Below the pieces are notes generated by a model. The model was given only the letters and a program-made list of their open reading frames with translations, ran no database searches and was not told the DNA's origin. From contig CAVQGX010000032.1 of NCBI GenBank assembly GCA_963712115.1, forward strand, positions 107,761 to 171,760: a DNA stretch of 64,000 bases, given 5' to 3'. Position numbers and translations under genes: made by a program. This document shows positions 1 through 64,000 of this stretch, piece by piece (positions within the stretch are counted from its first letter, which is position 1; each line of letters starts with the position of its first letter). Source of the stretch: an uncultured delta proteobacterium. Lineage in GTDB: Bacteria; Desulfobacterota; Syntrophobacteria; BM002.

Positions 1-1398
1 CAGCGCCAAACCCTCCTCGAAATGCGGAGCCATTATCTGCAAGCCAATGGGTAACCCCTCACTGGTAAATCCGCATGGAACAGAAATGCCTGGAATGCCG
101 GCCAGACTGGCTGGCAGGGTAAAGACATCGGAGAGATACATCTGCAATGGGTCGTCCACCTTCTCCCCCAGCGGGAATGCCGCAGTAGGTGCCACCGGAG
201 TAACCAGCACCTGGCACTGTTTAAAAACTTCCAGGAAATCTTGGCGGATCAGGGTGCGCACCTGCAAGGCTTTCTTGTAATAGGCGTCGTAGTAGCCAGC
301 TGACAACACATAGGTTCCAAGCATGATTCTCCTTTTTACCTCGGCGCCAAAACCCTCCGATCGGCTTCTTCGGTACATCTCCATTAGGGTCTTGCCTTCC
401 TTGTCGCGATGGCCGTATTTCACCCCGTCGTAGCGTGCTAGGTTGGAACTGGCTTCTGCCGGAGCGATGATGTAGTAGGCTGCTACCCCATATTCGGTAT
501 GGGGAAGGGAGACCTCGATGGACTTTGCACCCAGCCCCTCCAAGGTCCTGATACCATCCCGGACAGCCTGCTCCACCTCCGGATCCAGCCCTTCGAGGAA
601 GTACTCACGGGGGATTCCAAAGGTGATGCCATTCAGTCCTTGCACCAGGCTCTGGGCGTAGTCCGGAACCTCCTTGGGAACTGAGGTAGAATCACCCTGA
701 TCATAACCTGCGATTACCTGCAACAGCAAAGCAGCGTCTCTGACATCTTTGGTAATGGGACCGATTTGATCGAGGGAAGAGGCAAAGGCCACTAAGCCAT
801 ATCGGGACACACGCCCATAAGTAGGCTTAAAACCTACCACCCCGCAATGTGAGGCAGGCTGTCGTATTGACCCTCCTGTATCCGATCCTACAGCTGCTAT
901 GCACTCATCTGCTGCTACAGCTGCTGCTGAACCGCCGCTGGAACCACCCGGTATGTATTTCAGATTCCAAGGGTTTCGCGTCGGCCCGAAAGCCGAATTC
1001 TCATTTGAGGATCCCATGGCAAATTCGTCCATGTTGGTTTTACCCAAAAGGATACCACCCGCCTCTTTAAGCTTCAGAGCAACGGTGGCGTCGTAGGGTG
1101 GCACAAAATTGGCCAGGATGTTTGAACCGCAACTGGTGCGAATTCCCTTGGTACAGATCACATCCTTCACGGCCAATGGCACTCCGGCCAGAGGTTTTGT
1201 CTTATCGTCAAAACCCCGTTTATCCCAGCCTCGTGCCTCCTCCATTGCCATCTCTTCAGCAAGGGATAAATAGGCAGCAACCATGGGCTCCAACTTCTTG
1301 ATCCGTTCGTAGATGGAACCTGTCACCTCTGCCGCGGTAGTCTCTCCCTGATCCAATAGTTTACGAAGTTCGTGTATTGTCAATTCATATAGCTGCAT
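1..1398 (-). CDS. gatA: Asp-tRNA(Asn)/Glu-tRNA(Gln) amidotransferase subunit A (runs off the left edge of the window)
   Basis: Manual translation from the ATG at 1398 gives [15 protein letters not shown]...[26 protein letters not shown]...[14 protein letters not shown]...[16 protein letters not shown] (amidase signature). It lies downstream of gatC. It is absent from the ORF track because it has no stop in the window. Confidence 0.95.
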
Positions 1399-1680
1399 GG
1401 TTAGCCTCTACCACACGGTGTAACTAAAGTATGGCGAATCGCTCCCGGATCATCGACTATGCACTAAGCACTAGGCACTTATAATAAGAAAATTTAACCG
1501 CTTGAAATAAAAAGTTGAATTATTCCCTTATTAGAAATTACTTTAAATAAATTATTTGAAAATTGGAGACTTAAGCTGGACATTCGGAACCTGGATCGTT
1601 GAGCTTCTAACTGGTCTTCTTGAGTAGTGCTTAGTGGTTATTCCCAAGTGCATAGTGGGCAAGGCCCCAATCCCTTTGCC

Positions 1681-1965
1681 CTAAATGACCCGGGGTACGA
1701 CAAACTGCGCCTCATTTGCCTCTGGAGCATTGTCAAGTGTTTGCTCTCTGGGCAAAGACTCCTTGACAGCATCAGCCCGAAAAGCGTTGTGCAGATCAAC
1801 CACGTGAGAGGTAGGATCGACCCCCATGGTATCCAGCTCGTTGAGCTTTTCCATATAGAGCAAAATCTTGTTCATCTGCTCTGTGAGGTTCTCTTTCTCC
1901 TCGGAGCTGATCTGCAAACGAGCAAGTCGCGCAACGTGTTCTACCTCTGCAATCGTAATTTTCAT
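1681..1965 (-). CDS. gatC: Amidotransferase subunit C
   Basis: MKITIAEVEHVARLARL...LNELDT.GV.PT.H...FVVPRVI; upstream of gatA. Confidence 0.95.
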   Translation of the reverse strand: MKITIAEVEHVARLARLQISSEEKENLTEQMNKILLYMEKLNELDTMGVDPTSHVVDLHNAFRADAVKESLPREQTLDNAPEANEAQFVVPRVI

Positions 1966-2154
1966 TTATATTTACCCAATATGTCAAATGCCTAAAATGT
2001 CTAAAGTGAGGTAAAGTGCCTAAAATTTCTAAAGAACTAAAGATGTGGGATGTGCGATGTGGGAAAACCGGTTGAGCAAATTAGCCTAGCAGAACTCTCA
2101 TATCCCTTATCTCATATCCACACATCCCATATCTTTAAATTTCGCAATTCGAAA

Positions 2155-2196
2155 TTGTCCTTCGGACTCCCACCCTTCGGGCGGGTTCCCGGTTTC
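2155..2196 (+). repeat. Short dispersed REP-like element, copy 1 (inverted copy at 42992-43034)
   Basis: TTGTCCTTCGGACTCCCACCCTTCGGGCGGGTTCCCGGTTTC matches the reverse complement of 42992-43034 apart from one extra C. Confidence 0.85.
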
Positions 2197-2308
2197 GCAA
2201 TTTAAAATTATAATCTCTGACCTCTTAGTTCTGCCGGCTGTCTGCTGTCTGCTGCCCGCCGCGCCCCCGAGTCTCCGCATGATCGCGTCTTTCAACAGGC
2301 ACTACTCC

Positions 2309-4414
2309 TCACTGGTTGGCCGAGGACACGGGTGAGTCTGGGACGGAAGAAGCTTCTCCTGGCGATGAAAATCCGTCCCTGCTGAAATATTCCAGATATT
2401 TCCGCCGCTGTTGGCGTAACATCTCAAAATCCACCTGGATCTCCTCCATCCGCCTCCGGTAAATAGTAATTAGAAAAGGGGGCTTGCTCACCTCTCCATC
2501 TGGGCCGACCGAGGCAGTACCCGCCACTCCAGGCAAAGCCTGTATTCGCAGGAGAGAATCACGGAGCATAGGTCGAGATGTCACCCCGGGCTGACGGAGG
2601 GCCTCCATAAGCAAGCGCATAGTATCATACGCCTGTGCCTCAGGGTACCCGGGCTTTCCCCCGAAAGTCTCCTCATAGCTCTGGACGAACTGGCTGGTGA
2701 GAGGTAGGCCGCTTCCTGAAAAAAAACCATCCACGAAAACAGCGTCCTGAAGATAGGGTGCGGCCATCTCGACTAGCTTTTGAGAATTCCACAGGTTCGT
2801 ACCCAACAGTTTCACACCTGTGACGTCGTGATATGCCAACTGGGGGGCAATCAGGCCCACCTGACTGTAGGCATCTGGGATAAAGATAGCATCAAAGTCC
2901 ACAATGGGAATCTCCTCTTCTTCAAGATCTCCGGGTGCTTCTCCCTTCAAGCCTGCTGACGAGCTTTCGCTAGCCTTCACTCCTTCTGTTCCATCGGTGG
3001 TTTCACCCTCGGGTCGAGGGTAGTAAAGACCAACCAGCTTTTTAATCTGGTCGGCAAAATCTGTCTGAGAGGGATCATAGGTTTCGATCCCTCTTACCTC
3101 AGCGCCCAACCGCTCCAGTTCATCCCAAAAGAGGTTCATTAATCTTGTGCCGTAACTGTCAGCAGGATAAAGAATGGCAAAACGTTTGTAATCAAGGCCA
3201 AGTACAGCATACTCCACCAGTGCCCTTGTCTGTTCCTCATTGCTGAGAAAGTAGCGGAATACGTAGTTACCAATGTGGCTTATACCCTCCTTTTGGGTGA
3301 GAGTAATTATGGGAACCCAGAGTTTCTGTGCTTCCTCAGCAGCCGCCTCAGCAGCAACCCGGCTTAGAGGCCCAATAATGGCAGCAACCTTGTTATCCAG
3401 AACAAGATCACGCACTGCAGCCACGGCAAGATCTGGGTCGCCACCACTATCTTTGATAATCAACTGAATATCTCCACGGTTATTCTTGAAGTCCTGGGCT
3501 GCCATTACTAGCCCCCGCAAAATCCTATCACCATAGGATTGATAGCGACCACTCAGAGGCAGTACGCAGCCGACAGCGGTCATATCAACTTTCAGCCACT
3601 CTTCAACTTTTTCGCTCATCCCTTTCCAGGTATCGACAAGTGGATGGTCAGGCAATCTCTCGATTAGTGCCTGTAATTGCTCTTGCGCCATACCAAACCG
3701 CCCACTCTCCATGTCTATTTCCACCAGACGGGTCTGCAGTTGAAGATTGGGAAAGGTGTCTGGATACTCAGCTACCAGCGCGTCTACTTCGTCTCTACCG
3801 AGGTGCTTTAGGACGATGTCCACCTTCGCAGCCAGAAAGATATGTTTGTCTTCCTCGGCGAGTTCGTATGACTTGACGTACCACTTTACTGCCTTGGCAT
3901 AGTTGAGTCGGGCCGCCTCAGCGTCACCCACAACTTCGGCAGCCACTGCTTTTTGAGATTTCTCAGGTAAATATTTTGTCAGAGACCTCCCGGTCTCCAC
4001 CGCGTCATTGAAACGTTCCAGCTTGAGATAGCAACGAAGCAGCCAGAGACGTGCCTCATCCCCCTCCGGCCTGACGGGGAACTCATTTATCACTTGTTGA
4101 AACCAGGAAGCAGCCTTTACGTAACTCTCCAAACGATAGTCAATTTCTCCTTGTCGAAGCAAGGCCCTCGCTGCCTGGGGACTTCGCGGAAAGGCCATAG
4201 CAAGCTCCCGGTACCGCTGGGATGCCTCCTCCAGGTTGCCCTCCTTAAAAACCTCTTCTGCCATAGCCAGCTTCTGTAGGGCCTCTTCATCGCCTACCTC
4301 AACTGGAGCCTTCACTGCTACCTCTTTTCTTGGCGGTAACAATGCACAGCCCATTAGAATGAATGGCAATAGCCAGAGAACCAATCCCCGGAAGATTTCT
4401 GCCCTAGAGTTCAT
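2309..4414 (-). CDS. LpoA-like lipoprotein (N-terminal TPR repeats plus periplasmic-binding-protein-like domain); putative penicillin-binding protein activator
   Basis: Lipobox LMGC, TPR-like helices, then VGCVLPLSG.Y...G, IIGPL, DFDAIFIPD, LLGTNLW, AQAYD. Confidence 0.75.
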   Translation of the reverse strand: MNSRAEIFRGLVLWLLPFILMGCALLPPRKEVAVKAPVEVGDEEALQKLAMAEEVFKEGNLEEASQRYRELAMAFPRSPQAARALLRQGEIDYRLESYVKAASWFQQVINEFPVRPEGDEARLWLLRCYLKLERFNDAVETGRSLTKYLPEKSQKAVAAEVVGDAEAARLNYAKAVKWYVKSYELAEEDKHIFLAAKVDIVLKHLGRDEVDALVAEYPDTFPNLQLQTRLVEIDMESGRFGMAQEQLQALIERLPDHPLVDTWKGMSEKVEEWLKVDMTAVGCVLPLSGRYQSYGDRILRGLVMAAQDFKNNRGDIQLIIKDSGGDPDLAVAAVRDLVLDNKVAAIIGPLSRVAAEAAAEEAQKLWVPIITLTQKEGISHIGNYVFRYFLSNEEQTRALVEYAVLGLDYKRFAILYPADSYGTRLMNLFWDELERLGAEVRGIETYDPSQTDFADQIKKLVGLYYPRPEGETTDGTEGVKASESSSAGLKGEAPGDLEEEEIPIVDFDAIFIPDAYSQVGLIAPQLAYHDVTGVKLLGTNLWNSQKLVEMAAPYLQDAVFVDGFFSGSGLPLTSQFVQSYEETFGGKPGYPEAQAYDTMRLLMEALRQPGVTSRPMLRDSLLRIQALPGVAGTASVGPDGEVSKPPFLITIYRRRMEEIQVDFEMLRQQRRKYLEYFSRDGFSSPGEASSVPDSPVSSANQ

Positions 4415-4486
4415 GTCCTTTTCACCGACCTCTCGTCTGGTAGCGCGGAGCGCTGTGCCCTTTGCGTTCTCCTTTGTGCACCTAAC

Positions 4487-4535
4487 AAAAAAAGGGTGCC
4501 TAACCTCACAAAACGAGGTCTTTGTAGCACCCTTT
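4487..4535 (-). terminator. Intrinsic terminator downstream of dnaK
   Basis: Minus strand: AAGGGTGC...GCACCCTT stem with an internal hairpin, followed by a T run. Confidence 0.7.
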
Positions 4536-4564
4536 GGCGGAATTAAGCAAGTGCCTATTGCCGA

Positions 4565-6487
4565 TTACTTCTTATCTTCGTCAACCTCCTCAAATTCTGC
4601 TTCCACCACTTCTTCCTCACTACCAGCAGCGCCAGAGGCGGCCTCACCCGGCTGTTGCTGAGCCTCCCCTTCCCTAGCTTTGGTTGCCTGCTGATACATC
4701 GCCTCCGCCACTTTATGAGAGGCCTGCATAAGTTCCTCTGAGCCCCGTTTAATGGCTTCGGCATCATCTCCTTCCATCGCGGTCTTAAGCTTTTGAACAT
4801 GCTCCTCTATGTTCTGCTTGGTAGCTCCGTCAACCTTGTCTCCCATTTCTCTTAGAGTTTTCTCAGTGTGATAAATCAGGGAGTCGGCATTGTTCTTGGC
4901 CTCAACCAACTCTCTCTTTTTCTTGTCCTCATCGGCATGCATTTCCGCTTCCTTGACAGCCTGCTTGATCTCCTCCTCACTCAAGCCACTGGAAGCGGTT
5001 ATGCGGATTGACTGCTCTTTGCCCGTTCCCAGATCCTTAGCCGAGACGTTCACAATGCCATTTGCATCGATGTCGAAGGTCACCTCGATCTGTGGGATTC
5101 CCCTTGGTGCCGGCGGAATGCCTACCAATTCAAAGCGGCCCAAGGTCTTGTTGTTGGCTGCCATCTCCCTTTCTCCCTGCAGCACATGGATAGAGACAGC
5201 CGGTTGATTGTCAGCAGCCGTGGAAAAGATCTGGCTCTTGCGAGTTGGGATGGTGGTGTTCTTCTCGATGAGCTTAGTCATCACTCCGCCAAGGGTCTCA
5301 ATTCCCAGCGACAGGGGGGTAACGTCCAGAAGCAGGACATCCTTGACGTCGCCTTTCAGCACACCGGCTTGAATGGCAGCCCCTACGCCAACCACCTCGT
5401 CAGGGTTCACTCCCTTGTGTGGCTCCTTGCCGAAGAACTCTTTTACCTTTTGCTGTACCCGCGGCACTCGGGTCATGCCGCCTACCAGTATGACTTCATC
5501 AATATCGGAAGTTTTCAAACCCGCATCTTTGAGGGCGGTTTGCATGGGGGGTAGCAACTTTTCAATAAGGTCTTCCACCATCGCTTCCAGTTTGGATCTG
5601 GTCAATTTTATGTTCAGGTGCTTTGGACCGCTGGCGTCGGCGGTGACAAAGGGCAGATTGATCTCGGTTTCCATGGAGGTGGAAAGTTCCATTTTTGCCT
5701 TCTCCGCAGCCTCCTTCAACCGCTGAAGCGCCATCTTGTCACTTCGCAAGTCGATCCCCTGGTCCTTGCGGAACTCATCCGCCAGCCAATCGATGATCCT
5801 CTGGTCAAAGTCCTCGCCACCCAGGTGGGTGTCACCATTTGTTGCCTTTACCTCGAAGACGCCTTCGCCAATCTCCAGAATAGAAATATCATAAGTTCCG
5901 CCACCCAGGTCAAAGACTGCAATCTTCTCGTCTATTTTCTTGTCTAGACCGTAGGCCAGTGAAGCTGCCGTGGGCTCGTTAATGATCCTCAGGACGTTCA
6001 GTCCGGCAATTTTCCCTGCATCCTTGGTGGCCTGGCGCTGACTGTCGTTGAAGTAAGCAGGTACGGTAATCACAGCATCAGTCACTTTCTCTCCCAGGTA
6101 GTCTTCAGCGGTCTGCTTCATCTTCTGTAAAACCATGGCCGAGATCTCCGCCGGGCTGTACTCCTTACCTCGAATCTCAATATGGGCATCTCCATTTTTG
6201 GCCTTAATAATTTTATAAGGACAAACTGTGATGTCTTGCTTTACCTCGGCGGAATCGTATTTTCTACCTATCAAGCGTTTGACTGCATAGACGGTATTTT
6301 CTGGATTGGTGATGGCCTGCCGTTTTGCCACCTGACCCAAAAGACGTTCACCACTCTCGGTGAAAGCTACAATAGAGGGGGTCGTGCGGCTTCCTTCGGC
6401 ATTTGTGAGGACCTTGGCCTCTTTTCCTTCCATCACCGCAACGACTGAGTTTGTGGTCCCCAAATCAATGCCGATAATTTTTCCCAT
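4565..6487 (-). CDS. dnaK: Chaperone DnaK (Hsp70)
   Basis: [44 protein letters not shown]. Confidence 0.99.
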
Positions 6488-6544
6488 TTTTTTCCTCCTT
6501 AATCTCCCATCCCGAATTTGGTTTCTTAGTCATGCCCCGCCTTA

Positions 6545-7249
6545 CTAAGCCTTTCTTACTGGTATTTTTACCTCGCCACTTTTTGCTCTCTTAGTCTCGG
6601 TGGGGTTTTGATCTCTTGTATCTCTTTCCGCCTCACTGGCTTGCTTGGACACAATTACCATGGCTGGTCGTAACAAACGTTCTTTGAGCATGTAACCTTT
6701 TTGAAGCTCCTTCAGCACAGTGTTGGGCTCCACTTTTGAACTTTCCTCCTGAGACACAGCTTCGTGGAAGTTGGGGTCAAAGGTTTTTCCTATCGCCTCT
6801 AATACGGTACAGCCAAGTCTAGCCAGGGCGTCAATGAAAACCTTGAGGGTCATGTTCAGACCCTCCACCAAACCCTCCTGATTAGGTGCGTCTGCTGAGT
6901 GTTGGAGGGCTCGTTCTAGGTTGTCTATCACTGGAAGCAGTTCGCGCATAAAGGTTTCGTTGGCGTAGCGAGTTTGCTCTTCTTTTTCTCGCTGCAGCCT
7001 TTTTTTGAAATTTTCAGCATCAGCAGCAGTGCGAAGTACCCGCTCCTCAGCTTGCTCAAGTCGACCCTCCAATTCCTTGATTTTCGACAGAAGACCATCC
7101 CTGTCAGCAGTCTCAGGGTCGAAAAACTCCTCTGCTTCCACTGCAGCTTTAGCTCTATCATCTTTCTCAGAAGTAACTTCCACCTGCTGCCCTTGCTCTT
7201 CCTCATCTTTTTCCTGAGGCTTTGCTGTTCGCTCTTTGTCCGAAACCAC
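6545..7249 (-). CDS. grpE: Nucleotide exchange factor GrpE
   Basis: ADAENFKKR, LLPVIDNLERAL, FDPNFHEA, QKGY.L.ERLLRPAMV.V; between hrcA and dnaK. Confidence 0.97.
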   Translation of the reverse strand: MVSDKERTAKPQEKDEEEQGQQVEVTSEKDDRAKAAVEAEEFFDPETADRDGLLSKIKELEGRLEQAEERVLRTAADAENFKKRLQREKEEQTRYANETFMRELLPVIDNLERALQHSADAPNQEGLVEGLNMTLKVFIDALARLGCTVLEAIGKTFDPNFHEAVSQEESSKVEPNTVLKELQKGYMLKERLLRPAMVIVSKQASEAERDTRDQNPTETKRAKSGEVKIPVRKA

Positions 7250-7314
7250 CCTGCATCCTCCATATGCTTCTATTAATAACGATTAGCGCTCAGTCAAGAC
7301 CCTCTGCCTTTATT

Positions 7315-7346
7315 ACAAAACAAAGCTCCCCAAAAAATTAGGGAGC
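7315..7346 (-). terminator. Possible stem-loop or terminator between hrcA and grpE
   Basis: Minus strand: GCTCCC-loop-GGGAGC followed by TTTGTTTTG. Confidence 0.5.
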
Positions 7347-7377
7347 CAGTAAAAAAAATAGAATTTTTTAATTAAAT

Positions 7378-8421
7378 TTAGAGAGTTTCTTCCAACATTT
7401 TGCTCAAGAGTTTGGCAGTGTAGTCCACTAAAGGAATAATCCGAGAATAGTCCATTCTAGTCGGGCCAATCACGCCGAGAGTGCCCAGAATTTCATCGCC
7501 GCTCGCATAAGGAGAAGTAATAAAGCTCACACTTTCCATGTCCAGCAACTCACTTTCAGAGCCAATAAAAATGTTTACTCCCCCAGCCGACATACTTTTG
7601 TCCAAGAGATCTATTATCCTACTCTTTTCCTCAAAAGCATCAAAGATGCGCCTCATCTGCACAACGTCAGCAAATTCTGGATTATCCAGGAGATTGGTCC
7701 TGCCTTCTATGTAGATCTCGCTATCTTCTATGTTCTCCTGCAAAGCTTTCTGACTTAATTCCAAGGCCTTGGAGAGTAAGCGTTCAAATAGCACTTTTTC
7801 CTTTTTCATCTCGTCCAGAAGCCGCGCCTTAACTTGATGGAGAGTAAGATCCTGTAGCATATCATTGAGATAACGGCTGTACTTATCCAGCTCCTCCTGG
7901 GAAATATCTCCATCGATCTCGAAAATCGTGTTGTGCACGATCCCGGCCTGAGAAACCAGAATGGTCATGACCATCTTTGCCCTCAGACGGACGAACTCAA
8001 TCCGCTTGAACACCGTCAGAGATAGTCGAGGTGTCAAGACCACACCAGCCTGATTGGAAAAGGATGAAAGAACCTTGGAGGTTTCTTTTAGCAACCCCTC
8101 AACCCGAGCCACTCCGCCTTTATAGGATCTCCTGATCCTTTCTCGATCTGCGTTGCTGAGTTGTTTTATTTTTAGGATCGAGTCTATATAGACCCTGAGG
8201 CCGAGCTCGGTGGGAATCCTGCCAGCCGAAGTATGAGGTTGATAAAGCAGACCGAGTTCCTCAAGGTCTGCCATGACATTACGGATTGTTGCCGGGCTAA
8301 CGTTCAAGCCGTAGCGTTTAGCTATAGCTCTGGACCCCACCGGCACACCACCGTTTATGTACTCGAGGATAATTGCCTCAAGTACTCGTCGAGTTCTTTC
8401 TCCCCGCACTAATTGTTTCAT
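7378..8421 (-). CDS. hrcA: Heat-inducible transcription repressor HrcA
   Basis: PVGSR.I, SPATIRNVMADLEELGLL.QPHTSAGRIPT, GVIGPTRMDY. Confidence 0.98.
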   Translation of the reverse strand: MKQLVRGERTRRVLEAIILEYINGGVPVGSRAIAKRYGLNVSPATIRNVMADLEELGLLYQPHTSAGRIPTELGLRVYIDSILKIKQLSNADRERIRRSYKGGVARVEGLLKETSKVLSSFSNQAGVVLTPRLSLTVFKRIEFVRLRAKMVMTILVSQAGIVHNTIFEIDGDISQEELDKYSRYLNDMLQDLTLHQVKARLLDEMKKEKVLFERLLSKALELSQKALQENIEDSEIYIEGRTNLLDNPEFADVVQMRRIFDAFEEKSRIIDLLDKSMSAGGVNIFIGSESELLDMESVSFITSPYASGDEILGTLGVIGPTRMDYSRIIPLVDYTAKLLSKMLEETL

Positions 8422-8433
8422 GGCCGCTTTATA

Positions 8434-8460
8434 TTAGCACTCATGTCTAAGGAGTGCTAA
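8434..8460. promoter_or_regulatory. CIRCE element (HrcA operator)
   Basis: Perfect TTAGCACTC-N9-GAGTGCTAA, 12 bp upstream of the hrcA start. Confidence 0.97.
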
Positions 8461-8462
8461 GG

Positions 8463-8491
8463 AAATTAGCAATCGGTCGATCCTTTGTCAA
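8463..8491 (-). promoter_or_regulatory. Sigma-70 promoter of hrcA-grpE-dnaK
   Basis: Minus strand: TTGACA-N17-TAATTT immediately upstream of CIRCE. Confidence 0.75.
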
Positions 8492-8553
8492 GACTCAAAT
8501 AGTGCGCATCTGGGCAAATACATAAGGTTGAACTTAGTTTCTCCATTAGCCCC

Positions 8554-8593
8554 AAAAAAAAGACCGTCTGGACGGGGCCACATCCAGGCGGTC
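8554..8593 (-). terminator. Intrinsic terminator
   Basis: GACCGCCTGGAT-GTGGCCCC-GTCCAGACGGTC followed by T8. Confidence 0.85.
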
Positions 8594-8672
8594 GGAGAAA
8601 GGAGAAAAAGAGTTGAAGAGTCAAGAAGGCAGGGCTTTCATCATTATGTTAACCTTACCATCCTTACTCGTT
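8554..8672 (-). ncRNA. Candidate sigma-54-dependent small RNA (~120 nt, CU-rich seed, own terminator)
   Basis: Bounded by a -24/-12 promoter (8684-8699) and an intrinsic terminator (8554-8593). Contains CUCUUUUUCUCCUUUCUCC and only a 7-codon ORF. Confidence 0.55.
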
Positions 8673-8683
8673 TCTACAATGAT

Positions 8684-8699
8684 AGCAAATTCCTTGCCA
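8684..8699 (-). promoter_or_regulatory. Sigma-54 (-24/-12) promoter
   Basis: Minus strand TGGCAAGGAATTTGCT = GG-N10-GC with TTGC. Confidence 0.7.
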
Positions 8700-8795
8700 T
8701 TGCAACCCGTGGATTGCATATTTATATCATATTGAAAAAGCTAATATTTTTTTTACTACTATCTACAACTTTTTAAATTAACTACCTGTGGAATG

Positions 8796-8839
8796 CATAA
8801 TCAGGACATAATCCGGACATAATCCGGACATAATCCGGA
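8796..8839. repeat. 4 x 11-bp tandem repeat CATAATCCGGA (candidate enhancer/UAS)
   Basis: cataatcagga cataatccgga cataatccgga cataatccgga, abutting the regulator stop codon. Confidence 0.9.
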
Positions 8840-10285
8840 CTATTTGAGAACATATCGAGTGCTCCGACCTCCGCCAACTCTTGCCACTATCTCCATTTCC
8901 ACCAGCTGACTCAGATCACGTCGGGCATGGCGATCGGAAATTTGGTTGATTTGGATATAGTAGTCGTTGGTTATATAACCGTTTTTCCTTATGAAATTTA
9001 TTGCTTTGACTTGGCGTGAATTCAGACCAAGATAGGGGAGCAAATCCCCAGATCCGTTCAGCTCTGGTCCTTTCAGGGCTTCCTCCGATGGTATGTCAGT
9101 GATCCCTGGAAGTCTTTTCTGTAATAACTCTTCCGCTAAGTCCTGGGGCCGAATTTCGTTACCGTCGCAGAGAATTACTGCCCGTTCAATGACATTCTCT
9201 AGTTCGCGGACGTTACCTAACCAGTCATACTGGTAAAAATACTTAATTGCCTCATGGCTTACATTTTTTAATGGAAGCCCGTTGGCCTTGGCCACCTTTC
9301 TGAGAAAATGGTGAACCAAAAGTGGTATGTCATCACGCCGTTCTCTGAGGGGGGGAATGTTGATGTGGACAACCTTCAAACGATAATACAAATCCTCCCT
9401 GAAACGTCCGAGCTCCACCTCCCGCTTGAGATCACGGTTGGAAGCGGCTACCAAGCGAGCATCCACCTGCAAGGTCACAGTACCGCCCACACGCTCAAAT
9501 CTCATTTCCTGCAGAACCCTTAGTAACTTCACTTGCAGAGCAGGAGACATATCACCTACTTCGTCCAAGAATAAGGTTCCGTTATGAGCCAGCTCGAAAC
9601 GACCTTTTCGTCTAGTGACAGCCCCGGTAAATGCACCCCTCTCGTGGCCAAAAAGCTCGCTCTCCAGCAGCGTTTCAGGTAAAGCTGAACAGTTAACCGA
9701 AACAAACGGTTTATCACTCCTGGGGCTGTTGAAATGTATAGCCCTGGCGATAAGTTCCTTGCCTGTACCTGACTCTCCGGTGATCAGCACTGATGCCCGT
9801 GTTTGCGCTACCTTCTCAATAATCTCATACACCTGGCGCATGACCTTGCTTTTGCCCACAATGTTGCCGAACTTGAAGCGCTCCTGCAGTTCCTGGCTGA
9901 GCAAACGGTTCTCTTCCTTGAGCCGGTGCATCTCTAGGGCTTTACGGATGGTTAGTATCAGTTCTTCATTTTTGAAAGGCTTAGTAATGTAATCAAAAGC
10001 GCCCCGCTTCATAGCTTCCACAGCTTTTTCCACTGTGGCGTAGGCTGTCATCATGATCACAGGGATTTCCGGTTGAAGACCCCGCAATTGAACCAAAAAC
10101 TCCATCCCGTCCACACCTGGCATCCTCATGTCAGTTATGACCAGATCCAGGTCATGACTGGTTATAACCTCAAGAGCCTCACTGGCATTGTCACAGGTAA
10201 TCACCTCATAACCCGCGTCTGCCAAGAGTACCTCTAGAACCAGGAGATAATTCTTTTCGTCGTCAACGATGAGAATGGTTTCCAT
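8840..10285 (-). CDS. Sigma-54-dependent response regulator (REC-AAA+) with an atypical C-terminal winged helix
   Basis: ILIVDDE, DMRMPG, GESGTGKE, ESELFGHERGAFTGA, FREDLYYRL, W.GNVRELEN; C-terminus RQVKAI..I...GYIT...ARRDLSQLV....V..VGGGRSTRY. Confidence 0.93.
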   Translation of the reverse strand: METILIVDDEKNYLLVLEVLLADAGYEVITCDNASEALEVITSHDLDLVITDMRMPGVDGMEFLVQLRGLQPEIPVIMMTAYATVEKAVEAMKRGAFDYITKPFKNEELILTIRKALEMHRLKEENRLLSQELQERFKFGNIVGKSKVMRQVYEIIEKVAQTRASVLITGESGTGKELIARAIHFNSPRSDKPFVSVNCSALPETLLESELFGHERGAFTGAVTRRKGRFELAHNGTLFLDEVGDMSPALQVKLLRVLQEMRFERVGGTVTLQVDARLVAASNRDLKREVELGRFREDLYYRLKVVHINIPPLRERRDDIPLLVHHFLRKVAKANGLPLKNVSHEAIKYFYQYDWLGNVRELENVIERAVILCDGNEIRPQDLAEELLQKRLPGITDIPSEEALKGPELNGSGDLLPYLGLNSRQVKAINFIRKNGYITNDYYIQINQISDRHARRDLSQLVEMEIVARVGGGRSTRYVLK

Positions 10286-10475
10286 GCTTTTCTCTTGATG
10301 TGCGACCTGACCGAGCAGTAATGTCTAACTTACAAATACCAAATTCCTAGCCACCATGCATCACGCATGGAGCATAGGGCATGGGGCATGGAGTTAATAT
10401 GTTGTTTATTTTTACGCTATGCTCCACGCTCCATGCGCCATGCTAACTCTGCTTGCTGCCAGCTTTTCGCAGTGC

Positions 10476-11936
10476 CTAATGTTCTGGGTTCACCGGCAAA
10501 GCAATGATAATAGCTGTTCCTTTGCTCTCTAACTGCGAGAGCTCTTCCGGGGGTGGACTCTTGATATCGACCGTGCCTCCGTGGCTTTCGATTATGTTTC
10601 GGACTATGGGAAGTCCTAACCCGGTTCCTGTCTTGCGGGTAGTGAAGAAGGGATCGAATATTTTCCCTATATTATTCCCAGAAATACCACAACCGGTGTC
10701 CACTATGATGACCTCAAGGAAATCCTCTCGGGGGTCCCGATACCGAGTTACTACCCGGATAGTGCCCCCATCGTCTAAAGCTTCCATGGCATTAACGAAG
10801 ATGTTCAGAAAGGCGCGATAGAGAAGATCGCCATCGGCGATGACTGGCCTGCCATTTTCGGCAAAGCGAAGTTCCACCCTTATGCCTCGTCGCTTGAGTT
10901 CAACCTCCAGGAACTTCAGGTTTCTTTCCAGAACCTCATCTACTCTGCATTCAGAGTAGTTCGGAGTGGTGGGACGGGCAAAATCCAGAAAATCAGTGAC
11001 GATCGAGTTGAGACGACTAGTCTCCTCCATAATTATTTCACCCAACTGTTTTTTGGGGTCATCCTCCTCCATTTTATGGTGTAGGAGTTGGGCGGTGGAA
11101 CCAATGATTCCAAGTGGATTCCGGATCTCATGGCTGATGCCAGCCACCATCTTACCTAAGACAGCCATCCTCTCAGCCTGATTAAGCTGATCCTCCAAGC
11201 GGCGCCTCTCTTCGGCTCTTTTAGCGATGATCCTTTCTCCCCTCTTTACAATGAAACGTAAGACGAAAAACAGAAGACTCATCACCCCCAGAAAACTCGC
11301 GATAATTATGTTCTGGAAACGGGTGATGGCTGCATAATCCTCAGAGATATCTTGGGTAATTTCGAACACCCCCAGAATACGGCCATGGCCCCGCCCCAGA
11401 GGTCTTTCCATGCGAAATGGGATGTAAGTCTTGAGCTGCCTTTGCTTCGCCACTACTCCCAACTCGAAACCAAGAAAGCTTCCACGAGAAATCAGCTGGG
11501 ATGAGGATTTGCCCTCCCGGGCCAACTTAAAATCGATTCCCCCCAACCCTGTGAGCCCAACTAAGGAACGATCGGTACTATAAGTAACCACCTCATTTAT
11601 ATCATAGACATCCACCCTGTATAGATTGAATCCGTGAATGGTGCTACTAACTACCTTGTCCATAAGATCATATTGTTTGGGGTTGGCAAGCTGTATCCGA
11701 CCGTATTTGAGCACCGTGGGCAGGACAAATTGGGTGAAAACTTGGTGGTTCAAGTTTGTGGCCACGAAGAGGGCGTATTGCTCGCTTTTTCTGAGAAGTT
11801 CGTTCTTGGCCCGTTGAGAGATGAAAATGGAGAGCAATAAGGTCGGGATGAAGATCACCACCAAACTGGTCAATGAAAAATACTTGACCAATCTAAAAGG
11901 CTTGATGCTTTCCCTGGCGTCCGCACCTAGCTGCAT
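10476..11936 (-). CDS. Membrane sensor histidine kinase, cognate to the downstream regulator
   Basis: Two TM segments, H-box SHEIRNPL, N-box NIFVNA, DTGCGI, FDPFFTT, GTGLGL. Confidence 0.95.
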   Translation of the reverse strand: MQLGADARESIKPFRLVKYFSLTSLVVIFIPTLLLSIFISQRAKNELLRKSEQYALFVATNLNHQVFTQFVLPTVLKYGRIQLANPKQYDLMDKVVSSTIHGFNLYRVDVYDINEVVTYSTDRSLVGLTGLGGIDFKLAREGKSSSQLISRGSFLGFELGVVAKQRQLKTYIPFRMERPLGRGHGRILGVFEITQDISEDYAAITRFQNIIIASFLGVMSLLFFVLRFIVKRGERIIAKRAEERRRLEDQLNQAERMAVLGKMVAGISHEIRNPLGIIGSTAQLLHHKMEEDDPKKQLGEIIMEETSRLNSIVTDFLDFARPTTPNYSECRVDEVLERNLKFLEVELKRRGIRVELRFAENGRPVIADGDLLYRAFLNIFVNAMEALDDGGTIRVVTRYRDPREDFLEVIIVDTGCGISGNNIGKIFDPFFTTRKTGTGLGLPIVRNIIESHGGTVDIKSPPPEELSQLESKGTAIIIALPVNPEH

Positions 11937-12008
11937 GTATGCAACCCCTACCCTTTTGGCCTATTTTACACTACCTTTTAGATATTTTCTGCCCGTCCCT
12001 TTTTCCAA

Positions 12009-12941
12009 CTAAAAGCTCAAACGTAAGTGGAGCGCCAGTCGATCTTTCCCAGGTTCCATACCGAAAGAAAGCCGGTATTTTTCCTTGAGCTCCCGGCGAT
12101 ATTTACTTTCATCTTTCTGATTCTCTTCTCTGGCTGCTTGGGCTGCACTCCGAATTCCGCCTACATACCAGCCCAATTCGAAGAATACCAGGATTCCGCC
12201 AAGAACCGGGCTGTCATGTTCAAAGGCCAAAACTGCTCCGGCTATAAAAAGAGTGTTGAGTAAAAAAGATGAGGCAGCCTGTCCTGGGCGACCCGCATAA
12301 AGGTGGCCTGAACCTGGCAAAACCGCGGACAGTGCTCCTGCCATTACTGGAGACCTCTCCTTTTCTTCCGGCCGCTGGTGCAATGCTTGGCGAAGTGATC
12401 TTGCTCTGGGATAGTGTTTACTCTGTGGCTGGATCCGCTCAAGGGTTGCCATTGCTGACTTATATCTGCCGCTGTCGATCTGGAGCCACGCCAAGCTTAG
12501 GTACACGTTATCAAGTTCTGTATAGTCGGGATACCTCTCAATAAACTGCTTGGCCCAATAGATGGCCCTCGGGTAACGTTCCTGTTCCTCCCGGATCGCT
12601 ATCATTTCTAACAAGGCCTCAGGCCCAACCGGCTCTTCCGCCCTAGAATTGAATAATCTGATCAGGTAACTAAAAGCTTTATCACCCTTACCCTCCCGAC
12701 GATAGCACCTGCCAATTTGGAGTTTGGCCTGATCATTCCTGTCATCTTTTGGAAAGAGAAAGACAAAACGTTGGTACTCACTCGAGGCCCGGTAATAGTC
12801 TTGCTTGTCATACAGGTGATTTGCAAAGTCCCACAGACGATCCGCCCTTTCCTCAGCCGCGACTGGCTGGGCCAGTACCGTGAAGTGTAAAAGAAAAATC
12901 CAGCACCAGCCAAATCTGCCTAGTAATAGGGAGCGAACCAT
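12009..12941 (-). CDS. Exported TPR protein with C-terminal hydrophobic segments
   Basis: Signal peptide, BamD-like TPR helices, ALSAVLPGSGHLYAG followed by hydrophobic stretches. Confidence 0.7.
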   Translation of the reverse strand: MVRSLLLGRFGWCWIFLLHFTVLAQPVAAEERADRLWDFANHLYDKQDYYRASSEYQRFVFLFPKDDRNDQAKLQIGRCYRREGKGDKAFSYLIRLFNSRAEEPVGPEALLEMIAIREEQERYPRAIYWAKQFIERYPDYTELDNVYLSLAWLQIDSGRYKSAMATLERIQPQSKHYPRARSLRQALHQRPEEKERSPVMAGALSAVLPGSGHLYAGRPGQAASSFLLNTLFIAGAVLAFEHDSPVLGGILVFFELGWYVGGIRSAAQAAREENQKDESKYRRELKEKYRLSFGMEPGKDRLALHLRLSF

Positions 12942-13498
12942 TGCCTCATCCGCTTTAACTCTTGAGTGGATTGATCGTCCTCATCTACCTTCTTTTCCAA
13001 AGCTTTCTCTATCTTCTTTTCTATGTTTTCTCGGTTATTCCGCCGCTCAACATAGTCGCTGTCTAACTCCCGGGCCTTCAGATAGGCTTTGCCCGCATCC
13101 ATATAGCGTTTCTGGTGGAAGAGAGCCACTGCCAAATTGTATTGCGCTTTGCAGTACTGCGGATTTAGTCTGACAGCCTGGCGAAACTCCCTCTCTGCCT
13201 GGTCGGGGAGCCTTTGCTTGAGATAGACAACTCCTAGATTATTGTGAGGAATCGGGTAGGTACCGTCAAGTTCGATTGCTTTTGTGAAATGAGTTTCCGC
13301 TTCTTGTAGATCTCCCGACTTGAGGTAGTAGTAGCCAAGGGCATTCCAGTAGGGAGCTTTCTGTGGATGGGTCTGGACGAGCTTTTTGTAACGTTCGATA
13401 CCACGGGCCGCCGGCAATTCACTATCCTTCGCCAACAGAGGCACAGTGTTGATCAGCATAAGAAATGTCAGTATGCTAACAATCCTTCTAGGAGTCAA
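12920..13498 (-). CDS. Exported TPR protein
   Basis: Signal peptide; TPR motifs YWNALGYYY, HNNLGVVY, AQYNLAVAL. Confidence 0.8.
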   Translation of the reverse strand: MTPRRIVSILTFLMLINTVPLLAKDSELPAARGIERYKKLVQTHPQKAPYWNALGYYYLKSGDLQEAETHFTKAIELDGTYPIPHNNLGVVYLKQRLPDQAEREFRQAVRLNPQYCKAQYNLAVALFHQKRYMDAGKAYLKARELDSDYVERRNNRENIEKKIEKALEKKVDEDDQSTQELKRMRQWFAPYY

Positions 13499-13589
13499 AC
13501 TTCTTTCTGTCCTCTCTCACCTGGTAATATGGCACTGTGCCGCGGGACGGGAGGTCGCACCCATCTCACAGTTTATTGTCGTTTACTGC

Positions 13590-15008
13590 CTACTCATTTC
13601 CACCTTCCGTCTTCTGCTCTCTGTCTTCTGCCCTCTGTCTTCTGCCCTCTGCCTGCTTTCCCCTACTCCCCGTCCTCCGTCTTTGGCGCTCTTCCCGAAC
13701 CTGGTGGCGCCAGTGCCTCAAACGCTCTGCCAGAGTCACCTCATAGCCTCGACTTGTGGGCTGGTAAAATTTAAGGTGCTGCAAATCCTCCGGCAGGTAA
13801 CTCATGGGTACGTGAGCCTCCGGAAAATCATGAGGATAACGGTAGTCGCGGCCATAACCCAACTTGCGCATCAGGCCCGTCGGTGCGTTGCGCAGCTCCA
13901 TTGGTACTGGCAAGCTGCCCCTTTCCTCGGCCTGCCGGCGAGCTTCGGAGTAAGCCTCATAAAGGGCATTGCTTTTTGGCGCCGTCGCCAGATAGATTGC
14001 TGCTTCAGCCAGGGCCAGATCTCCTTCAGGCCGTCCCACTAAATGAAAGGCCTGCTGGGCTGCCACCGCTACCATAAGAGCCCGAGGATCGGCTAAACCC
14101 ACATCTTCCGAGGCGAAACGCACCATTCTGCGAGCAATGTAAAGAGGGTCCTCTCCCGCCTCTAGCATTCTAGCAAGCCAGTAAAGGGCCCCGTCCGGAT
14201 CGCTTCCGCGCAAACTTTTGTGGAGAGCCGAAATCAGGTTGTAGTGTTCCTCGCCGTCTTTGTCATAAATAAGAGACTTCTTCAGGATCGCATCTGCCAT
14301 TGCCTGGCGGTCTACTTGACGATAACCACTCTCATCCTCAGCAGTAGTCTGCGCCGCCGCCTCCAAGCCACTCAGGGCCAAACGGGCATCTCCTTTTGCC
14401 GCTCGGATCAAATAAGTCAGGGCGTCATTGTCCACCTTGGGTCTCAGACCTCCCAATCCCCTTTCTTTGTCAGCCAGGGCGCGACGGAGAATAAGTTCCA
14501 GATCGGACTCATTCAAAGGTTCGAGCACCACCACTGGTGCTCGCGAAAGGAGTGGCGGAATGACTTCAAAGGAAGGATTCTCTGTGGTTGCCCCGAAAAA
14601 AGTTACCGTACCGTTCTCCACATATGGGAGGAGTAGGTCCTGCTGGGCCTTGTTGAAGCGATGAATTTCATCCACAAATAGTATAGTGGGCCTACCTATT
14701 TTTTGCCTGGCTTCATCTATGGCAGCACGAACGTCCTTGACTCCAGCAGTGACAGCGGAAAGGTTTATCAGGTGAGCATGATTCTCTTGCGCTATTAACC
14801 GGGCCAGAGTGGTTTTACCGCAACCTGGTGGTCCCCAGAAAATTAGGGATTGCATCCGACCATGCTTGAGCAGACGGCCCAAAAGCTTTTGAGGAGCCAT
14901 GATTTGCTCCTGCCCCACAAACTCAGCCACGGTGGTAGGCCGCATTCTCTCTGCCAGTGGTGCTTCTGACTCCCTGCCAGCCGTTGCAAAAAAATCCTCT
15001 TGTTTCAA
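13590..15008 (-). CDS. rarA: Replication-associated recombination protein A (MgsA/RarA)
   Basis: [67 protein letters not shown]. Confidence 0.96.
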
Positions 15009-15410
15009 AGCCCCATCCGCCCATATTAGGAATTAATCAGCAGCTAGCTATCAGCCATCAGCAAGATATGATCTTGCATCAGCTGACCACTGAAATCTGA
15101 TAGCTGACAGCTCGACTATCATTAGTGATTTCAAGGGATTTGAGCGAAACCTTACCCCAAGCATACTGGTTTGTCAATGGAGGTAGGCAACAGGAGTTTC
15201 GCCAAGAATATTATTGTGACATAGGCCACGGGAAGGCTACTCCACAACGATCATATTCGCGCCATTTATTGGCAGAGTTCCTGTTCAGGAAGCACCACAT
15301 CTTCATGCAACCCCTTTCAAGGCTGAGATTGTTAAGGATAGGTTGCTCAGATGCTCGTTGTTTCGCAGCCTCCCCTTTCGGCCTTTGCTGATGTCTCTTC
15401 TGAGTGACCT

Positions 15411-15462
15411 GCCCTGTTGAATCCCACCTTCGGTGGGTCCGCGGAGCGGAATTCAACAGGGC
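15411..15462. repeat. REP-like branched palindrome
   Basis: 12-bp inverted repeat GCCCTGTTGAAT...ATTCAACAGGGC enclosing two small hairpins (CCCACC/GGTGGG, TCCGC/GCGGA). Confidence 0.7.
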
Positions 15463-15691
15463 TAGCGGAAGGTCTGTGCCACTTCTCCGCCGACGGCGGA
15501 TGAGACTCGGAACTATAGAAGAAACACCAGGAAACCATTTTTGTTTCCAAATCACCCACAACTCTATAATGAGCTGAATCCACAGCCACGAGGCAAGAAA
15601 TTTTGGAGAAATTACTGAGGCAGGTAGGTGAGTAATGCGAGGGACTTTCGCTAATTACTAAGCGGGTGTAGTGGCTAGTGAGAAATCTTCC

Positions 15692-16399
15692 TTACTCTCC
15701 CAAATAGGCCTCCCTTACCTTGGGATTTTCCAACAGGGAGCGAGCCTTGTCTTCGAGTACAACCCTTCCAGTCTCAATAACATATCCGTAGTCAGCCAAC
15801 TCCAGGGCAGCCTGGGCATTTTGCTCTACCAGAAGAATGGTAACACCCTGCTCCTCCCTGATCTGGCGGATTATGCCCATGATATGTTCTACTATCAAGG
15901 GGGCCAACCCCAAGGAAGGTTCATCCAGCAGAAGCAGCCTTGGGGTACTCATCAAACCTCTGGCAATGGCGAGCATTTGCTGCTCGCCCCCGGAAAGGGT
16001 CCCACCCACTTGCTTTCGTCGCTCCTCTAGAATGGGAAAAAGGGAAAAAGCCCTCATGAGGGAGTCATTGATCCCTTTTTTGTCCTTCCTCAAGTAGGCG
16101 CCAAGGGTAAGATTTTCCTGCACAGTGAGCAGTGGAAAAATTCTCCGTCCTTCAGGTACCTGTACGATCCCCCGCCGCACGATCTCCTCAGGAGCGCGGC
16201 CATTGATGGCTTTTCCTTGGAACTCTATATCACCTGAGGTAATCCGCTGAATGCCGCTAATGGACATGAGGGTGGTGGATTTGCCTGCACCATTAGCACC
16301 TATGAGGCAGCAAATACTGCCCTCCTTGACCTCCAAGGAAACTCCCTTCAAGGCGTGAATCTGCCCATAGTAGCTTTGGATTTCTTTAAGTTTTAGCAT
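15692..16399 (-). CDS. livF: Branched-chain amino acid ABC transporter ATPase
   Basis: GANGAGKST, VPEGRRIF, LSGGEQQMLA, LDEPSLGLAP, EAYLG; start taken at MLKLKEI. Confidence 0.95.
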   Translation of the reverse strand: MLKLKEIQSYYGQIHALKGVSLEVKEGSICCLIGANGAGKSTTLMSISGIQRITSGDIEFQGKAINGRAPEEIVRRGIVQVPEGRRIFPLLTVQENLTLGAYLRKDKKGINDSLMRAFSLFPILEERRKQVGGTLSGGEQQMLAIARGLMSTPRLLLLDEPSLGLAPLIVEHIMGIIRQIREEQGVTILLVEQNAQAALELADYGYVIETGRVVLEDKARSLLENPKVREAYLGE

Positions 16400-17585
16400 C
16401 AGCCGAGCCCCTGCCGAGATAAGCTTCAATCACCCTCGGATTGGCCCTGATTTCATCCGGGGTTCCTTGGGCAATGAGCACACCGTGATCAAGGGCATAG
16501 ATATGGTCGGCTAGGTTCATCATCACTTTCATATCATGCTCGATGATCAGTACTGTGATCCCTTGGTCGCGGATTTTGCGGATAAGCTGCATGAGCCGAG
16601 ATGACTCCTGGGGATTCATCCCTGCTGCCGGCTCATCCAGTAGTAGCAAGCGGGGGTGGGAAGCCAGGGCTCGAGCCAATTCCAGTCTCCGCTGCTCACC
16701 ATAAGCCAGGGCCCCAGAAAGGTCGAAAGCCCTGTGCTCCAGACCCACGAACCTGAGATGCTCCAAGGCTTCTACTTCTATCTTTTTTTCTTCGTCTCGT
16801 TGGGAATGGGTGCGAAAAAGGGTGCCATATATTCTTTGAGCCATTCTTCCGTGAGCACCTATCCTGACGTTATCCAAAACACTCAAAGTAAGAAAGAGAC
16901 GGATGTTCTGGAAAGTCCTGGCCACGCCCAACCTGTTAATTGCGTCCGGGCCCAACCTGAACCCATAAAGATGACGCACTTCGCGCAGGAGCAACTGCCA
17001 GCCGAGATATGTGCTGAAGGCAATGGCCAGGATAGACCACGGCAAAGCCAAATATGTCAGCGGCACCGCCACGCCAGGCAGGTGTCCCAGGGAAGCGGGG
17101 TGGGTCAACCACCAGATAGCCAGATAAAGGTCTCCCAGAATAAAGACGAACATGGTGCTCCAGGCCCAAATTTCAAACTCTCTCAGGCCCCGCACCACGA
17201 CCATCCGTATACTCAAAATAAAAATGGCCAGTAGAGTCAGCTCAACTTTAAAAAAGGTTCTGGGTAAGAAAAAAGACCAGAAGAGTACAATCCATGCCAG
17301 ACTTAGAATTATAAAGAGCCAAGAAAGCCGCTGGACGAGCGCTGCTTTTCGGCTCGAAAGTTTTGGCACAACCGACTTTTCTTGAAAGAGCACTTGGCCT
17401 TCCGTGGGATAGTAAAGCCCCGTAAGGCAGTTAAAAAGAGTGGTCTTTCCTGCGCCGTTGGGCCCGATAATGCCCACGATCTTGCCGGTCTCCACCTCTA
17501 GACTTACCCGGCTCAGGGCGCTGAGGCCCCCGAAAACTTTGGAAAGCTCACTAACCCTGAGGATAGAATCCATACTAAGGTTCAC
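16386..17585 (-). CDS. livG: Branched-chain amino acid ABC transporter ATPase with a ~135-aa hydrophobic insertion
   Basis: GPNGAGKTTLFN, ARTFQNIRLF, LAYGEQRRLELARAL, LDEPAAGMN, IEHDM; four hydrophobic segments between Walker A and the Q-loop. Confidence 0.9.
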   Translation of the reverse strand: MNLSMDSILRVSELSKVFGGLSALSRVSLEVETGKIVGIIGPNGAGKTTLFNCLTGLYYPTEGQVLFQEKSVVPKLSSRKAALVQRLSWLFIILSLAWIVLFWSFFLPRTFFKVELTLLAIFILSIRMVVVRGLREFEIWAWSTMFVFILGDLYLAIWWLTHPASLGHLPGVAVPLTYLALPWSILAIAFSTYLGWQLLLREVRHLYGFRLGPDAINRLGVARTFQNIRLFLTLSVLDNVRIGAHGRMAQRIYGTLFRTHSQRDEEKKIEVEALEHLRFVGLEHRAFDLSGALAYGEQRRLELARALASHPRLLLLDEPAAGMNPQESSRLMQLIRKIRDQGITVLIIEHDMKVMMNLADHIYALDHGVLIAQGTPDEIRANPRVIEAYLGRGSADAKT

Positions 17586-18586
17586 TCCTTGCTACCAAGG
17601 GTTGCTAAACGCTGCCGGATTCGTGCCGCCTTACTCTCCTGCGCCCTATCAAAGGGAATAAGCCCTGCAGGACGCCAGCGCATCATCAAAACTAGGATCA
17701 AACCATAGATTAGATAACGGGCACTAAACATTCCTTGGGGCAAAATGGCCCGGAGAACCTCGGCCAGGGGAATGAGGATAAGGGCTCCGAGCATGGTACC
17801 GGTGATACTCCCCATGCCGCCGAAGACTATTAGGCAGAGGATGAGGATGGATTCCCAGAACTTGAACATATCAGGGTGGATAAACTTGAACCACCTGGCG
17901 AAGAAAGCACCTCCCATCGCACCAATGGAGGCGCTTATGGCGAAGGCAATAATTTTGTAACGGATGAGGTTAATCCCGCAACACTGGGCGGCTATCTCAT
18001 CCTCCTTTATGGCAAACCAGGCCCGCCCGAGGCGCGAGTCTTCTAGCCTGCTAACCACCAACATCACTAGCATCAGGAGTAGGAGCACCAGATAGTAAAA
18101 CTCCCATTCCAGCTTCAGAGGGTGGCCAAAAATAACAGGAGGTGAAATGCCTGGAAGCCCCATGGGTCCGCGGGTAAGCCAAAGTTCATTGCGGATCACT
18201 AAAACCACAAGCTCAGAGAAGCCAAAGGTTACAATGGCAAAATAATCTCCCGTGAGGCGTAGTGTAGGTGCCCCGAGTAAGATCCCCCACATAGCGCCGT
18301 TTAGGGCGGCCAGCGGCAGAATCACCCAAAAGCTTAGATCGTAATGGATGGTGAGCAACCCTGCTGTATAGGCGCCTATCCCATAAAATCCCACGTAGCC
18401 GAGGTCTAAAAGTCCGGTAAATCCCGGCACAATATTAAGTCCCAATGCCAGGATCATATAGAGTATGGCAGTGGTAATCACCCTGAGAAAATAATTTGTC
18501 GAAGTGCCCAAAGGCAACCAGGGCAAAACAATGGCAAATACAAGAATAGCCGCGAATTTCCACCGGGGAGACATCTTGGGCATCAT
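17582..18586 (-). CDS. livM: Branched-chain amino acid ABC transporter permease
   Basis: ALGLNIV.G.TGLLDLGY, LRL.GDYFAIVT.GF, SRLGRAW.AI.EDEIAA. Confidence 0.93.
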   Translation of the reverse strand: MMPKMSPRWKFAAILVFAIVLPWLPLGTSTNYFLRVITTAILYMILALGLNIVPGFTGLLDLGYVGFYGIGAYTAGLLTIHYDLSFWVILPLAALNGAMWGILLGAPTLRLTGDYFAIVTFGFSELVVLVIRNELWLTRGPMGLPGISPPVIFGHPLKLEWEFYYLVLLLLMLVMLVVSRLEDSRLGRAWFAIKEDEIAAQCCGINLIRYKIIAFAISASIGAMGGAFFARWFKFIHPDMFKFWESILILCLIVFGGMGSITGTMLGALILIPLAEVLRAILPQGMFSARYLIYGLILVLMMRWRPAGLIPFDRAQESKAARIRQRLATLGSKE

Positions 18587-19497
18587 ACTTTCTCCCCCAA
18601 TATTTGCCCTATGAGACCCGAGGGTTTGAAAATTATAACTAAGATCATAACAGCATAAGAAATGCCGTCCCGATAGGAGGAGGAAAGATAGCCTGCTCCT
18701 AGAACCTCTGCTATCCCCAAGACACCTCCACCTAGCATGGCTCCCGGCACACTGCCAATGCCTCCGAGCACCGCTGCAGCGAAAGCCTTTACTCCCGCAA
18801 TGTACCCCATAGTGGGGAAGATGGCGTTATAGTAAAGGCCAACAAGTATTCCGGCCATACCTCCCATGGCCGAGCCGATGGCGAAAGTAAAAGAGATGAC
18901 TCTGTTGACTCCTATGCCCATGAGGGCGGAGGTAACCTTGTCCTGCGAAATGGCACGCATGGCCATGCCCACTTTGGTCTTGTGAATAATGAGGTGCAAA
19001 ATGAGCATAAAGATTACGGTGACTGAAAGGATGAAGACCTGGAGCCAAGTCAAGGAAACATCCCCCACAGTGAGTGCCGCTTTGTAGAATACGGTGGGCA
19101 GGACGTCTCGCGGGAAGGACTTAATCTGGGACCCCCAAATGAGCAAGGCAAGATTCTGGAGGAAAATGGACATGCCAATAGCAGTAATCAAGGCCGCTAA
19201 TCTCGGTGCTGTTCGCAGTGGGCGATAAGCGACATAGTCTAAAATAACTCCAAAAACAGCGCAGATCAAAAGCGTCGTCAGGAACGCCACAAAAAACGGC
19301 AGCCGCAATACGCTCACCTGAGTGTAAGCCAGAAAGGCCCCCAACATGTAAATCTCGCCGTGGGCAAAATTTATCAGCTGGATCACTCCATAGACCATGG
19401 TGTAGCCCACAGCAATAAGAGCATAAACCCCACCCAAAGTGATGCCGTTGACCATTTGCTGGAGAAAAAGGCTTGATATGTCCAGAAGGTTTTCCAC
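18583..19497 (-). CDS. livH: Branched-chain amino acid ABC transporter permease
   Basis: NGITLG..YALIAVGYTMVYG...LINFAHGE, KAFAAAVLGGIGS.PGA. Confidence 0.95.
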   Translation of the reverse strand: MENLLDISSLFLQQMVNGITLGGVYALIAVGYTMVYGVIQLINFAHGEIYMLGAFLAYTQVSVLRLPFFVAFLTTLLICAVFGVILDYVAYRPLRTAPRLAALITAIGMSIFLQNLALLIWGSQIKSFPRDVLPTVFYKAALTVGDVSLTWLQVFILSVTVIFMLILHLIIHKTKVGMAMRAISQDKVTSALMGIGVNRVISFTFAIGSAMGGMAGILVGLYYNAIFPTMGYIAGVKAFAAAVLGGIGSVPGAMLGGGVLGIAEVLGAGYLSSSYRDGISYAVMILVIIFKPSGLIGQILGEKV

Positions 19498-19511
19498 TGA
19501 AAGACCTCGAC

Positions 19512-19718
19512 TTAACCCGGATATTTCATGAATTGCTGTCGCGAGACCGCGCAGATGGGCGTGCCACCTGGCAACCGTCCCGCGCTACCGCGGGATTGGC
19601 TCCGAGGCGTACCTGAACGGTACGTCGCAGGGACCGACACCCGAGGACGCCAGGAAGGACGGCAATATCCGCGGTCGCAGTCACGCCAGGGCGTGAATTC
19701 ATGAAATATCCTGGTTAA
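19512..19718. mobile_element. MITE family A, copy 1 (shortest)
   Basis: Terminal inverted repeats TTAACCCGGATATTTCATGAA...TTCATGAAATATCCTGGTTAA; the core is shared with 35008-35284 and 40498-40828. Confidence 0.85.
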
Positions 19719-19749
19719 AAAAGGGCAGGCCAAATATTGACCTGCCCTT
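19717..19749 (-). terminator. Stem-loop or terminator after the binding-protein gene
   Basis: AAGGGCAGG-loop-CCTGCCCTT followed by a T run on the minus strand. Confidence 0.7.
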
Positions 19750-19768
19750 CAGCCAAATCCTCTAGCGC

Positions 19769-20884
19769 CTATTGCAGTTGCTCTTTAGAGCTAACCCACT
19801 TGCCATTTTTGATCTCCTTGATAAAGGCGGCTTTGAGGCAATCACCGTTTTCGTCAAAGTAGGTCTTGCCTGTAACTCCCACATAAGCCTTATCTAGGGA
19901 GTTGATCCCTGCCAGATAGGCCTGGATCTTTTCTCGGTCCATGCCTACTGCCTTGATGGCTTCCGCTGCCATGCCCACCGCATCGTAAGTGTTCGCGGCA
20001 AACCAGTTGGGATCCTTCCCGTAAACCCGCTTGTAAGATTCGATGAACTGAGCGGCCTGCGGCCCTGCCTTGTCCGGCAAAAATGGTGTGGTGACAAAGA
20101 GTCCCTCGGCGTCGGGATTCTTGACCATAAGGTCGTCGTCAAGACCGTCAGCCCCAAACATACCAACCTTCAAACCTAGACTGATCGCCTGGCTAGCAAT
20201 AAGGGTTCCCTGGGGCGCGTAGCCCGGAATGAATATGGCATCCGGCTTCATCATCTTAAACTTGGTGAGCTGGGGCTTGAAGTCAGTGGTGTCTGAAGTG
20301 TAGGCCTCAGTTCCAATTATTTTAATACCCCGCTTTATTGCCTCTTTCATAAAAGCGCTCATCAAGCCCATGGAGTAATCGTTTACCTCATAGAATATGG
20401 CTATGCGGTTGAAACCTTTCGCTTCAGCCACATAGCGGGCAAGAAACGCCCCCTGGAAGTCGTCCCTGTAGACGTTACGGAAGTAGTATGGGCTCATCTT
20501 GCCTATATCCACATTGGTGGACGCCGGAGAGATGGCCGACAGTTTGGCCTCCCGGTAAACTGGTAGGGCAGCTAGTGTGGCCGAACTGCAGAGATGCCCA
20601 ACAACTATAACCACCTCTGGGTCGTTGGCTAACTTAGTGGCCACAGTGGCTGCTTCCTTGGGGTCACACAACTCGTCTTCCAAGACAACCTTCACCGTCT
20701 TGCCGTTGATTCCCCCGGCAGCGTTTATCTCGGAAGCCTTGAGGGCAGCACCGTTTTTCACCCCTTCACCGAATGAGGCCAGCTGGCCAGTGAAAGGTGA
20801 AGCCACTGGGATCTTGATGGTGTCCGCCCACGCCACTCCGGTGACAAGCCCCAAAACTAGAACTGCGCACAACAATTTCCTCAT
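19769..20884 (-). CDS. Branched-chain amino acid ABC transporter substrate-binding protein (LivK/LivJ family)
   Basis: Signal peptide, INAAGGING, DELCDPKEA, VGHLCSSAT, ISPAST. Confidence 0.92.
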   Translation of the reverse strand: MRKLLCAVLVLGLVTGVAWADTIKIPVASPFTGQLASFGEGVKNGAALKASEINAAGGINGKTVKVVLEDELCDPKEAATVATKLANDPEVVIVVGHLCSSATLAALPVYREAKLSAISPASTNVDIGKMSPYYFRNVYRDDFQGAFLARYVAEAKGFNRIAIFYEVNDYSMGLMSAFMKEAIKRGIKIIGTEAYTSDTTDFKPQLTKFKMMKPDAIFIPGYAPQGTLIASQAISLGLKVGMFGADGLDDDLMVKNPDAEGLFVTTPFLPDKAGPQAAQFIESYKRVYGKDPNWFAANTYDAVGMAAEAIKAVGMDREKIQAYLAGINSLDKAYVGVTGKTYFDENGDCLKAAFIKEIKNGKWVSSKEQLQ

Positions 20885-21070
20885 GATACCCTCCTTCTCC
20901 TAAGATGCTCTAATCTTTTCCCCTTTAAGATCCATCGAAACGAATCACTCTGTTTATAAACAAATGGATCTCGCTTTTCCAGCGGACTCAACAGATAGTC
21001 CATAACAAAAAGAAAAACCAGGTGTCAAATAAAAACCCGACTAATCCCATTGAATTGAAATATTTCCGGG

Positions 21071-22195
21071 CTAGGGATTTACTGTGGTTACGTAGTTGAA
21101 TTTGCCATCTTTCACTCTGGTAACGACCAGGCTCTTCACCGTTTTGCCATCCTCTTCAATTTTGATGGCACCGGTAACCCCTCTGTAGTTTTTCATTCCA
21201 GTTAAAGCGGCTCTTATCTCGGATCCCTCCGTGGACTTGGCCCTCCCAATCGCCCCAGTGAGAATAAAATAGGCATCCGCACCTAGAGCACCAAAACTAT
21301 CAGCGTCCCTCTCGTATTTCTTCTTGAACTTGGCAACAAACCTTTGACCCAGATTGGTGCTTACCGCTTCCAGGCTAAAGTGAGACGTAAGGTACACACC
21401 TTCCACGGCCTTTCCACCATCTTTTATGAGTTCCGGTACATGGGCTCCGTCGGCCATAAGAATCGGTACTTTTATTCCCAGTTCCTTGATTTGCTTGGCT
21501 AACAGAGCATCTTCAGTGTAATAGTTCGGCGCGTATATAATGTCCGGATTGGCAGCATTCACCTCAGAAAGTTGACTTCTAAAATCACGGTCACCTGTCT
21601 GGATATAGGCTGTAATAAGCACCTTGCCGCCCATTTCCCCGAAGGCTTTCAGGAAGAGATTCCCCAAGCCGACGCTATAATCTGCCTGGGCGATGTCGAC
21701 GATCACTGCCGCTGTCCCGGCACCCATTGCTATCCTGGCCTGCCTGGCAGCGGCCTGACTTTGGAAGGAATCATCGAAGCAAGCTCGAAACACATATTTT
21801 TTGTCCCGGGTAACCAGGAGATTGGTGGCAGAAGGTGAAATCATTGGAATCCCGTACTTTTCAGCAATGGAGCCTCCGGCTAAGGCATCTGCACTTGTTG
21901 CCCCACCTATGATACCCACTACTTTATGTTCTTTAATTAACCTTTCTACAGCATCTGCTGCTTCAGTTTGGTCACTTTTGCTGTCCTCCAGCACCAGTTT
22001 GATTTTCCGTCCCAAGACCTTATCTGTCATATTGTGCGCTGTCTGAATGCCAAGCCACTCCATCTGGCCAAAGGCAGCAACACTACCAGTCATGGGTAAG
22101 AAAACGCCGATATTAATTGGCTCTTGCGCAGCGGCCGTAAGATTCTGAAAAACCACCAGGGCCAAGAGGAGAGCAATCTGGATCGCTCTTTTCAT
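21071..22195 (-). CDS. ABC transporter substrate-binding protein (LivK-like)
   Basis: Signal peptide MKRAIQIALLLAL, IGVFLPMTG, ISPSATN, VFRACF.D.FQ. Confidence 0.9.
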   Translation of the reverse strand: MKRAIQIALLLALVVFQNLTAAAQEPINIGVFLPMTGSVAAFGQMEWLGIQTAHNMTDKVLGRKIKLVLEDSKSDQTEAADAVERLIKEHKVVGIIGGATSADALAGGSIAEKYGIPMISPSATNLLVTRDKKYVFRACFDDSFQSQAAARQARIAMGAGTAAVIVDIAQADYSVGLGNLFLKAFGEMGGKVLITAYIQTGDRDFRSQLSEVNAANPDIIYAPNYYTEDALLAKQIKELGIKVPILMADGAHVPELIKDGGKAVEGVYLTSHFSLEAVSTNLGQRFVAKFKKKYERDADSFGALGADAYFILTGAIGRAKSTEGSEIRAALTGMKNYRGVTGAIKIEEDGKTVKSLVVTRVKDGKFNYVTTVNP

Positions 22196-22603
22196 TTTCC
22201 ATTGTCCGTCAATTAGGATGGGAAACAACAGTAGCCAAAACCTATCCCTACAAACTTCTTCAGCTGAATATGGCAATATCTACTGAGAAAAACAAAGGCA
22301 GAAAAGGGTTGGTTCTCCCCACCCCAAGAGTAGCCCATTGAGACATGGACGATCCACAGGTAAGGAGTCTCAGATTAGAGTTAACCCGAGCGCTGTCCCC
22401 AGTGAAATGAGTAAAACTATCACAAGCTGTGCGATGGTGTCAATCTGCGCAGCGCCTTGCGCGAAGCGCTCCCCGCTTCGCGCTACGAGACGGGAGGTCG
22501 GGCGAGACGGGAAGTCTGGTATATTTAATAAACCTCGTCTCGCTCGTCTCGCCCGTCTCGCAATTAATCGTGCTAGTTCCTAGCCGTACAGACTTCCCGC
22601 TCC

Positions 22604-23863
22604 CTACTTCTCACCTCTCAGTGCAACGGGAAACTCTATGGTCGGTGGCTTCGCCGGTCTCAGTCGTCCATTGTGGATTTCAGCCACAAAAAAAGGCCTT
22701 TGACTCGCACCGTCCTCTTTAAAGAAAACCGGACCACCTAGCCCACTAAATGATTTGCCTGGACCAGAAATTTTCCTTATTGCGCTAACAAAACTAGTCC
22801 TCTCAGGTCCTGAGCGGCTCAACACTTCCAAGGCCAACCGCATGGAGTCGTAACCGGCAACAGCGATCCAGTCAGGACTTCGCTTACTGAATTGCTCGAA
22901 CCTCAGGACAAATTCGGACTTCTGCGGATCCTCTCTGTCAAGGAGAATGGGCTGGCACACAAGCAGCCCCTCGGCTGCCTGGCCGGCCATTTCATAGAAA
23001 TCGAGGCCTGCGAACTTATCCGGCCCTAAGACCGCACCACCCATGCTCTGTCGCCGATGTTCAATCAAGAATAAGCTGGCAGCTTTTGGCAAGGCTGCGA
23101 GGAAAATAGCTTCAGGTCTTGCGCTTTTAAGAAGTCTCACAACCCGTGAAGTTTCATCCGGTTCAGGATTGGCTGAAATATTTTCAACCAACTCTAAGCC
23201 CAGACGTTTAGCTTCACCAACGAAAAAACTGCCGAGCAAGTTACCGAAGATGGAGCCATCACTGAATATTGCAACTCGGGTGAGGCCAAGCCCTATTTTC
23301 GCATAGGCAGCAAGAAACGCCCCTTGCTCACCATCCCCATATAATAGAGGGAACAGATGACGGCTCTCGTCACTCCTTATATAGTCAGCGGAGACAGTGG
23401 GATTGATCAGCGCCAGGTGTGCTTTCCTATAAATCGGCAGCACCGCATGAATAGTCTCTGGGCATAAATAGCCAATCACCGCGCTTATTGAGGCGTCGGC
23501 CGCAATTCGCTCGGCAAGGGGAATAGCGCTGCCAGCATCGCAAGGTGATTGGTACACGATCATTTCTACCTTGTGGTCGGTTACTCGGCCCCCAGCTTCC
23601 TCAATTGCCATTAACGTGCCTAATCGTAGCATTTCACCCTCGTCCTGTAAGGGACCATTGCCCGTTACCACCACTGCAATCCTCGCCGGACCTCTCCACT
23701 GTTTCTTTTCCTCTTGCTTACCGCAGTACAAAAGGAGCGCACTCATTATGACGAGCAGGGCAAGTCGAGCCAAAACGGCGACACGGCGACGGGAAGAGAG
23801 GGAGATGAAATGGATAAAGTATTTGATCAATAAAGAACTTTCCCTGAAATAAATCTTTTTCAC
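22604..23863 (-). CDS. Divergent LivK-like substrate-binding lipoprotein
   Basis: LLLYC lipobox-like motif, AVIGYLC, QGAFLAAY, GYDSMRL; start uncertain. Confidence 0.75.
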   Translation of the reverse strand: MKKIYFRESSLLIKYFIHFISLSSRRRVAVLARLALLVIMSALLLYCGKQEEKKQWRGPARIAVVVTGNGPLQDEGEMLRLGTLMAIEEAGGRVTDHKVEMIVYQSPCDAGSAIPLAERIAADASISAVIGYLCPETIHAVLPIYRKAHLALINPTVSADYIRSDESRHLFPLLYGDGEQGAFLAAYAKIGLGLTRVAIFSDGSIFGNLLGSFFVGEAKRLGLELVENISANPEPDETSRVVRLLKSARPEAIFLAALPKAASLFLIEHRRQSMGGAVLGPDKFAGLDFYEMAGQAAEGLLVCQPILLDREDPQKSEFVLRFEQFSKRSPDWIAVAGYDSMRLALEVLSRSGPERTSFVSAIRKISGPGKSFSGLGGPVFFKEDGASQRPFFVAEIHNGRLRPAKPPTIEFPVALRGEK

Positions 23864-23898
23864 CGCGTCTCCGACTCGCAGAAGCCCAGCCTCATACC

Positions 23899-25281
23899 TT
23901 AGCCGCGCCTCCTTCTCCTCTTAGCCTTCCCCTTTTCTCTGCCTCGAAAAATCAAGCGCACGGGGGTCAGGTCAAGTGAGAAGGCTTTTCGAATCTGGTT
24001 TGTTAGATAGCGTTGGTAGGAAAAGTGCATTGCTTCTGGGTAACTGACGAACAGCACAAAGGTTGGTGGCTGAGAGGACACCTGGGCTCCATATAAAATC
24101 TTAGTCCGACGCCTGCCATGCATGGGCGGTTCGTGGCGAGAAACTGCCGCCGTTAGGACGTCATTGACTGCCGAGGTTTGCACCCTTGTGCAATATTGGG
24201 AGAACACCAGGTTCAAAGTGGGCAGCAAGGTTGACACCCCCTTTCCCGTCAAGGCAGACATCCTCAATTGAGGAGCATAGGGCATGAATTTTAACGCCTC
24301 ATTTACAGATTGGGTGATTTCGGCCACCCTATTAGGATCTTGCTGCACTAGATCCCATTTGTTGATTACCACAACCCCACCGCGGCCCCGTTCATGAATA
24401 TATCCGGCGATACGCACATCCTGGGCGGTGACACCCTCTGAACCGTCAAGGAGCAAGACCGCAACCTGACATCGGTCAATACTCTTCAAAGCCTTGAGTA
24501 CGCTAAATTTCTCGATTTTATCCCGAGTCTTGCTGCGCCTGCGAATCCCAGGCGTGTCGATTAGTACGTATGCTTGATCATTTAAAGTGACACTCACGTC
24601 GATAGCGTCCCTGGTCGTGCCAGGTAAATCGCTCACCAGGACACGTTCAGAACCCATAATACGATTGAGTAGAGAAGACTTCCCTACGTTCGGCCTGCCA
24701 ATGATTGCCACTCTGATCCCTTTCGCCGCTTCTTCCTCAGTGGTCTCTGGAGGAAGCATCTCCACCAGAGTGTCCATCATATCCCTGACGCCATAACCGT
24801 GAGCAGCAGAAATGGGGAAAAACTTCTCTACCCCGAGTCCGTAGAACTCATAACTAGCGTTTTCTTGTTCTGGACCGTCTATTTTGTTGACTCCATAAAG
24901 AACCGGCTTGCCGGACCGACGCAAGAGATCCACAACCGTGGCATCACCAGAATGTAACCCCTCTTTACCGTCAGCCAGAAAAATCACCAAATCTGCCTCC
25001 TCAAGCGCCATTTGTGCTTGCTGACGAACTTGCATCTGAAGGGGGGGCTGGCCTGTCTCTTCTTCTATTCCACCAGTATCCACCAGACAGAACGACCGAT
25101 CCCCCCAGGTTACTTGAGCAATTAACCGATCGCGGGTGATTCCGGGTGTGCCATCTACTATTGCCCGGCGATCCCTGCAGAGCCGATTGAATAAGGTCGA
25201 TTTTCCCACATTGGGCCGACCCACTATGGCAACGATGGGAATAACGCTGGAACCGGTGTTATTTGTTTGTGCCTCTTCCAT
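23899..25281 (-). CDS. der: Ribosome biogenesis GTPase Der (EngA)
   Basis: Two GRPNVGKS P-loops, DTGG and DTPG, NKID and NKWD. Confidence 0.98.
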   Translation of the reverse strand: MEEAQTNNTGSSVIPIVAIVGRPNVGKSTLFNRLCRDRRAIVDGTPGITRDRLIAQVTWGDRSFCLVDTGGIEEETGQPPLQMQVRQQAQMALEEADLVIFLADGKEGLHSGDATVVDLLRRSGKPVLYGVNKIDGPEQENASYEFYGLGVEKFFPISAAHGYGVRDMMDTLVEMLPPETTEEEAAKGIRVAIIGRPNVGKSSLLNRIMGSERVLVSDLPGTTRDAIDVSVTLNDQAYVLIDTPGIRRRSKTRDKIEKFSVLKALKSIDRCQVAVLLLDGSEGVTAQDVRIAGYIHERGRGGVVVINKWDLVQQDPNRVAEITQSVNEALKFMPYAPQLRMSALTGKGVSTLLPTLNLVFSQYCTRVQTSAVNDVLTAAVSRHEPPMHGRRRTKILYGAQVSSQPPTFVLFVSYPEAMHFSYQRYLTNQIRKAFSLDLTPVRLIFRGREKGKAKRRRRRG

Positions 25282-25404
25282 CTCATTTCACATTTCGTAT
25301 TTCACATCTATCATTTATCATTTTCTTTAAGGGCGAGTTCTGGTCTCCTCTCTGAATCTGCAATGACATAATGACCAATGAGAGATGAGAAATGATAAAT
25401 GGCG

Positions 25405-26496
25405 CTATGCGCCTGGCGCTTGGCGCTCTGCGCTCTGTGCTTCTCTCTCTAACCTAGTCGCCACTTTGGCTACCGCCTCGTCGCTCTGGTTATTCACCAG
25501 ATCTGCCAAACTTTGGTAATCCGAAGGTGATGGTTCTGTTAGCAGCCTCTTCAAGCTCCTCCAAGCTGGCATGATGTATTGGGCAAAATGCGGCCTTCCT
25601 TTTCTCTTCGTCAGAAAGGAAAAGGCGGCGAGAATCTGTAGGTTACGGCACAGTGCCACATGGGAAAATCTGTACATAAACTCGTCGACCGACATTCCGG
25701 CCAACTCACTTAATTTCCTGCTGTGTAATCTCAGTAACTCATTTTGGATGGACTCCGGCAATTGCACGTAGGGATCTAAAAGCAGCGACGCCAGATCATA
25801 CTGGGGAGGACCTAAGCGAGCTCCCTGAAAATCGATTAGGTAAATGAGATCACCTTTTACCATTAAATTGCGGGACTGAAAATCTCGATGCATAAAAAAA
25901 GGTTGGCCTCCCACCTCCCCTGCCCTGGATGCTAAAAGGGAAAAGTCACCCTCCAGATAAGCCAAATCTATTTCGAGTTCAAGTGCCCCCTCCAAAAAAC
26001 TCGAGCGAAAGTATTCCAACTCTCGCCTGATGATGAATGGTGGGTCGTAAACAGGGGCTTCGAAACAATAGCTAGTGTCCAGACCCAGAGTGGCTTCTGT
26101 TTGCATCCTGATAAGCAATTCTACCGCCTGGCGATACAAACCAATCAATCTTTCATCAGCTGATTGCACTGCATCTTGCAGATGGACCGGGCCCAAGTCC
26201 TCCAAGAGAGTCAATCCCTCGGTCGGCGAATAGCCATAAATCTCAGGTACGGGGATCCCTTTCTCGAGCAGGTGTTTGCCCATGTACACGTAAGAGTCAT
26301 TCTCATTGGGAAACCGTTGATCTTCAAGGGGGCTCCACACTAACACCAGGCTTACTTTCCTGTCAGACACGCGATAGAAAGAACGCTCAGAACCATCACC
26401 GTGAAGTGGTTCCCAGCGGAAAGGTCCGCTCAATTCGGTGATCTCCCGAATCAGCTTCTCAGCGCTGTTTTTAGGAAAACTCGCTCGCCTTGGCAA
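25405..26496 (-). CDS. APH-family phosphotransferase, AmgK-like anomeric MurNAc/GlcNAc kinase
   Basis: GDGSERSFYR, LLEDLG, HRDFQSRNLM, IDFQGARLGP.QYDLASLL.DPY; next to a nucleotidyltransferase and nagZ. Confidence 0.82.
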   Translation of the reverse strand: MPRRASFPKNSAEKLIREITELSGPFRWEPLHGDGSERSFYRVSDRKVSLVLVWSPLEDQRFPNENDSYVYMGKHLLEKGIPVPEIYGYSPTEGLTLLEDLGPVHLQDAVQSADERLIGLYRQAVELLIRMQTEATLGLDTSYCFEAPVYDPPFIIRRELEYFRSSFLEGALELEIDLAYLEGDFSLLASRAGEVGGQPFFMHRDFQSRNLMVKGDLIYLIDFQGARLGPPQYDLASLLLDPYVQLPESIQNELLRLHSRKLSELAGMSVDEFMYRFSHVALCRNLQILAAFSFLTKRKGRPHFAQYIMPAWRSLKRLLTEPSPSDYQSLADLVNNQSDEAVAKVATRLEREAQSAERQAPGA

Positions 26497-26534
26497 AATT
26501 AAATACTCCTTTTTCCTAATAGTGCATACTGTCC

Positions 26535-26753
26535 CTGGAGTGTTGGAGCATTCAAAATATCAAATTCCTAACACCAAATCTCAGGGCTTTAGGTGTCAGG
26601 TTTCAGGTGTCAGGAGAAAAGACACAAGTGCTGAAACCTGTCGAAGATCCCGTCTGAAGCGAAGCGGCAGCGGGGAACACTGAACACTGAAACCTCAGTC
26701 GTTGTGACTTGGCATTTGGAACTTTTAGTCACTCTGGTACTCCAGTACTCCAG
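26535..26753. repeat. Three nested inverted short-period repeat arrays plus a REP-like insert
   Basis: The pairs TGGAG/CTCCA, CAAAT/ATTTG and TCAGG/CCTGA are arranged concentrically. Confidence 0.75.
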
Positions 26754-26770
26754 CTTTTTACTGCCTGCTG

Positions 26771-27745
26771 CTAGCTGCCCGCTGTAAGCTTTACCCTGCC
26801 CGCTTTCCCGACAACCACTCCTTCAAGGGACTCCGTGACCACCATTCCATCACCTATTATGCTTCTTCGGATTGAGCAGCCAGTTTCAACCTTAACCTGA
26901 TCCCAGATAACGCTTTCTTTAATTACTACGTCACTATCCACCTCACAGTCCCGTCCAATACAAACCATGCCATTAAGCCTGGTATCGGACCTTAGACGAG
27001 CTGATTCGTGAACAACCGGTTTCCCACCCACTTTAAGTCCTTGAAATGGAGCTTCTCGTAGTTGGAAGAGCTCTTGATGAACCTGAAGGTATCTCTCCAG
27101 ACTGCCCAACTCTCGCCAGTATTGCTCCTTGACCACATGTGCCATCACCTTTTTGCCCCTGGAAATTAGCTGCAAATAACAGTCAATGATGGATATTGGA
27201 CTATCAGCGGGAATAATAGCGAGGACTTCTGGGTTCAGAACATGAATGCCGGTAAAGGCCAGGTGTTTCTCAGGTCCACCACTGAAACTGAGGATACGGC
27301 CATCTTCGGCCACCTGGACCCGGTTAAAGCGAGGTTCATCCTTCAGTACCAGGGTGACCATGGCACCGGAACTTTCGTGCTTAAGGCAAACCTCCCTGAG
27401 ATCAATGGAACTCAGAATATCACCATTTATAACCACAAAAGGCCGTTCATCCCAGAAATCGGCGACATTGCGGATTCCCCCCCCTGTGCCTAAGAGTACT
27501 TTTTCCACCTGTACATGCACAGGAATGGGAAAATTCGCCCTCTGAACCGAATCAACAAGTTCATCACTGAGATGATGGGCATTTATAATTACTTCCTCAG
27601 CACCGGCTCCGCAGAGATATTCTAGCAGCCAGTGCAATAGAGGCCGGTTCTGTATTGGAATCAACACCTTAGGCCTGCCATGCGTCAAAGGCCGTAGGCG
27701 CGTTGCCAGGCCAGCCGCTAGAATCATCGCCTTGAAAGATTTCAT
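26771..27745 (-). CDS. Sugar-phosphate nucleotidyltransferase (MurU/GMPP-like)
   Basis: KAMILAAGL.TRLRPLT..RPK, LGTGGGI, VINGDIL; C-terminal hexapeptide-like repeats. Confidence 0.85.
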   Translation of the reverse strand: MKSFKAMILAAGLATRLRPLTHGRPKVLIPIQNRPLLHWLLEYLCGAGAEEVIINAHHLSDELVDSVQRANFPIPVHVQVEKVLLGTGGGIRNVADFWDERPFVVINGDILSSIDLREVCLKHESSGAMVTLVLKDEPRFNRVQVAEDGRILSFSGGPEKHLAFTGIHVLNPEVLAIIPADSPISIIDCYLQLISRGKKVMAHVVKEQYWRELGSLERYLQVHQELFQLREAPFQGLKVGGKPVVHESARLRSDTRLNGMVCIGRDCEVDSDVVIKESVIWDQVKVETGCSIRRSIIGDGMVVTESLEGVVVGKAGRVKLTAGS

Positions 27746-27920
27746 CTCTCACTCAGCCTAAGAGGGTTAAATCTTACCACTGGACAAACAGCTTTTTGTA
27801 TATAATGATTCTCTGCGTCATATAGCAGATGTTGTCCACAGGAGCAAATCTGTAAAGTACCATGGTAATTTCTAGACGGTTATGTTATCAATCTGCGTCA
27901 AATCTTTAGCCTGAGTCTTT

Positions 27921-28088
27921 AAATCCGAATATCGAAATGCGAAACAATATCGAAATCCCAATTTTCAAATATCAAAACAGTATTTTACTTAAGTAAACTG
28001 ATCCAAGAAAAAGACTCACGCTCTTTTGAATTTCGGATTTTGGACATTTGAATTTGTTTAGGATTTCGTGCTTCGGATTTCGAATTTT
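27921..28088. repeat. Inverted pair of degenerate heptamer arrays (AAATNCG / CGNATTT)
   Basis: aaatccg aatatcg aaatgcg ... versus tttcgga ttttgga ... tcggatt tcgaatt. Confidence 0.8.
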
Positions 28089-28131
28089 CGGACTGGTCTT
28101 CAGGCTCGCAAGCCCGTTGATTGGATGCCAA

Positions 28132-29163
28132 ATGGATGTTCGTGAACGACTCGGTGAACTGTTAATGGTTGGCTTTATGGGTCAGGAGATGACTGCGAAT
28201 CTGGCCGCCCACATCCTCGACTTGCAGCCGGCCGGCCTTATATTCTTCAGCAGAAACATCAGGGATCCCGAACAGCTGGCTCGGCTTACTTGGGAAATTC
28301 AGACCCTGGCACTGCGGGAGCTCGGACGTCCTCTTTTCCTGGCTGTGGATCAAGAGGGGGGCTCTGTTGCCAGAATGGGTCCACCTTTCACCCAAATTCC
28401 CCATGCCGCCGACCTTGGCAGCAGTGGTTCTGAGCTGGCGAGCCATTATTACGGGCTCACTGCCCGTGAGATGAATTTGGTGGGTCTAAACCTGAACCTG
28501 GCACCCGTTCTTGATGTTAGTTCAGGGGAGGTGATGGAACACCGTTCTTTTGGCCGAGACCCGTCTGTGGTTTCGCAATGCGGTATAGCAGCCATAGAGG
28601 CGACTCAGTCCGCGGGCATTATAGCCACCGTCAAACATTTCCCCGGTTTGGGTCGAACCCGAAAGGATCCACACCACGATTTGCCGGTGATAGCAGCGGA
28701 TAGAGACGAACTTGACCGTTGCGATCTGCCACCCTTTAAGGCTGCCATCCAAGCCGATGCGGCCTGTGTGATGACTTCCCACACCATATATCCAGCTCTT
28801 GATCCAGAATATCCCGGCACATTTTCCCGCGCCATTATCCGCAGCCTGCTGCGGGATGAACTGGGCTTCGGCGGAGTGGTAATTACTGACGACCTGGAAA
28901 TGGGAGCAGTGGTAGAGAGATATTCGCAAGGGGCTGCAACAATAGCAGCTCTCAAGGCGGGCGCTGATCTCCTGTTGGTTTGTAATGATCTGAAAAAAAT
29001 GTCTCAGACGGCCGGGGCACTTAGTCATGGTCTCGACCGCGGCCTTCTTGACCCTGATGATTTGACTCTTGCTTTGGCTAGGGTGGAAAAGCTCAGAAAA
29101 GCATACTTAGAGCCCGTCAACCTCGCTAATGTTGAAGCTGTGGCCGCTCACTTTTCCTCTTGA
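28132..29163 (+). CDS. nagZ: Beta-N-acetylhexosaminidase (GH3)
   Basis: AVDQEGG.V.R, NLAPVLD, KHFPGLG...DPH, ITDDLEMGA; start taken at MDVRERLG. Confidence 0.9.
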   Translation: MDVRERLGELLMVGFMGQEMTANLAAHILDLQPAGLIFFSRNIRDPEQLARLTWEIQTLALRELGRPLFLAVDQEGGSVARMGPPFTQIPHAADLGSSGSELASHYYGLTAREMNLVGLNLNLAPVLDVSSGEVMEHRSFGRDPSVVSQCGIAAIEATQSAGIIATVKHFPGLGRTRKDPHHDLPVIAADRDELDRCDLPPFKAAIQADAACVMTSHTIYPALDPEYPGTFSRAIIRSLLRDELGFGGVVITDDLEMGAVVERYSQGAATIAALKAGADLLLVCNDLKKMSQTAGALSHGLDRGLLDPDDLTLALARVEKLRKAYLEPVNLANVEAVAAHFSS

Positions 29164-29185
29164 TTCACCTTTTGCTCCTAACGGG

Positions 29186-30565
29186 CTAGACCGCGTCTGT
29201 TAATTGCTCGGCTTCCTCAACGTCTTCGGTCTCGCCATCTGCTGCAGCAAATTCCTCCCTGACTCTTGCCAACAGATCGGCCACGCTGAGACCATCAACT
29301 CCCTCTTTACCCTGCTCACGTACAAGTTTTAGCACCTCCGAAATAATCTTTCCGTATCCTTCAGTTACCATGGTTTCTGGAACGGATTCTCTCTGCTCCA
29401 ATCCTTCCACCAAATCAAAAACCATGAGGTGCTTCATGTCCTTAGCTGGGAGAACTTCGTACCCATTCTCCCCACCGGCTTTTAAAACCCCCATATTTTC
29501 CATAATCTCTAAAAGCGCTCTTGTCTCATCTGCTGGTACTGTCAGCTCCTCCGCCAGTTCCATTATTGTTGGAGGCGACTTGCCCGCCTCGAACCGTTCA
29601 CAGACCAACAGCAGCAATTGCAGGCCCCAGTAGCTTCTGTTCACCGTGGGTTGAGCTCGCCAGCGCTGCCGTAAACGGAACCGTGCTAGATTCTGGTGGG
29701 CAAAGGCAATCTCCGCCCCTAATAGTAAAATAATCCAGCTGACAAATATCCAGATAAGCAGCATAGGAAGCTGTGAAAGGGCCCCGTAGATTGCCCCGTA
29801 GGTTCTGAAACCAAACTGATAATGGATGTAGGCCAATTGACAAAACTGCCAGAGTGTTCCACCTATGATTCCGCCCGCAGAGGCGGAGATCGGATTAACG
29901 CGCGTGTTGGGCATGAAGAGGTATATAAAGGAAAAGGCCAACCACATGACGAAGAAAGGCGCTATTTTAAGTAGGTAGACATATATTCGACCCAATAGAT
30001 CTATGCTTAGGAGTTCCTGGGTTACCAGGTGACTCTTGACAAAAGTCATCAAACTCACGGACACGAACATTGCCACCGGCAGAATCACCACCAGACCCAG
30101 ATAATCACTGCATTTTCTTAGCCAGGGCCTACCGCGATCCACTTGCCAGATCTGGTTGAAGGCCATTTCAATGTTGGTTAGCACTAGAATCATAGTGAGA
30201 AAAAGAAAGGTTATTCCCAGAGTCCCCAGCGAGCCCACATGGATGCGGGAAACATACTCCATTATACGTTCGGTGATTGGGTGGGATCCGCCGGTAAGCC
30301 TCTCAAGGAAAAAGGGCTCAAGCGCTTTTTGCACGCCGAGCCCCTTTAGGAGAGCAAACATAAGGGCCAGCAGAGGCACCAAAGTTAAAAGTGTGGTATA
30401 GGTGAGACCTGAGGCTCGCAGCAAACTGCTGTCTTTCCAGAACTCCCGCCAAACATATAATGCCAGTTGCAGCTGTTTGTAGATTGCACCTTTAAGGCGT
30501 GGGAGTTTATCGACTTCAATCAGCCAAACGTCATTGGTGAGAAATTTACGGACAGGACCGAACAT
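29186..30565 (-). CDS. YihY/virulence factor BrkB family membrane protein
   Basis: RASGLTYTTLL.LVP, IE.AFNQIW, YGAIYG..SQLP..LIW; C-terminal HTH-like region. Confidence 0.9.
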   Translation of the reverse strand: MFGPVRKFLTNDVWLIEVDKLPRLKGAIYKQLQLALYVWREFWKDSSLLRASGLTYTTLLTLVPLLALMFALLKGLGVQKALEPFFLERLTGGSHPITERIMEYVSRIHVGSLGTLGITFLFLTMILVLTNIEMAFNQIWQVDRGRPWLRKCSDYLGLVVILPVAMFVSVSLMTFVKSHLVTQELLSIDLLGRIYVYLLKIAPFFVMWLAFSFIYLFMPNTRVNPISASAGGIIGGTLWQFCQLAYIHYQFGFRTYGAIYGALSQLPMLLIWIFVSWIILLLGAEIAFAHQNLARFRLRQRWRAQPTVNRSYWGLQLLLLVCERFEAGKSPPTIMELAEELTVPADETRALLEIMENMGVLKAGGENGYEVLPAKDMKHLMVFDLVEGLEQRESVPETMVTEGYGKIISEVLKLVREQGKEGVDGLSVADLLARVREEFAAADGETEDVEEAEQLTDAV

Positions 30566-30707
30566 CGTATTTTACTCGCTCTGTTATTTCTATTGGTGAA
30601 AAGTTTACATTTGCTTAAGCAAGAATTCTGCCAACCTCAGTCCTATTTCCTTCTTGTTCTGCTGGTTTTATATGGTAGAATCGTCACAGCTTAGAGGGAG
30701 GGTAAAA

Positions 30708-31124
30708 ATGGCGTCTTTAAATCGTGTGCTTTTGATTGGGAACTTGGGTGCAGATCCAGAGTTGAGTTACACCCCTAGCGGCACTGCCAAAGCTACTATA
30801 AGGCTGGCCACCCACGAAGTCTGGACCAACAAAGAAGGAGAAAAGGGGGAACGCACCGAATGGCATCGGATCATTGCCTGGGGAAGACTGGCAGAAATTT
30901 GCGGAGAGTATTTAACTAAAGGCAGGCAGATATTCATTGAGGGACGATTGCAAACCCGTTCCTGGGAAGATCGGGACGGCAACAAGCGTTGGACCACGGA
31001 GATTGTCGCTTCCGGCATGCAAATGCTCGGCAGTCCCCGGGGAACCCCCTCCGAAACGGAGTTGCCCCCGGCCGATGTGGACGCACCTGACCTGCCAGAA
31101 CCGGATGACGATATTCCCTTCTAG
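30708..31124 (+). CDS. ssb: Single-stranded DNA-binding protein
   Basis: [32 protein letters not shown]-terminal DDDIPF. Confidence 0.98.
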
Positions 31125-31275
31125 CTTTATTCCCTGGATATCTCTGAGGTTTAAAGATTAGCTTGGTAAGGTCTGTGGAATTGCAGCTGAGACTGGGCAA
31201 AATCCTGCTCTGCGGGAGGGACTGTAAATCCAGCTAAACCTTGAGTTTAGCCGTCAATTGCTATTTCTTCAGTGG

Positions 31276-31476
31276 TTAGACCTCCTCCTGCTTCTCCTCA
31301 ATCTTGGGTTTCTCGCTTTTGTTTTCTACTTCATCCGAGCCAGATGATGCCTTCCTGAAATTCTTGATACCTTTGCCGAGACCCGCACCAATTTCTGGTA
31401 ACTTCCCGGCACCAAAAATTATCAAGATAATCACCAGGATCACCAGCAATTCGGGCATGCCGATTCCGCCAATCAT
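31276..31476 (-). CDS. tatA: Twin-arginine translocase TatA/E
   Basis: [36 protein letters not shown]. Confidence 0.95.
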
Positions 31477-31509
31477 ATCTCGCTCCTTCCTATCCCCGAC
31501 CACCAGTTC

Positions 31510-31899
31510 CTACCACAAAGCCTCGAACTCATGCAATAACTTGATGAACTCTTTAGAGTTGCGGTAGTGGTCCAGAGCTTTCTGATGCTGCAACCAGGTG
31601 CGCCAGATTTCCATCCACTCCTGATTGTGCCAGTAGCGTCCGGCTCCCGATTCTCCCATATTGAGTTCGAGGTAGACCTTATATTCGTCACCACAGCCAG
31701 AGCACAATGGATAAGGCAATGGGGAATGTTGTCTATCCTCAACTTCCTCGATCTGCGTGCCACACCTGGAGCATTTGAGCTGACACCGGGCGCATTGCAG
31801 TACCTTTTTTAGTACCTCGAGCTTTTCTTCGTCCAGCCCGTTGGTTTTTTCCCTTTGTTGCTGCTGGCGCCGCTTTTCTAACTCAATGATGTCTGCCAC
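31510..31899 (-). CDS. Hypothetical Cys-rich (putative Zn-binding) protein
   Basis: GGAGG RBS before a GTG start; CARC, CSRC and CSGC motifs. Confidence 0.7.
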   Translation of the reverse strand: MADIIELEKRRQQQQREKTNGLDEEKLEVLKKVLQCARCQLKCSRCGTQIEEVEDRQHSPLPYPLCSGCGDEYKVYLELNMGESGAGRYWHNQEWMEIWRTWLQHQKALDHYRNSKEFIKLLHEFEALW

Positions 31900-31954
31900 G
31901 CCAACCCTCCACTCTTCGATTAAACCTTCAAAGTTTATATTAATTTCCACACTA

Positions 31955-33292
31955 TCACGACGCCTTGTCTGAATCAAGCGATAGCTGATCCTCTCCCTCT
32001 TCCGTCTCAGGCTGATCCTCATCCAAATGGAACAATTTGCGCGTAACATCCAGGTAGGAGTCTTTGCGCGACCTGGTACTTATGCGTTTGAGGAAAAGAA
32101 TGGGATCATGAAGCAATTTGTTGACTACAGACCTAGTCAGAACATTAATGGCTTCAATCTCCCCTCCAGAGAGAGAATCAAGTTGGCTTAGAGTCTTGTG
32201 AATTTCGGCCTTCCTGATCTGCTCCGCCTTCTCTCGCAAGGATACAATGGTGGGAACAACCTCTAGTGTTCGCAGCCAAGCGTCAAATTTCAGTGCCTCA
32301 GCTGAAATAATGTGCTCCGCCCTCGCTGCCTCTTTGATCCGCTCGGCCCGATTAATCTCGACAATACCTTGCAAGTCATCGATATTATATAGATATACAT
32401 TGTCTATACGGTTTACATCGGGATCGATATCACGGGGCACAGCAATATCTATGAAGAACAGTGGCCGGTTACGCCGTGCCCTCATCCGCTTCCTTACTTG
32501 CCCAGCGTTCAAAATGGGCTCGGGTGAACCTGTGGAGCTGATAATGATGTCAGTCTTTCTTAACTCCTCTACTAATTCCTCCCACGGTACTGTAGACCCG
32601 TTGAACCTTCTGGCCAAGGCCAAGGCCCTCTCAAGAGTGCGGTTGGCTACGACAATTCGTTCGACCCCGTTGGAAATAAGGTGTTCCGCAGCCAGTTCAG
32701 CCATCTCTCCGGCACCAATAAGCAGCGCGATTTTCCCTTGCAGTTCTCCGAATATCTTTTTGGCAAGCTCCACCGCCGCATAGCTAATCGACACCGCGTT
32801 ACTTCCTATTCGGGTCTCTGTACGCACCCGCTTGGCTACAGAAAATGACTTGTGGAGAAGCCTGTTGAGGACTACTCCAGATGCCTTGGCTTCAGTAGCC
32901 TGGCGGTAAGCATCCTTGATCTGTCCCAGAATCTGAGGTTCGCCCACCACCATAGAATCCAGACTGCATGCAACTCTAAAAAGGTGCTTGACGGCGTCTT
33001 GGTCAATATAAATGTAGAGATAGGGCTTTAGTGCCGCCCCAGTCTGACCATAAATTTCCGCCAGCAAACCTACCACAGCACTGATTCCCTCATCCAATCT
33101 TGGGGTGGTGAATAGCACTTCCATACGGTTACAGGTGGAAAGATAAAAAGACTCCCTCAGTGAGCGAATCTGGGCAAAATCGGATAGAGGCCCTTTGCTG
33201 TCCACACAAACAATACTAAATTTCTCCCGGATTTCCACCGGAGCGGTTTTATGGTTCAATCCTATGAGAACGATACGATCCATAGCGTTCAA
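31955..33292 (-). CDS. hemA: Glutamyl-tRNA reductase
   Basis: GLNHKTAPVEIRE, LSTCNR.E, SLDSMVVGEPQILGQ, GAGEMA, DIAVPRD. Confidence 0.98.
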   Translation of the reverse strand: MNAMDRIVLIGLNHKTAPVEIREKFSIVCVDSKGPLSDFAQIRSLRESFYLSTCNRMEVLFTTPRLDEGISAVVGLLAEIYGQTGAALKPYLYIYIDQDAVKHLFRVACSLDSMVVGEPQILGQIKDAYRQATEAKASGVVLNRLLHKSFSVAKRVRTETRIGSNAVSISYAAVELAKKIFGELQGKIALLIGAGEMAELAAEHLISNGVERIVVANRTLERALALARRFNGSTVPWEELVEELRKTDIIISSTGSPEPILNAGQVRKRMRARRNRPLFFIDIAVPRDIDPDVNRIDNVYLYNIDDLQGIVEINRAERIKEAARAEHIISAEALKFDAWLRTLEVVPTIVSLREKAEQIRKAEIHKTLSQLDSLSGGEIEAINVLTRSVVNKLLHDPILFLKRISTRSRKDSYLDVTRKLFHLDEDQPETEEGEDQLSLDSDKAS

Positions 33293-34123
33293 CTAACCAA
33301 GGCTAAAACTGTGATGACCCTTGAGTATTAGACTTGCACCAACAAAGGTCACCAAAATAATACTGAAACCGATAATTGCCATAATGGCTGCCCGTCGGCC
33401 GCGCCACCCTACAGCTAACCGTTCATGGAGTAGCACCGCATAAATCAGCCAGGTAATCACCGCGAGAATTTCCTTTGGGTCCCAATGCCAGAACGAACGC
33501 AAGACAGCACCGGCGTAAACGAAACCTGAGATAAGCCCTACGGTAATAAGCGGAAACCCGAAAGTCAGGCAAACGTAGTTGAGCGAATCAAGCGTTTCAA
33601 GAGAGGGCAACCGCCGATAAAGAAGTCCAAAACTCTTTGTCTTGATCTGTCTTTCCTGGAGGAGGTACATAATGCCTGCGCAGAAGGCCAGAGCAAAGAT
33701 GGCATTGCCGAAAAAGATGGTCGTTACGTGTAGGGTCAGCCAGAAACTTTTGAATAGTTGGCTATCGGGAATTATCCGTCCCGGGATGGCAGATGAAAGG
33801 ATCATGAAAATTACGGCCAATGGTGAGACGAAAGTGCCAAAAACGCGGATGTTAAATTTCAATTGGAAGGCAAGATAACTACCCACAATGGCCCAGGCAA
33901 AAAGGGAAAAAGTCTGGGGCAAGGTGGTTACCGGCATCTGCTTTATTTGACCTATAAGTAAAGCTAAACCGAGAGAGTGGCTAAGAAATCCTGCCAGGAG
34001 AAACGCATAGGCAACCCGGTGTATGACCAATTCTGTGCGAACAACGTAGATAAGGTAGCCAACCGTCCCCACTGAATATAGCAGGGTGGTTACAATTGAG
34101 AAGAGAAAAAGGGACTCACTCAC
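33293..34123 (-). CDS. ccsA: Cytochrome c biogenesis / HemX-like membrane protein (CcsA family)
   Basis: WLTLHV, MYLLQERQIK, LPSLETLD, WDPKE, GWRGRRAA. Confidence 0.85.
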   Translation of the reverse strand: MSESLFLFSIVTTLLYSVGTVGYLIYVVRTELVIHRVAYAFLLAGFLSHSLGLALLIGQIKQMPVTTLPQTFSLFAWAIVGSYLAFQLKFNIRVFGTFVSPLAVIFMILSSAIPGRIIPDSQLFKSFWLTLHVTTIFFGNAIFALAFCAGIMYLLQERQIKTKSFGLLYRRLPSLETLDSLNYVCLTFGFPLITVGLISGFVYAGAVLRSFWHWDPKEILAVITWLIYAVLLHERLAVGWRGRRAAIMAIIGFSIILVTFVGASLILKGHHSFSLG

Positions 34124-34782
34124 CAGGAGATCTCCAACTCTTTGAGTGAATAGTCCGATCCCAGGACTGTCTGCAAAATGTTATCCACCGCCGCAAAATC
34201 TCGTCTCCGCACCAGCTCAAGCAACTCCGATTTTACCAGACCATCGAATTTTTCCTTGTTGGCTCGAGAGTCCTGACTCTCTCTGAGCAATCGGCTGCGT
34301 ACCGCTCCCATTATCTCGAGGACTTCAGCGTACTCCGGTCCGAAACGCTGCTCCAGATCTTCACGGATTTGACGCGCTAAGGCCGGGCTTTTACCCGAGG
34401 TGGAGATAGCTAGAGTCAGAGCGCCCCGTTGGATCAAGGCGGGTAGGATGAAATTGCCCTCTTGAGGATAGTCAACCACGTTGCAAAGGAGTCCACGTTT
34501 TTCCGCATCTTTCGCTATTTGACAGTTGAGCTCAAAATCGTCGGTAGCGGCGATTACCAGGGAGCATCCCTCGAGCTGTTTTTCTTCATAATGGTTTCCC
34601 ACCAAGTCAACAACCCCTTCCTGGATTTTCTCCGCCAGCCACTCCACCACCTCAGGCGAAACTAACGCCACCGAGGCCCCGCAGCTCAGAAGCGTCTGAA
34701 CCTTGCGTGCCCCTACTTCTCCGCCACCCACTACCAGACAAGGCCGGTTTTCTACTTTGAGGAAGATAGGGTAATAGTTCAC
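34120..34782 (-). CDS. Precorrin-2 dehydrogenase / sirohydrochlorin ferrochelatase (SirC/CysG-N)
   Basis: YYPIFL, LVVGGGEVGARK, LVIAATD, CNVVD.P, ISTSGKSPALAR. Confidence 0.92.
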   Translation of the reverse strand: MNYYPIFLKVENRPCLVVGGGEVGARKVQTLLSCGASVALVSPEVVEWLAEKIQEGVVDLVGNHYEEKQLEGCSLVIAATDDFELNCQIAKDAEKRGLLCNVVDYPQEGNFILPALIQRGALTLAISTSGKSPALARQIREDLEQRFGPEYAEVLEIMGAVRSRLLRESQDSRANKEKFDGLVKSELLELVRRRDFAAVDNILQTVLGSDYSLKELEISW

Positions 34783-34965
34783 TGATATGATCTCAGAACG
34801 AAAAAGATAGCTCAAAAAGGTAGGATGGTGGTAACTCCTACCACATTAAAACCGTCGAGGGCGAAAACTTGATACGAAAATGGTATGCCCTTTACCACGG
34901 GTGTAATTTGTAAAAATATCAATTCTATTAATCCAAATCAAGCAGAGAAATACGCAGCAACAAGC

Positions 34966-34994
34966 TTGACGCAGACTACCAATCATTTTAACAT
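34966..34994 (+). promoter_or_regulatory. Sigma-70 promoter upstream of plsC (MITE copy 2 lies in the 5' UTR)
   Basis: TTGACG-N17-TAACAT. Confidence 0.55.
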
Positions 34995-35007
34995 ACCTCG
35001 AAACTCA

Positions 35008-35284
35008 CTGGCCCGGATGTTTCATGAATTGCTTTCACGAGACCACAAAGATGGGCGTGCCCGCCTGCCACGCCTGAGTCCGCCTCAAGCGGGCGATGGC
35101 GGGCAGGCAACCGGGCAACCGTCCCGCGGTACCGCGTGATTGGTCCCTAGGCGTACCTGAATGGTAAGTCGCAGGGTCCAACACCTGAGGACGCGCGGCC
35201 TCCGGCTCGTAGTGCCTACAGCTCGGAGAGAAGGACGATCATATCCGTATTCGAAGTAAGCGGTTCATGAAACATCCGGGCTAA
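35008..35284. mobile_element. MITE family A, copy 2 (two internal REP-like insertions)
   Basis: TIR GCCCGGATGTTTCATGAA...TTCATGAAACATCCGGGC; shared core GAGACC..AGATGGGCGTGCC, GGCGTACCTGAA, GTCGCAGGG, GAAGGACG. Confidence 0.85.
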
Positions 35285-35297
35285 CCCAGGTTGGGAA

Positions 35298-36062
35298 ATG
35301 CTCCGTTCTCTGCTGTTCTACCTCATACTGTTTCTGGCTACAGTCTTTTGCAGTATTGCCGCCATCTGCGCCGCTCTGGTAACTCGCGGTGGCAATGGTT
35401 CTCATTTGGTAGGTCGGCTTTGGTCGCGGATCATGCTGTTTACTAGTGGGGTGAAGGTCCAGGTGGAGGGGCTGGACAACATCAACCCGGAAGAAGCATA
35501 CGTATTCGCTGCTAACCATCAAAGTCAGTTCGACATCTTCACCATACTCGGCTACTTGCCCACCCAGTTTCGCTGGCTCGCCAAAAAAGAGCTCTTTCGT
35601 ATTCCTATATTCGGTGCTGCCATGAAAGGCGCTGGTTACATCCCCATTGACCGTAGTAACCGCAAAGAAGCCTTCAAGAGCATTGATCTGGCAGCATCCA
35701 AAGTTCGGGAGGGAACCTCTGTTGTTATTTTCCCCGAAGGAACCCGCAGCTTGGACGGCAAACTTCAGTCCTTTAAGAAGGGCGGCTTTCACCTTGCAAT
35801 CAAATCCAAGCGTCCCATCGTTCCGGTGAGCATCAGTGGAGCTTTTTCAATTCTTCCCAAAAAGGGATTCAGGGTCCGCCCTCGGCTAGTTAAGGTATGT
35901 GTTGGCGAGCCTGTACCCACCGAGGATATCACCCCACAGAATAGAGATTGGTTGATCTCCGAAATTCGCCGGAGAATTCAAGAAAAACTGCCTCCCGAGG
36001 AAAAGGGTCAACCTGAACCGTTAAGGAGCCGGCCTTTTATAGCGGACTCAGAAGTCCCATGA
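35298..36062 (+). CDS. plsC: 1-acyl-sn-glycerol-3-phosphate acyltransferase
   Basis: NHQSQFD, AKKELF, IDRS, IFPEGTRS, FKKGGF. Confidence 0.92.
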   Translation: MLRSLLFYLILFLATVFCSIAAICAALVTRGGNGSHLVGRLWSRIMLFTSGVKVQVEGLDNINPEEAYVFAANHQSQFDIFTILGYLPTQFRWLAKKELFRIPIFGAAMKGAGYIPIDRSNRKEAFKSIDLAASKVREGTSVVIFPEGTRSLDGKLQSFKKGGFHLAIKSKRPIVPVSISGAFSILPKKGFRVRPRLVKVCVGEPVPTEDITPQNRDWLISEIRRRIQEKLPPEEKGQPEPLRSRPFIADSEVP

Positions 36063-36356
36063 ACCATGACCAATTGACGAATCATTTCTTAGAAAATTGG
36101 TACTTCCGGAATTTGCTTGGATGATCATCTATTTGCCATTGATGCCATGGTTCCCCTTGGACAGGGGGTGCTCCGAGGCGAAGTGCATCTGAGACACCGG
36201 AAGTACAACAAAATTCACCTCGGCGGTCTCGGCGAAATACGGTTGAATAGAATGCTCTTTTTTTATGACGACACCATCTCCCCTTTGCCCGTTGCCCGTT
36301 TCGAGTTTTACTGCTTGGTGGTTACTTCTTAGTGCTTAGTTCGCGGAGCGCCGCAG

Positions 36357-36385
36357 TTGACACCGAATGTAACCTCTAGTATGAA
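36357..36385 (+). promoter_or_regulatory. Possible sigma-70 promoter of ftsK
   Basis: TTGACA-N17-TATGAA. Confidence 0.5.
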
Positions 36386-36487
36386 GGATGGGAAATTCTC
36401 CCCCTTCGGGATTCTGCCGAGACCGAGGCGGAAAATGTGTCTTTTGTTCCAAGGCGGGCTGAGACATAGAAAGAGACGGACAAATAT

Positions 36488-38650
36488 ATGTTGTCCAAAT
36501 TAGACCCTAAAGCAAGAGAAATTACCGCACTCTGCCTTTTGGGGCTGGCACTATTGCTATTTCTCAGTTTAGTTACTTATCACAACAGTGATCCAACAAT
36601 ATTTACCGCTTCTGGTGGTCAGCGTCCGGTCCAGAATGCAGTAGGAATTGTTGGTGCTAATATTGCAGCTATCCTCTTGGTCACAGTTGGAATAAGCGCA
36701 TATTGGCTGCCCACCTTTCTTCTCCTCGGGGCTGTTTGGCTCTTTCTGCCCCGAGAAGGTTCACACCCACTGTTACTCGCCATTGGCTGCACCTTGCTCA
36801 TAGTCTCCTCAAGTGGCCTGGCCACGCTCTATTGGCCTGCGCTCAGGCTCTGGGGTGAGTCTTTGCCGGGAAGTGGCGGCATATTGGGGCTGGTACTGAA
36901 AAAATATCTCCAATTTTATCTCAAGCCCATGGGAGCCTATCTGGTCCTCTGGTTACTAGCCGCAGTGGCCATTCTGTTGGCAACTTCAATCTCAGTTGCC
37001 CGCACCGCCATTGCCCTGAATGCAGGGCTTACAAAACTTTGGCAGATCATCCAGAACATCAGAAACCAGCGCGAGCAAAAAGCAGAGCTAAACCTCAGAG
37101 CCGCTACTAAAGCTCCCGTTGTCAAGAGACAAAAAGAAAAAAAGGCTGAGGTCGAGGAACACGAACAGGCCCAGTTCAGGTTCATGGAAGCGGAAGGTGA
37201 TTTTCGGCTTCCTACCGTCGCCCTGCTGGACTCGCCGGACCACTCTGTGGAAACCCCGGACCAGGAAAGTTTGGTAATGAACTCCCGGATCCTGGAAAAA
37301 AAACTTGCCGACTTCGGGGTGGTAGGAGAAGTCACTGAGGTCTCACCTGGGCCGGTTATTACCATGTATGAATTCAAGCCGGCGCCGGGAATTAAAATAA
37401 GTAAAATTGTTAGTCTAGCCGATGACTTGGCTCTAGCTCTAAAAGCAGCGAGCATCCGAATTGTGGCGCCAATTCCCAAGAAAGGGACTTTAGGCATAGA
37501 AATCCCAAATGTCAGCCGCCAACAGGTGGTCATACGGGAGGTTGTCAGTAGCGCCGAGTATCGGAATGCTCAAGGCAAATTGATATTAGCCTTGGGCAAA
37601 GATATCCTGGGAAAGCCGGTGGTTACCGATCTCGCCCGAATGCCCCATCTGCTTATCGCTGGTGCCACCGGCACGGGAAAAAGCGTTTGCCTCAACGCCA
37701 TTACCATAAGCCTCCTCTATCGAGCCACCCCTGATGAAGTCCGCCTTTTGCTCATAGACCCCAAACGGATTGAGCTCTCCTCCTATGAGGGTATCCCACA
37801 CTTGCTTCATCCTGTGGTTACCGATCCGAAGAAGGCAAATACTGCTCTCAAATGGGCGGTGGCGGAGATGGAAAAACGCTATGAGCTTTTGTCCCTAAGA
37901 GGAGTACGCAGTATAGAGCGATACAACCAAATGTTGTCGAAAGCTAAAACCCTTAGGCCAAGACCGGTAAGCCGACCAGTAGCTGAAGAGCCCGAGGGAG
38001 ACGAGGAAAGGCACCTACCCTATCTGGTTATCATTATCGATGAACTTGCTGATTTAATGATGGTCGCCTCTCGTGAGGTGGAAGAATCCATCATTCGTTT
38101 GGCTCAAATGGCACGAGCTGCTGGCATTCATCTCATCCTTGCCACCCAAAGGCCTTCGGTCGATGTACTAACCGGCATTATCAAAGCCAATATCCCGGCG
38201 CGCATATCTTTCCAGGTCTCTTCGAGGACCGACTCCCGCACCATTCTAGATGCCAACGGAGCGGAAGCTTTGCTGGGGGCCGGCGATATGCTCATCTTAC
38301 CTCCGGGAACCGCAAAGTTACAACGTATTCATGGTGCCTATGCCTCGGAATCTGAAATCAGGCGTTTGACTGACTTCCTGCGCAAACAGCGAAAACCAGA
38401 CTATGACGACACGATTTTGAACTACACCGACAAGGCCGAGGATTTGGACATTGAGGATGAAATTGATGAAAAGTACGATGAGGCGGTCCAGATTGTCATG
38501 GAAACCCGCCGGGCTTCCATTTCAATGCTGCAGAGAAGGTTGAGGGTGGGATATAACCGGGCTGCACGAATGATTGAGATGATGGAGCGTCAGGGTTTGG
38601 TAAGCGAGACAGACGGGGTCAGGCCACGGGAGGTATTGCCACCGAAGTAA
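36488..38650 (+). CDS. ftsK: DNA translocase FtsK
   Basis: N-terminal TM domain, MPHLLIAGATGTGKS, IIDELADLMM, ATQRPSVDV, gamma domain SMLQRRLRVGYNRAAR. Confidence 0.98.
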   Translation: MLSKLDPKAREITALCLLGLALLLFLSLVTYHNSDPTIFTASGGQRPVQNAVGIVGANIAAILLVTVGISAYWLPTFLLLGAVWLFLPREGSHPLLLAIGCTLLIVSSSGLATLYWPALRLWGESLPGSGGILGLVLKKYLQFYLKPMGAYLVLWLLAAVAILLATSISVARTAIALNAGLTKLWQIIQNIRNQREQKAELNLRAATKAPVVKRQKEKKAEVEEHEQAQFRFMEAEGDFRLPTVALLDSPDHSVETPDQESLVMNSRILEKKLADFGVVGEVTEVSPGPVITMYEFKPAPGIKISKIVSLADDLALALKAASIRIVAPIPKKGTLGIEIPNVSRQQVVIREVVSSAEYRNAQGKLILALGKDILGKPVVTDLARMPHLLIAGATGTGKSVCLNAITISLLYRATPDEVRLLLIDPKRIELSSYEGIPHLLHPVVTDPKKANTALKWAVAEMEKRYELLSLRGVRSIERYNQMLSKAKTLRPRPVSRPVAEEPEGDEERHLPYLVIIIDELADLMMVASREVEESIIRLAQMARAAGIHLILATQRPSVDVLTGIIKANIPARISFQVSSRTDSRTILDANGAEALLGAGDMLILPPGTAKLQRIHGAYASESEIRRLTDFLRKQRKPDYDDTILNYTDKAEDLDIEDEIDEKYDEAVQIVMETRRASISMLQRRLRVGYNRAARMIEMMERQGLVSETDGVRPREVLPPK

Positions 38651-38868
38651 GCGCGTAGCGCTTAAGCGAGAAGGGCCAGACGAGGATAATCAGCAGGCAG
38701 CAGTTAGCGGGCAGGCTAAAAATACTATCTGTACAATCATTGCTGTTTGCTGCGAGCTGACCGCTGCCAGCTTAATAACACTGGCTGAACCGGCTTAACG
38801 ATTTCAACCACTTAATCGGGTTTAAAGATTTGACTAATCGACTATTTGACCAACCAACTTTCTACCCT

Positions 38869-39534
38869 ATGCGTTTTGCCCTATGCGCTCTTGTCGCCCT
38901 TTTCGCCTTTCTCGCCTTTACAGCTCACTCTGCTGGACCCTCCTCCGAGCTCATTGCAAAAATTCAGAAAGAATACGACCAGACCCACTCTTTAAGGGCC
39001 GACTTTCTTCAGAAAACTCGTTCACGGGCTGCAAGCATGGGTACATCAGCCAGCGGCAGACTTTTTTTTCTCAAGCCTCGTGCCATACGCTGGGACTATG
39101 AGCAGCCCAGGCAGCAATTTGTCATAAATGAAGATAAGGCCTGGTTATATGTCCCGGAAGAAAAGACAATATACCTCTACGATGCTGATCAGATCATCAA
39201 TTCCCCTGTAGTACTAAGTTTTTTCTCTGGCTTGGGACAGTTGGGAGAGATGTTCAGCATCACCCAGCTCCCCACTGAATCTGGGCCACCCCCACGTCAC
39301 AGGTTGCTACTATTGCCTCGGGAAGCTGAATCGCCGGTTTCCCAGATTACCCTCTGGGTAGATCCCCACTCCTACCAGGTGGTCGGTATCCAAACCGAAG
39401 ACCCTTTGGGCAACATCAATGAGATAACCTTCACCAATATCCAGATGAACCCGCCGTTGGAAACCTCTTGGTTTGCTCTGGAAGTGCCCGAGGGAGTCAG
39501 GCTGGAGCGCCAGGAAGGTCTGCCTACAGAGTAA
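38869..39534 (+). CDS. lolA: Outer-membrane lipoprotein carrier LolA
   Basis: Signal peptide, LRADF.Q, G..FFLKP..IRWDY..P; downstream of ftsK. Confidence 0.85.
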   Translation: MRFALCALVALFAFLAFTAHSAGPSSELIAKIQKEYDQTHSLRADFLQKTRSRAASMGTSASGRLFFLKPRAIRWDYEQPRQQFVINEDKAWLYVPEEKTIYLYDADQIINSPVVLSFFSGLGQLGEMFSITQLPTESGPPPRHRLLLLPREAESPVSQITLWVDPHSYQVVGIQTEDPLGNINEITFTNIQMNPPLETSWFALEVPEGVRLERQEGLPTE

Positions 39535-39649
39535 AACGCTTCGTCTGGAAGCCCTTCCACAAGACCTGCCAGCGAGGAGTTCATCGGAGACTGAGTCAAC
39601 CTTAGTTCATCGACAGGTCTTGTCGAAGGGCAGCCTGCTGCCCGCTGCC

Positions 39650-39678
39650 TTGACACCCTAAACACTTACCCCTAGAAT
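39650..39678 (+). promoter_or_regulatory. Sigma-70 promoter for the 142-aa ORF
   Basis: TTGACA-N17-TAGAAT. Confidence 0.65.
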
Positions 39679-39800
39679 GTTACTCGAATTGCATTGACTG
39701 AGCTAAAAATAGGTTCCCGGTTTTCAAAAAGATTATAAGTATTACAAACAATTGCCCTTGCCACCGCAGTTGATTTGGTGGCTGGGGCGGGAAGCTTGTC

Positions 39801-40229
39801 ATGGACACCGATAAAATCTTAGAAAAACTAATGAGGTGGCTCGCCGATCCCAAGGGAAGGGAAATGTTCAAGACTATTGTCTACCTGATCATCCCACTGT
39901 TTCTCCTCATAGGACTCCGCAATATTGCACGCCGCCGACCGGTTGAGAAAACTTCTACTACCATAGATCCCAGAATTCGCCCTTCCTCCTATGAAGGTTT
40001 GAGAGGGACCGAGAGCCTTGGGGAGACCCAGGCCAAAGAGCAGAAAAAGATTGATCAAGAGCTGCAACAAGTATTTGGTCGCAAGGACACTGTTATGGCA
40101 AGAGCCAGAAAAGAGTTCAGCAAATCCACTGCAGAAAAGCCAGCGGCTCCTTCTGAATCTCTCCCGTCTGATGAAAAAAACATCCTCCAAGAAGAGCTGC
40201 TCAAACTGTTTATGCGCCGGCAAAAGTAA
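39801..40229 (+). CDS. Hypothetical single-TM protein
   Basis: One hydrophobic segment (IVYLIIPLFLLIGL), charged tail, upstream promoter. Confidence 0.65.
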   Translation: MDTDKILEKLMRWLADPKGREMFKTIVYLIIPLFLLIGLRNIARRRPVEKTSTTIDPRIRPSSYEGLRGTESLGETQAKEQKKIDQELQQVFGRKDTVMARARKEFSKSTAEKPAAPSESLPSDEKNILQEELLKLFMRRQK

Positions 40230-40497
40230 AGAATCCAGGCCCAATGGTATTTAAGATTTAAGATTGCAGAATGAAGACTTCGGAATCTCATGACTACTGC
40301 AATTCACCATGGGTAAATCTAAAATCTACAATCTAAAATCTGCAATCTAAAATCTGCAATCTTTTGAGCTCTGACCTGGCTCAGAGTACCAAGCTTTCTA
40401 AGATTGAATAAACCCTGCCAGATTATATTTGGTTAACAGCCCGGCACTTCTTGACAACACCGTCCTCGAAACAGGAAGGTAAGCTTTCAAAAAGTCC

Positions 40498-40828
40498 CTA
40501 GCCCGGATGTTTCATGAATTGGTGTCACGAGACCACGAAGATGGGCGTGCCACCGGGTAGACGATTGCGGATTGCGGAATGCGGATTGAAAATTTGCTGA
40601 AAAGCTCGTGAGAACCAGAGAAAAAACGGCGAAATCTGAACTGCTAAGTTCGATATCATCTAATCAAAAATCCGAGATCCGAAATCCAAAATCGAAGTCG
40701 AGGCTTACCTGAATGGTACCTCGCAGGGTGAACTTGTCCTGAGCGTAGCCGAAGGAACGCCCGAGGACGCACGGAAGGACGGCCATATCCGTGGTCGTAG
40801 TAAGCGATTCATGAAACATCCGGGCTAG
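40498..40828. mobile_element. MITE family A, copy 3 (carries a heptamer-array cassette and a CCTGAGCGTAGCCGAAGG insert)
   Basis: Perfect TIR CTAGCCCGGATGTTTCATGAAT...ATTCATGAAACATCCGGGCTAG. Confidence 0.88.
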
Positions 40829-40830
40829 TA

Positions 40831-40846
40831 TGGAACACGATTTGCA
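40831..40846 (+). promoter_or_regulatory. Candidate sigma-54 promoter upstream of the MBL-fold gene
   Basis: TGGAACACGATTTGCA (GG-N10-GC). Confidence 0.55.
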
Positions 40847-40983
40847 TGTTCTGTCCCTGCGTGGCTGAGCAGAACCGGCCGTTTTTTGAATTGATTAGGC
40901 AAAAATTTTTATGATAAACTACGGCAAGTTAAGGGCCGGAGGGTAAAAGATAAGTAGAATTAAATGGTTATAATGGGGTTCCT

Positions 40984-41934
40984 ATGAAGGTTAAATTTTG
41001 GGGTGTGCGAGGATCTCTGCCAGCACCCATCGCTCCGACAGAGATTGAAAACAAGATAGTACTGGCTCTGCGCGGTGCTAGGGGCTTAGACCTGGATGAT
41101 ACCCGATCGGTAAAGAATTACGTCAAATCCCTCCCCTATCATCAACGAACTACCACCGGTGGCAACACTTCTTGCGTGGAAGTGCAGGGCGAGAATACTG
41201 AGATTATTCTTGACGCCGGCTCCGGCATTCGTCAGCTTGGTATCGACCTCATGCAGGGTCCTTGTGGGCAGGGACAGGGCATAATTCACCTGTTGATCAG
41301 CCACACTCACTGGGACCACATTATGGGTTTTCCTTTTTTTACCCCTGCCTACGCCCCTGGCAACCAGATCATTATTTACAGCCGCCACCCGCGGATCAAG
41401 GAACGTTTTCAGGACCAGCATCATCCGGACCATTTTCCGGTGAGTCTGGAAACAATGTCAGCCGATCTTCAATTTGTCCAACTTGGAGAAGGAGCCAAGG
41501 TAAACATTGGAGAATTCACGGTTAGCAGTATCCCCCTGCGACATCCGGGCGGCTCCTACTCTTACAAGATCGAGCAAAACGGGCGAGCTTTTGTTTATGC
41601 CACTGATGCTGAATACAAAGGCCTTCGTCCGAAGGCGTTGGAGCAATATATTGATTTTTACACTGACAGTGAGGCGCTAGTCTTCGACGCCCAGTTCACT
41701 CTCGAGGACGCCATGGAAAAGGAGGGCTGGGGCCACAGTTCCTCCATGGTGGGCGTTGACATCGCCTTGAAAGCGAAAATAAGACGATTAATTCTCTTCC
41801 ACCACGAACCCTCCTACAGTGATGAGAAACTTGAGGAGATTTTCGACAAAACCATCCGTTACTATGAGACGATAAAGGGCAACCTCAACCTAGAAATCAT
41901 CCTCGCCCGGGAGGGTTTGGAAATGGAAATTTAG
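40984..41934 (+). CDS. MBL-fold metallo-hydrolase
   Basis: FWGVRGS.P, GGNTSC, DAGSGI, SHTHWDHIMGFPFF, GWGHSS, FHHEP. Confidence 0.92.
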   Translation: MKVKFWGVRGSLPAPIAPTEIENKIVLALRGARGLDLDDTRSVKNYVKSLPYHQRTTTGGNTSCVEVQGENTEIILDAGSGIRQLGIDLMQGPCGQGQGIIHLLISHTHWDHIMGFPFFTPAYAPGNQIIIYSRHPRIKERFQDQHHPDHFPVSLETMSADLQFVQLGEGAKVNIGEFTVSSIPLRHPGGSYSYKIEQNGRAFVYATDAEYKGLRPKALEQYIDFYTDSEALVFDAQFTLEDAMEKEGWGHSSSMVGVDIALKAKIRRLILFHHEPSYSDEKLEEIFDKTIRYYETIKGNLNLEIILAREGLEMEI

Positions 41935-41938
41935 CTAC

Positions 41939-42757
41939 ATGGTCGAATCAGGCAACAAGGTACTTCCCGTCTCAGAAACCCTACAGCCCTTTGCAGAAAA
42001 CTCCATCCCCTTTTATAGATTTCATCTTCTCAGCCGATTTGCGGAATTAGAACACATCGTTTTCACTCGACTGGGGGGGGCCAGCCTGCCACCTTTCGCC
42101 AGTCTCAATGTGAGTTATGATACCGGGGACGAGGCCCGGAGGGTCAGAGAAAATCTAAACCGGATACGGAATGCCACTGATTGTTCTTCCTTTATCTATG
42201 CCAGACAAAGCCACAGCAGCAATCTTGTGGTACTGCGCCAGTATCCTCACTTTGACCCGCAAGTGGATTACCCCCTCCACGGTAAGGATGGCTTTTTTAC
42301 CCAGTTGACAGGCCTGCTCATGATGATCAAGGTAGCAGACTGTCAGGCAATCCTACTTTACGATCCAGCAAGGAAGGTGGCAGGTATAATCCATGCGGGG
42401 TGGCGTGGGAGCGTCAAAAATATTCCAGGTAAAGCTATTCAACTTATGGTGGCACAGTACAACTGCAACCCCCCTGATATAATTGCCGGGGTTGGGCCTT
42501 CCCTTGGCCCATGCTGTTCTGAGTTTCGTAACTGGCAAAATGAACTCCCGCCTAACTTCTCTCGATTTCAAGTGAGTGCGAATCACTTCGACTTCTGGGC
42601 AATCACCCAGCTCCAACTTATAGAATCTGGGGTGCTGAGAGAAAACATTGAGATCGCTGGGCTTTGCACCAAGTGTCACCCTGAGGTCTTTTACTCTTAC
42701 CGGGGTGAGGGCAAGACAGGCCGTTTCGCTGTGGCCGTGGGCATCAAGGATATTTAG
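41939..42757 (+). CDS. pgeF: YfiH/PgeF family (peptidoglycan editing factor / purine nucleoside phosphorylase)
   Basis: FTR.GG.S, SLN, Q.H, ADCQ.ILL.D, HAGWRG, GPSLGPCC, CT.C, FYSYR. Confidence 0.9.
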   Translation: MVESGNKVLPVSETLQPFAENSIPFYRFHLLSRFAELEHIVFTRLGGASLPPFASLNVSYDTGDEARRVRENLNRIRNATDCSSFIYARQSHSSNLVVLRQYPHFDPQVDYPLHGKDGFFTQLTGLLMMIKVADCQAILLYDPARKVAGIIHAGWRGSVKNIPGKAIQLMVAQYNCNPPDIIAGVGPSLGPCCSEFRNWQNELPPNFSRFQVSANHFDFWAITQLQLIESGVLRENIEIAGLCTKCHPEVFYSYRGEGKTGRFAVAVGIKDI

Positions 42758-42991
42758 CAATCAAAGGTTAAAAGCACCACAAAGCTCACATGGGATATGC
42801 CTCGAAGCGCATATGGAGCCAAGCACAGAGCGTTAGAGTTAGGGAGCCAGGAGCCAGGAGTCAGAATTCAGGAGAAAAGCAATCAAGATTGTGACCTCTC
42901 AACTACTTGCTAATGGCTACTTGCTACTGGCTACTCGCTACTGTATTCTTTGATTGCGGATTTGGGATTTCAAAAGGCGAAATCCACGACT

Positions 42992-43034
42992 GAAACCGGG
43001 AACCCGCCCGAAGGGGTGGGAGTCCGAAGGACAA
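42992..43034 (-). repeat. Short dispersed REP-like element, copy 2
   Basis: Reverse complement of 2155-2196, again embedded in TTCGCAA/TTCGAAA heptamers. Confidence 0.85.
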
Positions 43035-43216
43035 ATTCGCATTAGCATTTCGCAATTCGAAATTCGCAATTCGAAATCTTGACACCATGCCTTTCAATTG
43101 ACGCCCTTTGGGTCAATCGTGTTATTTGTGGTAATTGCTAGAATCTTTCTGTGGGCTTTGCCCTTAAACGTGTTAATCTATTGTCTTAATTTCGTGACTT
43201 TTTACTGAATTATTCT

Positions 43217-44029
43217 ATGTTTTTACGTAATGCTCAAATACTTTTCAACAAGCCCGTGAGTGCCGAGCTCTACCACGTGGGATTACTGTGCCCTGACATT
43301 GCGGCCAGCATCCAGCCAGGGCAGTTCCTTATGGTCAGGATCCAAGACAGCTTCGACCCCTTACTTCGACGTCCTTTTGCCGTACATCGATTATATCCAA
43401 ATGATCCTCCTGGCTCTTTTGAGATGCTCTACAAAGTAGTTGGTAGGGGCACTCGACTTCTCACCAAAATGCACCCCGGTGAGTCCTTGAATCTCCTCGG
43501 CCCCCTCGGTCGAGGTTTCCGCCTTCCCGACGACAAGGGATTTGTCTTAATGGTTGCTGGAGGTATAGGCATTGCCCCCCTACCCTATCTGGCAGAAACC
43601 CTTGCCGCATCTGGTCACAAGGGTCCGTTCGTCCTATGGTTTGGGGGCAAAACCTCTGCCGATTTAGTCTGTATCCAACATTTCAAGGATCTGGGTTTTG
43701 TGGTGCAATTGGTCACCGAAGACGGCAGCAAAGGAGGAAAAGGGTTGGTCACTGACCACCTTGAACAGTGGTTGAGCCAGCAGGATGAATTACCCAAAGT
43801 TATTTATTCCTGCGGTCCTTACCCTATGCAACGTTTAGTGGCAGAGATGGCTGCACGGTTGGGGATTTCTTCTCAGCTCTCCATGGAGGCCTTAATGGGC
43901 TGTGGTGTTGGGGCTTGCTTGAGCTGTTCCCTCAGGTGCCGTCCGCCGCAGGGTGCTCAAGGTCCTCACTATGCAAATGTGTGCCAGGATGGACCGGTAT
44001 TTGACGGAAAGGAGATAGTCTGGGATTGA
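43217..44029 (+). CDS. pyrK: Dihydroorotate dehydrogenase B electron transfer subunit
   Basis: PGQF.M, LRRPF, GPLG.GF, AGGIG.AP, CGP.PM, MGCGVGAC..C, C..GPVF. Confidence 0.95.
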   Translation: MFLRNAQILFNKPVSAELYHVGLLCPDIAASIQPGQFLMVRIQDSFDPLLRRPFAVHRLYPNDPPGSFEMLYKVVGRGTRLLTKMHPGESLNLLGPLGRGFRLPDDKGFVLMVAGGIGIAPLPYLAETLAASGHKGPFVLWFGGKTSADLVCIQHFKDLGFVVQLVTEDGSKGGKGLVTDHLEQWLSQQDELPKVIYSCGPYPMQRLVAEMAARLGISSQLSMEALMGCGVGACLSCSLRCRPPQGAQGPHYANVCQDGPVFDGKEIVWD

Positions 44030-44269
44030 CCCCGTCTAAAGACAGCTGCAGATTCCAACTCGCAGCTATTTAAGCTGATCACTGTGAAATATGTACCTTT
44101 GACACAAAAGACTTTAAACACTATAAAAGCTACAAAAGCTATAAAGACTAGAAAAGTGAGAAGCGGAACCATAACTGCAAAAACCCTTGTATTCCGGCAC
44201 TTTCTGGCCTTTCACTCCTTTCTCGCTTATACTAGGAGCTCATGATTTGCGCAGTGTGGGTTTGATCTA

Positions 44270-45199
44270 ATGGCCAATGATAGCCCAATTAGCTTAGCAG
44301 TCGAGCTCGGGCCGCTGAGGTTAAAAAATCCAGTAATGGTAGCCTCGGGTACCTTTGGCTACGGGCAGGAATACGGTGCCCTGGTGCCACCCGAAAAGTT
44401 AGGTGGGGTGGTGGTAAAGGGAATCTCACTGGAACCCCGGTCCGGCAATCCGCCTCCTCGTATATGGGAGACTTGCGGGGGCATGCTTAACTCAATCGGT
44501 TTGCAAAATGTCGGTCTTCGAGCTTTTCTGGAAGAGAAACTTCCCTGGCTCAGACCGTTGCAAGTACCTGTGATAGTCAATCTATTCGGCAATACCGTAG
44601 AAGAGTATGGGGAGTTGGCAGCAGGACTGGACGGCCATGAGGGTATCGACGCACTGGAGATCAACATATCCTGTCCAAATGTCAAGGCGGGGGGGATGGC
44701 ATTTGGCTCGAACCCTGAAATGGTATTCCAGGTGGTATCCGCAGTTAGATCTAGAACTAACCTACCAGTGATTACCAAGCTTACCCCAAACGTCACTGAC
44801 ATAACCGTTCCTGCCAAGGCAGCCGAGGATGCCGGCACCGATATTCTCTCACTGATCAATACAGTTGCCGGCATGGCGGTTGATGCTCAAAAACGGAGGC
44901 CTCGACTGGCCAATGTGGTTGGGGGACTTTCTGGGCCAGCCATCAAACCCATCGCCCTAAGAATGGTTTGGCAAGTAATACAGGCAAGCAATGTGCCGGT
45001 TATCGGGCTGGGAGGAATAGTCTCTGTGGAAGACGCCCTTGAATTCTTGATCGTCGGGGCCAAAGCTATTCAGGTTGGCACTGCCAATTTCGTCAATCCA
45101 CAGGTTACTCTGGAAATTATCTCCGGTTTGGAAGATTATCTCCGCAAGCAGGGACTCAGAGACATCAATGAGATAATCGGCACCCTTGAGATCACCTAG
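44270..45199 (+). CDS. pyrD: Dihydroorotate dehydrogenase (class 1B) catalytic subunit
   Basis: [45 protein letters not shown]. Confidence 0.97.
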
Positions 45200-45283
45200 A
45201 ATTAGCACTACTCAAGAAGATTAGTCCGAGGTTCATCGTCTAGGTCCAAGTGCCAAGTTCCTAGTTCCCTAAAAAGCAGCCCG

Positions 45284-47209
45284 CTAAGCGGGCTGCTTTT
45301 TCTGCCTCAAACGGCGGACATCTCCAACCCTTATGGTAAATCGAGTAGCATCCAAAAACTCCAGAAGTGGAATAGTGTATTTGCGACTGGTTTGCGTCAG
45401 CTCTTTGAACTGTGGAGTCGTTATTTCTTCCTGTTCCTCAAATAAATCCAGCAGCTGTTGCTTGAGCTCATCCAGGGCTCCGTAGTGGAAATACATATCC
45501 TCTTTAACTTTGATCAGTAACCCCTGCTCCAACATCCAAGAGAGTATTTGTCGGGCTTCGCTATCTGGGACTCCAAGGGAGTGGGCTACCTCGCGGAAGA
45601 ATGGCGGTTGCAGGCTTGCCTCTCGATAGATTGATTCTATCTTCTCTCGCACCTCATCTTGCTTTCCCGCAAGTGCTATCTGATGAGAGGAGAGTCGCAC
45701 CAGATCTTTTTCTTGAATGATCTCACCTTGGCGGGCCAACCGCTGAATTAGTTCATTGCAAAGCTTGCCATCAGCTCCTCGGGGCAAGCGTCCGAACAAT
45801 TCTTCTTTGTTAATCCCTGCCCGTAAAGGCTCTTTGCGGTGGAAATCATCCAGGTGGCCCAGCAGTAGTTGCCTGAGCTTCTCAAAAGCTTCCTGGTGCA
45901 CGAATCTGGGATTTTCCCGATCAAATTGGATCACCTTGCCTCGGCTCATCATGTCCTGAAGCAAACCACGGAGCTCCTTCTGGGTGATATTGGCCAGCAT
46001 GCTCAAAGCCCTCTCGCCAATCCCCCCAGGTCCCGCTTCTTTAAGGTAGAGGTCTACCATCTTGTCGGGCTCTCCTCTCTCCAGCACCGCTAGAGCCTCT
46101 AGGGTCTCGCCGACCATCCTTCTGCGCTTCTTCGGGATGGGATGCAATATCTGACCACCGCCAATGGTATGCATAGGTGAATAGCTTCGCAGAACAAAAC
46201 GATCCCCATTGCGGACAACCACCTGCTTATCTAATCTCACCTGGGCATAACCTCTGCTACCGGGCCTCAGCTCATTGGCGTCCAGAAGTATCAGGGTGCC
46301 GATTATCTCACTGGTTCCGGTGTGGAAGCGAACCTTAGCCCTGTTTTTCAATACCCGAGGAGCGTTCTCTAGGTGCTGCAACCGCACGTCAACCATATAC
46401 GAGGAAACCAGGCTTTCTGGAGTTGCCAAAACATTGCCTCGCTCAAGAGCTGCCTTTTCTAAGCCTTGCAGATTAATCGCTGTGCGCTGGCCACTGACGG
46501 CTTCCTTTACCTCCCGATTGTGCACCTGAATTCCACGCACCTTGGTCTTGAGCATCTGAGGATAGACTAGGAGGGTGTCCCCAGTCTCAGTTTTACCTGA
46601 GATGGCTGTACCTGTTACTACTGTGCCAAATCCCTTCATGGTGAAAACTCGGTCTACTGCTAGGCGGAAGTCCCCGCTACTCGGGCGGGCCTCCACTGAT
46701 TCACTCAGTATCTGCAACCTTTCTAACAACTGCTCAAGACCTTCGCCGGTTGCAGCCGAAACCGGAATTATCGGCGCGGAAGAGAGAAAAGTTCCCTGCA
46801 GGAAATCACGGATATCTTCCTGTACCAGATCCAACCAATCGGGATCCTCTACAAGATCAGTCTTGGTTAGGACCACCAGTCCCTGCTTTACTTTGAGAAG
46901 TTCGCATATCTCGAGGTGTTCTCGAGTCTGGGGCATAACCCCCTCGTCAGCCGCTACAACTAGAGCTACTATATCTATCCCTGTCGCCCCTGCCACCATG
47001 TGTCGTACGAATTTCTCATGACCAGGCACATCAACAATACCAAGCTCCTGACCGTTGGGAAGTGTGAGATGGGCAAAGCCTAACTCAATGGTTATACCCC
47101 TCTCCTTTTCTTCTTTAAGGCGATCGGTGTCGATCCCAGAGAGGGCCTTGATCAAAGTAGTTTTCCCGTGGTCAATGTGTCCAGCCGTACCCAGGATAAT
47201 TTGTTTCAT
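45284..47209 (-). CDS. selB: Selenocysteine-specific elongation factor
   Basis: [38 protein letters not shown]; C-terminal winged helices SRKY.IP.LE.LD. Confidence 0.97.
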
Positions 47210-47421
47210 TAACTGCTTCTCCCCTGTCGCCACTTATCAAATACATACCAATAGTAAAGGGTAACCGCTAAACCGCAAGAGCCATCCCTTTCATGCTTCT
47301 CTCTGCCAACCCTTGAAAATAGATAGAATGAATATATTAGGCAAAGATTATAGAGCGAAGGGCATAGAGTTTTAATTTCGATATTCAAAATCCGCAATCC
47401 GAAATATTTTAGCTCCATGCA

Positions 47422-47886
47422 CTATGCTTCATTCAGATGCTTGATCATGTAGGTAAAAACCCCTGTGGCCAGCAACACCCCGTCTTCTGAGGAAATCTCC
47501 ACCTGGCAGACAGCGATTTGCCGTCCACAGTGCACTACTCTGCCACGGGCTACTAGATCTCCTCCCCTGGCTGGCCTCAAAAAATTCAACTTGAACTCCA
47601 CCGTCGGAATCACCACCTTTAGAGGATCAGTCAGCACTGAGTAAAGGGAAACACCGCCTGCCACATCCGCCAGCACCCCCAAAATACCGCCCTGTAACAA
47701 CCCCATGGAGTTGCGCAATTCTTCCCGGTGCTGCAAAATGAGCGTAGCCTCGCCGCTGGTCACCTCCCTCAGTCCAATGGACATGAACTTCACTATGGGA
47801 TTGTTTGCCAACTTAGCTGCGATCCCATCTTTCTGAAGCTTGGTCAGTTCCCCCTTACCGCGGCCAGATCCCATTTTTCCATCCAT
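47422..47886 (-). CDS. PaaI-family hotdog thioesterase
   Basis: N..G.LQGG....LADVAGG, TVEFKLNFLRP, G.VVH.GRQ.AV. Confidence 0.88.
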   Translation of the reverse strand: MDGKMGSGRGKGELTKLQKDGIAAKLANNPIVKFMSIGLREVTSGEATLILQHREELRNSMGLLQGGILGVLADVAGGVSLYSVLTDPLKVVIPTVEFKLNFLRPARGGDLVARGRVVHCGRQIAVCQVEISSEDGVLLATGVFTYMIKHLNEA

Positions 47887-47947
47887 CCTATTAATTTCAC
47901 ATTTTATGACCTAATGACGGCTAAGCCGAGCGACTCTTTTCTGCTTG

Positions 47948-50164
47948 CTATTGTTTCCACATCTGTCCCACAAGAGCAAAGGTAATGGTAATCATGATCT
48001 GACCAACATCGTCCCGGGTGATATTAATTACGCCCCCATGTTTGTGAATCACCACCTTGGTCATGGGCAACTCCAGATCAGCTTCGCCCAGTTCCTCGGC
48101 CACAAAGGGATAGAAAAAGTGCTCCATATCATCGTCTGTCAGATGGAGTCCAGGATAGGCGAGTCGCACCACCGCTTTACCGTTTCTTGCAGTGGCAACC
48201 TTCAGGCTAGATCTTTCCGGCATGTGCTTGCAGACCTGGCGCAAAATTCTTTCCAGTGCGCGGCTCAAGTGGCCGCGGTCAGCAAGAATGAAAGGAAGCC
48301 TTTCATCCAGTTCTAACTCGACTTCGATCCCACGACTGTCAAACTTCTCCGAGGACTCGTTTATGGCTTCCTGCAAAAGCGCGTTCAAGTCCACCTCGGA
48401 AAATTCCAGGGGAACCGGCCGAATATAGGTTAGGATCATCTTGAGGATTTGCTCAAGCCTCCGGACCTCATGAACTATAATCTCAACCTTTTTTCTATGA
48501 GAATTGTCCTTGTCCATCTCTTGAAGCAACCTTCGGGCGAAGCCTCCAGCCGAGGTGAGAGGATTGCGGATCTCGTGTGCCAGCCTGGCAGAGACATTGC
48601 TTAAAGTCTTGAGCTCTTCGGTTTGGATGATCTGCTCTTGTAGCCGCTGCCTCTCACTCACGTCTACGATAATACCATCCACCGCCTGTACCCTGCCCTC
48701 CCTGTCGGTTAAGGGCATTGCATGGTTAAGCAGAAATAATTCCCGGCCGTCTCTGTGATTGCCTCGGTACTCGAGCAGAAATTCCCTACCCTCTGCAAGA
48801 CAACCTCTCAGTTGTTTGGCAAAGTTCTGTTTATCCTCCGGATGTGCAATCCTAGTCCAGAATTCCCTGTCTGCTATTACTTCTGTAGGTGTGTATCCCA
48901 GGATTTCCTCCACAACCCTGTTAACATAAACTGTAGTTCCATCTGGTTCAATACGATAGACAACCAGAGGGGCATTTTCCACCAGGGTCTCATATTTCTC
49001 TTTCTCTTCCACGAGCTCTTGTGTTCTCGCCTCTACTCTCTCTTCCAAGGTAATGCAGTATTCTTGAATCTCTTGCCTTGCCCTGTTGAGGGATTCGAGC
49101 ATGTCATTGAGAGAATCTGCCAGGATACCTATCTCATCCCGCACTGGCACAAAAATTCCCCGGACCCGTTCGCCCGCAGCTATCTCCCGCGCCGCCGCAA
49201 CTATGTCACGGACAGGGCGAAGAAAGACCGTCACCACCCAAACAATAATAATGGACGAGAACAGCAGGGCTGCCACCATAACAGCAAACATCTCGATTCT
49301 GTTTTCGGCCAACTCCGCAAGAGTGGCAGATCTGTCAACGCTGATTTCCACCACCCCGATACTATTCCCGTAAAAATCCTTCAATGGCCCTAGGAAAAGA
49401 GCCAGGCCAGGAGTATCGGGCGGGCTAATCAGTATTTCCGGATTCTGAGTTCGAAACACCCTGCCGCAAATCTCATCACTCGATATCGGTAAGCTTGCCG
49501 AGGAAGCCGTAAGTGTATAAAAACCAGTAGTCCCATGGATTTGAATGAGGAGGGCAAGATCCATGTCGTATCGGCGCTTGAGAGAATCCAGAAAAGGACG
49601 CTCTACCGAGTACCCGATCTCGAAGGTTCCGATAAATTTATCTTGATAGAACACTGGCACCACTCCCCTAACGCCGAATCCGGTAGAACCTCGTTCCAAC
49701 CCAGCAATTCCTTGGCCAGTCTCCTCCACTTTAGTAATTGTATGACGAAAGGATGCCATCGCCTCACCGGATTGATAGATCCGATGAAGTCGCAGAAAAG
49801 ACGTGGCTGGTTTAATGTGGAAGTGAAATTGTTTTACATCGAATTTCTCTTTCACAGCCTCGTATGAGGGCAACAACAGATCAATGAGTGCTTTAGTATC
49901 TCTCCGGGCAAACGCCTCTTGCACTGTCGGCGACTTGGCGACCAGGTAGGCCAGACTCAGCGCCGAACTCTTCCGATCCTCAATCTGGTCAGAAAAGGCC
50001 CGGAAATAATCATGCAGCTTTTTCTTTTCTTGGGACTCGATTAGCCTTTTCTGGTTATTCAAACCCAAAAGAATGAGTGAGGTAGTCCCTAAAAAGGAAA
50101 GAAACAGGAAAGGAATCAGCAGCTTCCACTTTAGGCTGATGTCATGGATGCTTCTTAGATTCAC
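47948..50164 (-). CDS. Cache-HAMP-PAS-HisKA sensor with a degenerate ATPase domain
   Basis: Cache-like FHFH...SFLRLH, HAMP DEIG.LA.S.N.M, PAS, H-box AHEIRNPL; N, G1 and G2 boxes degenerate. Confidence 0.88.
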   Translation of the reverse strand: MNLRSIHDISLKWKLLIPFLFLSFLGTTSLILLGLNNQKRLIESQEKKKLHDYFRAFSDQIEDRKSSALSLAYLVAKSPTVQEAFARRDTKALIDLLLPSYEAVKEKFDVKQFHFHIKPATSFLRLHRIYQSGEAMASFRHTITKVEETGQGIAGLERGSTGFGVRGVVPVFYQDKFIGTFEIGYSVERPFLDSLKRRYDMDLALLIQIHGTTGFYTLTASSASLPISSDEICGRVFRTQNPEILISPPDTPGLALFLGPLKDFYGNSIGVVEISVDRSATLAELAENRIEMFAVMVAALLFSSIIIVWVVTVFLRPVRDIVAAAREIAAGERVRGIFVPVRDEIGILADSLNDMLESLNRARQEIQEYCITLEERVEARTQELVEEKEKYETLVENAPLVVYRIEPDGTTVYVNRVVEEILGYTPTEVIADREFWTRIAHPEDKQNFAKQLRGCLAEGREFLLEYRGNHRDGRELFLLNHAMPLTDREGRVQAVDGIIVDVSERQRLQEQIIQTEELKTLSNVSARLAHEIRNPLTSAGGFARRLLQEMDKDNSHRKKVEIIVHEVRRLEQILKMILTYIRPVPLEFSEVDLNALLQEAINESSEKFDSRGIEVELELDERLPFILADRGHLSRALERILRQVCKHMPERSSLKVATARNGKAVVRLAYPGLHLTDDDMEHFFYPFVAEELGEADLELPMTKVVIHKHGGVINITRDDVGQIMITITFALVGQMWKQ

Positions 50165-50180
50165 GATCCAGTCTCCTGCC

Positions 50181-50423
50181 TTATTGTCTCTTTGTTGATC
50201 CCATCTGCAAAAGCACCTGTTCTTTCTCGTCCCGCACTTGGTCCTTTATCCGTTTAATGTGGCCCCGTGCCAAACCTTTGACCTCACTAACTACAATCTC
50301 ACGACCTAAATCCCGCTGCTTCTTTACGACTCGCCTCAACCGGTCAAATTCTTTGGCATAGTCCCCAGGCACAGGTAACTGGAAGTTCTCTCCCTCAGGG
50401 CTCATGGAGTATCTTCCTGGCAT
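50181..50423 (-). pseudogene. 80-aa ORF resembling the fused N- and C-termini of a nucleotide-sugar (GDP-mannose/UDP-glucose) dehydrogenase; internal deletion remnant
   Basis: YSMSPEGENF.LP...EFDRL...GREIVV is joined directly to EVKGLARGHIKRIKD; GGAGG RBS. The family match is from memory and unverified. Confidence 0.55.
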
Positions 50424-50487
50424 AGACAGCCTCCTATCTCAAGAATGCTTAGTCGACATAGTGGATTAGCCATGATGGGGCCCGGTT

Positions 50488-50503
50488 AGCTAGAAGCGTG
50501 CCA
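50488..50503 (-). promoter_or_regulatory. Sigma-54 promoter upstream of the 80-aa ORF and the kinase
   Basis: Minus strand TGGCACGCTTCTAGCT (GG-N10-GC). Confidence 0.65.
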
Positions 50504-50599
50504 GACCAAAAACCCAACCTTTTACTGGAACAATGATCCGGCGAAAAACACGAGGACGGTATGTGGGAGACGAAAAATAATCAAGGAGCAAAAGACTTT

Positions 50600-50626
50600 G
50601 GGGTCAGCGGCGATTCCGCTAACCCC
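50600..50626. terminator. Hairpin 3' of the tRNA fragment
   Basis: GGGGTCAGCGG-CGATT-CCGCTAACCCC. Confidence 0.6.
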
Positions 50627-50637
50627 TTGTAATCACT

Positions 50638-50696
50638 TGGTGCCGGAGGCGAGAGTCGAACTCGCACGGGCGCAAGGCCCACTGGATTTTGAGTCC
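50638..50696 (-). tRNA. 3' half of tRNA-Leu(CAA), not an intact gene; probable att-site duplication
   Basis: Minus strand GGA-CTCAAAA-TCCAG, variable arm GGGC/GCCC, T arm GCGAG-TTCGACT-CTCGC, CTCCGGC-A-CCA; no D arm or 5' acceptor strand upstream. Confidence 0.85.
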
Positions 50697-50969
50697 TATT
50701 CTGGTCTTTCCCCGTGTTTCCTGGTTTTTCCTTTCATAGCTGAAAAACCCTTACAGTACAAGGAAAAACACAGAATCGGGAAACACCCGGAAAAATGGAG
50801 ATATATTTTCGCGGATGTTACCCAAGTGTTACCAAGCAAACCACTTGGGATTCGAGCCTTTAGATGATAGATTGATTTGAGGGGATAGGCAAGCGCAGCC
50901 GAAAGCGGAGATTCCTGCACTCCGTTTCCCCTCAATAACCTTGCAGATCACTAGCAGGGGTGAAGTAAG

Positions 50970-51803
50970 ATGGATGCAAAGGGAGAGAGGATTGAGTTCC
51001 TCGAAAGGGCAGAAAAAGAATGGGCTGAGATCCTCGAATTGAAGCGTGAGATTGAGGACGCTGGATTCAAGAAGCAAGAGTTCACGTATTTTCCTAGACC
51101 TAAAGACGATAGGGGGTTTTTCATAAAGGATGCAAAACCAATTAAGAAATCAATAACCATCCCTACCAAAATGCGCGTCTACCGCAAGATTGATGGGGAG
51201 GTTAAGGAGTTACGTCCTGAACCATTTCGTCGAAAGATCAGCGACGATCCAAGTGCTATACTTGAACTCTCTGAAGCACTAGATGACTTCTTCTTGGGAT
51301 ATGCCACCTTAATATGGAGCCGCAGACAGTTGATGAAGCCAGTGCTAACAGAGAGTGCATTAAAAAGGGAAGCTAAAGAGTTTTTCCTTGATGAGGAAAG
51401 ACGGTTCTTCGAAGAAAGAGGTTACCCCAGCAAAGATATTGAAAATCTGATGCGACAAGTTAAGCAAGCCAGACTGATGCAAAGACAACTGAGAGAATAT
51501 ACTGACAGCGACCAATATCAGGGTTTTGCTCCTATCAAAGAGGGCAGTGACAAATGCACTGAGTTAGACAGAGATACCATGAGCCAAATAAGGTCACTCT
51601 ACAGGGGAGATGCCCCACCCTTATTTGAGGAACCAGTAAGCGATAGAAAGATACACTCTAATATGGCTGTTGTTTTCGCAACAACGGATTTCTGGACAGA
51701 CCATAAAAGAAGAAAACCTGAAGTAAGAATCTGCAAGTATTATGAAAGAATAAAGGGAGGTCTTTACCATTTCAACAAAAAAGCCAAGGAAGAACAAACC
51801 TGA
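50970..51803 (+). CDS. Hypothetical protein (charged, island-borne)
   Basis: 277-aa ORF with a GGGG-type RBS; no family recognised. Confidence 0.7.
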   Translation: MDAKGERIEFLERAEKEWAEILELKREIEDAGFKKQEFTYFPRPKDDRGFFIKDAKPIKKSITIPTKMRVYRKIDGEVKELRPEPFRRKISDDPSAILELSEALDDFFLGYATLIWSRRQLMKPVLTESALKREAKEFFLDEERRFFEERGYPSKDIENLMRQVKQARLMQRQLREYTDSDQYQGFAPIKEGSDKCTELDRDTMSQIRSLYRGDAPPLFEEPVSDRKIHSNMAVVFATTDFWTDHKRRKPEVRICKYYERIKGGLYHFNKKAKEEQT

Positions 51804-51992
51804 GCCATCCCTAACTGTTTGATCCTTCCTCAGTAGGGTCAAAACCTGGTCAGATTTAACCGAAATTTTCCCCACGCGTAAAACCTCACCACAAAATCCT
51901 CTACGCCGTTTTTTGCCCATTGAAATCCTCTTAAAAATAGAACCGTTTTACAGAAGATTTTCCCCACTAAAGGATAATAATATCAATAACTT

Positions 51993-52643
51993 ATGCTTGA
52001 CATAGTTAGAGGGTTTCATGAGTATGGGAGAGAAGATATTCATACGACGCGAACTCGAGACAAATGGACCTTTGAACCTACGGGTGAGGGGGCCAAAGTT
52101 CGCAGTGAATGCTCTGGAGAATTTTGGCAAACCATGCATGTAGACTTGCGAATGGTCGATGTAAGCGATTTCGTGATCTCCTACTGCCCGACAAATATCT
52201 ACAGTGTGGGCACGCCTCATGAAATAATCCTCGCCAGACAACAGCACAAACCTGTACTTTTTGTGAGTACGCCGGTAGAGTTTCCCGCCTTTGATGAGCT
52301 AAAGAAGCATCTTTCTGAGACAAAAGACAAAAAGGCGAAGCAATTACTCGATGAACTTGCGAGGCAGGTTCCAATTAAGCCCAATCCGCAAGGAGTACCG
52401 AGCCTCTGGTATATGCCACTTATAGGTGGTGAAAATTTCTTTGATGGTTTTGGATTTGCTAAATACCGCAAAAAATTCGACTGGTCTTTAGGACCTTCAG
52501 ATGAGCGTGAGAAACAGTATCCTCCAAGGCGACCCCTTCTACCATTCTTGGAGAAATTAAATCATTCACTGCCTAAGAAGTGGGATAGAAGGAAAGAGAA
52601 GTTTATACAAAATGACGATTGGTTATTGCTAGACTTGGAATGA
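51993..52643 (+). pseudogene. N-terminally truncated nucleoside 2-deoxyribosyltransferase-like protein
   Basis: DLRMVDVSDFVISYCP...SVGTPHEI.LA....KPVLFV motif; the first strand (YLSG/YLAG-type) is missing. Confidence 0.6.
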
Positions 52644-52689
52644 CCTCAATACTAGCTTTCGTGCTGATGTCACAGTTGAGTAGTTGGTT

Positions 52690-52714
52690 AACCCGCCCCT
52701 GGCGGGTTTTTTAT
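52690..52714 (+). terminator. Intrinsic terminator
   Basis: AACCCGCC-CCT-GGCGGGTT followed by TTTT. Confidence 0.8.
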
Positions 52715-52994
52715 TGTCTCAAACATCAGTTTCAAATGACACCCTGTTTCTTGACAAATGAATGGTCTTTGAAGTCGTTGGTTATACTCTCTAGTATTTA
52801 ACCACAACATGTGGTGGTTGAGTATTAAGAGGCAAAGTGTAGATTAAAGTATGTTATACAAAGTTTCAGCAAATCAATTCAGATGAATAGCAAAAGGCAG
52901 AGCCGGTGGTGACTCTGCCCTTGTGTTGTGATGGAACCACTTAAAGCCATCTTGTCATAATTGACGGTCGACTGATCTTCTCTCTAGATCACCT

Positions 52995-53543
52995 CTAATT
53001 TTCCTTCTCGACCACCTGCGTATTAGCAAGCAAGCCAGAGAGACTTTGGTCGTAGAGTACACCACCAGCAGTTATTGTGCAATCGGCTCCTTCACGCTCA
53101 ATGATGGTGTGTGTATTGTAACTATAGCCGTAAGAATATTTGCCCTGCGCTTTGCTAATTTCCTGCTCTGAAAACTCACCATTGAAAGTGCATTCTCCCG
53201 AGATCATCTGAGGCACTGCCCCATTATCGCTGTAGCACTCGAGGCTGCTCGTGTCGATTTCAAAGGTAGCGAACTTAGCTGGGTGATTGATATTTAATGA
53301 ATAAACAGGGGTTCCCATATAGGGTGTATAGCAATAAAAACCGAAGTCCAACGAAACATAGACGTCACTACCCCAATAAGGATCCTGATACACCGACACA
53401 TACATTATATCGCCGCTGGTTGAGTTTTGTGAAACAGCAAAAACTTCACCATAAGTTTCTTTATTGGCTCCATTTTCTGCTAGCACAGTTGGAGCAACCA
53501 GTAGAGATACAACAACCAAAACAAGAGTGAATTTCCTAATCAT
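52995..53543 (-). CDS. Hypothetical exported beta-rich protein
   Basis: Signal peptide ending VLA, GGGAGGG RBS, four Cys, downstream hairpin at ~52895-52921. Confidence 0.8.
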   Translation of the reverse strand: MIRKFTLVLVVVSLLVAPTVLAENGANKETYGEVFAVSQNSTSGDIMYVSVYQDPYWGSDVYVSLDFGFYCYTPYMGTPVYSLNINHPAKFATFEIDTSSLECYSDNGAVPQMISGECTFNGEFSEQEISKAQGKYSYGYSYNTHTIIEREGADCTITAGGVLYDQSLSGLLANTQVVEKEN

Positions 53544-53645
53544 GGTTTTCCCTCCCTCATCACAGGCTCATAGTTATCATAAGGTTTCGCACGAAATACC
53601 AAAGTCAGTTTAGGCTCAAAAGGGCATAAAAGGTTAGAGCTAAAA

Positions 53646-53682
53646 CATAGAAACCCCAAAGGGCATCTGTTGCCTTTGGGGT
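53646..53682 (-). terminator. Terminator-like hairpin within the long leader of the exported-protein gene
   Basis: ACCCCAAAGGCA-ACAGA-TGCCCTTTGGGGT followed by TTCTATGTTTT. Confidence 0.65.
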
Positions 53683-53841
53683 CTTTATAGCGGCACCTTC
53701 TGGAAACTCCACTTCATGACTTGCTCCCATACGTGAAGAGCAGTGCCTAAAATGAATGCGATGATAGATCCGTCTGCTCGAGGGTGACACTAACCGAATG
53801 GTCATTCGAAGATGGGATGGAGAAGGAAATAGAACTATTTT

Positions 53842-53870
53842 AGATTAGATCAGTAGGAATTGTATGTCAA
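53842..53870 (-). promoter_or_regulatory. Sigma-70 promoter
   Basis: TTGACA-N17-TAATCT. Confidence 0.65.
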
Positions 53871-54082
53871 GAAAAATCAAAATCTCGAAATAGCGTGCAC
53901 AGGAAAAAAGTGAAAGGGTCAAATGTATATGACATCCCTTAATTCACATTCGGCTGGGATGTAGTCTGGCACAATATGGTGTGGTTTACCGAAGCAAGAA
54001 CACTTCTCAGCTGTTGTTTGGAAAACTCCTCGAGGTGAAGCCCGTAACAACAGACCACTAAAGACGACAACGTCCCCCTCTT

Positions 54083-54898
54083 CTACAGCCTGACCCCGCG
54101 TTCGACTTCGGCGTATTTACTCAGCTCACTCACAAGAAATTCATAAGCGTCATCCACCGAATCGGTGCGGTGCAACAACATCACATCCTCAGAATTGATT
54201 GTGCCATAGCGGATCAGAGTATCGAAATTGATCACTTCGCTCCAATATTTCGTGCCGAACAGTACCACAGGGAGGTGCTTGCGCATCTTGCGGGTCTGCA
54301 GCAGGGTCAAAAGTTCGAACAGCTCGTCCAGGGTACCGAATCCGCCGGGGAAGACAATGACGGCCTTGGCCAGATAGGCGAACCAGAACTTGCGCATGAA
54401 GAAATAGTGAAAGTGAAATGCTAGCTCGCGGGTCACATAAGGGTTGACGAATTCTTCAACGGGGATGGAGATCGTCAGTCCCACGTTCAGTCCTTTTGCC
54501 TCAGAGGCACCGCGGTTGGCCGCTTCCATAATGCCTGGCCCGCCTCCGGTGCAGACCACGAAGCGGCGTTCCTCTTCGCTCAAGCTCTTGGACCACTGCG
54601 TAAGTCGTCGAGCGAGTTCTCGAGAAGCCTCGTAATAAAGCGACATCTCCACTCCCACCCTGGCGCGCTCGATGTCGCCCTCCCCCTCCTCGGCCGCCAT
54701 TAGAGCCTCATGGGCCTGTTCGCTGGAGACGATGCGGGCTGACCCCATGAACACGATAGTGTCGTTGACCTTATAGTGGCCAAGACGGCTCTCTGGTTCC
54801 AGGTACTCGGAAAGGATGCGCAGGGCCCTGGCGTCCTTGCTGTTTAGAAATTTCTCGCTGAGATACGCCTTGATGTTATGACGGTTTTTCTTGCTCAT
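54083..54898 (-). CDS. LOG/SLOG family protein (TIGR00730-like nucleotide phosphoribohydrolase)
   Basis: FMGSAR, TGGGPGIMEAANRGA, FHYFFMRK, PGGFGTLDELFE. Confidence 0.92.
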   Translation of the reverse strand: MSKKNRHNIKAYLSEKFLNSKDARALRILSEYLEPESRLGHYKVNDTIVFMGSARIVSSEQAHEALMAAEEGEGDIERARVGVEMSLYYEASRELARRLTQWSKSLSEEERRFVVCTGGGPGIMEAANRGASEAKGLNVGLTISIPVEEFVNPYVTRELAFHFHYFFMRKFWFAYLAKAVIVFPGGFGTLDELFELLTLLQTRKMRKHLPVVLFGTKYWSEVINFDTLIRYGTINSEDVMLLHRTDSVDDAYEFLVSELSKYAEVERGVRL

Positions 54899-54941
54899 AG
54901 AATAGGGTCCTTCATTTAATTTAGGGTCGGATAAAGATATC

Positions 54942-55108
54942 TAATTGGTGCTCATCCGAAAACAACGGTTTTCGGACTCTCGCCATCAGCGATCAGCCTT
55001 CAGCTTTCAGCTAAATATACATAAATCCAATAACTTAAGCTGAATGCTGACTGCTGAAAACTGACAGCTCCAGCCGGAAATCTTTGGTTTCCGGCTGGAC
55101 ACTAATTA
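54942..55108. mobile_element. MITE-like element, family B, with internal inverted TCAGC/GCTGA heptamer arrays
   Basis: Imperfect 22-bp TIR TAATTGGTGCTCATCCGAAAAC / GTTTCCGGCTGGACACTAATTA. Confidence 0.55.
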
Positions 55109-55352
55109 ATGGCTTTGAATAAACGTCTCTATAACACTCCATATCAACGCTTGTATTGCCGTTTTTGGGTGCAAAAAGTCTGCCTGAGAATCACCGGGAT
55201 AGATTTAAACCGCCCTTTTTGACCCCAAAAATACCAGTTCAAGCCTAAAATCATACCATTTTTGATGCCCTTACCTATTACAAAAAATGACAGCGCAGCG
55301 TAGTGACCCGAAGCCTTATTGGAGCAAAGATCTGGTGCCTACTGCATAGTCC

Positions 55353-57389
55353 CTAGTGCCTAGCTGCAATGGCTGCCTCCTGCCCTTCCAACCATGACTG
55401 CACATTCGACCGTAATGCCGATTTCTCGGCCGGACTGATACCCCTTGGATCGAAACGGTAGCGGTAGTGAAGCTTCAGGATAGATGGCAGAGTCTCAATG
55501 GAAGTCAATCTTGGCTGACCCTCCTCGATTCTCTCAATGAAGTTTGAGAACGTCTCCCCCGGATGTCGGACAAAACCTAACTTGTTTAGTCTTTCCACTA
55601 TCAAATAGAATTCCGAGTCCGCTCCGGAGCGAGCCTCAGCCTCGCTGTACTTTTCGTGCATCTCCACCCGGCTCACCCGTTTCTTGCGGTAAACCCTCCA
55701 GGCCAAAAATATTACCAGCGGTATGAGCATCCAACCGATGTAACTTGCTGCGCTGCCCTTTCTCTCGCTCCACCGCCACTTCGACAAATTGTAAACGCAC
55801 CACGACCAGAGATCGGGCAGTCCTCCCCACTTTCTGGCAGTCCTCGCTTCAAGCTCCATCCAGGCGGCGGGGGTGGTATCAAAATCGTGCCAGGCACCAT
55901 CCATGTAAACCAGCGTCCAGGCATGGGCATGGCGTTGTCGCACCAAGAAGGCCTCTTCGAAATCGCTGTATTCGTGAACCGAATACCCTGTGGCATAGCG
56001 AGCCGGAATATCGAGCGCCCTTAAAAGGAGCACAGTTGCCGAGGCAAAGTACTCGCAGTGGCCCGAGCGGGAGGTGAGCAGAAAATCCCCCAATGCGCTT
56101 GTTTTCCTGCTTTCCTTACTCAAAGTGAGCGAATAGCTGAAATTTTTCTTAAAGTGAGAAGCAATACCTGCAATGATCTCCCGCGGAGAACCAGCTTGCA
56201 GTCCCATTTCAGCAATTGTTTTCTGGATGACACTTTGTTCCGCTGGAGGAACGATCAGATCGGCTTCAGTCGGCAGGCTGTCGATGGAAGCATTTCGGGC
56301 ATAGTGCACTCGATAAGTGATAAGACCTGGGCCGTCTTCCACCTGGACGGCTCCGTATTGATTCTGTTCCATTGTAACGACAGGTAACTGTTCAATCCGA
56401 AAAGCACCCATGGGAAGTTTTAGTATCCCTTTGTTCCCAGATAGATACGAGGAAACAGTAAGATTCGATGCAAGTCTGCTTTCAGTGCCCTCTTTGTGAT
56501 GCAGCACCGCACCACTTAAGGTCTGGAGCTTCCAACTGAACTCGTCGTCGGCTGGCTGCACACGTTTAAAACTGGACTGTCTGGCAAACCAGGTGGGTAG
56601 CCTGTAGACATTGAAGCTCATTTCTCTCAAGAGAAGGGTGGATTGGTGCTTGGAGTCCACCTTCACTCTAAAGAGTATCCGGTCAGATGATTTGAGAGTT
56701 CCTATTTCTCCGATCGCGGTTCTGCTTCGATAGGCATCAGGCTCCTTCTCCAGGAACTGGCTATACCACTCAATTGTCTTGTTCTCCACAATCGCCTGTA
56801 ACCGGTGGAGCCAAACGTGTCCAATATAGCCCGCAGACCCCGCCACAAGCAGCAGGCACGCCCAAATTATCACTGAATACCGTTTGGGCCGTATGGACAG
56901 CAGGGCCCAGGCAGAGAGGGATACAAGGCCCAGATAAAACCATATGGTCCTCATATTGGCAGCGCTGGCGGAGAGGATGCAGAGAGTGAAATATGGGTAG
57001 GTGGGGTTAATGGTTATGGGATGCTTCTTTTGCTCTCCCGAGCCTTTTCGCCTCATCATCAAGAAAAGGGCGCTGACATCGATGTCCTCACTTGTGCTGT
57101 ATGCCAGGGAGACCACAAGCGGGAACAAGCTCATGGGGAGCCATTGCAGGAGCACCAGGATGGCGGGGGCCGAGCTTTTAGAGGCCAAGGTGTAAATAAG
57201 CATCCCCAGAAAAATGACAGTGCACAAATCTGAGATGCGATTAAAATCAGTAGTAGAAAAGTCCCACCGTAAAGCAACAAAACGCGATCCTTCAAATACC
57301 AGCGCCATGATCACTGCCGGTATCAGCAGTCCCGTTTGCCAGCCCCAGAAAATTAGGGTTGCGCCGATGATAAAAGAAGGTGGTTTCAT
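55353..57389 (-). CDS. Membrane transglutaminase-like protein (TgpA-like)
   Basis: Multi-TM N-terminus; GHCEYFASA, GY, HAHAW, W..FD.TP catalytic motifs. Confidence 0.9.
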   Translation of the reverse strand: MKPPSFIIGATLIFWGWQTGLLIPAVIMALVFEGSRFVALRWDFSTTDFNRISDLCTVIFLGMLIYTLASKSSAPAILVLLQWLPMSLFPLVVSLAYSTSEDIDVSALFLMMRRKGSGEQKKHPITINPTYPYFTLCILSASAANMRTIWFYLGLVSLSAWALLSIRPKRYSVIIWACLLLVAGSAGYIGHVWLHRLQAIVENKTIEWYSQFLEKEPDAYRSRTAIGEIGTLKSSDRILFRVKVDSKHQSTLLLREMSFNVYRLPTWFARQSSFKRVQPADDEFSWKLQTLSGAVLHHKEGTESRLASNLTVSSYLSGNKGILKLPMGAFRIEQLPVVTMEQNQYGAVQVEDGPGLITYRVHYARNASIDSLPTEADLIVPPAEQSVIQKTIAEMGLQAGSPREIIAGIASHFKKNFSYSLTLSKESRKTSALGDFLLTSRSGHCEYFASATVLLLRALDIPARYATGYSVHEYSDFEEAFLVRQRHAHAWTLVYMDGAWHDFDTTPAAWMELEARTARKWGGLPDLWSWCVYNLSKWRWSERKGSAASYIGWMLIPLVIFLAWRVYRKKRVSRVEMHEKYSEAEARSGADSEFYLIVERLNKLGFVRHPGETFSNFIERIEEGQPRLTSIETLPSILKLHYRYRFDPRGISPAEKSALRSNVQSWLEGQEAAIAARH

Positions 57390-58741
57390 AACTGAGCCAG
57401 TCCCTCTTCAATCTTGCCCACTTCCAGCCTGAGCAGATGCTCCGGGGTTCCGCTCATGGGACCTGGATCCAGGGTAGGAGGACCATCCGCCTCCGCTATC
57501 ACCAGTACCAATGTCGGGACCTGAAGCTCCAGCAAATTTCTAATGAATTCCTGTCTCTCATCATCCCAGCCAAGGAGGACACATATACAGCCACTCAAAA
57601 GGGAAGAACGCTCAAAAACTGTGGGAGGCAAGGTATTGAAAGGTTTGTCCTGACAGGGCTGCACCGAAGCTAGAATCTCCAGCATTCTGTCGGTGTGGGC
57701 GACTCCCCTTCCAGCTGTAAAGCAATAGGCCTCAGGTCCTACAAACATGAGATCGAGCAGGGACTCCTGAGTTTGCACTGTGCAGGCGAACGAGGAGGCG
57801 ACCGATACAGCCTCTTCAAATTTCTCACTCTTCTCTGTGTTCTGGAACGTATCTAAAATCAGTCCGTGTCGCACGAAGAATTCGTCTTGATACTCTTTGA
57901 CCATCGGTTTGCCGGTCTTAGCCCAGCTCCTCCAGTGGATGCGGCGTAACGGGTCTCCCGGACGATAGTCTCTCATGGATATGAACTCTTGGGAGTCCCC
58001 CACAGAATAGGCTAGCGCCACCCCGCCTGGTTGATATTTTCTTCTTCCGGGGAGATTGATGGGGGGTAGACTATAACGTTTGGGAAGGACCAAAACGGAT
58101 TGCTGCACGGGTAGTGCGACGAAGGCTTTGAGCAGACCGAGGGGATCAGGACGGGCAATGGCGAGGCTTGTCAGGTTCAAATTTCCTCGCTGCCCCGGCA
58201 AGATCTCAGCCTGCACTTCTTCCTCACCTTTAGGCGCAATAGTCGCTAAAGTGCGCTCTCTGCTTACTCCTCCCTCTTTTCTGGATACCAGCCACAGCCA
58301 ACGGTGATATCCTATTATGCGGTCAAACAGATTGCGCTTTTCTTGTTTTGGCTCCGCAATCTCCACGAATTCTCTGAAGGTTGGCCGAGGATCATCTGAA
58401 TTGTCGAAGATGCGGAGGTCTCTTTGCTGTTTTGCGCCGGTATTACGAACAACGATGCGGTAAAGGAGAGGTTCACCCACGGTACCAAACCGCGGCAGGA
58501 TTCGTTTGGCCGTAAAGTTGTTTCGAAAGAACAGACTCCACACAATTGAGATTAACAGGAGTGCGAAAAGAAAAGTAAATGCCTGATATGCCACGGTCAG
58601 GTTGGTATCCAGCCCTACCACAGCCGAAGCTGCCACTCCGCCCGCAACCAGCAACCCTGCCTTGCTGAATCGACGTTTATACCAGCGCCATATTGAATAG
58701 TACAGGCGAAAACTCTTGTAGACGAACCTTTGGAGCAGCAA
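57386..58741 (-). CDS. DUF58 domain protein
   Basis: EF.SMRDYRPGDPLRRIHWRSWAK.G..MVKEY, E.AVS.A.S. Confidence 0.92.
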   Translation of the reverse strand: MLLQRFVYKSFRLYYSIWRWYKRRFSKAGLLVAGGVAASAVVGLDTNLTVAYQAFTFLFALLLISIVWSLFFRNNFTAKRILPRFGTVGEPLLYRIVVRNTGAKQQRDLRIFDNSDDPRPTFREFVEIAEPKQEKRNLFDRIIGYHRWLWLVSRKEGGVSRERTLATIAPKGEEEVQAEILPGQRGNLNLTSLAIARPDPLGLLKAFVALPVQQSVLVLPKRYSLPPINLPGRRKYQPGGVALAYSVGDSQEFISMRDYRPGDPLRRIHWRSWAKTGKPMVKEYQDEFFVRHGLILDTFQNTEKSEKFEEAVSVASSFACTVQTQESLLDLMFVGPEAYCFTAGRGVAHTDRMLEILASVQPCQDKPFNTLPPTVFERSSLLSGCICVLLGWDDERQEFIRNLLELQVPTLVLVIAEADGPPTLDPGPMSGTPEHLLRLEVGKIEEGLAQL

Positions 58742-58755
58742 AGAAACTCCTTCTA

Positions 58756-59709
58756 CTACGCCGGAACAGGAATCGTTTCAAGAATTTCTTCCACCACCGC
58801 CTCAGCCGTCCTGCCGGAAAAACGGGCTTGTGGATCCAGTACCATCCTGTGCGCGATTACCGACACGGCAATTTCCTGCACCTGTTCTGGGGCGACAAAC
58901 TCCTGTTCATCAAAAAGCGCAAGGGCCTTGCTTAGATTCATCAAGGCAAGGGATGCTCGCGGACTTGCACCCAACTGAACCCCCGGGGCGGAGCGGGTGG
59001 CGTTGACAAGGTCGACTATATAGCGCTTCAGCTCTTCGCTGATACGCACTTCCTTCACCTCTTCTTTGAGGGCGAGAACATCCCCCACCGTGGCGCAGGG
59101 GGAAATGTCATCTAGGGGGTGGCGCTTTCTTTGGTCGGTGAGAACAGCAACCTCTTCGTGCGCAGATACATACCCGAGACTAAACTGGAGGGCGAAACGA
59201 TCCATCTGGGCTTCGGGAAGCGGATAGGTTCCACGCGATTCCACCGGGTTCTGGGTGGCAATGACAAAAAAAAGATCTTCGAGGCGACACAGTTTACCAT
59301 CAATGCTCACCTGCCCCTCCGCCATTGCCTCCAGCAGGGCCGATTGCGTTCTAGGTGAGGCCCGGTTTATCTCATCGGCAAGCAATATGTTGGTAAAGAT
59401 TGGTCCCTGGTGAAGCCGGAACTCTTGCTCCTTTTGATCAAAAATTGAGACCCCGAGAATATCCGAAGGTAACAGGTCAGGGGTAAACTGGATGCGCTTG
59501 AATTCCGCCTCAATTGAGAGCGCCAGAGTTTTTGCCAGGGTGGTCTTGCCGGTGCCGGGATAGTCCTCCAGAAGCACGTGCCCTCCGCTGGCAAAACCCG
59601 CAAGAAGTTTTCTAATAGCCGCCGCTTGCCCTCGCATTACTTTTTCAACGTTTGCCTTGACTCTTCGGTAGATCTCTTGTGCTGATAAGTCGGACATCCC
59701 ATTCTCCAA
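58756..59709 (-). CDS. MoxR-family AAA+ ATPase
   Basis: HVLLED.PGTGKT, RIQFTPDLLPSD, LADEINRASPRTQSALLEAM, ATQNP, LPEAQMDRF. Confidence 0.96.
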   Translation of the reverse strand: MENGMSDLSAQEIYRRVKANVEKVMRGQAAAIRKLLAGFASGGHVLLEDYPGTGKTTLAKTLALSIEAEFKRIQFTPDLLPSDILGVSIFDQKEQEFRLHQGPIFTNILLADEINRASPRTQSALLEAMAEGQVSIDGKLCRLEDLFFVIATQNPVESRGTYPLPEAQMDRFALQFSLGYVSAHEEVAVLTDQRKRHPLDDISPCATVGDVLALKEEVKEVRISEELKRYIVDLVNATRSAPGVQLGASPRASLALMNLSKALALFDEQEFVAPEQVQEIAVSVIAHRMVLDPQARFSGRTAEAVVEEILETIPVPA

Positions 59710-59733
59710 TCAAATAGAGACGGCATCAGTTAA

Positions 59734-60945
59734 TCACGATGCAGTATTCATTACTTGTGTTTTTTTAAAAAATTTTTTGCTTATTAATTTTCCAATAATC
59801 TTTGTGCAAAAAAAGAATAATATAGTCAGCAGAAACGCGACAGGTGCAGCAGAAAACATATAACCAAAATAGCGCATCCTAAAATATACTGGATATACTA
59901 CTCCATTTTCTATCTCATAATGGCTTATGTAACGATTATCATCGTCATATGTATACAGTTCAATTATTTTTCTTCCGGAAGGTGCTTCTTTAACAACATA
60001 AGAAGCCCCTTCAAATCTGCCAAATTGTATTGATCCATCAAAAGGTTCAAGATAAAAAGTATGATTTGGATTATCGTGCTTAAATGAATTGATATAATCA
60101 AACGGCATCAATACAGCATTGTTTGCCGTAATACCTTCTGACTTGTCAACTAAAGCAATGACTCTGAATCTAGACGGAGGCGTCATTATCGGATATATAA
60201 CTTCGTTCTCCACCTCATAGTGACTGGAATACCGGTCGCAATCACCGTATGTATCCAGTTGAATTCTCAACCTCCCAGCCGACAGTCGTTCAATATCAAA
60301 TCTAGCTCCCTCATCCTCAGTAAATTCCACCCAGCCACCATGAGGCTCCAGATAATAAGTACAGTAGGGATTCGCCAGCACAAATGAATCAATTTCGTCA
60401 AATGACAGCAATTTGGCATTACTTGAAATAGTCCTCTTTGATTTATCAACGAGAGCAAGGACTTTGAAAGAAGGCGAAAGTGAGTCTATTGGATGTATTA
60501 TTTTATTTTCGATTGCATAATGACTGAAATATGAATCGCACCCATGTGAAATTGTCAATTTAACCTCTTGTCTTTCTGGTGATTGCTGTTCAATAGCAAA
60601 TCTAACTCCTTCATACTCCCCAAAATGCACCCACCCGCCAAAGGGTTTTAATGCGAAAGTGCAATTTGGGTTATCACGTTTAAATAGATCAATATCCTCA
60701 AACGCTATCAATTTAGCGTTGCCTGAATTGATCCCTTTGAATTTGTCAACCAGGGCAAGTGCTCTGAAATCTGAGGAGGGATTCATTTGAGCGCTTAGAT
60801 CTATTGCTTCTTTGTGGGAGAGGAACTCAATACCAGCGGCGGTAAGCAAGAAAAAAACAGCAACCCACAGTAAGACCATTAACAATGATTTTGCCAATTT
60901 TAAAAAAAAATCAAATAAAGATTTCACATCGTCTCCGTTGAGCAC
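59734..60945 (-). CDS. AT-rich hypothetical protein: two TM anchors flanking three ~100-aa repeats
   Basis: Three copies of F(R/K)xxALVDK...NA.L..FD.I..F...NP.......P..G...F...EG......S(H)Y..EN..I.P. Confidence 0.8.
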   Translation of the reverse strand: MLNGDDVKSLFDFFLKLAKSLLMVLLWVAVFFLLTAAGIEFLSHKEAIDLSAQMNPSSDFRALALVDKFKGINSGNAKLIAFEDIDLFKRDNPNCTFALKPFGGWVHFGEYEGVRFAIEQQSPERQEVKLTISHGCDSYFSHYAIENKIIHPIDSLSPSFKVLALVDKSKRTISSNAKLLSFDEIDSFVLANPYCTYYLEPHGGWVEFTEDEGARFDIERLSAGRLRIQLDTYGDCDRYSSHYEVENEVIYPIMTPPSRFRVIALVDKSEGITANNAVLMPFDYINSFKHDNPNHTFYLEPFDGSIQFGRFEGASYVVKEAPSGRKIIELYTYDDDNRYISHYEIENGVVYPVYFRMRYFGYMFSAAPVAFLLTILFFFCTKIIGKLISKKFFKKTQVMNTAS

Positions 60946-61316
60946 TCACAAATCATTCCGGAGCTACTACTCCAGTTCTGTGTTAGCATGTAATGTGCCA
61001 AGTGGTGGGATCACGCCTGGACTTGGCGGTGGTGGGAGAAGCGTCAATCATAGACTCTTGGGAAAAATCTTGAAAACTGAGAGGGAAGGGTCAAGCTGTT
61101 ATGGTTTATCTTTGCTCATTTCCTCATATATCCGGTCCCAGCAGCGCTTGGTCGCATTGAGCCCACATGTCACGCAAAAGGGTGGCGATTTCAAAAATGT
61201 CCAATGTCAAGGGCTGCCTCCGTTTTCAAATGCTAGAATACAGGTTTAGGTGCAATAAAAAAGCCAGTTTAAAGAGCTGTGTGGTGGAACAAAAAAAGAA
61301 TGCTAAAAATAAAAAA

Positions 61317-61505
61317 ATGGAGCTTTCCTGGCGGATCGTCATCCTCACAGCTTTGGGACTCACAATTTTATGGTTCTACCTTATGCCAGAATCCCTCCTG
61401 TTTGATGAAGAATCGCTCAGTAACTGGGAGTGGGTGGTCGAGTCTGTAGTCCGATTTGTGGCTTGTCTGGGTGTAAGTATTGGAGCCTTTGTCCACTGGA
61501 GATAA
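61317..61505 (+). CDS. Small two-TM membrane protein
   Basis: MELSWRIVILTALGLTILWFYL...VVRFVACLGVSIGAFVHWR; weak RBS. Confidence 0.45.
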   Translation: MELSWRIVILTALGLTILWFYLMPESLLFDEESLSNWEWVVESVVRFVACLGVSIGAFVHWR

Positions 61506-61917
61506 TTGGGTGGTCAGCATGAAGGGGTGGAATAAAAAAGCATTTAGCATTTATTACTTCAATGTGAAGCCAAAGAAGAAGCTGAGCCGAAGCTCCGCAA
61601 GGGTGTTTGGGAAATTAATAGTCCAACCCTACGCTAGATATGGTAGCTGATTCTCAAACCGCAGAGTGTGGAGTATGTGATATGAAATTTCAGTAGACCA
61701 ATGTTAACTTCAGATAGCTAACTCTATACCACATTCGCAAATTGGGAAATCACGGCCAGAAGGATGCGAAATAAATCTCATATGCAAAAAAGAGTCTTGA
61801 CCCGATTAGTCCACTGTGAGAAAAAATATCAATCTTTAGCAACACTCGTATAGGGAGAGAATCATTCCGCGTCAATACCAAGAAGACATTTCGCTCATTG
61901 AAGACCTCAAAAGCACA

Positions 61918-62457
61918 TTGGGTAGACAGCCCAAGGTTTTGAATGTCGGATCAGGTCCCGGGCAGGTGGAAGGCTATCTGAACGTTGACCTTTGTCTACT
62001 CGAAGGTGTGGATGTAGTTGCCGACCTCCATAAAATCCCTTGGCCCTTCAGAGATGATCAATTTGAGATTATTCTGTGTAATCATTATATTGAACATGCC
62101 AAGGACATAGTGCAAACTATGGAAGAAATAAACCGCATTGGCAAGAATGGGTGCCAGGTTGTAATTCGGACGCCCTATTTTGCCAATTATGAATCTTTTC
62201 GTGATCCCACCCATCGTTGGCACCTAACTTGGGAATCTCTTGACTACTTCACAACTAATAGCCCACGCTCAAGTTATTTTACGAAATGTAAATTTAGGAT
62301 GGTGAAGAAAAAACTCACTTTCGCCCACCCTTGGAGACACCCGGGTTACTATCTGTTTCGCCTTAATGTAAGAACATACGAGAAGTATTTCTCTCACCTT
62401 TTCCCTGGCACCTGGCTAATTGTACAAATGGAAGTGAGCAAGGAATTGAAGGACTAG
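61918..62457 (+). CDS. Class I SAM-dependent methyltransferase-domain protein
   Basis: VLNVGSG, NVD, DVVADL...PWPF.D, H.IEH, E..RI.K.G, DPTH. Confidence 0.85.
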   Translation: MGRQPKVLNVGSGPGQVEGYLNVDLCLLEGVDVVADLHKIPWPFRDDQFEIILCNHYIEHAKDIVQTMEEINRIGKNGCQVVIRTPYFANYESFRDPTHRWHLTWESLDYFTTNSPRSSYFTKCKFRMVKKKLTFAHPWRHPGYYLFRLNVRTYEKYFSHLFPGTWLIVQMEVSKELKD

Positions 62458-62883
62458 AAGAAGGACGTTGGGCTTAACTGCCTTGAAGCTGAAATTCCTG
62501 CAACCAAGCATAGCATTCTAAGCTAATAACACAGATGGAGAGCTTCTTACAGACTCACTGAATGTAGTTACTTACCCTTTTCCCCTTCCACGACCTGAGC
62601 TTGTCGAAGGTTAGCCGCGATCTTATACCTCTTACAACAAATGACAGCGAAGCGGACTGACGCCGAAGGCATATGACGGCGCAGCCAAGTGACAAATGTG
62701 AAATGAAGAAATGCCAAATGATAAATCCCACGCTCCATGCTCTATGCCCTATGCTCCATGCCTTATCGCCATGCGCCATGCTATGATTCAACGGAGATCT
62801 TGTATGACCTGCTGCCCTCTGGTAGTATTATACTTTCAAGCTGCAACGGGCTGCTCTTTCTTTTTTTAGAGAAAGGATCAATC

Positions 62884-63060
62884 ATGCTGAAAGTATTTCT
62901 GGGTTTTAGTTTTGATCAGCACCAAATCACTGGTCAGCAAATTTACAACGCAAGAGAGTTTTTCGGAAAACTCCACCATGATCTTGCAGAATCCTACGGA
63001 GAATCAGCAAGACCCGTGCAATTGGTTCAGAAAACATCATCGAACAAATCGACCTTCTGA
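62884..63060 (+). CDS. Small hypothetical protein (58 aa)
   Basis: GAAAGGA RBS before the ATG; no family recognised. Confidence 0.3.
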   Translation: MLKVFLGFSFDQHQITGQQIYNAREFFGKLHHDLAESYGESARPVQLVQKTSSNKSTF

Positions 63061-63212
63061 GAAATAGTCTCGGTGAAGTAGTGTGCACTGAGAATCCCGA
63101 TCGGGAAGATTGGAAACTTGACCAATGCTATTACTCTGTGAGTGATTAGCCAGCGGCAGCCCATTGTGCTCGGGGACGTCTCCCTTGGCCCGCTTGGAGG
63201 AGGTTCGCCACG

Positions 63213-63461
63213 GTGCTGGAAAAGACTTGCTATCTTTGCGGGGCCTGGATTAGAGAGGATCGGATAAGTATTACCAGGATTCCACTTTGGCGCGACATCT
63301 GGAGAAAAATGATCCAGAACGATGGAAAAAGATACAGACGCGGCCATGGCCTTTTTAAACGATCAAGGCGAAGTCGTGACTTTTTGCTTCACCCTGTGCT
63401 CTCATGCGACCAAGCGTTGCTGGGACGGATACAGTCGACGTCGGCTGAGCCTAACTCTTAA
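63213..63461 (+). pseudogene. Frameshifted small Cys-rich protein
   Basis: GGAGG RBS, CYLC at the start, FC.TC...ATKRCWD in another frame; homologous fragment at 61100-61185. Confidence 0.4.
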
Positions 63462-63580
63462 TTCACCTCGGTCCGATTACCGCGACGTTCATACAAAACT
63501 AAAAAACTTAAGAACGTCACCTAATCACGCCCCTAAATGCCGGCTGTCCGCTGCCAGCTGCAAGCTGAGAGGGGAGCGTC

Positions 63581-63971
63581 ATGAAATTCCATCACGTCGG
63601 GATGGTGCTGCGGTTGGTCAGCGTCGCCGAGAAGCTGTGCCGACAGAGACTTAAGGACGATGAGCCCCGGCCTGGGGGCCGGTTCCGGCCTTTCAGTGTG
63701 CTGTTGCTTTCTCGACCAGGTTTCCGATGATCGAATTCGTCGTGCCCGAGCCGGAGTCGAGGCTCGTCAAGTTCCTCGGGGGCAAGTCCGTCCTCCACCA
63801 CATCGCGTTTGCCGTCAAGGACGTCCGGAATCCTGTGCCTTTTTCGCCGGGTGACCGCATATTCGATGAGCCAGCGGCTGTCCCCGTCCAGGGGCTTCTG
63901 GTCAGCTTCTCGAACCCCTTGCTCAGGGGCTCCTCGTTGAGGTGGTGCAGGAGCCAAAGAACAAGATTTGA
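63581..63971 (+). pseudogene. Frameshifted VOC-family (methylmalonyl-CoA epimerase/glyoxalase-like) gene
   Basis: MKFHHVGMV, then IEFVVP...LHHIAFAVKDV, then G.LVEVVQ, lying in different reading frames. Confidence 0.7.
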
Positions 63972-64000
63972 TTGCGCACCGGAGGTTGACAATCCGATGC

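Follow-up and report, generated by a model that had tools for sequence, protein, structure and literature searches.

What are the inverted pairs of short tandem arrays that lie between the genes of this DNA, and how did they come to be there? The window analysed here is a stretch of 64,000 nucleotides from an uncultured delta proteobacterium (GCA_963712115.1 CAVQGX010000032.1:107761-171760), whose genome is referred to as G000. A preliminary description of the window had read the pairs as small mobile cassettes or recombination substrates, mostly empty. Heptamer repeats have no accepted origin or function and have stayed unexplained since 1990, the year in which Mazel and colleagues are said to have described the cyanobacterial STRR heptamer repeats. 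In G000 they make up about 1.9% of the genome, and comparable genome shares have been reported for other lineages.

Host and distribution of the heptamer trait

A cyanobacterial host was rejected. The best named relatives of the DnaK protein are Syntrophobacterales, Desulfobacterales and Desulfacinum MAGs, and judged by these relatives the host is an uncultured Syntrophobacterales-like sediment bacterium. The heptamer-hairpin trait is genus-wide: the number of period-7 rows per 10 kb ranged from 1.6 to 4.5 among six congeners and from 0 to 0.5 among five genomes of other families, with the sister genus at 0.83. Repair defects were dismissed as a cause of the excess: MutS was present in all 31 genomes examined and SbcD exceeded its cut-off in none of the 31 genomes across the class, so that both are uninformative and neither accounts for the genus-level excess.

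Tandem arrays are enriched between genes and often form inverted pairs

TRF returned 61 rows for the window, 35 of them with period 7, and recovered all the arrays listed before, single-sided ones included, except that at 38690–38771. Genome-wide, 2,115 period-7 rows were found versus 80 in an order-3 Markov simulation (about 26-fold), with 426 versus 117 rows for period 8, 541 versus 98 for period 9 and 455 versus 29 for period 14. The great majority of the period-7 rows (1,864 of 2,115) lay mostly outside an ORF mask, which is crude and covers 79% of the genome. Autocorrelation, which had been proposed as a check, gave an intergenic self-match of 0.297 at lag 7 versus about 0.257 at neighbouring lags, the value in ORFs being 0.244. 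A reverse-complement partner within 250 nt (score at least 10) was found for 397 of 2,164 arrays, compared with 99 direct, 50 complement-only and 40 reverse-only partners, and in terms of TRF consensus units neighbouring arrays were inverted in 202 cases and direct in 25. Periodicity and inverted pairing both stand clear of their controls.

In its usual form an element has two complementary arms around a loop of 15–200 nt, the 5' arm being the richer in G, and each arm typically comprises three to six tandem units of 7–9 nt (median arm 22 nt); the unit sequences keep four to five constant positions and vary in the remainder. The minimum-free-energy fold paired the left with the right array in all 12 pairs of the preliminary description, and eight of these had z ≤ −2 versus dinucleotide shuffles. 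The four weak ones were those listed from 25281 (z = −0.7), 38690 (−0.5), 40565 (−1.7) and 42840 (−1.4). Rfam yielded no family at gathering score in the window.

The observation that started this work is therefore real but overstated. Most intergenic regions were said to carry such pairs, on the basis of a list that spans 11 window spacers; by an automated criterion, 17 of the 37 window spacers of at least 60 nt hold a 7–9-mer array and only seven an inverted pair, the genome-wide figures being 1,161 and 332 of 2,878 spacers. Each pair was also said to have a different unit. The diversity stands, with 274 canonical units in G000, but the top three units account for 144, 120 and 103 arrays.

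Elements of the window

The gatC–gatA spacer contains an element (1455–1658, z = −3.0) with CACTAAG/CACTAGG arms around an AT-rich core of about 150 nt. It occupies the same site in G002, G007 and G013 with differing copy numbers, is inverted as a whole in G013 and G011, and has a homologue in a different spacer in G007 and G012; within G000, a search for its core as a multi-copy sequence returned a single match, the core itself. The single-sided 9-mer array at 1986–2040 (TRF row 1986–2026) is kept in G002 and G007, and two decayed IVP cassettes on contig C42 carry its unit in their 5' arm. It is followed by a hairpin with GATGTGG/CCACATC-type arms of 17 nt that are 94% complementary (2042–2137, z = −2.1). 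The spacer that separates a sensor kinase gene from that of a sigma-54 response regulator holds a hairpin with GCATGGA/TCCATGC arms (10358–10444, z = −3.5), which G002, G007, G010 and G018 lack at this site and whose 5' arm matches IVP-cassette arms of G014 and of G000 contig C18 with a score of 18. Two hairpins share the ATCAGC/GCTGA type of arm (15039–15112, z = −2.1; 54982–55069, z = −4.3), the second lying within a repeat some 170 nt long; a search of five congeners found this repeat dispersed in every one of them.

Directly 3' of a stop codon, a hairpin with 9-mer arms (22486–22561, z = −6.0) marks a spot at which, by reading of the sequences, five congeners carry hairpins with four different units, the automated criterion calling three of these hairpins; positions 22478–22570 are collinear with both ends of the IVP cassette at G000 C30:122658-123201. 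The element with CATTTCA/TGAAATG arms between an APH-like gene and der (25283–25401, weak fold) is common to G002, G007 and G012 and inverted as a whole in G012. A member of the CAGGTGT/CAGGTTT family with a conserved loop (26591–26691, recognised by TRF and unit family) stands in the opposite orientation to its G007 counterpart and is missing from G012, whose spacer measures 40 nt. A divergent spacer holds a long degenerate hairpin of AAATCCG-type units, with arms of 60 nt that are 70% complementary (27921–28088, z = −3.7). Further along follow the weak CAGC/GCTG inverted arrays (38690–38771), a hairpin with AAGATT/AATCT arms (40249–40363, z = −2.6), a hairpin of a dispersed arm-plus-core family with six copies (40563–40693), nested in a MITE-like element (40498–40828), and a hairpin with GGAGCCA/CTACTGG-type arms (42843–42943); this last element is absent from the same spacer in G002, G007, G012 and G013 and also occurs elsewhere in G000 nested within another hairpin. 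TRF additionally marked a single-sided 9-mer array (44104–44156), the remnant of a CACTAGG-armed element whose core is deleted and which is intact in G002, G012 and G007 (45245–45268), and two adjoining single-sided heptamer arrays, CAAATGA then CCATGCT (62686–62782).

Contigs from metagenomes and metatranscriptomes (four runs, contigs only) had high summed depth over the repeats, and some contigs joined across 22475–22593 and 27849–28130 with short flanking sides. A cargo gene or transposase was not found within the window, in agreement with the earlier statement that the window does not contain the mobilising enzyme, and the window's contig gave no PF05635 or PF13366 match; the window copies are thus gene-less.

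Array pairs are inherited as units and turn over between congeners

Within a unit family arm polarity is fixed: this holds for 199 of 202 consensus-level pairs and, among families with at least four members, for 137 of 139. Ninety-six of 239 cores cluster with another core, usually one with the same arm unit; the resulting families are dispersed through the genome, and arm-plus-core families nest in one another. At 27 orthologous spacers among congeners the presence of a pair was patchy, and within the same spacer presence, unit and orientation all vary between sister species, as does copy number between orthologous elements. This comparison of close relatives, one of the checks suggested at the outset, brought out turnover of presence and unit together with some hairpins that are shared, such as that of the gat spacer. 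Full-length element alignments were inverted at 3 of the 27 spacers, and such whole-element flips point to recombination substrates, as had been proposed; the contig joints listed from the four runs (contigs only) involved no strand change. Array pairs are units of inheritance, with arms, loop and cargo passed on as one, and the dispersed families and patchy spacers indicate past mobility or turnover, in line with the mobile-cassette reading. A mirror-copy origin or homogenisation of the arms within an element was rejected, since arm-to-arm complementarity is no higher within an element than across elements of the same family (0.63 vs 0.66), which implies that there is no element-level compensatory maintenance.

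The same data bear on an explanation in which nothing is mobile: arrays would arise in place by polymerase slippage, with 7 nt as the favoured slip (an idea of Mrazek, as cited by Rehm et al. 2015, PMC4692102), hairpins would be selected as stabilisers or terminators at RNA 3' ends, and the small genes described below would merely sit in repeat-rich spacers. The variable copy number fits such a local origin, and so does position, with pair densities per kb of 0.45 (convergent spacers), 0.41 (tandem) and 0.24 (divergent) and a modest excess within 10 nt of an upstream stop codon (47 of 246 pairs, 28.6 ± 4.2 expected). At one post-stop site congeners retain a hairpin despite a differing unit, which also fits, as does the lack of visible target-site duplication (see below). 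However, fixed polarity per family and non-repetitive cores common to distant loci are unexpected from independent local birth, and divergent spacers hold 51 of the pairs. A scan of window positions 1–20000 gave 29 terminator-like sites; none coincides with an array pair, and no window hairpin there has a T tail. The array pairs in this part of the window thus differ from the simple terminator hairpins that had been named as the counter-case to the cassette reading. With neither MutS nor SbcD explaining the genus-level excess, and with PF05635 genes flanked by arms far more often than other small ORFs (see below), we consider a purely local origin rather unlikely.

A small minority of copies carry PF05635 or GxxExxY genes

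Elsewhere in G000, genes of two families that are very common as "hypothetical" proteins sit between arms. The cargo is either a PF05635/TIGR02436 four-helix-bundle protein (23S-rRNA-IVS, Avd-like) or a GxxExxY PD-(D/E)XK nuclease (PF13366); to our knowledge, the only contexts recorded for PF05635 are rRNA intervening sequences and a resemblance to Avd of DGRs. Eleven of the 14 PF05635 matches in G000 were flanked by inverted arrays with a score of at least 15, compared with 5 of 300 control small ORFs of 100–200 aa, and four of five GxxExxY genes were so flanked at a score of at least 13. These are the filled copies that had been anticipated elsewhere in the genome, and they share units and polarity with the gene-less pairs. 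Outside G000, arms flank PF05635 genes as well, namely in 21 of 28 cases among congeners and in 9 of 11 among other families of the class, the spacers being 381–625 nt long. Six of the 14 matches in G000 are broken or partial and form a decay series. The number of PF05635 matches tracks period-7 density, with a Spearman coefficient of 0.77 among 13 genomes that are related and not independent; phylogenetic co-occurrence had been proposed as a check.

When the 397 gene-less 5' arms were compared with the 5' arms of 51 sampled cassettes, 170 matched at a score of at least 12 versus 14 in the wrong polarity, and 113 matched at a score of at least 14 versus four in the wrong polarity; the other 227 had no match to any of the 51 at a score of at least 12. 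G exceeds C in the 5' arm of 42 of the 51 cassettes and of 271 of the 397 gene-less pairs. One small loop gene is carried by a few per cent of copies. At gene-sized distances (250–1,750 nt) a sample of 486 arrays had 50 inverted and 49 direct partners, hence no excess, from which it follows that filled cassettes are a small minority; a general gene-in-cassette signal was accordingly discarded, only the two small cargo families standing out. Coding remnants in empty loops were discarded as well, as none of 177 gene-less cores of at least 45 nt contained a detectable PF05635 remnant.

Arm and cargo diverge together: mean arm similarity was 0.74 at a protein identity of at least 0.8, 0.47 at 0.6–0.8 and 0.20 below 0.45, and 3 of 999 permutations reached the observed correlation. 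Since the protein pairs with similar arms probably include many orthologues, this co-divergence may be plain linkage. The preliminary description had suggested recognition by periodicity or structure; if the co-divergence points anywhere, it is to lineage-specific sequence. Three cargo proteins also match the bAvd Pfam model and two of these the NCBIfam model DivGenRetAVD, in each case below the cut-off (the curated one for bAvd). The solved protein 2gsc, which a title cited in PMC10053308 describes as a homopentamer of four-helix bundles, is homologous to the PF05635 proteins.

A pentameric four-helix bundle, or another host protein, might bind one unit per subunit on DNA or RNA, and the hairpins would then be regulatory or architectural and not selfish. 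Such putative binding sites would suit the length of the arms in units, the constant positions of each unit, the co-divergence of unit and cargo protein and the homology with a pentamer. Against them, many families in G000 have no cognate gene there: CACTAGG is the family with 144 arrays in G000, and a cassette with CACTAGG arms was found only in G009. Presence at a given spacer is, moreover, not conserved between sister species, and binding-site arrays of this kind appear improbable.

Search for a mover and for processing enzymes

The longest direct match between flanks equalled that of permuted flanks at every length of 3–10 nt (202 pairs; duplications of 2–3 nt would escape), giving no indication of target-site duplication. 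Nor was a transposase found between arms: the ORFs within properly spaced long-range pairs belonged to PF05635 or PF13366 or were ordinary genes. If the pairs were ordinary MITEs or REPINs, with the transposase that moves them (IS, IS200/IS605 TnpA or RAYT) encoded at another locus of the genome, this would account for terminal inverted arms and many intergenic copies, and G000 holds four Y1-transposase homologues as well as a MITE-like element that is abundant and unrelated. Around the four Y1 genes, however, lie other hairpins and no heptamer arms, and a RAYT-like gene is patchily distributed: it was found in 11 of 17 congeners as well as in relatives poor in repeats, for which reasons RAYT/IS200 was rejected as the mobiliser. 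The 274 units are far too diverse for one transposase that reads ends by sequence, and the missing duplications count against any such element; we hold this explanation to be very improbable. A reverse transcriptase acting with an Avd-like protein was also rejected, PF00078 having no match in G000 and patchy, unlinked matches in 6 of 17 congeners. Searches for an RNase III domain, with PF00636 in G000, G002, G003 and G012 and with PF14622 in G000, found none, which weakens an IVS-like excision from RNA in G000 itself.

Discussion

The inverted array pairs of the window are probably gene-less representatives of a class of non-coding hairpin cassettes that spans the lineage. The empty-cassette reading is largely supported because PF05635 and GxxExxY genes sit between arms, the units of those arms recur in window pairs, and arms co-diverge with cargo; "empty" is used here in the sense of gene-less, whether such copies derive from filled ones or the reverse. 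We envisage that copies spread without target-site duplication, probably through cargo proteins that act in trans on their own arm family. Arm length would then shift in unit-sized steps by slipped-strand mispairing, recombination between arms would invert the core, and copies would be lost by deletion. In RNA, the elements would form long stem-loops in operon spacers, mildly enriched just 3' of stop codons, and these may be tolerated or be mildly useful as processing or stability signals.

A wider generalisation is conceivable, if doubtful: heptamer repeats might be the arms of a widespread class of hairpin cassettes that make no target-site duplication. Autonomous copies would encode an Avd-like pentamer or a GxxExxY nuclease, each lineage recognising its own unit of 7–9 nt (perhaps one per subunit) and driving the copying, inversion or protection of its own family, empty copies included, and the 23S IVS would be a special case that landed in rRNA. 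We found no published description of a link between heptamer arms and cargo genes as a cassette. The link proposed here has four parts (shared arm units, fixed polarity, arm–protein co-divergence and a decay series), and it turns two descriptive puzzles into one question, namely whether the protein binds or cuts its own array. In practice, the hairpins break assemblies, alter spacer lengths between sister species and flip in place, effects that matter for operon prediction, binning and scaffolding of sediment metagenomes.

Comparison with known systems

PF05635 is related to Avd, the DGR accessory protein, according to the part of PMC10053308 consulted, and the sub-threshold bAvd and DivGenRetAVD matches of cargo proteins agree with this; the patchy occurrence of reverse transcriptase and its lack of a match in G000 set the cassettes apart from DGRs, which they are not. 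REP, BIME, REPIN–RAYT systems and MITEs are likewise short, non-coding, multi-copy intergenic hairpins, sometimes nested and gained or lost between relatives, whereas the G000 elements have no RAYT or IS partner that we could find, lack visible target-site duplication and have tandem arrays of variable length as arms instead of a fixed palindrome. STRR and the TAACTGA repeats of Beggiatoaceae (169 direct sets and one inverted set in the available text of MacGregor 2015, PMC4679880) resemble them as abundant, lineage-restricted intergenic tandem heptamers of no accepted function. Both are described as direct repeats, whereas in G000, whose host is Syntrophobacterales-like, roughly one array in three regularly has an inverted partner.

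The 23S IVS of Coxiella burnetii, as presented in the part of Warrier et al. (2016, PMC4990558) consulted, has a 28-bp stem, an S23p ORF and tandem heptamers that vary in number between strains, and is regarded as a selfish element of unknown mobility. Its long terminal-inverted-repeat stem around a PF05635-family ORF of about 120 codons recurs in G000, where the stem is general and the ORF is absent from the loops of the window copies; elsewhere in G000, most PF05635 genes lie between such arms. Unlike the IVS, which lies inside helix 45 of 23S rRNA and is excised by RNase III, the G000 elements lie between protein genes, mostly without an ORF and in an assembly that yielded no RNase III domain. 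A single 23S gene was located in G000; it spans 3,007 nt for 2,925 model positions, with no ORF-sized insertion and no array pair inside it, helices 25 and 45 included, and hairpins occur in its flanking spacers only.

Inverted heptamer arrays as such are already known. For Xanthomonas campestris and X. axonopodis, Rehm et al. (2015, PMC4692102) describe GGGAATC arrays that stand as inverted (convergent) pairs, and for Nostoc they describe arrays of GGGGA(T/C)T. In the portion of that article available to us, these are intergenic tandem heptamers with four to five conserved positions, many of them nearby opposite-strand stem-loop pairs, and they differ markedly in length and sequence among closely related species where the gene pair around them is the same. 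Tandem 7-nt units above chance, intergenic location and opposite-strand stem-loop pairs are all found in G000. The arrays in that portion have one G-rich unit per genus and are mentioned without enclosed genes, whereas the G000 elements comprise hundreds of canonical units and combine fixed family polarity with shared cores, nesting and gene-bearing copies.

Heptamer arrays in the genome and its relatives

TRF and an inverted-repeat search recovered every array of the preliminary description, and the window yielded 61 TRF rows, 35 of them with period 7. The expected enrichment over control sequence was found in the whole assembly (G000; 4.9 Mb, 70 contigs), in which 2,115 period-7 rows were detected, an order-3 Markov simulation giving 80; excesses were also seen at periods 8 (426 vs. 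117), 9 (541 vs. 98) and 14 (455 vs. 29). Among the period-7 rows, 1,864 of 2,115 lay mostly outside a crude longest-ORF mask spanning 79% of the genome. In line with the proposed autocorrelation of intergenic DNA, base identity at lag 7, a TRF-free measure, was 0.297 in intergenic DNA, compared with about 0.257 at adjacent lags and 0.244 in ORFs, and the self-match peak was echoed at lags 14 and 21. Arrays of period 7–9 and their multiples occupied 91,481 bases (1.87% of the genome).

The window proteins include GatCA, HrcA-GrpE-DnaK, sigma-54 regulators, SelB, HemA and FtsK. A cyanobacterial host was ruled out, as the closest DnaK sequences came from MAGs titled Syntrophobacterales (89%), Desulfobacterales (81%) and Desulfacinum (80%); runs labelled as marine-sediment and estuary metagenomes contained at least half of the words sampled from an 8-kb stretch. 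Seventeen genomes of the same genus were available for comparison. Period-7 rows per 10 kb numbered 4.3 in G000 and 0.16 in the simulation, 1.6–4.5 in six congeners (29–80 kb sampled each), 0.83 in the sister genus (120 kb) and 0–0.5 in five genomes of other families (20–60 kb each). The heptamer-array feature is real, lineage-specific and strong.

Several individual loci were also recorded. Four copies of an 11-mer (8796–8840) lie directly 5' of a sigma-54 response-regulator gene, in a spacer that holds arrays in three relatives too (G002, G007 and G010). On contig C33 (131138–131735, locus L133), one common array unit is present in both spacers adjoining the ribosomal protein L18 gene of a ribosomal protein operon. 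Outside this phylum, loci around DnaK in an unclassified, a Planctomycetia and a Chloroflexia MAG (L031, L049 and L060) carried 5.9–7.4 period-7 rows per 10 kb, as dense as G000.

Arrays pair as inverted arms of inherited elements

A reverse-complement partner within the next 250 nt (score ≥10) was found for 397 of 2,164 merged arrays, well above the direct (99), complement-only (50) and reverse-only (40) controls; at score ≥14 the counts were 160, 25, 2 and 3, respectively. TRF consensus units alone gave 202 inverted and 25 direct adjoining arrays. The median spacer of a pair was 41 nt (5–95%: 15–193) and the median arm 22 nt. For the pairs listed in the preliminary description, the left array folded onto the right in 12 of 12 cases (DNA fold; z ≤ −2 in eight, weak in four). 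The claim that most intergenic regions carry such pairs was too strong: by an automated criterion, a pair was present in 7 of 37 window spacers of at least 60 nt and in 332 of 2,878 spacers genome-wide, any array being held by 17 and 1,161 of them, respectively, and the original list itself touched 11 spacers. Likewise, the view that each pair has a different unit held as regards diversity (274 canonical heptamer units) and failed for the commonest three, which account for 144, 120 and 103 arrays.

Within a unit family, the 5' arm carried the same unit in 199 of 202 pairs (137 of 139 in families with at least four members). Since flipping an element leaves arm polarity unchanged, this polarity reflects either descent or a polar mechanism. 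With arrays masked, 96 of 239 cores of at least 25 nt matched another core elsewhere, mostly with the same arm unit, and in some families the loop was found in either orientation. The arms of one element were no more complementary to each other (0.63) than arms across elements of the same family (0.66), indicating that complementarity is maintained across the family unit rather than hairpin by hairpin. Elements were also nested inside one another, and one lay inside an unrelated MITE-like element. The latter element (40498–40828, 35011–35281 and 19512–19718) has near-perfect 22–24-nt terminal inverted repeats and a variable middle; its ends are multi-copy in each of the five congeners searched, and the heptamer hairpin is within copy 40498–40828.

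The same arms enclose small genes

Four-helix-bundle and GxxExxY genes had been proposed as possible occupants of such array pairs, and both were found between arms. Genome-wide, 41 long-range inverted pairs were detected; spacers of 390–530 nt contained one ORF of about 120 codons, identified with Pfam and NCBIfam as a four helix bundle protein (PF05635/TIGR02436) or, in one case, a GxxExxY protein (PF13366/TIGR04256), and the remaining ORFs were ordinary genes between two separate hairpins. Eleven of the 14 PF05635 matches in G000 lay between flanks that match each other in inverted orientation at score ≥15, at a distance of 12–170 nt (direct and complement-only controls ≤12.5), a score reached by 5 of 300 random ORFs of 100–200 aa, and four of the five PF13366 genes were flanked at score ≥13. 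The same held for 40 PF05635 loci fetched from relatives, where inverted arrays of score ≥15 flanked 21 of 28 congeneric loci and 9 of 11 loci from other families; the single sister-genus locus scored 17.5. One of the cargo proteins matches PDB entry 2gsc at 9e-19.

The units flanking PF05635 genes (GCATGGA, the 9-mers of 22486–22561 and 1986–2040, GAGGTCA, GCATAGR and AAATCCT) are those of the gene-less pairs in the window. Moreover, window positions 22478–22570 align to both ends of a cassette on contig C30 (122658–123201), with about 20 nt between the aligned ends. G exceeded C in the 5' arm of 42 of 51 cassettes (the reverse in 4) and of 271 of 397 gene-less pairs (the reverse in 112). At score ≥12, 170 of the 397 gene-less 5' arms matched a 5' arm of the 51 cassettes sampled, compared with 14 in the wrong polarity, and 227 matched none. 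Arm similarity followed protein identity, being 0.74 at ≥80% identity (13 pairs), 0.47 at 60–80% (24) and 0.20 below 45% (880), a correlation reached in 3 of 999 label permutations. Many of the close protein pairs are probably orthologues, so that this co-divergence speaks for arm-gene linkage and not yet for specificity.

Window members are gene-less only, the contig having 0 PF05635 matches, and a PF05635 remnant was detectable in 0 of 177 gene-less loops. Decay was seen elsewhere in the genome, with 6 of 14 PF05635 matches broken or partial. On C30 (121200–125100, L140), an SOS-type operon has a four-helix-bundle cassette in each spacer, three in all, interspersed with lexA and a Y-family DNA polymerase gene, and on C42 (L143) two further, decayed ones lie among nuo genes.

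No target-site duplication was detectable flanking the pairs, no transposase was present among the ORFs within long-range pairs, and G000 yielded no reverse transcriptase. A Y1 transposase was rejected as the mobiliser: all four G000 homologues have other ends, and the RAYT-like one is patchy. The way in which cassettes spread is at this point an inference.

Turnover in orthologous spacers

Comparison of the same sites in up to seven relatives (27 aligned spacers) revealed a patchy distribution of the pairs: pair 10358–10444 was absent in all four relatives retaining the flanking genes, and spacer 42758–43216 measures 459 nt in G000 and 12–211 nt in relatives. The hairpins directly following the stop codon at 22604 had four different units across five species when read by eye (the automated criterion calls three). 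At 3 of 27 spacers the full-length alignment was reversed, forward matches being only short and arm-sized, which points to a whole element flipped in place or re-inserted. The core of the pyrD-selB spacer element was lost in G000. Elements are also old, as the gatC-gatA element kept its position and unit, with varying copy number, in three relatives (G002, G007 and G013).

About 170 nt 5' of a binding-protein gene (22277–22450; gene 21071–22276) were conserved in five congeners while the adjoining hairpin was replaced; this stretch gave no Rfam match and may be a leader or regulatory RNA.

Position, termination and RNA processing

Pairs were distributed at 0.45, 0.41 and 0.24 per kb of convergent, tandem and divergent spacer, respectively. 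Of the 246 pairs in tandem spacers, 47 started no more than 10 nt from the stop codon upstream, compared with 28.6 ± 4.2 expected from uniform placement. In window positions 1–20000, array pairs coincided with none of the terminator-like sites, and the window gave no Rfam family at gathering score. Between the convergent pyrD-like gene and selB lies a perfect palindrome of 15 nt bordered by runs of A and T (45271–45301); unlike the heptamer hairpins, it is plausibly a bidirectional terminator.

RNase III is the enzyme that excises rRNA intervening sequences. The single 23S gene of G000 contained no ORF-sized insertion and no heptamer hairpin, and heptamer-armed hairpins are present in the spacers on both sides (C2:48761–48845 and C2:52332–52400; L190 1180–1264 and 4751–4819). 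A search for an RNase III domain (PF00636; in G000 also PF14622) detected it in 27 of 31 genomes but not in four congeners, G000, G002, G003 and G012 (DnaK identity places G000, G002 and G012 close together); either a subclade has truly lost the domain or there is a gap in the assemblies. Contigs from sequencing runs showed multi-copy depth over the repeats and joined across two of the hairpins.

Comparison with known systems

Cyanobacterial STRR heptamer repeats were reportedly described by Mazel in 1990, and Mrazek is said to have named polymerase slippage as a source of heptamer repeats in 2007. A small GC-rich hairpin that is dispersed and about 40 nt long (window ~2150–2200 and ~42960–43010), flanked by AAATTCG-type arrays and reversed in the orthologous gatC-LppC spacer of a relative (G011, L095), is reminiscent of small dispersed repeats reportedly seen by Elhai within Nostoc heptamer arrays.

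Among Xanthomonas GGGAATC arrays, excerpts of Rehm et al. (2015, PMC4692102) report 70 and 75 convergent pairs with the capacity for stem-loops and a strong difference in the arrays from one of the two species to the other; they also cite the polymerase-slippage idea. TAACTGA direct repeats are noted for Beggiatoaceae, cyanobacteria and Bacteroidetes in a portion of MacGregor (2015, PMC4679880). The Coxiella IVS, as outlined in part of Warrier et al. (2016, PMC4990558), combines a 28-bp stem cut by RNase III, an S23p ORF and strain-variable tandem heptamers, and an extract of PMC10053308 likens PF05635 to Avd. A search mainly outside subscription journals found no paper linking intergenic heptamer hairpins to four-helix-bundle or GxxExxY cassettes. 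The arrays themselves are of an already known kind; cassettes built on this plan, with cargo of two families, a polarity rule and co-divergence of arms and proteins, are a new variant.

Follow-up and report, generated by a model that had tools for sequence, protein, structure and literature searches.

A predicted sigma-54-dependent small RNA with an anti-Shine-Dalgarno seed behind an NtrC-type regulator gene in an uncultured Desulfobacterota bacterium

Introduction

The main output of the NtrC-type regulator LuxO of Vibrio is a set of short sigma-54-dependent small RNAs (sRNAs), Qrr1-5, which share a conserved seed and are Hfq-dependent. In the CbrA-CbrB-CrcZ system of Pseudomonas, the sigma-54-dependent sRNA gene lies immediately 3' of the gene for the NtrC-type regulator. 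MicF (acting on ompF) and OmrA/B, under EnvZ-OmpR, are porin-repressing sRNAs driven by envelope two-component systems. Control of porins by sRNAs is common, NcS25 being an example (PMC10117139). Pxr of Myxococcus xanthus has an intergenic gene for an sRNA of ~108 nt directly downstream of a sigma-54-dependent response-regulator gene, with its own sigma-54 promoter, a multi-stem-loop fold and paralogous copies in some genomes (PMC5568312). For Desulfovibrio vulgaris Hildenborough, one report places ncRNAs downstream of the enhancer-binding protein (EBP) genes DVU0679 (Dv_sRNA2) and DVU0653, in the layout kinase, sigma-54 regulator, ncRNA; the ncRNA as a target of the DVU0679 regulator is supported there by DAP-chip and tiling arrays (PMC3333781). 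A study of the sigma-54 regulome includes four such ncRNAs, and gives the DVU0653 and DVU0679 regulators a Fis-type HTH and sites that are palindromes, among them TGTCCGCNATCGCGGACA and CGTGCGNNNTCGCACG (PMC4641369).

Here we report a minus-strand element (8554-8673) of an uncultured Desulfobacterota bacterium that, judged by comparative sequence analysis, is likely to encode a trans-acting sRNA of ~120 nt, apparently the sole dedicated output of the two-component system encoded next to it. EBP-driven sRNAs encoded just downstream of the EBP gene are already described, and the predicted RNA is a new family of that kind. It resembles Pxr with Nla19/PxrR in sRNA placement, sigma-54 promoter and NtrC-like regulator, although the seed differs and the local regulator has a DeoR-like winged helix-turn-helix (wHTH) and a direct-repeat enhancer. 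The D. vulgaris pairs share the phylum-level group and gene layout, but the DVU0679 and DVU0653 regulators are of Fis type with palindromes, in contrast to the wHTH with 11-bp direct repeats found here; this comparison concerns the regulators. The multi-copy state of the Qrr RNAs is seen in sister families, whereas this genome has a single copy with this enhancer. Qrr sRNAs require Hfq, which was not found in 41 genomes here, and their seed and targets are unrelated. The predicted likeness to MicF consists of a long imperfect duplex over a porin Shine-Dalgarno (SD) sequence and control by a membrane sensor kinase. However, the MicF promoter is sigma-70/OmpR-driven and the one here sigma-54/EBP-driven, and the target here, a DESULF_POR1-like porin, is a predicted one. 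CrcZ acts as a sponge for protein through repeated A-rich motifs, whereas the local RNA carries one CU-rich seed suited to SD pairing. The mechanism itself is not of a new kind, and the circuit would be an ordinary bacterial one, previously undescribed in this lineage. A literature search combining Syntrophobacter, "small RNA" and "sigma-54" found no paper, and the RNA is not described among the matches listed for porin, small RNA, sigma54 and Desulfovibrio.

Results and discussion

Layout of the locus and predicted circuit

The original prediction, made from the letters of a 64,000-nt stretch of DNA (the window), arranged on the minus strand a fourfold 11-bp repeat, a very AT-rich spacer, a -24/-12 element, ~120 nt with no substantial ORF, a CU tract and a strong terminator, and proposed a trans-acting sRNA as the output of the two-component system next to it. 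Each element was recovered at its predicted minus-strand position (Table 1), and the proposal as a whole is supported by the comparisons that follow.

Table 1. Features of the sRNA locus (positions in the window)
Feature	Position	Strand	Basis
Sensor histidine kinase	10476..11936	-	Pfam HisKA + HATPase_c
NtrC-type response regulator / sigma-54 activator: REC, AAA+ with GAFTGA, AAA lid, C-terminal DeoR-like winged helix	8840..10285	-	Pfam
Putative enhancer (UAS), four direct 11-bp repeats TCCGGATTATG	8796..8839	-	Tandem Repeats Finder; 19/19 orthologous loci
Conserved AT-rich element TTTTTCAATATGATATAAATATG in GC-poor spacer 8700-8795	8716..8738	-	GC 0.22-0.25; motif in orthologous loci
Sigma-54 promoter TGGCAAGGAATTTGCT, GG 8697-8698, GC 8685-8686	8684..8699	-	Pattern match; 19/19 loci
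Predicted small RNA, ~118-120 nt	8554..8673	-	Covariance model R1
5' hairpin, 13 pairs	8617..8669	-	Fold; covariation
Seed region CCUUCUUGACUCUUCAACUCUUUUUCUCCUUUCUCC	8594..8629	-	Invariant columns of alignment A1; duplexes; 16S tail
Intrinsic terminator: 13-pair stem + GGCCCC-containing loop 8562-8593, eight U 8554-8561	8554..8593	-	Fold; terminator scanner

Tandem Repeats Finder delimits the repeat to 8796-8840 (period 11, 4.1 copies, 97% matches), and the GC content of 8710-8799 is 0.22-0.25 versus 0.489 genome-wide. The -24/-12 pattern TGGCA-N6-TTGCW has three matches in the window versus 0.32 expected, a number reached by none of 100 shuffles, and rpoN is present in the genome. The predicted sRNA start is the A at ~8673. 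Between promoter and terminator there is no minus-strand ORF of at least 40 aa and no conserved ORF; a 52-aa ORF (8466-8624) begins within the RNA. The predicted fold (-41.2 kcal/mol, z -2.5) consists of the 5' hairpin, the unpaired stretch CUCUUCAACUCUUUUUCUCCUUUCUCC and the terminator, the inner stem of which was also found by the terminator scanner. The CU tract had been called unstructured, which holds for CUCUUCAACUCUUUUUCUCCUUUCUCC but not for its 5' continuation CCCUGCCUUCUUGACUC, the 3' arm of the 5' hairpin. Beyond the terminator, hrcA has the sigma-70 promoter of its own that had been predicted (TTGACA-17-TAATTT), along with a CIRCE inverted repeat (8434-8460).

The kinase and activator that had been named as the neighbours are an ORF with HisKA and HATPase domains and an ORF with REC and sigma-54 AAA+ domains, both upstream of the RNA, and the two genes adjoin each other in 27 of 30 orthologous loci. 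Hydropathy places hydrophobic segments at about residues 16-43 and 206-233 of the kinase, flanking a loop of ~165 aa that is probably periplasmic. We predict that the membrane kinase senses an extracytoplasmic signal and, as the domain families suggest, phosphorylates the NtrC-type regulator. The DeoR-like winged helix would then bind the four 11-bp repeats behind the regulator's own stop codon, and the AAA+ domain would act across the AT-rich spacer to activate sigma-54 RNA polymerase at TGGCAAGGAATTTGCT. The resulting RNA, with its 5' hairpin, pyrimidine-rich seed containing a 9-nt anti-SD copy and terminator, a structure favoured by covariation, would pair with ribosome-binding regions and block translation, probably with no need of Hfq. 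Among its possible targets the strongest candidate is the mRNA for a homologue of the Desulfovibrio homotrimeric outer-membrane porin.

The regulator and its putative enhancer

The regulator matches Response_reg (E 6e-33) and Sigma54_activat (E 1e-73) in Pfam, and its translation contains GAFTGA; the same search gave no match to HTH_8, the Fis-type HTH. Its C-terminal 78 aa match HTH_DeoR (22.6 bits, cut-off 21), with DIP2311-like_C just below its cut-off (26.2 bits). By sequence, the regulator is thus a REC + GAFTGA AAA+ protein like the NtrC family (bEBP group I), but without the usual Fis-type HTH. Against PDB sequences, the C-terminal domain had a spurious LRR match as its only hit, and a word-based homologue search with it found only close relatives (69 proteins, identity at least 70%), a result that gives no measure of the spread of the wHTH-EBP architecture.

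The repeat array begins at the base after the regulator's TAG stop (8842-8840), and its centre precedes the -24/-12 element by ~119 bp, measured to the element's 5' end. Activator sites for an adjacent EBP are expected ~80-150 bp from the promoter. Three to five direct 11-bp units occur in all 19 orthologous loci with the predicted RNA, with the array centred 103-140 bp upstream of the same point in 17 loci and ~207 bp upstream in two (L006, L017). The local array is the only tandem array of its unit in the 4.9-Mb assembly. The recognition helix varies together with the repeat: ISDRHARRDL accompanies TCCGGATTATG-type units in 17 loci, and SVM(K/Q)TQAK(T/L)EL accompanies GACCGATTA units in two loci from two genera, with the RNA unchanged. 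From this co-variation and the uniqueness of the array, we infer that the repeats are the enhancer of the regulator and are bound by it. If so, the activator would have an uncommon architecture, a sigma-54 AAA+ domain joined to a winged helix that reads helically phased direct repeats, and the natural pairing of helix and repeat would provide a ready-made specificity code. In the spacer, an AT-rich motif like TTTCAA-N4-5-ATAKAAAT is visible in most orthologous loci, and the element at 8716-8738 is possibly a bending or IHF site. The genome has two further sigma-54 CU-seed candidates, C44 and C11. With neither the repeat array nor an adjacent EBP gene, they were rejected as outputs of the regulator.

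Conservation and structure of the RNA

An alignment of orthologous loci had been proposed as a check. We compared 30 regulator loci, and in 19 of these the cassette of repeats, sigma-54 promoter, 5' hairpin, CU seed and terminator lies directly 3' of the orthologous regulator gene; nine have nothing comparable in the ~700 nt downstream and two are too short to judge. Every locus with a regulator 62-100% identical, 19 in all, has the cassette, and in each of them TGG[CT]A-N6-T[TA]GC[AT] stands at the same place, with constant spacing to the hairpin. All 19 likewise have the CU core CTCTTTTTCTCCTTT (one variant lacks a T). Promoter and CU tract are clearly conserved in relatives, so that the refuting condition set with the original prediction fails. 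Conservation is higher in the ~105 nt from promoter to terminator than in the DNA on either side.

Covariance model R1 scores 138.7 bits (E 1e-31) on this locus, and has matches in 18 of the 21 genomes of its own family (f1) and two of three in a sister family (f4); the three f1 genomes without a match are 62-86% complete. Across the alignment 95.8% of cells are paired and nine pairs show double changes, a result reached by none of 500 shuffles (slid controls gave at most 3). The terminator (helix 2) has compensatory changes on both sides in seven of its 13 pairs. Helix 1, the 5' hairpin, is 95.7% paired with double changes in two pairs; its 3' arm is invariant in sequence and overlaps the predicted pairing region. 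An Rfam 15 scan of 8000-9300 (E up to 10), a check also suggested at the outset, gave no meaningful match (best YenS, 13.4 bits versus a gathering score of 80), nor did scans of the sRNAs of seven related loci (E up to 1) give any.

We think it very improbable that there is no independent gene, i.e., that the hairpin serves just to end the regulator mRNA and the -24/-12 element is a chance match. The position directly 3' of the regulator ORF and the lack of a mapped transcript start would fit such an arrangement, but it leaves unexplained the retention of the promoter at a fixed spacing in all 19 loci and the raised conservation of the interval behind it. It is also at odds with 25 of 30 loci of other families (described below), which have the same promoter type at places not directly behind the regulator gene.

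An alternative product, the 7-codon ORF MMKALPS, had also been suggested, and proved not to be conserved. An ATG-ATG...TGA frame does exist at 8650-8627, and most members of the genus have a frame of the MK(A/T)LPS or MS(A/T)LPS type. However, L011 has ATC in place of the start codon, L015 and L016 lack any in-frame start, with TAG upstream, and the frame is absent from L017-L019. Further, the conserved bases are those of the hairpin 3' arm and pairing region, the frame lacks a conserved SD and its start sits in the hairpin loop. A peptide, or an RNA with a dual function, has accordingly only a very slight probability in our judgement.

Seed and predicted targets

The anti-SD seed of the original prediction was borne out: bases 8596-8604 (CUCCUUUCU) exactly repeat the final 9 nt of the 16S 3' tail of this genome (...CACCUCCUUUCU). 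In other Desulfobacterota, the seed's reverse complement is common as a real ribosome-binding site (RBS) followed by ATG. In this genome, contiguous complementarity of at least 11 nt to translation initiation regions (TIRs) occurs for 28 genes with the real seed versus 7, 11, 8 and 3 with shuffled seeds, whereas by RNAduplex energy the 24-nt seed is no more successful with TIRs than shuffled CU-rich seeds are. RNAduplex was also uninformative when used to predict targets genome-wide, and the top matches by energy or contiguity share no function. These matches include a pentapeptide-repeat protein (15 nt), Metallophos_2, pirin, PilZ, Peripla_BP_6 and DUF4197, among others.

The best candidate target, by prediction, is the mRNA of a Desulfovibrio-type porin, the SD of which would be blocked. 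In genome G111, a porin-like gene begins GAGGAGGAAAGAGTT-ATG, which complements the seed perfectly over 15 nt, and the TIRs of its orthologues match over at least 13 nt in 15 of 30 cases and at least 10 nt in 25. The pattern GAGGAGGAAAGAG-N0-2-ATG has 64 matches in 51 of 122 genomes versus one for the control, and by coordinate comparison 31 of them coincide with starts of genes of this porin family. In NCBIfam, its proteins match DESULF_POR1 with E values of 1e-19 to 4e-40, below the curated cut-off. Within f1, pairing of the porin 5'UTR with the sRNA of the same genome is predicted in all eight genomes compared (24-27 Watson-Crick and 2-4 GU pairs, from -46/-32 to -4/-10), and the duplex of 26-29 bp spans the SD in each. 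Shuffled porin UTRs reach the duplex score in 0 of 300 trials in six genomes, and in 3 and 8 of 300 in the other two. In G020 and G021, sRNA and porin UTR have changed in a coordinated way. In the former, both sides have lost 1 nt, which together with a C-to-A / C-to-U change yields 29 uninterrupted pairs.

In the genome studied here, the predicted duplex comprises 26 bp, involves seed bases 8601-8629 and covers -37 to -10 of the porin 5'UTR, SD included. The porin TIR ranks 4 of 4857 by an alignment-type score, under a scoring scheme that was picked after the duplex had been seen, and 159 of 4857 by RNAduplex with a 41-nt seed. Half of the predicted pairing region is held within the 5' hairpin, and the open frame of the local porin homologue is only ~204 aa versus 438-480 aa in relatives. 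The perfect matches across the class are not porin-specific: of 20 non-porin matches examined, 11 are HU genes and three the sRNA genes themselves, and the perfect-match motif may simply be the strongest local RBS. HU was rejected as a target in this genome because its TIR lacks a complement of the local seed.

The RNA could instead be real but act mainly by sequestration of the ribosome or a protein, as a decoy copy of the 16S anti-SD tail or a sponge of the CrcZ/CsrB kind. The 9-nt copy of the 16S tail, the lack of a target-specific energy signal over shuffled CU seeds, the failure to find Hfq in the 41 genomes and the class-wide perfect matches on several highly expressed genes (porin, HU, other outer-membrane proteins) are compatible with such a role. 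On the other hand, sponges typically have repeated motifs where this RNA has a single short one, conservation extends beyond the anti-SD core (AACUCUUU, UUCAAC) and sRNA and porin UTR change in step. Moreover, a pyrimidine tract would bind the SD of an mRNA, not the ribosome. Thus, we regard sequestration as an unlikely main function and prefer pairing with mRNA. The porin offers a concrete target for testing, and the locus makes a case for long-duplex anti-SD action of an sRNA in bacteria where Hfq was not found.

Relatives across the class and the link to hrcA

In three other families of the class the sRNA is shorter; its seed is related to the local one, its promoter is of the same type and its 11-bp repeat enhancer is homologous. 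The 15-mer AACTCTTTCCTCCTC was found in 86 of 122 genomes (f6, 74 of 81; f5, 7 of 9; f3, 5 of 6; f1, f4 and f2 together, 0 of 25), and a reversed control gave four matches. Counts of promoters, hairpins and repeats were made on the first locus of each of 30 genomes from the three families. The strict sigma-54 promoter of the 25 loci noted above lies 35-43 nt upstream of the seed, and four more have a near match. In 29 loci a GCCCC-loop hairpin with a T-rich tail lies 3' of the seed (the loop of L187 differs), and 29 have direct ATGGCGYGATT-type repeats upstream, resembling the local ATGTCCGGATT, with none in L187. The sRNA genes at these first loci are not directly behind the regulator gene, and nine readable regulator loci of the three families have no such RNA downstream. 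As part of the same overall explanation, and with the good likelihood that we give to it as a whole, we interpret the local RNA as one form of a class-wide family of sigma-54-dependent sRNAs that is often multi-copy.

The distribution of the RNA also bears on whether the element could be a cis-acting sigma-54 leader or attenuator of hrcA-grpE-dnaK, with the hairpin as a conditional terminator and the two-component signal as a second input. CIRCE or the hrcA start lies within 58-300 nt beyond the RNA in 12 of 19 loci, which would be compatible with a link to the heat-shock operon, and one metatranscriptome contig runs from 8825 into hrcA. A contig across two genes, however, is no proof of a single transcript. 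In addition, the terminator is strong (13-bp stem, eight U) with pairing kept by compensatory changes, hrcA retains a sigma-70 promoter of its own as well as CIRCE, the interval from terminator to CIRCE is variable in length and non-homologous, and loci of the sister family have no CIRCE within 283 nt. The location of the related sRNA genes in the three other families, not directly behind the regulator gene, and the nine regulator loci without such an RNA likewise argue against a leader, which we consider quite improbable; a separate, trans-acting sRNA fits these observations better.

Metatranscriptome contigs lie over the locus in four runs from three studies, with a low depth of 0.5-12 across 8457-8830. 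One X2 contig begins at 8554, and one X3 contig spans 7896-8825. The contigs give no ends, strand or level, and are therefore counted neither for nor against expression.

The related seed in the 86 genomes, together with the local form in 20 of the 24 other f1 and f4 genomes, points to an unannotated regulatory RNA family, without an Rfam match, in most genomes of a class of largely uncultured relatives of sulfate reducers or syntrophs. A conserved orphan two-component system also gains a likely output. A broader reading is speculative, and we think it more likely wrong than right. Across Hfq-lacking Desulfobacterota of the class, one conserved two-component system, with an NtrC-type activator that carries a DeoR-like wHTH in exchange for the Fis HTH and reads the tandem 11-bp repeats, might drive Qrr-like, often multi-copy sRNAs whose seed copies the 16S anti-SD tail and extends into the spacer, so that an envelope signal would silence the mRNAs with the strongest translation, those of the major porin, other outer-membrane proteins and HU.

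Up to five seed matches occur per genome, some of which are sigma-70-type sRNAs or a target site. Genome G116 has three sigma-54 sRNA copies in tandem, and the genome studied here has one copy carrying this enhancer.

Organization of the locus

The original prediction proposed a sigma-54-driven small RNA (sRNA) downstream of a two-component system. The elements on which it rested (repeats, AT-rich spacer, -24/-12 element, no substantial ORF, terminator and a separate hrcA promoter) are all present. Each occurs in order on the minus strand, and thus its statements about the sequence are correct throughout. The upstream ORF pair encodes, based on domain matches, a HisKA/HATPase kinase and a regulator with REC and sigma-54 AAA+ domains. 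The repeat array has a period of 11, 4.1 copies and 97% matches (TRF), and the GC content of 8710-8799 is 0.22-0.25 vs 0.489 genome-wide. We identified three matches to TGGCA-N6-TTGCW in the window vs 0.32 expected, a number reached by none of 100 shuffles; besides the promoter, the motif is matched exactly at 30618-30633 (-) and 48586-48601 (+). An ORF of at least 40 aa was not found on the minus strand in the ~105 nt from promoter to terminator. For an RNA starting at ~8673, the predicted fold (-41.2 kcal/mol, z -2.5) places the CU tract, unpaired, between a 5' hairpin and the terminator.

Sequence features of the locus
Feature	Position	Strand	Basis or remark
Regulator stop codon TAG	8842-8840	-	ends 481-aa ORF
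Four direct repeats of TCCGGATTATG, the fourth being TCCTGATTATG	8839-8796	-	sequence
-24/-12 element TGGCAAGGAATTTGCT	8699-8684	-	sequence
GC-rich hairpin, 13 bp	8593-8562	-	sequence
Eight T following the hairpin	8561-8554	-	sequence

Past the terminator, hrcA has its own promoter (TTGACA-17-TAATTT) and a CIRCE inverted repeat, and is followed by grpE and dnaK. CIRCE/hrcA occurs 58-300 nt past the RNA in 12 of the 19 loci that carry it, and thus the RNA is the usual neighbour of hrcA in the window organism's family. The spacer between RNA and hrcA is not conserved, however, and hrcA keeps its own promoter. In one locus (L008, genome G010), the sRNA terminator is directly followed by a long, degenerate array of tandem GATTGTAGATT/GGATTGCGGATTGT-like units, where other genomes have the hrcA promoter region. 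Metatranscriptome contigs from three studies cover the window locus at low depth, and lack readable ends or strand. No match to Hfq (PF17209) was found in this genome or anywhere in the class sample (41 genomes, 24 of high quality), although the search was positive in five control genomes.

Conservation and structure of the RNA

As a sequence feature, the putative sRNA locus is real and well conserved. Full-length relatives of the regulator are encoded in all 41 genomes sampled from the class, and regions downstream were compared for 30 fetched regulator loci. Promoter, CU tract and terminator are kept in 19 of these, namely those whose regulators are closest to the window's (62-100% identity). 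They derive from all 17 genomes of the window organism's family among the 30 loci (four genera, this genome included) and one genome of a second, sister family. In all 19, the cassette lies directly 3' of the regulator stop: three to five 11-bp repeats are followed by TGG[CT]A-N6-T[TA]GC[AT], a hairpin, the CU core and, last, a terminator whose loop carries GGCCCC. Nothing comparable was found in ~700 nt downstream of nine of the remaining 11 loci (regulators ~60% identical); the other two (L023 and L026) have just 109 and 7 nt of sequence past the gene.

A covariance model built on the 19 RNAs scores the window copy at 138.7 bits. Among the 21 other genomes of the family it recovers the RNA in 18 (those missed are 62%, 86% and 72% complete), and it does so in two of three genomes of the second family, with weak matches only elsewhere. 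In the proposed structure, 95.8% of cells are paired and nine pairs show changes in both bases, seven of these lying in the terminator; this was equalled by none of 500 column shuffles, and slid controls reached at most three. The 5' hairpin is mostly invariant, and thus covariation says little about it. The window RNA has no match in Rfam. The heptapeptide MMKALPS, suggested as an alternative product, is not conserved: its start is lost in L011, L015 and L016 have no start, and the frame is absent in L017-L019. The sRNA interpretation appears essentially right.

Regulator, kinase and repeats

The regulator comprises REC, AAA+ (with GAFTGA) and AAA lid domains, with no match to the Fis-type HTH_8. 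The C-terminal 78 residues score above threshold for HTH_DeoR (22.6 bits, cut-off 21) and just under it for DIP2311-like_C (26.2 bits, cut-off 27), so this end of the protein is a winged helix. Three observations tie the regulator to the repeats. The array starts with the first base past the stop codon in most loci (within an extended ORF in three). Single units (at most one mismatch) occur 75 times in the genome, but are arranged in tandem solely at the window array. Finally, units and predicted recognition helix co-vary: 17 loci pair ...I(S/...)DRHARRDL... with (T/G)CCGGATTATG-type units, and two loci, from G007 (same genus) and G018 (another genus), pair ...SVM(K/Q)TQAK(T/L)EL... with GACCGATTA units, the downstream RNA being unchanged between the groups. 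Measured upstream from the 5' end of the -24/-12 element, the distance to the array centre is 103-140 bp in the 17 loci and ~207 bp in the two variant-helix loci. We infer that the regulator binds the repeats and activates the promoter. The gene for sigma-54 (rpoN) is present; two genes with Sigma54_DBD were identified, in an assembly with 6% contamination.

The kinase, in which two hydrophobic segments flank a ~165-aa loop, adjoins the regulator in 27 of 30 loci. The gene directly upstream (12009-12941, -) encodes a protein of TPR repeats that begins with a signal-like segment and is possibly a sensor accessory.

The layout of kinase, sigma-54 regulator and downstream sRNA, as predicted here, has been described in several systems, such as Pseudomonas CbrB-CrcZ and Vibrio LuxO-Qrr. 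The Myxococcus Pxr sRNA is reported behind nla19 (PMC5568312). In Desulfovibrio vulgaris, the sigma-54 regulome is described as including four ncRNAs, and the DVU0679 regulator has as its target Dv_sRNA2, encoded downstream of the DVU0679 gene itself (PMC3333781, PMC4641369). The D. vulgaris regulators, as described there, have a Fis-type HTH and palindromic sites, whereas the window regulator has neither and is thus not orthologous to them in its DNA-binding part. The RNA constitutes a new sRNA family within an already described kind. What it adds is an activator whose DNA-binding domain is unusual, a porin as plausible target and relatives across the class.

A class-wide family of related RNAs

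A shorter RNA, whose seed (CU-rich pairing region) is AACTCTTTCCTCCTC, came to light through weak covariance-model matches in a third family. This exact 15-mer occurs in 86 of 122 class genomes, with three families at 74/81, 7/9 and 5/6. It is absent from all 25 genomes belonging to the families with the window's form or to a small third family; the reversed 15-mer gave four matches. Taking the first locus per genome (30 loci), a strict sigma-54 promoter lies 35-43 nt upstream of the seed in 25, with a near match in four more. A hairpin with a GCCCC loop and T-rich tail follows in 29, and three to five direct ATGGCG(Y)GATT repeats lie ~100-150 bp upstream in 29; the exception (L187) has another hairpin loop and no repeats. 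The window unit ATGTCCGGATT is this unit with a different core. Up to five copies occur per genome, three in tandem on one contig, and the short forms have no Rfam match. In these 30 first loci the related RNAs are not directly behind the regulator gene. Together, these features make the window RNA the local form of a widespread family, with an added 5' hairpin, a seed lengthened by insertion and linkage to the regulator gene.

Scanning public genomes with the window seed yielded 93 places, 80 of which were fetched; 11 of these are orthologues in which promoter and terminator are both present, and a further one is of the paralogue type. All twelve come from MAGs labelled Syntrophobacterales, Syntrophobacteria, Deltaproteobacteria, Desulfobacterales or Desulfobacteraceae.

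Another kind of small RNA with seed AACTCTTTCCTCCTC has a sigma-70-like promoter and a different terminator hairpin (L202, L203, L205, L207, L209 and L211, from G054-G057 of a sister family). Thus, the seed is common to differently regulated RNAs.

Seed and candidate targets

The window seed includes CUCCUUUCU, the last 9 nt of the genome's own 16S rRNA 3' tail (...CACCUCCUUUCU), and among the chance matches in public genomes many correspond to real starts (AAAGGAGAAAAAGAG-ATG) read in reverse complement. When all 4857 crude gene starts in the genome were compared with the real seed, 28 genes showed at least 11 nt of contiguous complementarity, vs 7, 11, 8 and 3 with shuffled seeds. Duplex energies over the full set of starts were no better for the real seed than for shuffled CU-rich seeds, and the top targets by energy or contiguity have no common function. 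The anti-Shine-Dalgarno reading is thus sound, yet energy alone names no target.

The best target candidate, not an established one, is the mRNA of a DESULF_POR1-like outer-membrane porin. Its 5'UTR GGAGAAUAAGAGUUCAAGACAAGGAGG is predicted to pair with sRNA CCUUCUUGACUCUUCAACUCUUUUUCUCC through 24 Watson-Crick and 2 GU pairs over -37 to -10, and duplexes of 24-27 Watson-Crick and 2-4 GU pairs are predicted in all eight genomes with both sequences. With shuffled UTRs, the duplex score was reached 0/300 times in six genomes; the remaining two gave 3/300 and 8/300. The sRNA and UTR of G020 share a one-base deletion at matching positions, which together with replacement of a C/C mismatch by A-U gives 29 uninterrupted pairs; in G021 both partners gained a matching CUAAGG/CCUUAG extension. 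The pairing overlaps the 3' arm of the 5' hairpin, which we take to explain the arm's invariance. When the 4857 gene starts of this genome are ranked by an alignment-type score, chosen after the duplex was seen, that of the porin comes 4th; by RNAduplex energy it is only 159th. Its frame (contig C20:83479-84093, -) is open for ~204 aa vs 438-480 aa in relatives, possibly due to a frameshift, pseudogene formation or assembly error. Porin repression is familiar from MicF. It is described as common among sRNAs (NcS25, PMC10117139).

An extra match to the short-form 15-mer, in G111, is not an sRNA gene but the start (GAGGAGGAAAGAGTT-ATG) of a protein of 680 aa that carries a signal peptide and ends in Phe. 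Homologues occur in 79 of 122 genomes; their initiation regions match the seed over at least 13 nt in 15 of 30 and at least 10 nt in 25 of 30, with a second GGAAAGAGT motif upstream. These porin-like proteins have no Pfam family. Against NCBIfam DESULF_POR1, the model for the outer membrane homotrimeric porin, their E-values are 1e-19 to 4e-40, under the curated cut-off. GAGGAGGAAAGAG-N0-2-ATG has 64 matches in 51 genomes vs 1 for the control, 31 of them at starts of the porin-like family by coordinate comparison. The 20 non-porin matches examined comprise 11 HU, two small lipoprotein-like, one OMP_b-brl, one Phenol_MetA_deg, one secreted-looking and one asparagine synthase-like gene, and three sRNA genes read backwards. 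The motif is thus not porin-specific, the 11 HU starts being perfect 13-nt complements of the short-form seed, and could be the strongest local ribosome-binding site. The HU genes (Bac_DNA_binding, 90 aa), which start with GAGGAGGAAAGAG-N1-ATG, are from sister families (L272, L273, L275, L277, L279-L283, L285 and L286).

Other sigma-54 candidates in the genome

Outside the window, C44:14198-14299 (+) (locus L032) and C11 from ~63141 (+) carry near-consensus sigma-54 promoters (TGGCACTGGGTTTGCAT and TGGCACTTTGTTTGCA), each accompanied by a short hairpin, CU-rich tract and terminator. Both lack the TCCGGATTATG array and an adjacent enhancer-binding protein gene, and are flanked by PilZ-domain genes. 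A 6S RNA-like Rfam match (L032:1270-1447, +; 40.1 bits, E 4e-5, gathering score 46.4) lies ~50 nt upstream of the C44 candidate.
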